Notes: generated from the sequence alone by a model not told the origin. A stretch of DNA of 64,000 bases from Raja brachyura (GCA_963514005.1 OY740818.1:19220001-19284000); one strand, 5' to 3'. Numbered from the stretch's first letter, positions 1 through 64,000 are shown. Numbers and translations are program-made.

Positions 1-316
1 TCATGGAGCTTCTGCACAATCTGCAGATTATCTTCAGCATCACCATGTAAAATCTGGTCATCCCCTACAATGGAAGCAGTGGCCTGCGTAGAATAATGGG
101 AGTAAACTATTAAAGAAGGTGGGCAGGAGTTACAACAAAGGTTATGGATTGGTATTGCCTAATCAATAGGATTACAGATCGCAAAATCAGTGGCACCAAC
201 CACCATATGGAGAGAACATACAGAATGTTTAGGCATAACCAAACTAGAGCCTCTTTGGAAAGTAACATAACACATGTTGTCTCTTCCGTTTAAGAAGGAA
301 CTGCAGATACCTGAAA

Positions 317-420
317 ATTGAAGGTAGACAAAAATGCTGGAGAAACTCAGCGGGCGAGGCAGCATCTATGGAGCAAAGGAAGTAGGCAACGTTTCGGGCC
401 GAAAACCCTTCTTCAGACTC
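317..420 (-). mobile_element. Short hammerhead-bearing Penelope-like non-autonomous element
   Basis: Reverse complement of the family consensus GTCTGAAGAAGGG..CCCGAAACGTTGCC...GATGCTGC...GCTGAGTTTCTCCAGCATTTTTGTCTACCTTC. Confidence 0.75.
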
Positions 421-671
421 TTTCGTACCCTTCTTCCGTCTCTTCCGTACCTGATTTGTATGTGCTGAAATTCTACACTTGTTCTCTCTCCCTTCATTTT
501 CCTGCTATATTGTTCTTAAAAGTTGTGTCAGGGCAGCATCTCAGTCCAAATTTGTTACTTGTGAAGACTGACTATCAATTTAACAAACAATTCTTATTTT
601 TATGGATTGAGAAAAACAATTGTAAAATATCTGTTTTTGAGCTGTTTTATTTTTTTCTCTTATTTTTGTAG

Positions 672-828
672 AACTGCTGCATTTACGGTTCTGGCACGAA
701 TCTGACAGAATGATAAAGACAACTGTGCACACTGACTACAGATCTGAAACTTACAACATGCTCCATTTCCATTAATGTCAAAAGGCTCCTTGCAATTCAC
801 AATGTTAAATGATGCTATAACTAGAAAG
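672..828 (+). other. Candidate non-coding 5' UTR exon of NUDT13
   Basis: Long T-rich tract ending TTTTTGTAG at 671 and donor AAG|GTATGC at 828/829; all three frames are closed. The ATG exon has its own acceptor (CTCTCCGACAG at 2232), so an upstream exon is expected. Confidence 0.3.
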
Positions 829-1267
829 GTATGCTTCCACAGCTTTCCTTAGGTACCGGTAGGAATAATTTACCACTGGAATGACGTAATTCAGCAATAC
901 TCAACAAAATGAAGCTAAATGCTGGTGTTTTTAAAATGCCTGAAATACTTGGAGCAAGTATCCAAGAAAACCTGAGTGTTTTGTTTTTAAGTGATGTGGG
1001 TGTTTAAGCAAGGTGGCAATGGGACTAGGTCAGCTGGACATCTTGAAGCATCATAATTGAGTTGAGTTCTGAAGGGCCTGTTTCTGTATAATTCGATGAC
1101 TAAGACCAGTATTTATCCTTTAAGCCAGAAGACTGTAGCCTCTTTTATTTCATTCTTCACATGTTTAAATTATGTTTTATTTTTAATTTACTGTGTATCG
1201 TGTTATTACTTGCGAGCAAGGCACCAAGGCAAATTCCTTGTGTATATATACATACTTGAATAATTTA

Positions 1268-1880
1268 TTCAAGTTCAAGTGAGTTTATTGTCATATGTTC
1301 GTGATAGGACAATGAAATTCTTGCTTTGCTTCAGCACACAGAACATAGAAGGCATTTACTACAAAACAAATCAGTGTGTCCATATACCATATATAAATAT
1401 ATACACACGGGAATAAATAAACTAACAAAGCGCAACTAACAGATAATGGGTTATTATTGATCAGAGTTTTGTCCGAGCCAGGTTTAATAGCCTGATGGCT
1501 GTGGGGAAGTAGCTATTCCTGAAACTGGTCGTTGCAGTCTTCAGGCTCCTGTACCTTCTGCCTGAAGTTTGCAGGGAGAAGAGTGTGTGGCCAGGATGGT
1601 GTGGGTCTTTGATGATACTGCCAGCCTTTTTGAGGCAGCGCCTGCGATAAATCCCCTCGATGGAAGGAAGGTCAGAGCCGATGATGGACTGGGCAGTGTT
1701 TACTACTTTTTGTAGTCTTTTCCTCTCCAGGGCGTTCAAGTTACCGAACCAAGCCACGATGCAATCGGTCAGCATGCTGTTTACTGTGCACCTGTGCACC
1801 AGTTAGAGAGAGTCCTCCTTGACAAACCGACTCTCCGTAATCTTCTCAGGAAGTAGAGGCGCTGATGTGCTTTCTTGATA
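1268..1880 (-). mobile_element. Rex1/Babar-type LINE 3' fragment
   Basis: ORF 1461-1799 (..CIVAWFGN...KRLQKVVNTAQSIIG..LPSI..IY..RC.KKA.SIIKDPHHPGH.LF..L.SGRRYRS...SYFP.AIRLLN) is the typical Rex1 ORF C-terminus; microsatellite (TTGAAC)n tail. Confidence 0.85.
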
Positions 1881-2313
1881 AATCCAGGAAATTCAATTCA
1901 ATTTAATTTGTAGGAGGTGACGAGTCAGTTATTGAACAATTTGTCCCTGACTGAAGATACTCCTACTGTTTTAGTTAGGGTATTGCAGAATTTATAACTC
2001 AGAGCTGTAAGGAGAATTGTTTTTAATTTGCACCAACATATTTTCACCAAGTGACTTCGGGGGTGGGGAAGCTTAGTGATTAATTTCATTTCTGAGGTCT
2101 TCTGAGCCAAGCCACCAAAGGCAGGTGAGATATTACCCGATTGTACCATGGCCTCTGGCTGTCTACTTTCTCTTGTTGAATGTCTACAGGGTTGGATGTA
2201 CTTGGGGTATAACTTGATTCTCTCTCCGACAGCTTACGTTACTCTTTGAGCGCCCAGAATAGATTGACTAGGTTTAGTCAAATTCTACAAGCTGAATTTG
2301 AAAATCAGAAGTG

Positions 2314-5300
2314 ATGCATTTCTTTTTGAGGAATTTCAACACACCGGCACTGCAGTTATCCTGCAGAATGGTTTCAAATTATGTCAATCGGATCCGGTAA
2401 GTTTTATGTACTAGTGCATCTATTCAGTCACATCGTGTACTAACGACTGGCCCCTTCAAGTTTGTGCCATACAAAATATGGAACATCATTCTTTGACTAA
2501 AAGTAATGTTCCATATTTTGTATAGTTCTGCATATCAAGTACATGGCAGATGCAAATTAAAATTGATAACACTAAGGTATCAAAACTGTCATTGCCAATT
2601 TCAAGTGATTTCCATTTGCCACTCAAGACAAACTTCCATTTGTGCAATGAATGTGTGGAGTTTGCATACTCTCTCTGTGACCTTGTGGGTTTCCCCAGCT
2701 GCTCTAGTTTCCTCCCACATTTCAAGGACATACCAGAAGGTCAAATGGCTACTGTAGATCAACTCTTGTGTAGCTGGGGTGTCAAAAGAATCAAAGTTGG
2801 ACATATGTGAGAGAATATGTGTATAGTTCCATGAGTCAATGTGGATCCAATGGTCCAATTGGCTTTCTCAGTTATAATGAGTAAGAATCTCCTCTTACAG
2901 TCCGGAAGTGGCAGCGCTGCCCTAGCAGCTGTGGCTCGCCTGCAGTCCGTCTGTTTTTTCTTTTTTTTTGTTGTCCTTGTCCTGTTTTAGCCAGTTAATT
3001 TGAGTTGTTAGTTTGTGTGTGGGGTGGGAGAAACTTGTTTTTAGTCCCTTCCTTCAGGGGGGATGCGACGTTTTTTGACGGCCCGACTCGGGGCTGTGGC
3101 GGGCTCCGGTGGCGGTGACGGCCTGACTCGGGACTGAGGAGGTGTCCCGGCGGCGATGGCCTGACTCGGGACTGAGGTGTCCCGGTGGTACGGCAGCCGG
3201 ACCTCGGAGGTTCGCCGTACCACCATCGGGAGCTCGCAGGTCACAGGTTGGTGACCTGTTTTTCCGGAGCTCCCACGGCAACAGGTTCGTCCGCTGGACT
3301 GGAGGGTGGCAGTTTCGGCAGCTTCAACCACCCCGGGCCGCGGAGTTTGAACCGGCCTGTTCGCGGAGCACGGTTTGAGCCGCGGGACTGACTCACTTAC
3401 CATTACTCGGTGGGGTCACAACATCGGAGGCCTGGATCGCCTCAGCGCAGAGGGAGAGCAAGGAGGAAAGACACAAAGACTTAAGACTTTTGCCTTCCTC
3501 CACAGTGAGGAGGTGCTTGGTGAACTCACTGTAGTGGATGTTAATTTGTGTTTATTGCGTTTTGTTAATTTATTAAATGTATGACTGTCAGGAACGAAAT
3601 TTCGTTCAGACCGAAAGGTCTGAATGACAATAAAGGATACTTTACTTTACTTTTTACTATTAAATAATTATTAATTGCCATACAATTTCACACAGGACAC
3701 TTAAAACCATCAGAAGGAAACACATTTAATCACGACCCTTTTGTGCATCATATCTGAGGAAGGATGTGCTGGCCCTGGAGAGGGTCCAGAGGAGGTTTAC
3801 AAGAATGATCCCAGGAATGAGTGGGTTAACTTATGATAAACGTTTGACGGCACTTGGCCTGTACTCGCTGGAGTTTAGAAGAATGACGGGGGGACCTCAT
3901 TGAAACATCCTGAATACTGAAAGGCTTGGTTGGATCGAGTGGATGTGGAGAGGATGTTTCCACTACTGTGGGATTTTAGGATTAGATGTCATAGCCTCAG
4001 AATTAAAGGACGTTCCTTTAGGAAAGGGGTGAGAAAGAATTTATTTAGTCATTGTGGTGAATCTATGGAATTCCTTGCCGCAGAAGGCTGTGGAGGCTAT
4101 GTCAATGGATATTTTTAATGCAGAGATAGGTAGATTCTTGATTAGTACGGGTGTCGGGGTTATGGGGAGAAGGCAGGAGAAGGGGGTTAGGCGGGAAAGA
4201 TAGATCAGCCATGATTGAATGGTGTAGTAGACATGATGTGCCAAATGGCCTAATTCTACTCCTATCACTTGTGACCTGAGATTTTGACACTCGTTGCTAT
4301 GTGAAGCATAATTGGGCTAATTTGTTGCTCCGCTGTGACTTGGTTACATTGAAGAAACACTCTAGTTCTCCTCAATATCTTGAAAACTTCTATCAAGTCA
4401 TCCCTTGACTTGACCACGGAGAGACTAGTGACTGCAGACACTGGAATCTGGAGCAACAATCAATCTGCTGAAGGAACTCAGCAAGTTGAGTAGCATCTGT
4501 GGGTGGGAGAAAATGGCTATCATTTTGGGTCAAACTTCTGCATCATGATTTGAGTCTTGATGCGGGGTTTTGTCCTGAAACGCCAAACATTTATTTCCAA
4601 TCACAGATACTGCTTGACTCACTGAGTTCTTCCAGCACATTGTTGCTTTTTAAGCTTACAAACCTTCAAATAATGGTTAATTGTGCAGTATATCAGAGAG
4701 CAGTGGGAAATGTTATCATCTGATAGTCTGCATGTTTACTATTTCACATCAGTAAATGATGTAGATCACGTTTACATGAAATATCTGTCATTTTTCACTG
4801 TATTGCAGCCACCTCTCTGAGCTGAAAGAGGACGATGAAGCCTGCCATAAAGCTCTCAGCTCCGGAACCTTCCTGCTCTTTCATGATCTCTTGCCACTTG
4901 TGCAGAAGATTGAGAACAAGTACACAACACCATTCGTGACAGCAGCAGGTATAAATGCTGGAGAAACTCCTAGCAGTCACCTAGGAGCTGCAGAAGCTGA
5001 AAATAGATGTCCCAGGGTCACCAACAGATTGAATATCTCAACTTAAGCATGAGCCACATCTACTTAGGTTGAAACTTTTCAACAAGTTGTTATTTATCTT
5101 GTTCTGAAGAAGAGAGCATTCCTTCTGATTTCTTCATGTTCTCCACATAGGTTATTCCCCTCCAACAATAATGTGTTTTTGGATACCAATTTGCAAATTG
5201 ATTATAATTACTTGAAAAATATACTTCCAAACAGCTCTGTTGTCTATTTAGTAATGTTGATTATGATAAGAGGAGTCTAGCGGCCATACACAAATACATT

Positions 5301-8300
5301 AACTCTCAAATGCATCATAAACAAAATTTATTTCTCTGCTGGATCGACCATATTGATCTGTTAGTCATTGACAAAATCTTGCACTTTACAATGCAAGAAT
5401 GAAGCAGGAAAAAGCTTGATCCTCTTTTCAATGACAATGTGACTGTCCCATGATTTATCTGCACTCCGGGTTGAGCACCCTGAAAGCTAGTCTCCTTCAG
5501 TGTAGCTAACAAACTGATGTGTGTCTGAAGAAGGGTCTCGACCCGAAAGGTCACCCATTCCTTCTCTCCAGAGATGCTGTCACACCAGCTTTTTGTGTCT
5601 ATCTTTAGTTTAAACCAGCATCTGCAGTTCCTTCCTACACCAACTGATGTGTTAAAGCAGATTACCTTCTGTTCCAGAGCTTAAGAAGCTGGACCTGGCA
5701 GAAAAGTGGATTGAGGGATCAGTGCTAATTGACTGCACAGAGAGTCTTGTGCCACAGTTTGCACTTGATATAGGTAAGATTATTATCAAAGATCTGCACA
5801 CAACTTGATGCAACTATCTTATAAAATATTATAATGTACGTCTTTGTTGGACTATCATGCACACATGTATATAGTTTAATGCATATAAAGATTTACACTG
5901 AGAAACATATTTTATGAACTCCCTCATACATATTGTGATAATGCATGCAATGTGTATTGCCTGAGATAGGATAAACCACTTTGTTTATTTAAAATTAAGC
6001 AAGACTTGTTTTTTTCATTTACATTCGTGCATAGCCTTAGGACACAGCAAAGCATTTTAGCACCACTGAAATATTTTAAGCTTGTTAAAAAGAGGCTTTG
6101 GGTATATTGATGAATTAAGTGAGTGGTGAGGACATAGCTGATGTATTGTAAGGTAGAAAAATGTGGTAATCTACTTTGGTTTAAACAAAAAGAAAAGCAG
6201 ATTATTTTAAAAAGACGAGGAAGTGATAGGTGTTCATGATCGCTGAGACAGAGTCTCTGTATACAAATCACTATAAGTTAACACGCAGGCACAGGTAGCG
6301 AGAAGAAAGGCTAATGGTAGGCTGCCATTTATTGAATAAGGATTTGAGTACAAGGGTAGCTTATACTCAATAGAGAGCTAATTGCAAATTATATAGAACT
6401 GTAGTGAGAGCCTGCACCTGGAATGTTGTGTACTGGTTTGGTTTTCCCACCCAAAGAAGTGTATACTTGCCATAGAGGAAGTGCAACAAAAGTTCACCAT
6501 ATTAATTTTATTACCACAGTGAGGCCACATGCAAACTGGAGGAGCAACACTCCAATTCCGCTTTGGTAGCTTACAACCCAATGGCATGTTCATTGAATTC
6601 TCCAGTTTTAGGTAACTACATAACCCTCCCCCTCTCCTGTTTTCCCCCATATACCTTCACTTGTCTGGAGTGTCTAAAATCAGGGGTCACAGTGTCATGG
6701 TGAGAGCAGTCACTCAGGATTGAGAGAGGATGACATTTCCTCACTGTGGGGTGGGGGTGGGGTAAATTTTGTAATTTCCCCATTGACGAGGTCTGTGGAA
6801 GTTCAGTCACCTGGTATATTCAAGGAAGAGATTGACAGATTTCGGGATGTTATGGGAACCCAGTGATATGGGCTCAGTGCTGGAAAGTTGCTTCGAGCAG
6901 TGATGGATGGGGTGGTGGACGGGCCAAATGATTTTCTCCTGCTCCCGCTTCTTGTGCTCTGACAATGTTCTAACCTGTCTGTTCTACAAGGAAAATCTGA
7001 AAAGGCCCAGGCAGAATTGCTTCTGAAGGGAAAGTTTCTTGCTTTTCAGAAAGCTTGTACCATCATAGACAGAAATGATATATCCCTTATATCTCAGGTA
7101 AGAGCAAAGCCTCAACAAATATTAAACATTTAGCAACATTTCTCTCTTATTGTTTCCAAGCCAATGTCAGATTTAGTTAGTTTTGATGTCTAGCTGAAAC
7201 AGGAAGGCATGGTGGAGGAGAGGAGGTGGATGCGCTTCCTCACGGTGTGTATTAACGCAGGACTGTTATGTGTGTTGTATATTTTTAGGTACAATATTAT
7301 TATACTTATATGGGAGTTAGGTTGCTTTCAGAACTTTATTAAAAACTGAAATGGCAGAATCATTACAGTTTTAATTTAATTCTGCCATTTCAGTTTTTAA
7401 TTCTGCTCTGAGAATCTGAGGTGTCGTATCTGAAAAGTTCTGATTCAGAGGCAAGACTTCATTTATTGAGCCGAGAGTTTACTTCATTCCATAACACCAT
7501 GGCTGAACAGCCAGTTTACTTATTCAATAGGATTTGTTTTTTTTCGTATTGCTGCGGATTGCATTTAGCACCAAATTGGAAATGTATAAATGAATGCAAG
7601 TTCAATCGAATCAAATACTAGAGGGTGTAGCTTTAAGGTGAGAGGGGCAAAGTTTAATGGAGATGTGCGGGGCAGGTTTTCTACAGTGTGGTAAATACCT
7701 GAAATGCACTGGTTGAAACAAATACATTAGTGCCAGTTAAAAGGCTTTTGAAAAGGCGTTTGGTCAGGCAGGGAATGGAGGGATATGGCTTATGTGCAAG
7801 TGGGTAAGTGATGGCTTTGGTATCAGTTATGGCACACGCATTGTGGACCGAGGGCCTGTTCATGTGCTGTACTGTGTTCCAATGGCTGCATCCACACCCT
7901 ATCTCTAAACTAATGACTTTGAACATAACTATGAATTGAGAGTGGCATTTAAAAAAAATTCTGGTAAATCCTTATGCTGGCCTCTGCAGTTGAATGGTGA
8001 AAAAGGATTGCAAAGGTACAAAGGATTTTAACAATTTAAATTTAAGATCGATATTCTCGAGTTTGTATTTTGTCTTCTGAGCTTTATATTGTGGATCAGA
8101 CCACTTGTGGATAATACATGACACAATCATGTGATGTATTTAGGCACAGGCCCTTCTCCGCTGGCACAGCACACACCTCTACTGCAGCAGAACTGGAAAA
8201 CCGACACAGAAAAATGTATCCGGCAGCAAACGAGTCTGTGGCAATGCTGAAATAACCTATTACCCACAGGTAATCATTGTGACATACACAAATTGCTAGT

Positions 8301-11300
8301 GTAACTCAGCAGGACAAGCAGCATCTTTGGACAGAAGGAATGGGTGACGTTTTGGGTCAAGACCCTACTTCAGACAAGTCTCAGCCCGAAACGTCACCAT
8401 CCTTCTCTCCAAATATGCTGCCTGTCCCGCTAACTTACTCCAGCATTTTGTGTCTATCTTCAGTGTAAACCAGCATCTGCAGTTCCTTCCTACACACGGT
8501 AATCATTGTGGATGGCTCTGATTAGCTCACAGCTAACTTTATATTTCATAGTTTATTTATTGATTTGAATGGTCCCCCTACCTAAGGTGAGATATTCTTC
8601 CGATTGAGGTTCACCAGATTGATTCCAGCTACAATATGTTTGTCACCTGAGGATAGGTTGAGCAGACTTGACCCATACCCTCTTGAATTTGTGGTCTCAT
8701 TGAAATATACAAGATTGTCAGATAGAATAATGCCGTCCTGATGTTTCACTTGGCTGGAGTATGTAGGACCAGGGTTTACTGTCTCAAAATAAGGAGCCAA
8801 CCATTCATGGCAGAGATGAGAAGACATTTTGTGGATGATGATTTTTTAAAATTTCTCATCCAAAAGCATTGAGAAGGCTCAGATAAGAGATAGATATACT
8901 TAAATATCAAGGAATACTGAGTTAGTGTAGGAAAGTAGTGCTGAGAAGATTACAAATTATCCTATTTAATGGTGTACCAGACATGAGGTGCCAAATGGCC
9001 TGTTCCTAATTCCATGTGTCCCTGTTTTATACAATATACCTCCAGTCGGCTTTTGATTAACCAATGCCTGATTTATTAGTAAGTGGTTAGCCATGTGAGC
9101 TCACCTGCTGTTCTAAATATTCATTGCAACCATTTGTAACGATATTTAAATGCTAAGTTCTTCCTCCGATTCATTATCAACAGATGTCTCCTGTGGTTAT
9201 CATGTTGGTATCTGATGGAGCACGTTGCCTGCTGGCACGTCAGAAACAATTTCCGCCCGGAATGTACAGTGCACTGGCTGGATTCTGCAACATTGGTAAT
9301 CAGCTCCTTACTGATTATATGGAGTGCAAGATTACAGACAGAACTCAGCATTTGCAGTGTAATGTGCCTGTAAGAATAATTACTACCTCAGCAGTTGGCA
9401 ATATATGATGCTTCATGCTTGTTTGCCAATGTTTTGCCTGTGTTTGCTTCACTGATTGACAGCTTGTTTGAAATTGTGGCACAGAATTGTATCCTGTATA
9501 GATTATTACATATTCCTCGCATGTACAGCCTTTTGTCCTAAATGGTCTGCATCAATAATGGGAGCCTCATCCCATCCATTCCAATAAGGCACAAAATGCT
9601 GGAGTAACTCAGCCAGCCAGGCAGCATTTCTGGAGAACATGGACAGGTGATGTTTCAGGTCAGGACCCTTCTTCAGACCTGCCAACATTTTTCAATGAGA
9701 AGCTAGCCTGTTTAATTTATCCTGATACGTACATTTTTCTATTTCTGGCAATATCTCTCTGTTTTAGTATATTTTTCAATGTTTCTCCATCATATTTGTG
9801 CATTGTTCTAAATGCAATCCAATATTAATTGAAATTTAAAATTTCCCAATGCTTAGTTTGGCATTATTTGTGAGATTATTGATTAATGTTTAATTTGTAC
9901 ATTTTGCCCCTACATCCCTCAACAGCAAATTTTAACTGGTCCCTTCTAAGCAGTATATTCATGCAACCAAATAACAACTTAACTCATTTACCCGTTGTGA
10001 GATTACCTGCCCTGCAAGTTTATTAATGCCATCTAGTTTATTACAACATTTAGTATACCCCCCTCCCCCCCCCCGAAGATAAAAAGTGTTTATCTTCAAA
10101 TTGTGAAACAAGTTTTGATTTACATATCCAAATTAAGTCGTCAGGAAAGAAAAATAAATCCAGATAGGAGGAAAAATGAGAAGCGTGAAAGACTGGCTAC
10201 GTCCATTTTGCACACCTCCGATATCCTAGTAGTTCTGTAAGCAGAGTGTAGCTGACAGCTGTCGAAGTCCATTTTCATGCAGTGCAGAAATAATTCATTC
10301 AACTAATAGGCAACTTCATACTCATCAGTAAGCATTGATTGGTTATTCACTCTTCCAGACTAACTTGCAACACGCTCTTTTCTCCAGCATTAAATGTGGA
10401 GGCATGGAGAGGGTGCAGAGGTTTACCAAAATCCTGCCTGGATTAGGGGTATTAGCTATGAAGAGAGGTTGGATAAACTTAGGCTGTTTTCTCTAGCACT
10501 TCGGAGGCTGAAGGGAAACTTGATAGAAGTATATAAAATTATTAGCAGAATAGATACGGTAGACGTTCACAACTTTTTTCCACGGGTAGAAATGTCGATT
10601 AGAAGGCATAGCTTTAAGTGAGGTGCAACATTTATAGAGGTAAGATTTTTTTGCACAGGATTGGTGGGGCCTGGATCGCACTGCCAAGGGTGGTGGTGGA
10701 ATCAGATACAATATTGTTTTTGTTTAGTTTAGAGATTCAGCGCGGAAACAGGCTATTGAGCCCACCGAGTCTGCGCTGACCAGCACATTAACACTATCCT
10801 ACACATACTAGGGACAATTTACACTTATACCAAGCCAATTTACCTACATACCCGTACGTCATTGGAGGAAACTGAAGACCACGTGGTCATGGGGAGAACG
10901 TGCAAACTCCGTACAAACAGCACCCGTAGTCGGGATCAAACCCGGGTCTCCAGTGCTGCAAGCACTGCAAGGCAGCAACTCGACCACAGCACCATGGATA
11001 TTGGTATTTAAGAGGCTTTTGGATAGGCGCACAGATATATGGGAAATGGATCACTTGCAGGCAGAGATTAGTTTAACGGCATCGAGTTCAGCACGGACAT
11101 TGTGGGCCAAGGGGTATGTTCCTGTGCTGTACTGTTCCATGTCCTAATCCTATTTCTTGTTTTCTGTTTGCCTCTCCCAGGAGAGTCTGTGGAAGACTCC
11201 GTGCGGAGGGAGGTTGCGGAGGAGGTTGGTTTGCAGGTGACCTCGCTGGTCTATTCAGCATCTCAACACTGGCCCTTTCCCAGCAGCTCACTAATGATTG

Positions 11301-12728
11301 GATACCATGCAATGGTGCAGCCAAAGCAGAACAAGGTAAATGTTTGGCAAAAAATGAGTCCTGGAGAGCAGAAGGATAAGGAGCATGCTTATGAAAATCA
11401 GCACTCTGACCACACCAGAAACATGGAAATGTTGTGTGTGAAGGTTTATTAAGTTTGACTGTTAGTTTGAGTCATTTCAACTTGCCCTGTCTGTGGTTCA
11501 GAATAAAATAATAGACAACCTCTATGGTGTCATTGCCTGTGGTACTCTGTAAGCAGCCACTAGTAGATAACAAGAATAGTCCAGTCAAAGCTGTTTTGTG
11601 TTCTGTTTGTGAAAAGAATTTGGCCCCATTTAGTGCCAATCCATAGAGGCCCAGCTGAGAAGAAGAATTTCAGGATAAAACATCAGGGCGTTTTAGAAGG
11701 ATACAGCCAATCCATAGCATATTAGAATGAGACTCTGATCCATAATGCGATGTGATGTGAAAGCATAACCTTCTGACTCGGGGGGGGGGGGGGGGGGGGG
11801 GGGGGGAGTTTTGTCTATCAATCTGTAATGAATATTAGCAAGAGGATGAACTATTTTGCACTTTTGGCCTGCATTATGTATATGTTATGCAAATAGGACA
11901 TTTCCTTGCTGCAAAGTTTGTCGATGCTAAATTTTAAAGATAAGACAAGAGGGATATATTTAAACCAGTTCCAATTAGTTGTAGAATTTATGTTGAAAAG
12001 TTGCTTTTTGCTTAAAATGTGCTCAACGTTTGGAATTGACAGGAAAGTCACAAGATAGGGAAATTGTGAATCAAATCTCTTTTATCTCTTTTGTTCTTTC
12101 CACATTTACATTTTTGGCTAAACCAAAATTCTGTTTCCAGCTGCGATTCCAGCTGCGATATTTTGGGAATGCTGTAATAGAATTGACAAACTTTTCCCAA
12201 AGTGAACGTTTTGGGTTAAAGCATAGTCAGAGAGAAAGGCTTACATAGCAAAATGGAAGTTTGTTCATCAATGACAGGATAAATATGGGGTAATTAATCT
12301 TTGAACAAAAGGTTTTTTTTCCTTCCTTAGGCGGTGGTAACCACCTCTTGTAACTCAGCCAGATTAAGACAGCTGACTAGCTCACTCGAATACATGCAAC
12401 ATCTTCTACTTTTAAATCTGTTACATGCTATGAATTCCTATGTCCAGTATTTTAGTAGCTTAAGTAAAGTTGCAGAACAACAGATAGCAAAAAGATATTT
12501 GTTGCTCCCACCACTGCATTTTCCATATCATTGACAAGCATTTTGTTATGGCTTCAGATTCAGCTCAACCACTCTGAGCTTCAGGATGCCCGCTGGTTTG
12601 ATGCTACCGAGGTGGCAGAAGCTTTGAAGCGCAAGATGCCTCGCAAAGAAGAAATGGTTTCTTTCTGGATCCCACCGCCCTGGGCTCTAGCACATCATCT
12701 AATCAAAGAATGGACCCAAAAGCAATAG
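2314..12728 (+). CDS. NUDT13: Nudix hydrolase 13 (NAD(P)H pyrophosphatase, NudC family), 8 coding exons: 2314-2396, 4809-4948, 5678-5773, 6991-7097, 8144-8269, 9184-9295, 11181-11335, 12558-12728 (990 nt, 329 aa)
   Basis: All introns are GT-AG and phases join into one ORF: MHFFLRNF...[20 protein letters not shown].../[32 protein letters not shown]...[24 protein letters not shown]...[30 protein letters not shown] (Nudix box)...[14 protein letters not shown] (NudC SQPWPFP-type motif).../AHHLIKEW. It matches recalled vertebrate NUDT13 and lies next to ECD, as in human. Confidence 0.96.
2904..3655 (+). mobile_element. GC-rich non-autonomous retroelement with Rex-type 3' tail
   Basis: GC-rich head, T-run, G-run, CpG-rich body with an internal GCCTGACTCGGGACTGAG-like repeat, tail GAATGACAATAAAGG(ATACTTT)(ACTTT)n; related copy at 61660-62472. 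Confidence 0.65.
3751..4277 (+). mobile_element. CR1/HER1-type LINE 3' fragment
   Basis: [14 protein letters not shown]...[16 protein letters not shown]...VNLWN coding remnant and 3' UTR GATCAGCCATGATTGAATGG. Confidence 0.85.
5523..5641 (+). mobile_element. Hammerhead-bearing Penelope-like short element with 11-bp TSD
   Basis: TSD AACTGATGTGT at 5512-5522 and 5642-5652; the element starts GTCTGAAGAAGGGTCTCGACCCG. Confidence 0.8.
6515..6650 (+). mobile_element. Penelope-like element fossil: C-terminus of GIY-YIG endonuclease ORF
   Basis: Translates, with one frameshift, to [31 protein letters not shown], matching the recalled PLE C-terminal pattern LEEQHLIFRLG.LQP.G.N; a pyrimidine-rich 3' region follows. 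Confidence 0.65.
7338..7401. repeat. Perfect 23-bp inverted repeat with 18-nt spacer
   Basis: ATTAAAAACTGAAATGGCAGAAT (7338-7360) and its exact reverse complement (7379-7401). Confidence 0.9.
8282..8497. mobile_element. Fold-back (inverted) hammerhead-bearing Penelope-like element with 13-bp TSD
   Basis: Two inverted arms pivot near 8375; TSD GGTAATCATTGTG at 8269-8281 and 8498-8510. Confidence 0.8.
10405..11140 (+). mobile_element. CR1-type LINE 3' fragment with a nested minus-strand tRNA-derived SINE (about 10718-10995)
   Basis: [27 protein letters not shown] remnant; the insert has a B-box-like GGTTTGATCCC and a V-SINE-like core on the minus strand. Confidence 0.8.
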
Positions 12729-12954
12729 CTGTCTTGAAATCCTGCAGTGACTCATTTGGTGGGATTGGACAGTGGGTGGATGTTATTTCTTTGCATCACT
12801 TTGGTATTTTATGTGGGCCAGCCACAAAGAAAAAATGGAATGCGTCAAGATATTTTCCACATGGAAAACCTTTATAATGGTAGATATAATTTTTTGTGTG
12901 TCTCCTTAATAGCACTGGAGAAGGGAAGAATACAAGTGATTGTGTATTTCTAAT

Positions 12955-12960
12955 AATAAA
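12955..12960 (+). terminator. Candidate polyadenylation signal of NUDT13
   Basis: AATAAA about 230 nt after the stop codon, followed by GT/T-rich sequence. Confidence 0.45.
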
Positions 12961-44389: not shown

Positions 44390-44900
44390 AGCTTCAGGGA
44401 ACAGCTCCATCCGAGACTGCAAGAAATTGTAGAGAATTGTGGACGCAGCCCAGACCGTCACACAAACCAACCTCCCTTCCATTGACTCCATTTATACCTC
44501 GGCAACGCCAGCAGCATAATCAAGGACGAGTCACACCCTGGCTATTTGCCCTTCTCCCCTCGCCCATCGTGCAAAAGGTAGAGAAGTGTGAAAATGCGCA
44601 CCACCAGATTCAGGGACAGTTTCATCCCAGCTGTTATCAGACAACTGAACTATCCTACCAGAACTAGAGAGTAGTCCTGAATTACTATCCACCTCATTTG
44701 GAGATCCTTGGGTTATTTTTGATCGAACCTTACTGGTTTTATCTTGCATTAAACGTTACTCACTTATCATGTATCTGTGCACTGTGAATGGTTTGATTGT
44801 AATCATATATTGTCTTTCTGCTGACTGGTTAGTATGCAACAACATCTTTTCACTGCATTTTGGTACAGGTGACAATAAACTAAACTAAAAAAAACTAAAC
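44390..44900 (+). mobile_element. Rex1/Babar-type LINE 3' fragment with (AAACT)n tail
   Basis: KLQRIVDAAQ...LPSIDSIY...SIIKDESHPG...RFRDSFIPAVIRQLN and tail GTGACAATAAACTAAACTAA; the same 3' UTR recurs at about 51390-51615. Confidence 0.8.
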
Positions 44901-44994
44901 TTTTATAGTGCTATTGCAGCACAGTTTGCATTTCTATGACATAATAATTACTCACACTGTTACAATAAGAGCAAGCTTTATTTATATCCTAAAT

Positions 44995-45900
44995 AAAAAG
45001 AGAAAATATTGGAAGGACTCAGCAGCATCAATGGGACGAGACATATAGCGAATGTTTCATGTCAAAGATGAAGAGAAAAACATCAAATGTACCTTAAGTT
45101 GCAGAGAGAAGGAAGGGTAGTGAGAACAGAGGGAATGTTCAAGAGGATACATACCAAACTTGTCAAGGCATCACTTACAAAAAACAGTAGAGAGAGACTG
45201 AAGGTGGAAAGGAATAAGAAATTGAAGCAGAAAGACTGCCCACCATTTGTGATGTGCTGGGAAAATAAAAGGCGATGTTCACCTGAAATTGTTAAATTCA
45301 ATATAGTTCCAAGGGCTACAAAATGTACAGATCTAAGACGAGATGCTGCTCCTTGAGCTTACATTGAGCAGTGTTGGATGAAGGTAGGAGGTTGAGGAAA
45401 GGGAGATTAGAATAGAAATGGGAAGTCGAATTAAAAAAACAGATGAATGGAAGTTCACAGTTGCTCTTGCTTTTTGCAAAGTGGTCATTCAGTGCTTGGT
45501 TTCTGCAGTACAGAAGGAATCATACTGAATGCACCAAATGCAATACACTAGATTGCAAGAAGTGTAATTAATTACTGCTGCTGGAAGGACTGTTTGCTTC
45601 CCTAGATGACAAGAAGGTAAGGGGTGAAAAGGAAGATGCATTTTCTGGAGTAGCAATGGAAAATTCCCTGAGAAGGGGAGTGGTTGGTAGAGATCAAGAG
45701 TGAAACAGACTTAAATAAACAATGAAATAGAAAGAAACAGAGAATAATCCTTTGGGAATTTTAAAAGAGGAGGGGGCAGTTATGTCTGCTGTGGGAATAT
45801 TTTTGAAGATGGCAGAAATTGTGGAAGATGATCCGTTGAATGTGGTGCAGTGGAAAGTGAGGATGAGCGGAGTGCTGCAAAGGGGGTTAGTTTAGAGTGA
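44995..45900 (-). mobile_element. Degraded Penelope-like element 3' region
   Basis: Minus strand near 45370-45280 reads AQCKLKEQHLVLDLYIL*PLEL..IEFNNFR, followed by a degenerate family-like end near 45000-45065. Confidence 0.5.
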
Positions 45901-46865
45901 GCAAGGACAGTGGTTAAATTGATCTTACACTAAACAGAAAATACTGGAAGCACAGGTCAAAGCATCAGGAGGGCAAGAAACATGACTGATGTTTATACAG
46001 TGCTTTTACATCAACTTGCAATAACATGAAGTGTTACATTAACAACATCCTATTTAATCAGCACATTTTCTTCTTTATTAGGTAGAGATGTAACCATACG
46101 ATCACCATCTGAAGAAGGGACCCGACCCGGAATGTGATCTATCCACGTTTACCAGAGATGTTGCTTGACCAGATGCTACTTCAGAACTTTGTGTTTTTTT
46201 ATGTAAATCAGCATTCTCCAACAGGATCAAGAATGACTTGCTTCCACTTCAGTTTAGTGGGTTCAGAGAAGACTACGAGGCTCACGTGGGACTCTGAACA
46301 GGAGGTACTTGGCAGGTGAGTCAATGGGAAGTGGTGAACTCCCTCTGCCATTTGCTCTGGGCTTCTGTGTACTTCTGACAAATGGGCTCAAAGTTCGTAG
46401 TGGCAGTCTGAACTTTCCCAAACCATCCTGAGTGGTCACAAACTGCGGATTCTGATAAAGTAGTGTGAATGCTACACCACCTCCATTGGGCTTTGAGAAT
46501 ATGCTTGAATGTTATTAACTGTGAAGTACTTTGGAAAGTGTTGACAGAGTGGAGAGTAGGGTTATTACAGGAGATTTTCTAGCTGCAGTAACCCTAACCT
46601 TAATTATACATTGGCTTAATGGAGAGTTTAACTGAAATGGAAAAAAAGATGTGACATAGCAAATAGAGATAGCCAAGTGTTACATTAATTGTATGGACTA
46701 CGTTAGGACTCCTTAGGTATAAACTGAAATATTAATATCTAATTTATTGTGCTCACATAAAGTAAATTACTTTGGTTATTTCTGCAACCTTTTATCTGAT
46801 TTTGAACTTTGCTCTTGCCTTTTAAAACAAAGACCAAAGTTCAAATCCTTATGCACTTGTCAAAC

Positions 46866-49800
46866 ATGGAGGTGAAAAAGGCTGTGGTTGGCATGGTTTT
46901 CGTTGCAATGATGAGTAGCCAGGGAGTTTCTTTGGGTAAGAAATACAAATGGAGACTGACAGTGGATTGCAAAGCAGTGATTTGGTTGTGATATTCATAT
47001 CATACTGACCTGAATATCTCCTGGTTTAAAATCTAAGACTTGATAGCCGCCATACAGATTGGATTCATGTCTTTCATGTTTTATGTGTTTGTTATTTGTG
47101 GACATGGATTCAGATTTTGCTGTTGAGTGAGGCTGGCAGACAATGTTGAACTTTAGGACATAAAGGATCGCTGAGTATCCAGTACATTTGCGCAGAGGGT
47201 AAAAAATAAGACAAATGCTTGCTGCATTTGCATGGTATCTTTCAAGTTTCTTTTAGAGGATCCCAGAGCACTTAAATACGCAATGAATTGTGGTGACTGC
47301 TGTGAAGTGCAGGCAAAAGTGACTAGTATAAATGGGGCATCTTGGTTGGCATGGACGAATTAAGCTGCAGGGTCTGTTTTTGTGCTGTATGACTCTAAGT
47401 TAGAGACATTGCAGGCTACCTCGAGCAGCAGAGTGATAAAAACTAGATAATCTATTCTAGAAATGTTCTGAACAACGTGCTCTTTTATATTCTTTAAGTT
47501 TATATGCCTGGAATGCTGTGCAAGCAAGACTTTCCACTGTGCCGTACTGAATCTTATGACAATGAACTTGACCTCATCTGAGAGAGCAGACATGTCATGG
47601 TTTAACATCTCATTAACAAGATAGTTCCTTTAACACAATAGCACCTTTCAGTCATGCAATGATGCGCATGCTCCTGTACCTTCTTCCCAATGGTAGTGGT
47701 AAGAAGAGCGTGTGGCCGGGGTGGTGTGGCTCTTTGATGGTATTAGCTACTCTCTTGAAACAGAGCTTCCTGTCGATCCCTTTGATGGTAAGGTCAGCAC
47801 CTGTGATGCACTGGGCAATATCCAATGTGGCCTCCTTCATCCTTGAAGGTTCAAATTTCCAAACCAGTCAGAATTCTTTCCACCGTATAATTGTAAAAGT
47901 TCGATAAACTTTCAGTGACATGCCGATTCTCCTCAAACTTCGGAGGAGGTAGATCTATGGTAAACATTTTTTTGTGTGATTGTATCAATGTGCTGAGCCA
48001 GTTAAGAGTTTTTGAGTCAAAGTTAAGAAATATGCCAAATTAATCCGGCCAAACTTTTGGGGCTGAGGAAAGAGTTGATATTAAGTCATGACTCTTAAAC
48101 ATCTGCACTACACATGTGTACAATACTGTCATTGGTTCGAACATCATTACGACGTGTTATTTACAAGGCAATTGGGCGTAAATTATTTTGGCTTGTGCGA
48201 GGAAAAGACTATGCTTGATTTTCAGCTTAATGTACTTGAATCTTGTTGTCAGATTGCACAAATCCACGTTTAGGACTGAGACAACCTTCCAGTTTAATGA
48301 AGCGCAATGGATGGGAGGAAATAGAACGACTATCAAAAAGAGATGTGACTATTTGCTGTTTGTTTGTTTCACATAAGCTCCAGATCTGAAGATTGATCAA
48401 GCCCTGGTTATTCTGCATAACACCTTGAGCCAGCATAATGTCAGCATCCTCTACCTGTCTGATTACTGCTACAAGGTAAGAGGATGTTAGTCAATACATT
48501 TGACTATCCACAACATTCACTCTTCTAACAACAATAGCGAAAGGCATAGATAATGGTCTGTGAAGTCCATGTGCACTACATTATGTACTTTAGCTACATT
48601 CTTCCAACTGCTCTTTCTACATTTTACTGTGGTTTGCATATGAATACTGATAATTGAAATGTCTATAAGTTAGGTTGGAAGTGACTTCTCACTTAAATCT
48701 TGCTTACACATCTAAATCAATGAAATTGACTGCCCACTAGTGTCAGTAATCATATATTAGAGGCAAGGTGAAACTGTATTTTATATTCATTCAAAACTGT
48801 AGCTGTCTATTTATGCAACATTAAAATTAAAATTACAGCGCAGAGAGAGCCTCTCGTGTTTGATGGGAGTATCAGTCTAACAAGTTGCTGTTAGTGGATG
48901 ATAGTTACACAATAGGTATATTGTGTGCAAAATCATTCCTGGTTGCTTATGGTAGTGTGGTCTCCAGGCATGATCAGTTGTGCAATAGTGGAGCCACTAT
49001 TTATAGCAGAAACATTTTGCATGGGTGGACCTTATGATCCGCTTCTCCTTGTTGGCTCAGGAAACTAGAAAGGAAAAGTCAGCCTTGCTGGCTGTAGTTG
49101 TCCCATGGCTTGAAGGACTTGTACATGACTTGTCAACATTTATCCCAGAAATAAAAGCTTCATGTGCCTCCATTCATCTCAGGGGTGTTTACAGGATATT
49201 GCTGGCAAACGGCAATCACCTCATTATCCGCAGGGCAAACCTATTGTCCATCAAAGAAGATATTTATTTTCTGAGTCACTGTATTGTGTTTCCACATGAA
49301 ATTCAGTGTGTAAAAACACCAAAATAAGAATGTTGAAAGAATAGCATAATAAAAAGCTACTTTTCTTAATTTTACTTCTTCCAAATTTCAAAAAGACATA
49401 TCAGTAATCCCCAAAAGCATCTGTGGACGGAAATGGTCTGAAGAAGGGTCCGAACCTGAAATATGATTTATCCATTTCCCTCCACAGATGCTGCCTGAAC
49501 TGCTGAGTTCCAGTAGTTGTTAATATGACTGCCTATCTCTGGGATTTCTCCCAGGACAATTTAAAGCCCTTGATTTAAAAAATGATAATTTCTGATCATT
49601 CAGTCAACTTTCCTATGATTACCTTTTTGTTACCATTCTTGGAATATGTTAAAAGTTTATTTTGAGTTTCACTTATCAAGGTGTTCAACATTTTTTTAAA
49701 TTCCCCCTTTGTCTTTGGGGTTGTACAGGTAAACAAATAATGAGAATAGGCTTCAACAACATTGGCAACCTAGTGGCGGCAGCTGGTAGAGCTGCTGTCT

Positions 49801-52800
49801 CACTGCAGCAGAGACCTGGGTTCAATCCTGACCTCGGGTGCTGTCTGTGTGGAGTTTGCACATTTTCCTGCGACCACATGGGTTTCCTCTGGATGCTCCA
49901 GTTTCCTCCCACATTACCAAGGGCGGGTTCATGGGTTAATTGGCCTCTGTAAACTGCCCCAAGTGTGTAGGGAATGGATGTGAAAGGTGGATAACATATC
50001 ATTGGTGTGAAAAGTTATCAGTGGTGGGCCGGAGGGCTATTTCCATGATGTATCTTTCAATTAATCAAAACACACTCATCCTTAATGTTGGAAGGGCAAA
50101 AAAAAAAATCAGCACAGGTAAGTTTACTAAGTTTAAAAAGCAAGTGTGGTCAATATTATAATGTAAAAATAAATCATCAGATGTGGTAATTCAAGCAGTG
50201 ATAGGGAAATAATACATAATTGCATATCTTTGAATATATTTTTGTTGTAAATTACTTCTCCTGAAAAAGAATGTGATCTTCGTATGTTGCTTCTGTTGGT
50301 TTCATTTATTGCTAACACAGAATCAGCTGATTTATCAACTATCATCATTACGTGGAATGTAAAGGGAGAGTGATGCACATGTACGTTTTCGGCTGTCTTT
50401 CCTTGCTGGGGATAAATAATAAGAATAGGAAGAATGTTACTGATAAATTCTTCATGTTAGCCACCAGGTGGTGGCAGAAGCTAGCTATTCTGATTATAGT
50501 GGCGCATTTGTTCAACATATGTTTTTCAAACTGTTTTGAATGATCCGCGCGTGGAAACACGTACATAAGACAAAAACAAATCCCACTGGTGCTTGTACAT
50601 TTGCAAGCTTGTTTTGGCTTGTGGAGTCTATTCTCATATTTGAGTCAAGGACCTGAACATTCACGACCCATTCCAGAATATGATTGTAAAGGCTTATGCA
50701 GAATTGAAGGTGTGGTGTATTGTTAAAGATGTTATATGTCGGATGAGAGCTTTACTGAAATCCTAAAAAGTTCAGATGGATGTTAACCATCTCATAGGTG
50801 CAAGAAAGAACTGCAGATGCTGGTTTAAATCGAAGGTAGACACAAAATGCTGGAGTAACTTAGCAGGTAAGGCAGCATCTCTGGAGAGAAGGAATGGGCG
50901 ACGTCTCAACCCGAAACATCGCCAATTCCTTCTCTCCAGAGATGTTGCCTCACCCGCTGAGTTACTCCAGCATTTTGTGTTAACCATCTCATACTTCTGT
51001 GAAAGAAAATGTCTCTATGACTATTTGGGACAACATTTCTCCCTCAATCAATGTCATATACCAACTGACTTCTATTACATTTATGTTTCCGTGATCTTCT
51101 TTGGTATATTTTGTTAGCTGTTCTGCAAAATCTAACACCAGTTGCTGCATTTAAAATATTGTAGCTGAAATAGGTTATGGGAAGAAGTGCCAAATAAATG
51201 GAAGTCTAATATCTTTCCTTCAGCATTCTGCTTATTGTCATACCTACATTTTCCATCTCTTTTGCAAATGGAATATCTTGCAGCTGTCTTACGTCATGTA
51301 TTTTTAATTAGAATCAATTCCAATACAATTGTACGAATAATACACATACACAGGAACCTTTCAGCTCTTCACAGTTCCTCACCTTACCACAACCAGAGAG
51401 CAATGTTGAACTGCTATCTAATTCATTGGTGACCCTCGTATTATCCTTGATCGGACTTTGCTGGCTTTCCCTTGCACTAAATGTTATTTCTTTATCACGT
51501 ATCTATACACTGTAAATGGCTCGATTGTAATTATGTTTTGACTTTCTGCTGACTGGTTAGCACACAACAAAAGCTTTTCACTGTACCTCGGTACACGTGA
51601 CACTAAACTAAACTGAAGCGTTCAAAACTTATCTCAAAGATCCACTTTGCATTGCTTTTAATATCTGTCTCAACTATTTATCCAATTCTTTCACAATCAT
51701 CTCTGCGTTGGCCTTACTCTAATGTAAACATTAGTTGGTCCAAGAATCCATGAGGTAAAGAAATAATTTCCACAGAACAAGCATTATCAAGGAGCATCAC
51801 ATCTGGCTATGCCCTTTCCTCCAGTTTGAGCGTATACTGAGAAAAAGGAACCTTTTGTGCACATAACACAAAGTATGTGAATTTATGATGTGCTTTGATT
51901 TACTTTAGGACAAAATAAATCAACACTTGCAACATTTCATGGGATAAATTGTCAGTTACTGAAATTATGACTAAGATGAAATTAAATTTGCTTTGAGAAG
52001 ACAAACTGTTCATGAGAACCAACCTGCCAGTTGAAAACACACTTTTTGCTGTCAGGTAGTTTACAGTTAATGTTACAGTTCAACTAATTTGTTATCATTG
52101 TTCAGTGAGGAGCATTGGCCTCTGGATACTGCACACAATGTGAAATTCTGAAATAAAGAATTATTCCCTTCCTTGGGGGAAATAAAGCACAGCATTCCTA
52201 TGTTTTCTTTCTGGCCCTGAACATCAGATTTCAATGTATCCATTTTTGCTTTAATTGACAAGTGCATGGTGGATAAAATTCTGTAATGCAATTACCTGGT
52301 CCCAAAATCACAAACCATCCATTCAATTCTTCCTTGAATGTTATTCAGAGATCAGTATCTGGAACTCTTTGCCAAAGGAGATGGTAGAGTCCGATACAAT
52401 CACAAAATATAAGAGACATATTTAGAAAACACTTAAATAGACAAGGCATACATAGAAATAAATGGACCCAATGCATGTCAATGGGATTAGTGTAGATGGC
52501 AAATGGTTGGCATGAACCTAGTGGAACAAATAGGCCAGTTTCTGTGTTATACAAGTCTAAAATGCTGGGAACATTTCTTTGTGGTACTAACCAGTTCAAA
52601 GACAGCTCTGAATGTTCTGTTCTCTAATCTGCTGCGTGTTTTCAGCATTTTATTTGCTTTTACGAGTCAATGACCAGATTTAATGGACTATTTACTGCTC
52701 CACCCACCCCTCTCATTTCCCAAATTGGAGATCTGGGTGAAAATGGAGTACTACAGCATCTTTTTGAACTATGATTTGCAGTTTATCCCCCTATTTCATT

Positions 52801-55800
52801 GTCTTTCTTTCAGATTATTTGGCTCTATTTTTTATTGTATTGCTTCATCTTAAAAATAACAAAATGGTTGGTTGATATCTGGGGGGACAACCCCTTTCAG
52901 CACTTTAATGTTTCCACGTGGTAATAAGAGAACTCCATGACATGAACAACATGTTTTATTACATTAAATTATGAAAAATTAATTATGTTTACAAATACAC
53001 AGGACTAGATGTTAAAAGTCCAAAGTGCCAAATTTCAATTTACTCCCGATGGTGATGGGAGCCTTCTGTACTCACCTATGCTCCTCCGATGTTGAGAAAG
53101 GCTAGGCAGACATGTCATTGGGGTTATCACCTACTTTCATCGACATTTCGCTGATTGAACCCGAAACGTCGATGAACATGTTGTATAAAAATATTCTGGT
53201 GAGAATTGAAACGGACATGAAAAAAAAATTACACGCCTCGGCACTTTTACTTCCTAAAACTCTTGGTCTGAACTTTTTCCATCTCCTTCAAACTTATCTC
53301 TTTGACCGAGGATTTTATCACATCTTGTTGTTATTCTTGTCGTCTTGTTATTTGGCTCTGTGTCAAATTCTATTGATTGATGAAGCAACTTTCAGAGTGT
53401 CATCAGAACTTGCACGGACAAGCTAGCAGAAGTATTCACAGACATTTTTAGCCTCCTTATTATAACCTGTAGTTCCAATGTGCTTAAGCTGATGATTACC
53501 ATACCGGTGCCAAAGAAAAATAAAGTAGAGTGCCTTAATGACATACACCATCGTGAAGTACTTCAGGAGGCAGGTCATATTCATGTTAACTCCAGCCTTG
53601 ATCCACTGTAGTCCACCTACTGCCATAACAGTGCATTGCAGAACCCATCTCCTGGCCCTACACTAATGCAATCTCCAAACGCCGAGATCAAGAACTCAGG
53701 ACCTGTTCTGCAACTGGATCCCAGCCTTTTTGGCCAAATCAGTAAGGAGAGGCAGCAAAACAGCCTCATGATTATTCTCAACACCGGTTCCCCACAAAGC
53801 TTTGTGTTTCAGCTGCTTATTATACACCCTCTGCACTCACAACTTCTGTTCCAACTCCATTTATAGGGGCAGGATCTGAAACAATGACAACATGGAGCAC
53901 ATGAAGGAGATTGAAAGCTTAGTAGCCTGTTGTTAAGATAACAACTTTCTAACCAAAAGGCAAAAATGCTACCAAATGAAAAAAATTGGGACATAAATAT
54001 ATGGATTGTTTAAGAAGACATGAAATGGAGGCATAGATCATTTGGTTTCTCCAATCTGTTCCATTGATTAATAACATTGTGACTCAATGCAGGCATGAGG
54101 AACAAAACCTTATCTTCCATCTCAGTACATTGTAGCCTTTCTAGACTCAATATCAAATTCTTCCATTTTAGGTAACTGCGTTTAGGTATCAGAACTGGCC
54201 ATTTCTACCCGTCTTCTTTTTGGTTCAGGTTTTCTTTTCCTGTTTGTATAATCTGGTTGCTGGGTATCATAAGTTCCTAATGGATACGAGTAGAATTTGG
54301 CCCATCAAGTCTACTCAACCATTCAATCATGGCTGATCTCTCCCTCCTAACCTCATTCTTCTGCCTTTTCCCCATAACCTCTGGGTATGTCCCACTGTCT
54401 TGCTATCAACAACCATTATACAGACAAAGATGCATAGTGCCACATGAATTAATTTGCCCTCACCCAGTCAGAAATATCCTTTTTTTTTTGCTATCCTTCC
54501 CTCCCCTATCTTCGCTGCTACTGAAAGTTTATTTGTAACCTTGTGTTTTGCAGCTCTGACAAAGATTCACAGACCTGTATCCCTAATTGCTTACCATACC
54601 TGCATATTTACTTTTCATATCACATGAGCCAGAATACTGGGGATTCTTTGTAGACCAACGTTTATTAGGTTTAATACATATTTTGTTTTTCTTTTATTCA
54701 TATCAAAGCACATAACTTTACATTTTTCCTCTATACACCATTTGCCAGTTTCTAGGACACATACTTAACCTGTCTAAATCTTTTTGTAATCACTTTGTAT
54801 CCTCCTCACTGTTCCTCCAAGCCCTTGATGTACATATAAACATATGAATTAGAAATGTAAGACAACCTGCACATTCCATATATTTGTTTAGAAAGCCTCG
54901 TTTGAACAGCTTCCACTGTATAAACATCCTTCCTCACTAAACACAGTACCCCAGTTGTGGTCTCACCACATTATAAAACTGAAGCATAATTTCTCTATTT
55001 CTGTCATCCATTACTTTGCAATAAACAACGACATTATGTTAGCTTTCATAATTACATGCTGTACATATATACTAACCATTAATGAATCACGCACCAGGAC
55101 ACCCAGATCCCTATGCATCTCAGAACTCTGCAGTCTCTCACCATATAGATAATATGCTCTTTTATATTAACTGTCAAAATGCTTGGCAAACGTGGATGTG
55201 GAGAGGATGTTTCCTCTAGTGGGAGAATCTAGGACTAGAAGTAATTGCCTCAGAATTAAAGGACATTCCTTAAGGAAGGAGATGAGGAGGAATGTAAATC
55301 TGTGGAATTATTTGCCACAGAAGGCTGTGGAGGCCAAGTCAGTGGATATTTTTAAGGCAGTGAGAGATAGATGCTTGATTAGTACAGGTGTCAGTGGTTA
55401 TGGGGAGAAGGCAGGAGAATGGGGTTAGGAGGGAGAGATAGATCTGCCATGATTGAATGGTGGTGCACACTTGATGGACAGAATGGCCTAATTCTGCTCC
55501 TATCACTTATGATCTTATGACCTTATGAAAATGATTAATTTCACATATGCAAAATCATACTCTTAATTGCTATATTTTAGTTCACTCACATTACTTCACT
55601 ATATCCTTTTGTAGCCTCCTTGTGACCTCTTCACAAGTTACTTTCCCACTTTGTGTCATCAGGCAACTTAGCAATTACCGGACATACCTTCTGTGCCTTC
55701 AGGTTATTTTTGGAAACTGAATTTTGTATCAGGAATACCAAACTGACCCAACTCGTCATAATCTGCCAAACCAAAAGTGTCCATTTTGTTCCTACTCTCG

Positions 55801-58800
55801 GCTTTCTGTTCTTTGCCAAACCATTATACAAGCTATTGGCCATTATAACTGCCAGACCACTTGAAATGTATCCCTACATATGTCACATTAAAAAAACCCC
55901 CACAAAATTGTGGCTAATTCAACAACAATCTTGTTCTCATATTTAGTTTTTACAATGTGCTCTCTCTGTATGTCTTTTTCTCTTTTCCATTTCCATTTTC
56001 CTATTTTTAATAATGTTAATCTGTATTATCATTTTTAACCAAAAGCCCTACTGGGGACAAGTGTTGCGAATTAGCTTTGGCTAAAACTCTATGATGCATA
56101 CATCAGATGACTGTTTCAAGTGTATTTATGTTTTTGTATCTGTCCCTATTTAAATAAACCTTAATCATCATTTTATGTAACAATCCTTTGTATAGTACCT
56201 AATCAAACACTTTAAAAAAATGTTGCTTAACCTCCATTGCATAAAATCATCCCATTCACTCCTATTTTTGAAAAAGCACAATGTAGAATGTCAATCCCCA
56301 ATCGCTCCTGAAAGTAAAGAATTCATTTGGACTAAATAACCTCTTAATCACTCCACGATGACCAATGCCCCTGAGCCACATCACTTATGATCCAGTGTGC
56401 AGAATTCTTGGTCACAGTTACAAAACATTCTTTTGTATTGTGTAATATTTATCATCGATTATACAAGTCATACACATTGTTTTTTTTTTATAAATAAGGC
56501 ACATGGATTATTTTATAAGCATGTATTGTTGCCAAAATGTAAATATTACACCTTTAACAGTTTTATCTTGACATAAGTTAGAATTCAAGTGCAAGAATTC
56601 TTGGCAGGTTAGCTATGCCAAAATCCATTCATCTATTCACTAATGTCAATGGTTTAGGACAGCTTAAAGGAATTCAGAATTACATTTACATTGGCAAGAC
56701 TCCAGTAGTTACTGAATAATGGGAGTGCCACAGTGATCTATAGGATGAGCGATTAAACAGATCAGCGTTTGAGAAACTTGGAAGCGAGGACCATTAATCT
56801 GTTACAAAGTGTGCATCTGGAATAATAAGCTGTTGATTTAACCCTTTGCAGTTACACTTTTGTACTGAAAAAATGTCAAAATAATTCAATTAATTCTGGT
56901 GCATGTCATAAATTAGAGGTTAATGATTCTGTTACTTTGGTGTATAAGAAGATTCACTTGAAACTGTAATGAAATGGTCCCCTATTTTCATGAAGCTTTA
57001 GCTCAAACGGATTTGCACATCTAAAATACAAGACAAAGGAAATTAAACACAAATGTATTAATGCTCAATGCATTGACTGTTAAATGAAGAAATTAATTTC
57101 AACACAAATTCAGTTGGATGGCTGAAGTTCAAGCAATTACAATAAAATATAAATAAATACACATAAGAAACTGCAGATCCTGGAGCCTAGAGTCATCACT
57201 GAATTGTTCAATCTGTTTCTCTCTCCATTGTTGATGGCTGCCCTGCAAAATATTTTTTCAGATTTTAAGTTTATTTTACTTCTTCACTATTGTCCTAGAG
57301 TGTTCCTAGTGATCCTGATCCTGGAGGGATTGAGTTATCAAGCTAATAATCAGGCTTCAAAATTCAGTGGAGCTGGAAGGGGAAATGAAACACATCCTTC
57401 TGATTCCATTAATTTTTAAATCATTGTGTTGTTCCCTTTTATGCATATTCAGTGGGACTGTGTGTAGATTTGAAATACACAGATCTTGTGTTAATTTTGT
57501 TCAGCCAGTCCAATTTCAGGAAAGAAACCAGAAATGGCCTCATGGTTCCCATTGCTGCATGTAGAAGGGATTATTGTCTGTTTCTGAACTCTTGGCTATT
57601 ACTATATTTTGTTTTGGCTGCAGTGTCACAAAAGCAATAGAACTGAAACAGTGCAGAGATGAGCAACAAGGTGATGGAAAGTATAAAGAAGATGAGTTAT
57701 AAGGAAAGCTTAACAGAACAAAAGCTTTGCCATTTAGGTTAAGTGGGGCCCTCATGAAAGTATATAAAACATTTTCGTGATAGGCAATGTAAGTGCTGAA
57801 TATTATTAAATTATGAAAGTAGGGCCAGGAGAAATAAGTGGAAGTGAATGAAATGTTAATTGAAAACAGATATGTTATCTGATGCTTTGCTCAGTATGAT
57901 TAATTTTAAAATTATCTGCTAACCCAATGAAAGCAAAAATATTGGAGTTGTTTAAAATATTATTGGATGATATTATGTGGTAATCAAGTCAACTTTGTTG
58001 CAAAGTTTGGTATTGAAGGGATAAGTAATAATAGGCATTAATGGGTAGGCTCTTCATGGGTGACTTGGCATACCAGAGGGATAATCTTAAATCGCTTGTG
58101 TGGTCTTTTCTTGTAACTGACTTCTACGCTGAGTCAAAATAAAAAATAACTTTAAATTCTAACTGCGCAAGTTGCAAAATGCCAGTCATAATCTTGTTTG
58201 ATTATCTTAGTCAAGGCTATTTTCTAAGTTTCTTTGTTTCTAATTTCCATCAATTGTAATCTATGATGATTCATTTATCTTCCACTGGATAGGAAGTATA
58301 GATTGAACAAAGATATGGAAAGTGTCCCATCTCGTTTTAGCATTAAAGGAACAGCGCAGGTTGCTCCATTTGTGAAATTAGCATTGGTACCTGTCAGTGG
58401 GAGGTTTGCAGAACAGTGATGTTGGGGATTTGCCGGTGTGCAATAACCTGAAAACGACAGATGTTTTCCATGCTTTGTTGCTGCAAGTTATTCCAGATGT
58501 TACAAAGTAACACAGCAGGTAAGATCTTCGTAAGCTAACAATCTCCCAGCTCTGGGACAGTGTTGCCAACTGGTGAGGAAGGCATATGGTATGCTTACTT
58601 TCACTTGACAGGGTATTGAGAACAATAGTTGAGATGTCATCTGTTAGTGAGTCCACAACTAGATTTTTGTGTGGAATTATTGGAATATTTGTGGAATTAT
58701 TGTGGAATATTAGAACATTTCTTTTCAGATAAAAGAGGAGGAATTAGGTTCTTCTTGGCCAGACTTAAGTCATTAAACCATTCTTGCAGCATGCAACAAT

Positions 58801-59175
58801 ATTGAGAGAGCAGGCAGACAAATGTGCTGGAGAAACTCAGCGTGTGCAGCAGCATCTATGGAGCGAAGGAAAAAGGCAACGTTTCGGGCCGAAACCCTTG
58901 GGAGAGCAGGCAGTGGAGGAGAGAAATGGGTGACAACATCTTGCTGTCAATGATAACGAGAGGCTGAAGTGTCATTCTGTTGATCATTGTGGACTCTTGA
59001 ACACCAAGGATAATCAGAATATTCTTCTCTTTTAGTGTCTTTATCAGGTTCTCCTGCATGCAGGTACTCAACAAGGAGATAGCCCGACCAATTCCAGTGC
59101 TGTTGTGAGTGTCCTGTTTCCCCTGACATTCCAGATTGTTATTGGAGATGATCATAACCATTCTGTCATCTGCAG
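46866..59175 (+). CDS. HGSNAT-like (heparan-alpha-glucosaminide N-acetyltransferase-like) gene, 5' part; coding exons 46866-46935, 48378(or 48384)-48475, 59036-59175; continues beyond window
   Basis: Phases 1/0/2 are consistent and all donors are GTAAGA. Joined peptide: MEVKKAVVGMVFVAMMSSQGVSLA-PDLKIDQALVILHNTLSQHNVSILYLSDYCYK-CLYQVLLHAGTQQGDSPTNSSAVVSVLFPLTFQIVIGDDHNHSVIC. This matches the recalled HGSNAT luminal N-terminus (LKMDQALLLIHNEL...NLTVYWKSECCYHCLFQVL...EVC) and has a signal-peptide-like start and N-glycosylation sequons. Confidence 0.85.
47460..48000 (-). mobile_element. Degraded Rex1/Babar LINE 3' fragment
   Basis: ORF 47652-47840 IKEPHHPGHTLFLPLPLGRRYRS is homologous to 1461-1799. 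Confidence 0.75.
50797..50977. mobile_element. Fold-back hammerhead-family element with 16-bp TSD
   Basis: TSD TGTTAACCATCTCATA at 50781-50796 and 50978-50993; inverted arms of about 60 bp. Confidence 0.85.
54080..54620 (+). mobile_element. Degraded Penelope-like element 3' region interrupted by a CR1 tail
   Basis: RHEEQNLIFHLSTL*P..LNIKFFHFR* at about 54090-54175; inverted CR1 tail at about 54275-54380. Confidence 0.5.
55183..55527 (+). mobile_element. CR1-type LINE 3' fragment
   Basis: Closely similar to 3935-4277 ([16 protein letters not shown]...[13 protein letters not shown]); (TTATGA)n tail. Confidence 0.85.
58818..58901 (-). mobile_element. Hammerhead-family short element with 12-bp TSD
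   Basis: TSD GAGAGCAGGCAG at 58806-58817 and 58902-58913. Confidence 0.8.
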
Positions 59176-60220
59176 GTAAGAGCAAAGTTACCTTTTGCAA
59201 TGTGGCTATTATTTTTAATGTGTGAAACATCCATGAAGTCCATTCTTATCCAACTTCTTCCAGCCATTCCAACTTTCCCCTGATTTTTCTGCTTGTGTCT
59301 TCCTATAAAATGAATTAGTTTGACTTTATGTTTATCTTTCATAATTTCTACAAAATCGTTTCAACTAATTAAAAAACCTTGGAATAGTAATTCAACTGAT
59401 AAACAGCTGAGTCCAAATAACATGAGGCTGTACCAGAAAATCTTTGGAAGAAGATTGATAATAGATGACTCGTGTAGTTGAGAACCTGAGAGCATTGTAA
59501 CGTGTAAAAGTATCTGCAGTACTGCAAAGATCAACTGTAGTCCAGCTGATACAAATAGACTGCCTGAGCTGGGAAACTGAACCAAGCTGAATTTGTGCAG
59601 TTAAACTTTCCATTTCAACTTCTTGTTGGATATCTGCTGTGACAAGACTTGCTGTCTAACATTTTCTAACTTAGTTTCAGAATTCCAGCATTCATGGTTA
59701 TTTGCATTTCTATTGCAGGGAATATAGCATAGTTTTACTCTGAAACTACGTTACTTTCTGCTCAGATTATTTGCATGGTAAAGCTCCCTTTATTCAATCT
59801 TAATAATGCAGATTTAACGTCAGTGTCAAGCAAGCATCAATATTGCACATGAGACGCCTCTAATTCACACCACAACTTCCTAATGACTCCTAAGGGTGCA
59901 ACTGTTCATTTTCTTAACTGTGGCAATTACGAGCAACGGATTTGCATGCAGTTTATAATGGAAACCTCTTATACAAAACTGTAAAATGATCAGTATTTCA
60001 CCAGCAAGGTTAAGATTAAACACCTTGACCAGAGGTGAAAGGCCAGTGCTGATCTTAGTGGCGCAGGGATTTATGTTCATTACACATTACACAGCGCTGA
60101 ACCATTATTCCCAACATTGTAACATTGTTCACTTATTTCATTCCATTCTCAGTACGATCACTTTATCAAAATGCATTTGTAAAGCTGATAATTTATGAAA
60201 TAAGTTACTAAATACTAAAT

Positions 60221-60543
60221 GGGCAGCACGGTGATGTAGCAGTTGATTTGCTGCCTTACAGCACTTACAGCGCCAGCGACCCGGGTTCGATCCCGACTAC
60301 AGGTGCTGTCTGTACGGAGTTTGTACAGTATGTTCTTCCCCTGATCGCATGGATTTTCTCCGAGAGCTTCAGTTTCCACCCACACTCCAAAGCCGTACAT
60401 ATTTGTAGGTTAATTGGCTTGGTATAAATGTAAATTATCCCTAATGTGTGTAGAATAGTATTAATGTGTGGGGATCGCTGGTTGGTTTAGACTCGCTGGG
60501 CTGAAGGGCCTGTTTCCGCGCTGTATGTCTAAACTGAACTAAA
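60221..60543 (+). mobile_element. tRNA-derived SINE (HE1/V-SINE-like); partial copies at about 2650-2760, 21215-21310, 40700-40870, 49770-50060
   Basis: B box GGTTCGATCCC, central GCTGTCTGT.CGGAGTTTG core, CR1-like tail GAAGGGCCTGTTTCC..CTGTAT..CTAAACTGAACTAAA. Confidence 0.85.
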
Positions 60544-61659
60544 TACAGCTGCAATCTGGAGAGGAAAGGAAAATAGCTTTCTCTTTGTAAGGATGTAAAT
60601 CCAAGAGCAGACGGGCCTTCTTTCCAATGATCCACAATTTGATACTTTAGAAATGTTAAGTTTATCCCTGAATTTTGCAAATCGTCAACATTTCCACTAG
60701 AATGCTATTTTTTATGGCACGGGAGACTCCTGATCTGAATGAGCACTTTTAAAGCTTGAATCAGACATGGTGCATATGATTGACAGGGAGGAGGAAAGCT
60801 TTAAACTTTGGGAGGATATAAATGATCTGCGCAGTTGGACAAAAAAGTGGCAAATTAAGTTTTCCCTGAAAAATATGAGGTAATGATGTAAGGACAAGGG
60901 AATATAAAATACATCCGGGGATATTGGGAAGGTTGAAGGAATATAAGTACCTTGGAATATATATACATTGACCTGAATGATGGCGTGACAGGTCTATAGG
61001 ATGTTTATAGAGGGATATGGGATGTTTTCCTTTATTAGTTATGGCGTAGAATGTAGTAGCACAGAGGCAAATGCTAGAATTTCGTACAATACTTGTCAGA
61101 CCACATCTTAGTACTACAATTTTGGTCACCACATTACAGGAAGGATGTTTGAACTGGATAGGGTAAGGGATATTTCCAAGTATGTTGGCCGGACTGAAAA
61201 ATTATAGCTATGGGGAAAGATTGGTTAGGGTGGTAAATTTTTCACTCGAACAGAGAAGCTTGAAGGGTGTATAATATTTTATGAGGCCTAAATAAATAGG
61301 AAAGGCCCTTTTGCAAAGATTTGAAATAGTTGACAGAAGAATTAGAAGGGTAATGGATATAGTTTTATTCCCATCCAGATGGTAGTAGAAATGTGGAACT
61401 CACGAGCTGGATGTGAACTTTCAGTCAATAACTCAAGCACGGGAAGGATGGATAGATTTTTTAAATGATCAGCACCGACACTTCACTGGCAATAAAATGG
61501 TATTTCCTACAAAATAATCTTTCAGCCTCTTGCTGCTCCCACTCAAACAGATTAACTTGACACTTTTGTTTTGGCAAAGTCTGCAAAAGGATTGTGCTTC
61601 ACTGCAAATGTTCCTTCCTTTGTGTGTTGGGCAGTTAAAACTGAAGGTGCTGAGAAATT

Positions 61660-62472
61660 TAGAATAGAATAGAATAGAATGCCTTTTATTGTCATTCAAA
61701 CAGACAAGGTTTGAACGAAATTTCATTCCTGCAGTCATGACGTTACAAAAAAAAAACCAAGACACACACTTAACACAATTTACACAAACATCCATCACAG
61801 TGAATCTCCAACACCTCCTCACTGTGATGGAAGGCAAAAGTCTTATCTCTACCTTTAGTTCTTCTCCCGCGGTCCAGCAGTCCAACGGCAGTGTAGAGGT
61901 GACTGGGGCTCACGATATTAAAGCCCTCTGCGGGCAATAGTAAGTCCCACGGCCGTTTAAGCCGCGCCGGGCGATGTTAGACCCCGCTCCGAGTCATTTA
62001 AACCCCACGATTCCGGTGAGAGAGGTTGCCATTACTGGAGGTCCGATAAGTGGTCTCCCAGCAGGGCCCTGCGAGCTCCCGATGTTCCTGTCCACTTGGC
62101 CTGCGGCCGGAGCCTCCGAAGCTCCGAAGTCGGGTTGCAGCCGCGCGCCACCACAGCTCTTCCTGCTCTGAAGTCAGCCAGCTCCGCGATGGCGAGTCCG
62201 CAGGCTCTGCGACTGGAGCTGTCAGATTAGTTCCGGATGGAGGTCGCCGCCGGCTCCACGATGTTAGGCCCAATGACACCGTAGAGCCGACAGGGAAAAA
62301 GTCGGGTCCCCGTACAGAGAAAAGATTAAATGGTTTCCCCCACACCCCCCACACATACAAGGCTAAAAAATAATAACAATTAGAACCAAAAACATACATC
62401 TAACGGGACAAAAATTTAAAAAAGACTGACGGATTGCAGTCGATCCGCTGCCATTAGGTGCCGCCACACTCC
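61660..62472 (-). mobile_element. GC-rich non-autonomous retroelement with Rex-type 3' tail
   Basis: Shares 3' sequence with 3490-3650 (CACAGTGAGGAGGTG..CACTGT..TGGATGT...GAAATTTCGTTCA...TGAATGACAATAAA); (TTCTA)n tail. Confidence 0.65.
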
Positions 62473-63221
62473 TGCTGAATTTGAAATGAAAGCAGAAAAT
62501 GGTGGACACACGCAGCAGAATTTGTGGAGAGAGAAACAGGTTAATATTTTAGATTGATTACCTTTCATCAAAAACCACGTAGCATTTCAGCGTTTTCTGG
62601 TTTTATTGTAGATAATTTATTTAACTGAATGGAGTTCCCAGCCAGGGATTGACAATTATTGCAGGAGCAGAGAAGAAAGGTCCTGCCCTGCCCCAACTCG
62701 TCAGACTCTTCACAGATGCTGCCTGGCCCGCTGAGATCTTCCACCATTTTCTTTTGTAAAGTTACACCGTTTTTTTGTGACTACTTAAAACAGCATGACC
62801 AATTATTCTGGGCTTTTTTTTAACACTTTTAGGAAGCAATGTGCAGGAAATTATGCCTCTCTACCTAGATGATAAATGTTCATGTAGAAGTCCAGCATTG
62901 AAGCAGTGCAATTTGTGACCAAAACTGTGCAGTTGAATTTCCAGAAGTCATGATATGATGCAGAAATGGTGCTACTTGCGTGTTACTCTGGGAACAAATG
63001 ATTTTCATTTACTTAGAAAAAGAAACAGACAATTGAATTTCTAGGCGGGAACCTTTTTCTTTTGACCCTTAAGTCAAACATGATTGTTGAAAGTAGCATC
63101 TATAAAATACTTAACCATTATATTGGGCTTTCTCACGTGAACTTGATTTGAAATCCAAATGAGTAATTCCATTCCATTACTTTGGAAATCCAAATTGATT
63201 CAAAAATGGTAAAGTGATTAA

Positions 63222-63622
63222 TTTCTCCAACATCTCCAGATTTGCAGATGACACCAAGCTGGGGGGTATAGTTAGGTGTGAGGAGGATGCTAGGAGGCTG
63301 CAGGGTAATTTGGATAGGCTGAGTGAATGGGCAGATGCATGGCAGATGCCGTATAATGTGGATAAATGTGAGGTTATCCACTTTGGTGTCAAAAACATGA
63401 GGGTAGACTATTATCTGAATGGTGGCAGATTAGGAAAAGGGGAGATGCAACGAGACCTGGCTGTCATGGTACACCAGTCATTGAAAGTAGGCATGCAGGT
63501 GCAGCAGGCAGTGAAGAAAGCAAATGGAATGTTAGCATTCATAGCAAAAGGATTTGAGTATAGGAGCAGGGAGGTTCTACTGCAGTTGTACAGGTTTTGG
63601 TGAGACCACACCTGGAGTATTG
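63222..63622 (+). mobile_element. CR1-type LINE reverse transcriptase fragment
   Basis: ISRFADDTKLGG...LQGNLDRLSEWADAWQM.YNVDKCEVIHFG...QAVKKANGMLAFI (RT FADD motif); truncated by a hammerhead-family insertion at about 63623-63700. Confidence 0.9.
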
Positions 63623-64000
63623 CGAAACGTTGCCTATTTCCTTCGCTCCATAGATGCTGCCGCGGCCGCTGAGTTTCTCCAGCATTTTTGTCTACCTTCA
63701 TAAAATAGTAAATAGTTTTTATTGATGTTAGTTGTCCTCCATCTAGGTATTATAATAGGTGGGATTGTGTAGTGGAAGGGGAACTCTGAATTGATTTGGA
63801 ATTCAATTGGAAATTTGAGCATGAATGATTGAAAATGAACCGGGGAAAAAAACCCTTTGATCCTTCTTTTCTTAAGTAATTTACCAGATACAGTTCTTTT
63901 AAGTCCTCTTTAGAACATGGTGGCAGGTTTTAATCTATTATTAATCATCTAAATTAACAAAAACAAAAGCTTTGATAGAAGATAGAAGTCAATATCCCTG

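Follow-up and report, generated by a model that had tools for sequence, protein, structure and literature searches.

The short repeats dispersed through the analysed window, a stretch of 64,000 nucleotides from Raja brachyura, are quite probably the ends of an autonomous, EN-bearing Penelope-like element (PLE), most of them likely being dead-end run-off copies of an uncleaved and probably capped RNA. The original prediction had described them as an independent, non-autonomous and retrozyme-like family; this was not supported, because the sequence is the end of ORF-bearing elements and the copies are solo or head-to-head.

Searching the window with a profile built from 10 window copies, we detected 32 segments at E<=1e-3, which make up 24 insertions and cover 2,990 bases, while the best match of the same profile in the reversed window was no better than E=4. 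All 17 coordinates named in the original prediction lie inside these insertions, and the dispersed family is real. The loose motif CTGANGA-N-GAAA matched the window 15 times, as compared to 6.3 +/- 2.6 times in shuffles, and 8 of the 15 matches belong to family copies. Target duplications of at least 9 bp, spanning 9-16 bp, flank 10 of the 24 insertions vs. 4 of 300 random controls. The clean 9-16 bp duplications claimed for many copies were recovered at 9 of the 17 named sites, whereas that at 317 measures 8 bp plus filler and none was found at 9600, 42095, 42692, 43380, 46108, 49437 and 63623. As claimed, a tRNA head and a poly(A) are absent: a tRNA gene search of the window returned none, and no poly(A) was present in the window copies inspected. 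A tRNA-derived SINE was rejected because of the missing tRNA gene and because the 3' ends coincide with PLE tail sites. A NUDT13-like gene (plus strand) and ECD (minus strand) were mapped in the window. A second gene at 16.2-22.5 kb was represented by open frames only, with no Pfam match, and no fourth gene was found in the 149 of 160 candidate frames scanned, which leaves the predicted four host genes with two mapped members. The hammerhead end of the element has an optional tail of ~34 nt, and the insertions are as follows.

288..418, minus strand: single stub from the hammerhead to the long tail end, with whole core, GUU triplet and wobble stem II; 8-bp target duplication (282-289/432-439) with filler
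4431..4642, unstranded: old head-to-head pair, 23-25% diverged, broken cores
5523..5640, plus strand: single stub with long tail, without the stem III palindrome; 11-bp target duplication
8281..8497, unstranded: head-to-head pair, short end left and long tail right, both cores broken; 13-bp duplication (8269-8281/8498-8510), by which the splice donor of a NUDT13-like exon was duplicated
9587..9678, minus strand: single stub with short end, without palindrome; no duplication found
13112..13167, plus strand: tail-only fragment without hammerhead
14947..15041, minus strand: single stub with short end, whole core, GUU and wobble stem II, stem I partner absent; 15-bp duplication
15091..15211, minus strand: single stub with long tail, A9 altered; 16-bp duplication
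21497..21712, unstranded: head-to-head pair of short and long end, both cores broken; 9-bp duplication
23442..23569, plus strand: single stub with long tail, G12 altered; 9-bp duplication
30478..30576, unstranded: head-to-head pair without hammerhead, within an ECD intron
31976..32104, unstranded: old head-to-head pair with broken core, within an ECD intron
35209..35248, minus strand: tail-only insertion of 40 nt within an ECD intron; 15-bp duplication
37693..37821, minus strand: long-tailed single stub in sense orientation to ECD, G5 altered and palindrome gone; 14-bp duplication
42100..42201, minus strand: single stub, sense to ECD, stem II short of 2 nt and palindrome gone
42257..42441, unstranded: head-to-head pair of long and short end in ECD intron 1, without a whole core
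42692..42796, plus strand: best-kept motif, antisense to ECD intron 1 (C3 at 42696, stem II 42704-42715, predicted cleavage after 42723, stem I 2 bp), 9% diverged, with ~13 nt of the upstream pLTR retained; duplication not found
43382..43554, unstranded: head-to-head pair a short way ahead of the ECD start, with core kept and stem III wobble in the right arm
46108..46214, plus strand: older stub with broken core
49436..49538, plus strand: older stub with G at position 17, a non-cleavable triplet
50798..50987, unstranded: head-to-head pair of long and short end, CUGANGA absent in both arms; 16-bp duplication
58810..58899, minus strand: single stub beginning within the core; 16-bp target duplication with one mismatch
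62672..62752, plus strand: old decayed stub
63623..63700, plus strand: stub beginning at G12, first core half absent

The window repeat, ~130 nt long, represents the end of an autonomous PLE of the same genome and is made up of hammerhead and tail. Locus L124 represents a whole insertion with a 15-bp duplication, an inverted arm and a partial tandem, in which the hammerhead and tail continue directly into an open frame of 1,204 codons for RT and GIY-YIG. The first ATG lies ~170 nt beyond the hammerhead, and another hammerhead follows 232 nt past the stop. The frame contains the RT motifs DKG and YIDD and, like that of locus L033, a CX4CxxC linker between RT and EN, a motif described as common to Neptune and Nematis (PMC8557442). 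Its homologues bear RVT_1, the named ones coming from sharks and rays (65-74%); a 376-aa part matched GIY-YIG with 22.0 bits, slightly below the cut-off of 22.6, and the 742-aa RT-EN part had no PDB match. A script located the hammerhead core after the stop in 41 of 43 RT/EN frames, and both stem II versions occur on ORF-bearing copies. By tblastn, GIY-YIG was counted in 21 of the 203 copies compared for the upstream pLTR. A search for the GIY-YIG family led mainly to a different PLE, which had the stub in 0 of 30 loci. A telomeric PLE was also encountered. Judged by its sequences, an active subfamily with open frames exists. The recent amplification put forward originally applies to this one young subfamily (98-99% protein identity in 109 of 109 scored copies), whereas the window copies are 4-25% diverged from their nearest subfamily consensus.

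That the family is Penelope-linked and abundant, as predicted, was borne out by its identity with the ends of ORF-bearing elements and by 50,608 genomic occurrences of the exact 28-nt core (control: 0). We found 259 insertions in 80 arbitrary 10-kb stretches and none in the reversed control, which extrapolates to ~870,000 insertions, the stub alone making up ~3.8% of the sampled DNA. Head-to-head pairs accounted for 53 of the sampled insertions, and the 37 classable ones comprised 29 long+short, 7 short+short and 1 long+long combinations. The 3' ends of 125 exact young copies lay at 90-96 nt (77 copies), at 126-128 nt (39 copies) or elsewhere (9 copies).

The motif agrees with the predicted minimal type I hammerhead of Penelope-like elements, matching the features listed in PMC4209133: the young subfamilies and 3 of the 32 window segments exhibit an extra nucleotide after A9, G10.1-C11.1 and a palindromic 15.2-16.2. 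All 11 core positions are kept in 8 of the 32 segments, and in only 3 of these are a stem II of 4 bp, the ACGT palindrome and a triplet fit for cleavage preserved as well. The Rfam check suggested at the outset yielded 14 matches up to E=10, none of them to a hammerhead. Both stem II versions of the original prediction are present and pair, the top pair of the second being a U.G wobble; this version represents a one-sided change in 2 of 25 rows and is not compensatory. Over the 25 rows, pair covariation showed no excess over shuffles (33-54 of 500), and consensus structure prediction recovered stem II only. Helix I consists of 2 contiguous pairs in 42692 and L124 and of 0 in 14947. Between the four subfamily consensuses, 0 of 21 columns varied in the core and stem vs. 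16 of 60 downstream (p=0.008). Mismatch among copies was 7.3% in the core vs. 10.0%, which is weak evidence because the copies decay neutrally and G12 is part of a CpG, and other blocks of the stub equal the core in invariance among the window segments. At the level of sequence, the hammerhead is kept in the master lineage; as modelled, it is likely a weak, dimer- or protein-dependent cutter that is idle in nearly all genomic copies.

The 5' ends of the stubs concentrate 2-4 nt ahead of the core. The base before the start was G in 3,188 cases vs. A or T in 3,285 at position -4 (2.6-fold over background), and G in 5,397 vs. C or T in 4,312 at position -3 (2.9-fold), while a small control set of BLAST-derived breaks inside the ORF showed G in 12 of 50 cases (expected: 11.8). 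At the cleavage site, G and A preceded 100 listed ends in a ratio of 43:57, equal to background, and the 314 ends there vs. 277 one base further on formed no peak; true breaks were present in 16 of 30 loci at the cleavage site (three of them being one tandem locus) vs. 12 of 30 at the next base. Among 131 single-arm copies with intact core start, 102 had no sequence in common with any of four upstream-pLTR references and 17 extended at least 100 nt upstream, some older long copies being scored as short because the library contained only these four references. Of the first 30 exact-core loci, 8 run on into the pLTR, and the upstream 11 nt of the young subfamily were exact in 9,768 of the 50,608 cores. 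Splicing to the AG before the core was not apparent, a shared upstream exon being present in 0 of 90 loci inspected, and back-splicing from a donor-like site at the first ATG left no such joint among 15 listed of 290. Among the titles listed by a literature search, none concerned a cap G at PLE junctions. Because the 5' ends lie just before the core with excess G and do not pile up at the cleavage site, the stubs were likely made by run-off copying of an RNA that was uncleaved and probably capped.

By analogy with PAc (PMC11167929), GIY-YIG would nick the target and RT would prime within the RNA, with its start ~95 or 128 nt past the ribozyme core, and would run off the RNA 5' end just before this core. 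The element RNA would begin at A(-3)/G(-2), and every transcript would carry the same RT start site ~100-130 nt from its 5' end, so that priming there would yield a stub, while priming at the downstream copy in a tandem transcript would give rise to a long copy. Supporting observations are the identity with ORF-bearing ends, the two classes of 3' ends, the target duplications, the head-to-head arms, the 5' G hot spot and the missing peak at the cleavage site. This scheme has a stricter form which we propose only tentatively, as a serious possibility short of a probable one: a capped RNA would start 2-3 nt before the core, and several hundred thousand stubs would be complete run-off cDNAs of its first 100-130 nt, made from two fixed internal priming sites, with one cDNA per target strand in head-to-head insertions. 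With regard to the cap, G is raised at two neighbouring positions. Such G counts may also come from untemplated addition at any RNA end or from stalling at the CAG-T-CTG palindrome with G-rich filler.

The 5' hot spot might instead reflect premature truncation or template switching, with RT stalling on a long read-through RNA and no transcription start involved, which we regard as rather unlikely. The block proposed here is the folded hammerhead or the short palindrome ahead of it, and indeed, head-to-head junctions run through the palindrome in 7 of the first 30 exact-core loci, palindromes at inverted junctions have been described (PMC3846280), and the ends scatter over several bases. However, the 2-bp stem I and the stem II of only -4.8 kcal/mol in the predicted fold make a weak block, the ends lie 5' of the structure and not at its 3' foot, and the G excess is confined to the hot spot. 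Still less probable is an independent family in which an internal promoter drives transcription of the stubs and the PLE protein copies them anew in trans, in the manner of SINEs or retrozymes. Most copies are short with a common 5' edge, the stub contains both RT start sites as well as the likely start of the RNA, the Penelope of D. virilis has an internal promoter (PMC2377424), pLTRs are described as sufficient for mobilisation in trans (PMC3846280), and a preprint derives animal retrozymes from pLTRs (bioRxiv 10.64898/2026.07.22.740005). Nevertheless, every variant checked, the wobble stem II among them, was present on ORF-bearing copies too, and the stubs have no upstream sequence in common (loose-end agreement 0.36-0.41). 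Simple same-strand doubles within 40 nt were limited to 2 of the 259 sampled insertions and 0 of 24 in the window, and retrozyme arrays are therefore absent.

Self-cleavage of the stubs in host pre-mRNA, alone or as dimers, has very little probability. Their copy number is very high, the whole motif is present in 3 of the 32 window segments, and minimal PLE hammerheads are reported to cleave weakly as dimers (PMC4209133). However, all three whole motifs are antisense to, or outside, the mapped genes, contrary to the predicted self-cleaving motifs in host introns; with only these three and none sense to a mapped gene, cleavage of host introns by the window stubs is unlikely. Moreover, stem III is absent from the folds predicted for monomer and dimer, long hairpins of -56 to -121 kcal/mol are predicted for five head-to-head pairs, and the PAc ribozyme is described as requiring its protein, with no cleavage-site reads (PMC11167929).

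Among known systems, the minimal type I hammerheads of metazoan PLE pLTRs, including fish Xena, Poseidon and Neptune (Cervera and De la Pena 2014, PMC4209133), have the same CUGANGA/GAAA/UH core, likewise with an unpaired base after A9, G10.1-C11.1 and palindromic 15.2-16.2 without loop III, and are likewise mostly solo copies with some head-to-head pairs. Helix II has 4 bp here vs. 7-8 in Schistosoma, and helix I 2 bp vs. 4-5 in Schistosoma and 2 in D. virilis; the 50,608 exact copies compare with ~4,000 motifs in coelacanth and ~9,000 in Xenopus, and the available text of that paper names no cartilaginous fish as host (PMC4209133). Neptune/Nematis-type EN+ PLEs (Craig et al. 2021, PMC8557442; Arkhipova et al. 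2013, PMC3846280) share the single frame of RT and C-terminal GIY-YIG, a CX2-5CxxC linker, the partial tandem, the target duplication, the adjacent inverted truncated copy and a tail of 30-40 bp that is often one-ended. Unlike them, as far as described there, our element has a long N-terminal part rich in proline (1,204 codons stop to stop), and its stubs far outnumber the long copies. PAc, the Anolis Poseidon (Frangieh et al. 2024, PMC11167929), likewise has two tail-defining RT start sites, ~100-130 nt past the hammerhead, and unprocessed RNA as its main template. Its ORF begins inside the hammerhead, unlike the one found here, and a 5' hot spot with G excess is not mentioned in the available text. 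Animal non-LTR retrozymes (PMC7229834; bioRxiv 10.64898/2026.07.22.740005) are likewise short, non-coding and pLTR-related with a type I hammerhead, and the preprint reports them from one chondrichthyan. However, retrozymes have canonical hammerheads and circular RNAs and are arranged head-to-tail in arrays of 150-450 bp, whereas the stubs are ends of an autonomous element, carry a minimal core and lie either solo or head-to-head.

The family as such is ordinary, since PLE hammerheads, solo copies, inverted arms and tails have already been published. Its value lies in its scale and in the readout it provides, because the role of the PLE hammerhead can be approached through the ends of tens of thousands of copies. 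The inserted copies likely derive from uncleaved RNA, in agreement with the in vitro result for PAc, and the stub ends point to an RNA start site right at the ribozyme. For annotation, the stubs should be classed as PLE ends and not as SINEs or functional intronic ribozymes. If the proposed RNA start is correct, the ribozyme would lie on the transcription start and would be nearly without helix I in primary transcripts; its retention may then owe as much to a role as promoter or RT-binding element as to cleavage. The genome would then map the start site and the RT start sites of a vertebrate PLE to base resolution.

A search of the window with a profile built from 10 of its own copies gave 32 segments in 24 insertions (best match in the reversed window, E=4), and all 17 places named by the original prediction fall among these insertions, showing that the repeats are real. 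The repeat unit, referred to as stub, is about 130 nt long and consists of the core, a 4-bp stem II and GAAAC-GTH, followed by about 100 nt up to a sharp end. Copies in the window diverge by 4–25%, and eight of the 24 insertions are head-to-head pairs. The target duplications claimed for the family were recovered (at least 9 bp at 10 of 24 insertions vs. 4 of 300 random controls), and the claimed lack of a tRNA head agrees with the finding of no tRNA gene in the window. All 11 core positions are intact in 8 of the 32 segments, and three segments contain the whole motif. The Rfam hammerhead check proposed with the prediction yielded no match in the window. AT-rich hairpins at 2465-2527 and 7328-7406, which reached weak microRNA-model scores far below the gathering cut-offs, are probably unrelated small inverted repeats.

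Window segments with the whole motif (core, stem II, ACGT palindrome and cleavable triplet)
288-418, whole-motif segment
14947-15041, whole-motif segment
42694-42796, whole-motif segment

Exact matches to the 28-nt core number 50,608 in the searched assembly (G000; control, 0), and 80 arbitrary 10-kb stretches contained 259 insertions covering 3.8% of bases, which extrapolates to about 870,000 insertions. Many copies reach further upstream, where a pyrimidine-rich stretch and the terminal part of a GIY-YIG frame precede the stub (21 of 203 segments sampled). Using the 376-aa frame of locus L033 as query, all 109 scored places were 98–100% identical, with open frames of up to 1,204 codons; a script located the core 169–367 nt past the stop in 41 of 43 such frames, nearly always at 225–243 nt. 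In L124, a full-length insertion of a Penelope-like element (PLE), a 15-bp duplication is followed by an inverted arm that stops at the short site, a tandem unit in truncated form, a hammerhead and tail leading directly into the 1,204-codon RT and GIY-YIG frame, a second hammerhead, a long tail and the duplication. This is the layout described for endonuclease-bearing (EN+) PLEs in PMC8557442 and PMC3846280, and a CX4CxxC linker in the predicted protein points to the Neptune/Nematis type. The wobble version of stem II was also present on ORF-bearing copies (two clear GIY-YIG matches among 10 copies), and six clusters of copies showed mean divergences of 8–23%. The structure of L124 and the wobble stem II on ORF-bearing copies identify the stubs, at the level of sequence, as the ends of autonomous elements that differ in age. 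The prediction is thus partly supported: the repeats belong to the Penelope hammerhead class, but their status as a separate family is not supported, because the same sequence ends ORF-bearing elements. The window itself contains an old GIY-YIG-like fragment (45304-45501, minus strand) that shares 38% identity with the endonuclease of the young PLE across 71 aa.

The features of the motif agree with the minimal PLE hammerhead as presented in PMC4209133. None of the 21 core and stem columns varied among four subfamily consensuses, compared to 16 of 60 columns downstream (p=0.008); with five consensuses, the values were 1 of 21 and 19 of 60. Because these columns are constant across the four consensuses, the motif is, judging by the alignment, kept by the master lineage. 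The expected conservation of core and stem II was thus seen relative to the downstream columns, but other stub blocks are likewise constant, and pair covariation in the hammerhead did not exceed that of shuffles. Helix I comprises 2 bp, the stem III duplex amounts to -1.7 kcal/mol, and stem III is absent from the predicted folds of monomer and dimer alike. In published work, cleavage of minimal PLE hammerheads as dimers is weak (PMC4209133), and the hammerhead of PAc, the Poseidon PLE of Anolis, cleaves only with its own protein (PMC11167929). Self-cleavage of the family motif is putative here.

Among 125 exact young copies, the 3′ end lies at 90–96 nt in 77 (short) and at 126–128 nt in 39 (long), with 9 elsewhere, and these two classes resemble the pair of RT start sites reported for PAc (PMC11167929). 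Excluding 16 of the 53 sampled head-to-head pairs with an unclassed end, a long end was joined to a short one in 29 of 37 pairs vs. 18 expected. Some 50 nt into the stub lies an 8-nt block without variation (L124:2617-2750, minus strand) that can pair just before the short or the long end; the positions of the two RT starts might be determined by two such alternative hairpins, which are absent from the consensus fold.

The 5′ ends gather just before the core in 102 of 131 single-arm copies, an upper figure because the upstream library had four members. The same holds for 22 of the 30 exact-core loci inspected first, and four runs from two other organisms contain loose ends at these bases. Among the 50,608 cores, 24,626 are preceded by CAGT (9,768 of these with the 11 upstream bases of the young subfamily), 6,473 have AGT with C missing, 9,709 have GT with A missing, and 9,800 lack the parent's GT. 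The foreign base before the core is G at 2.6 and 2.9 times background. This excess is missing at breaks inside the ORF (12 of 50, 11.8 expected) and at the cleavage site (43 G among 100 listed), and the duplication directly adjoins G-AGT in three of 30 G-class loci. The 5′ ends show no peak at the predicted cleavage site (314 vs. 277 at the next base). The context before the core agrees with the consensus of a pyrimidine-A initiator, and an extra G arising from cap copying is known from LINE-1 work. One locus, L295-L297 (G000:C2:55272484-55272638), contains 61-nt units in tandem, at least three in number, which begin precisely at the predicted site of cleavage and stop close to the short RT start; it could have arisen by a cleaved 3′ product being copied several times. 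A strong donor-like site (AAG/GTATG) lies about 170 nt past the core and overlaps the first ATG of the long frame (L124:6553-6548, minus strand), and the sequence just ahead of the core resembles an acceptor with a pyrimidine tract; no spliced copies were seen in 90 loci.

We propose that uncleaved RNAs starting at A(-3) or G(-2), counted backwards from the core, would serve as templates, with priming at 5′-proximal RT start sites giving rise to stubs and priming at a downstream copy to long elements. Stalling of the RT or a template switch at the palindrome, a rather unlikely but serious explanation of the 5′ hot spot, would account for the inverted junctions but only poorly for the G excess. 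We give still less credit to the stubs being an independent family of their own, which is conceivable because the likely promoter and the RT sites both lie within a stub, but variants confined to stubs were not encountered.

Four genes had been predicted in the window. ECD exons were found on the minus strand from 43096 to 24270 (11 of 12 aligned pieces 82–100% identical to a skate protein) and NUDT13-like exons on the plus strand; the second gene, at 16.2–22.5 kb, is represented by open frames with no Pfam match, and the fourth was not found in 149 frames scanned. These matches point to a cartilaginous fish as host, probably a skate or ray. The copy at 42692 lies antisense to ECD intron 1, and the copies in sense orientation to ECD (37693, 42100 and single arms at 30478, 31976, 35209 and 42257) have broken or absent cores. 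Cleavage of host RNA by the stubs is contradicted by the orientation of the copies, the decay of the cores and the predicted folding, and we regard it as highly improbable. Through its 13-bp duplication, the fold-back at 8269-8510 has placed a second copy of the splice donor of a NUDT13-like exon, together with the exon's final base, 229 nt downstream of the original; if this donor were used, the exon would be extended out of frame by the hairpin. The head-to-head pairs at 8281-8497, 21497-21712, 42256-42441, 43380-43554 and 50797-50987 are candidate double-stranded RNAs in host introns, because long hairpins (-56 to -121 kcal/mol) are predicted whichever strand is read.

A second EN+ PLE (L051-L083, L085, L089) forms tandem arrays, many near contig ends. 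Its frame of 757–760 codons contains RT and GIY-YIG domains above the Pfam cut-off and shares 32% identity with the L124 protein. A (CCCTAA)n run begins about 190–380 nt past the stop in 24 of 43 copies examined, always with a C-rich sense strand, and most remaining copies continue into the next unit; the element's own end is telomere-like, and one 600-nt spacer that was inspected lacked a hammerhead. By its sequence, it looks like a telomere-repeat-targeting PLE with an endonuclease, of which a literature search at the level of titles found no description.

Examples of the second EN+ PLE in G000
C8:89.33-89.40 Mb of 89.42, near contig end
C1:187.43 Mb of 187.44, near contig end
C17:19-35 kb, second EN+ PLE
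C21:3-10 kb, second EN+ PLE

Earlier publications already describe this class of motif as well as solo copies, inverted pairs and the one-sided tail. Our literature search found no paper on a PLE family of this lineage; it may be recorded in Dfam or Repbase, in Lunse et al. 2017, or in the supplementary data of PMC4209133 or of a preprint on animal retrozymes (bioRxiv 10.64898/2026.07.22.740005). The value of the stub family lies in end-mapping, not in the ribozyme.
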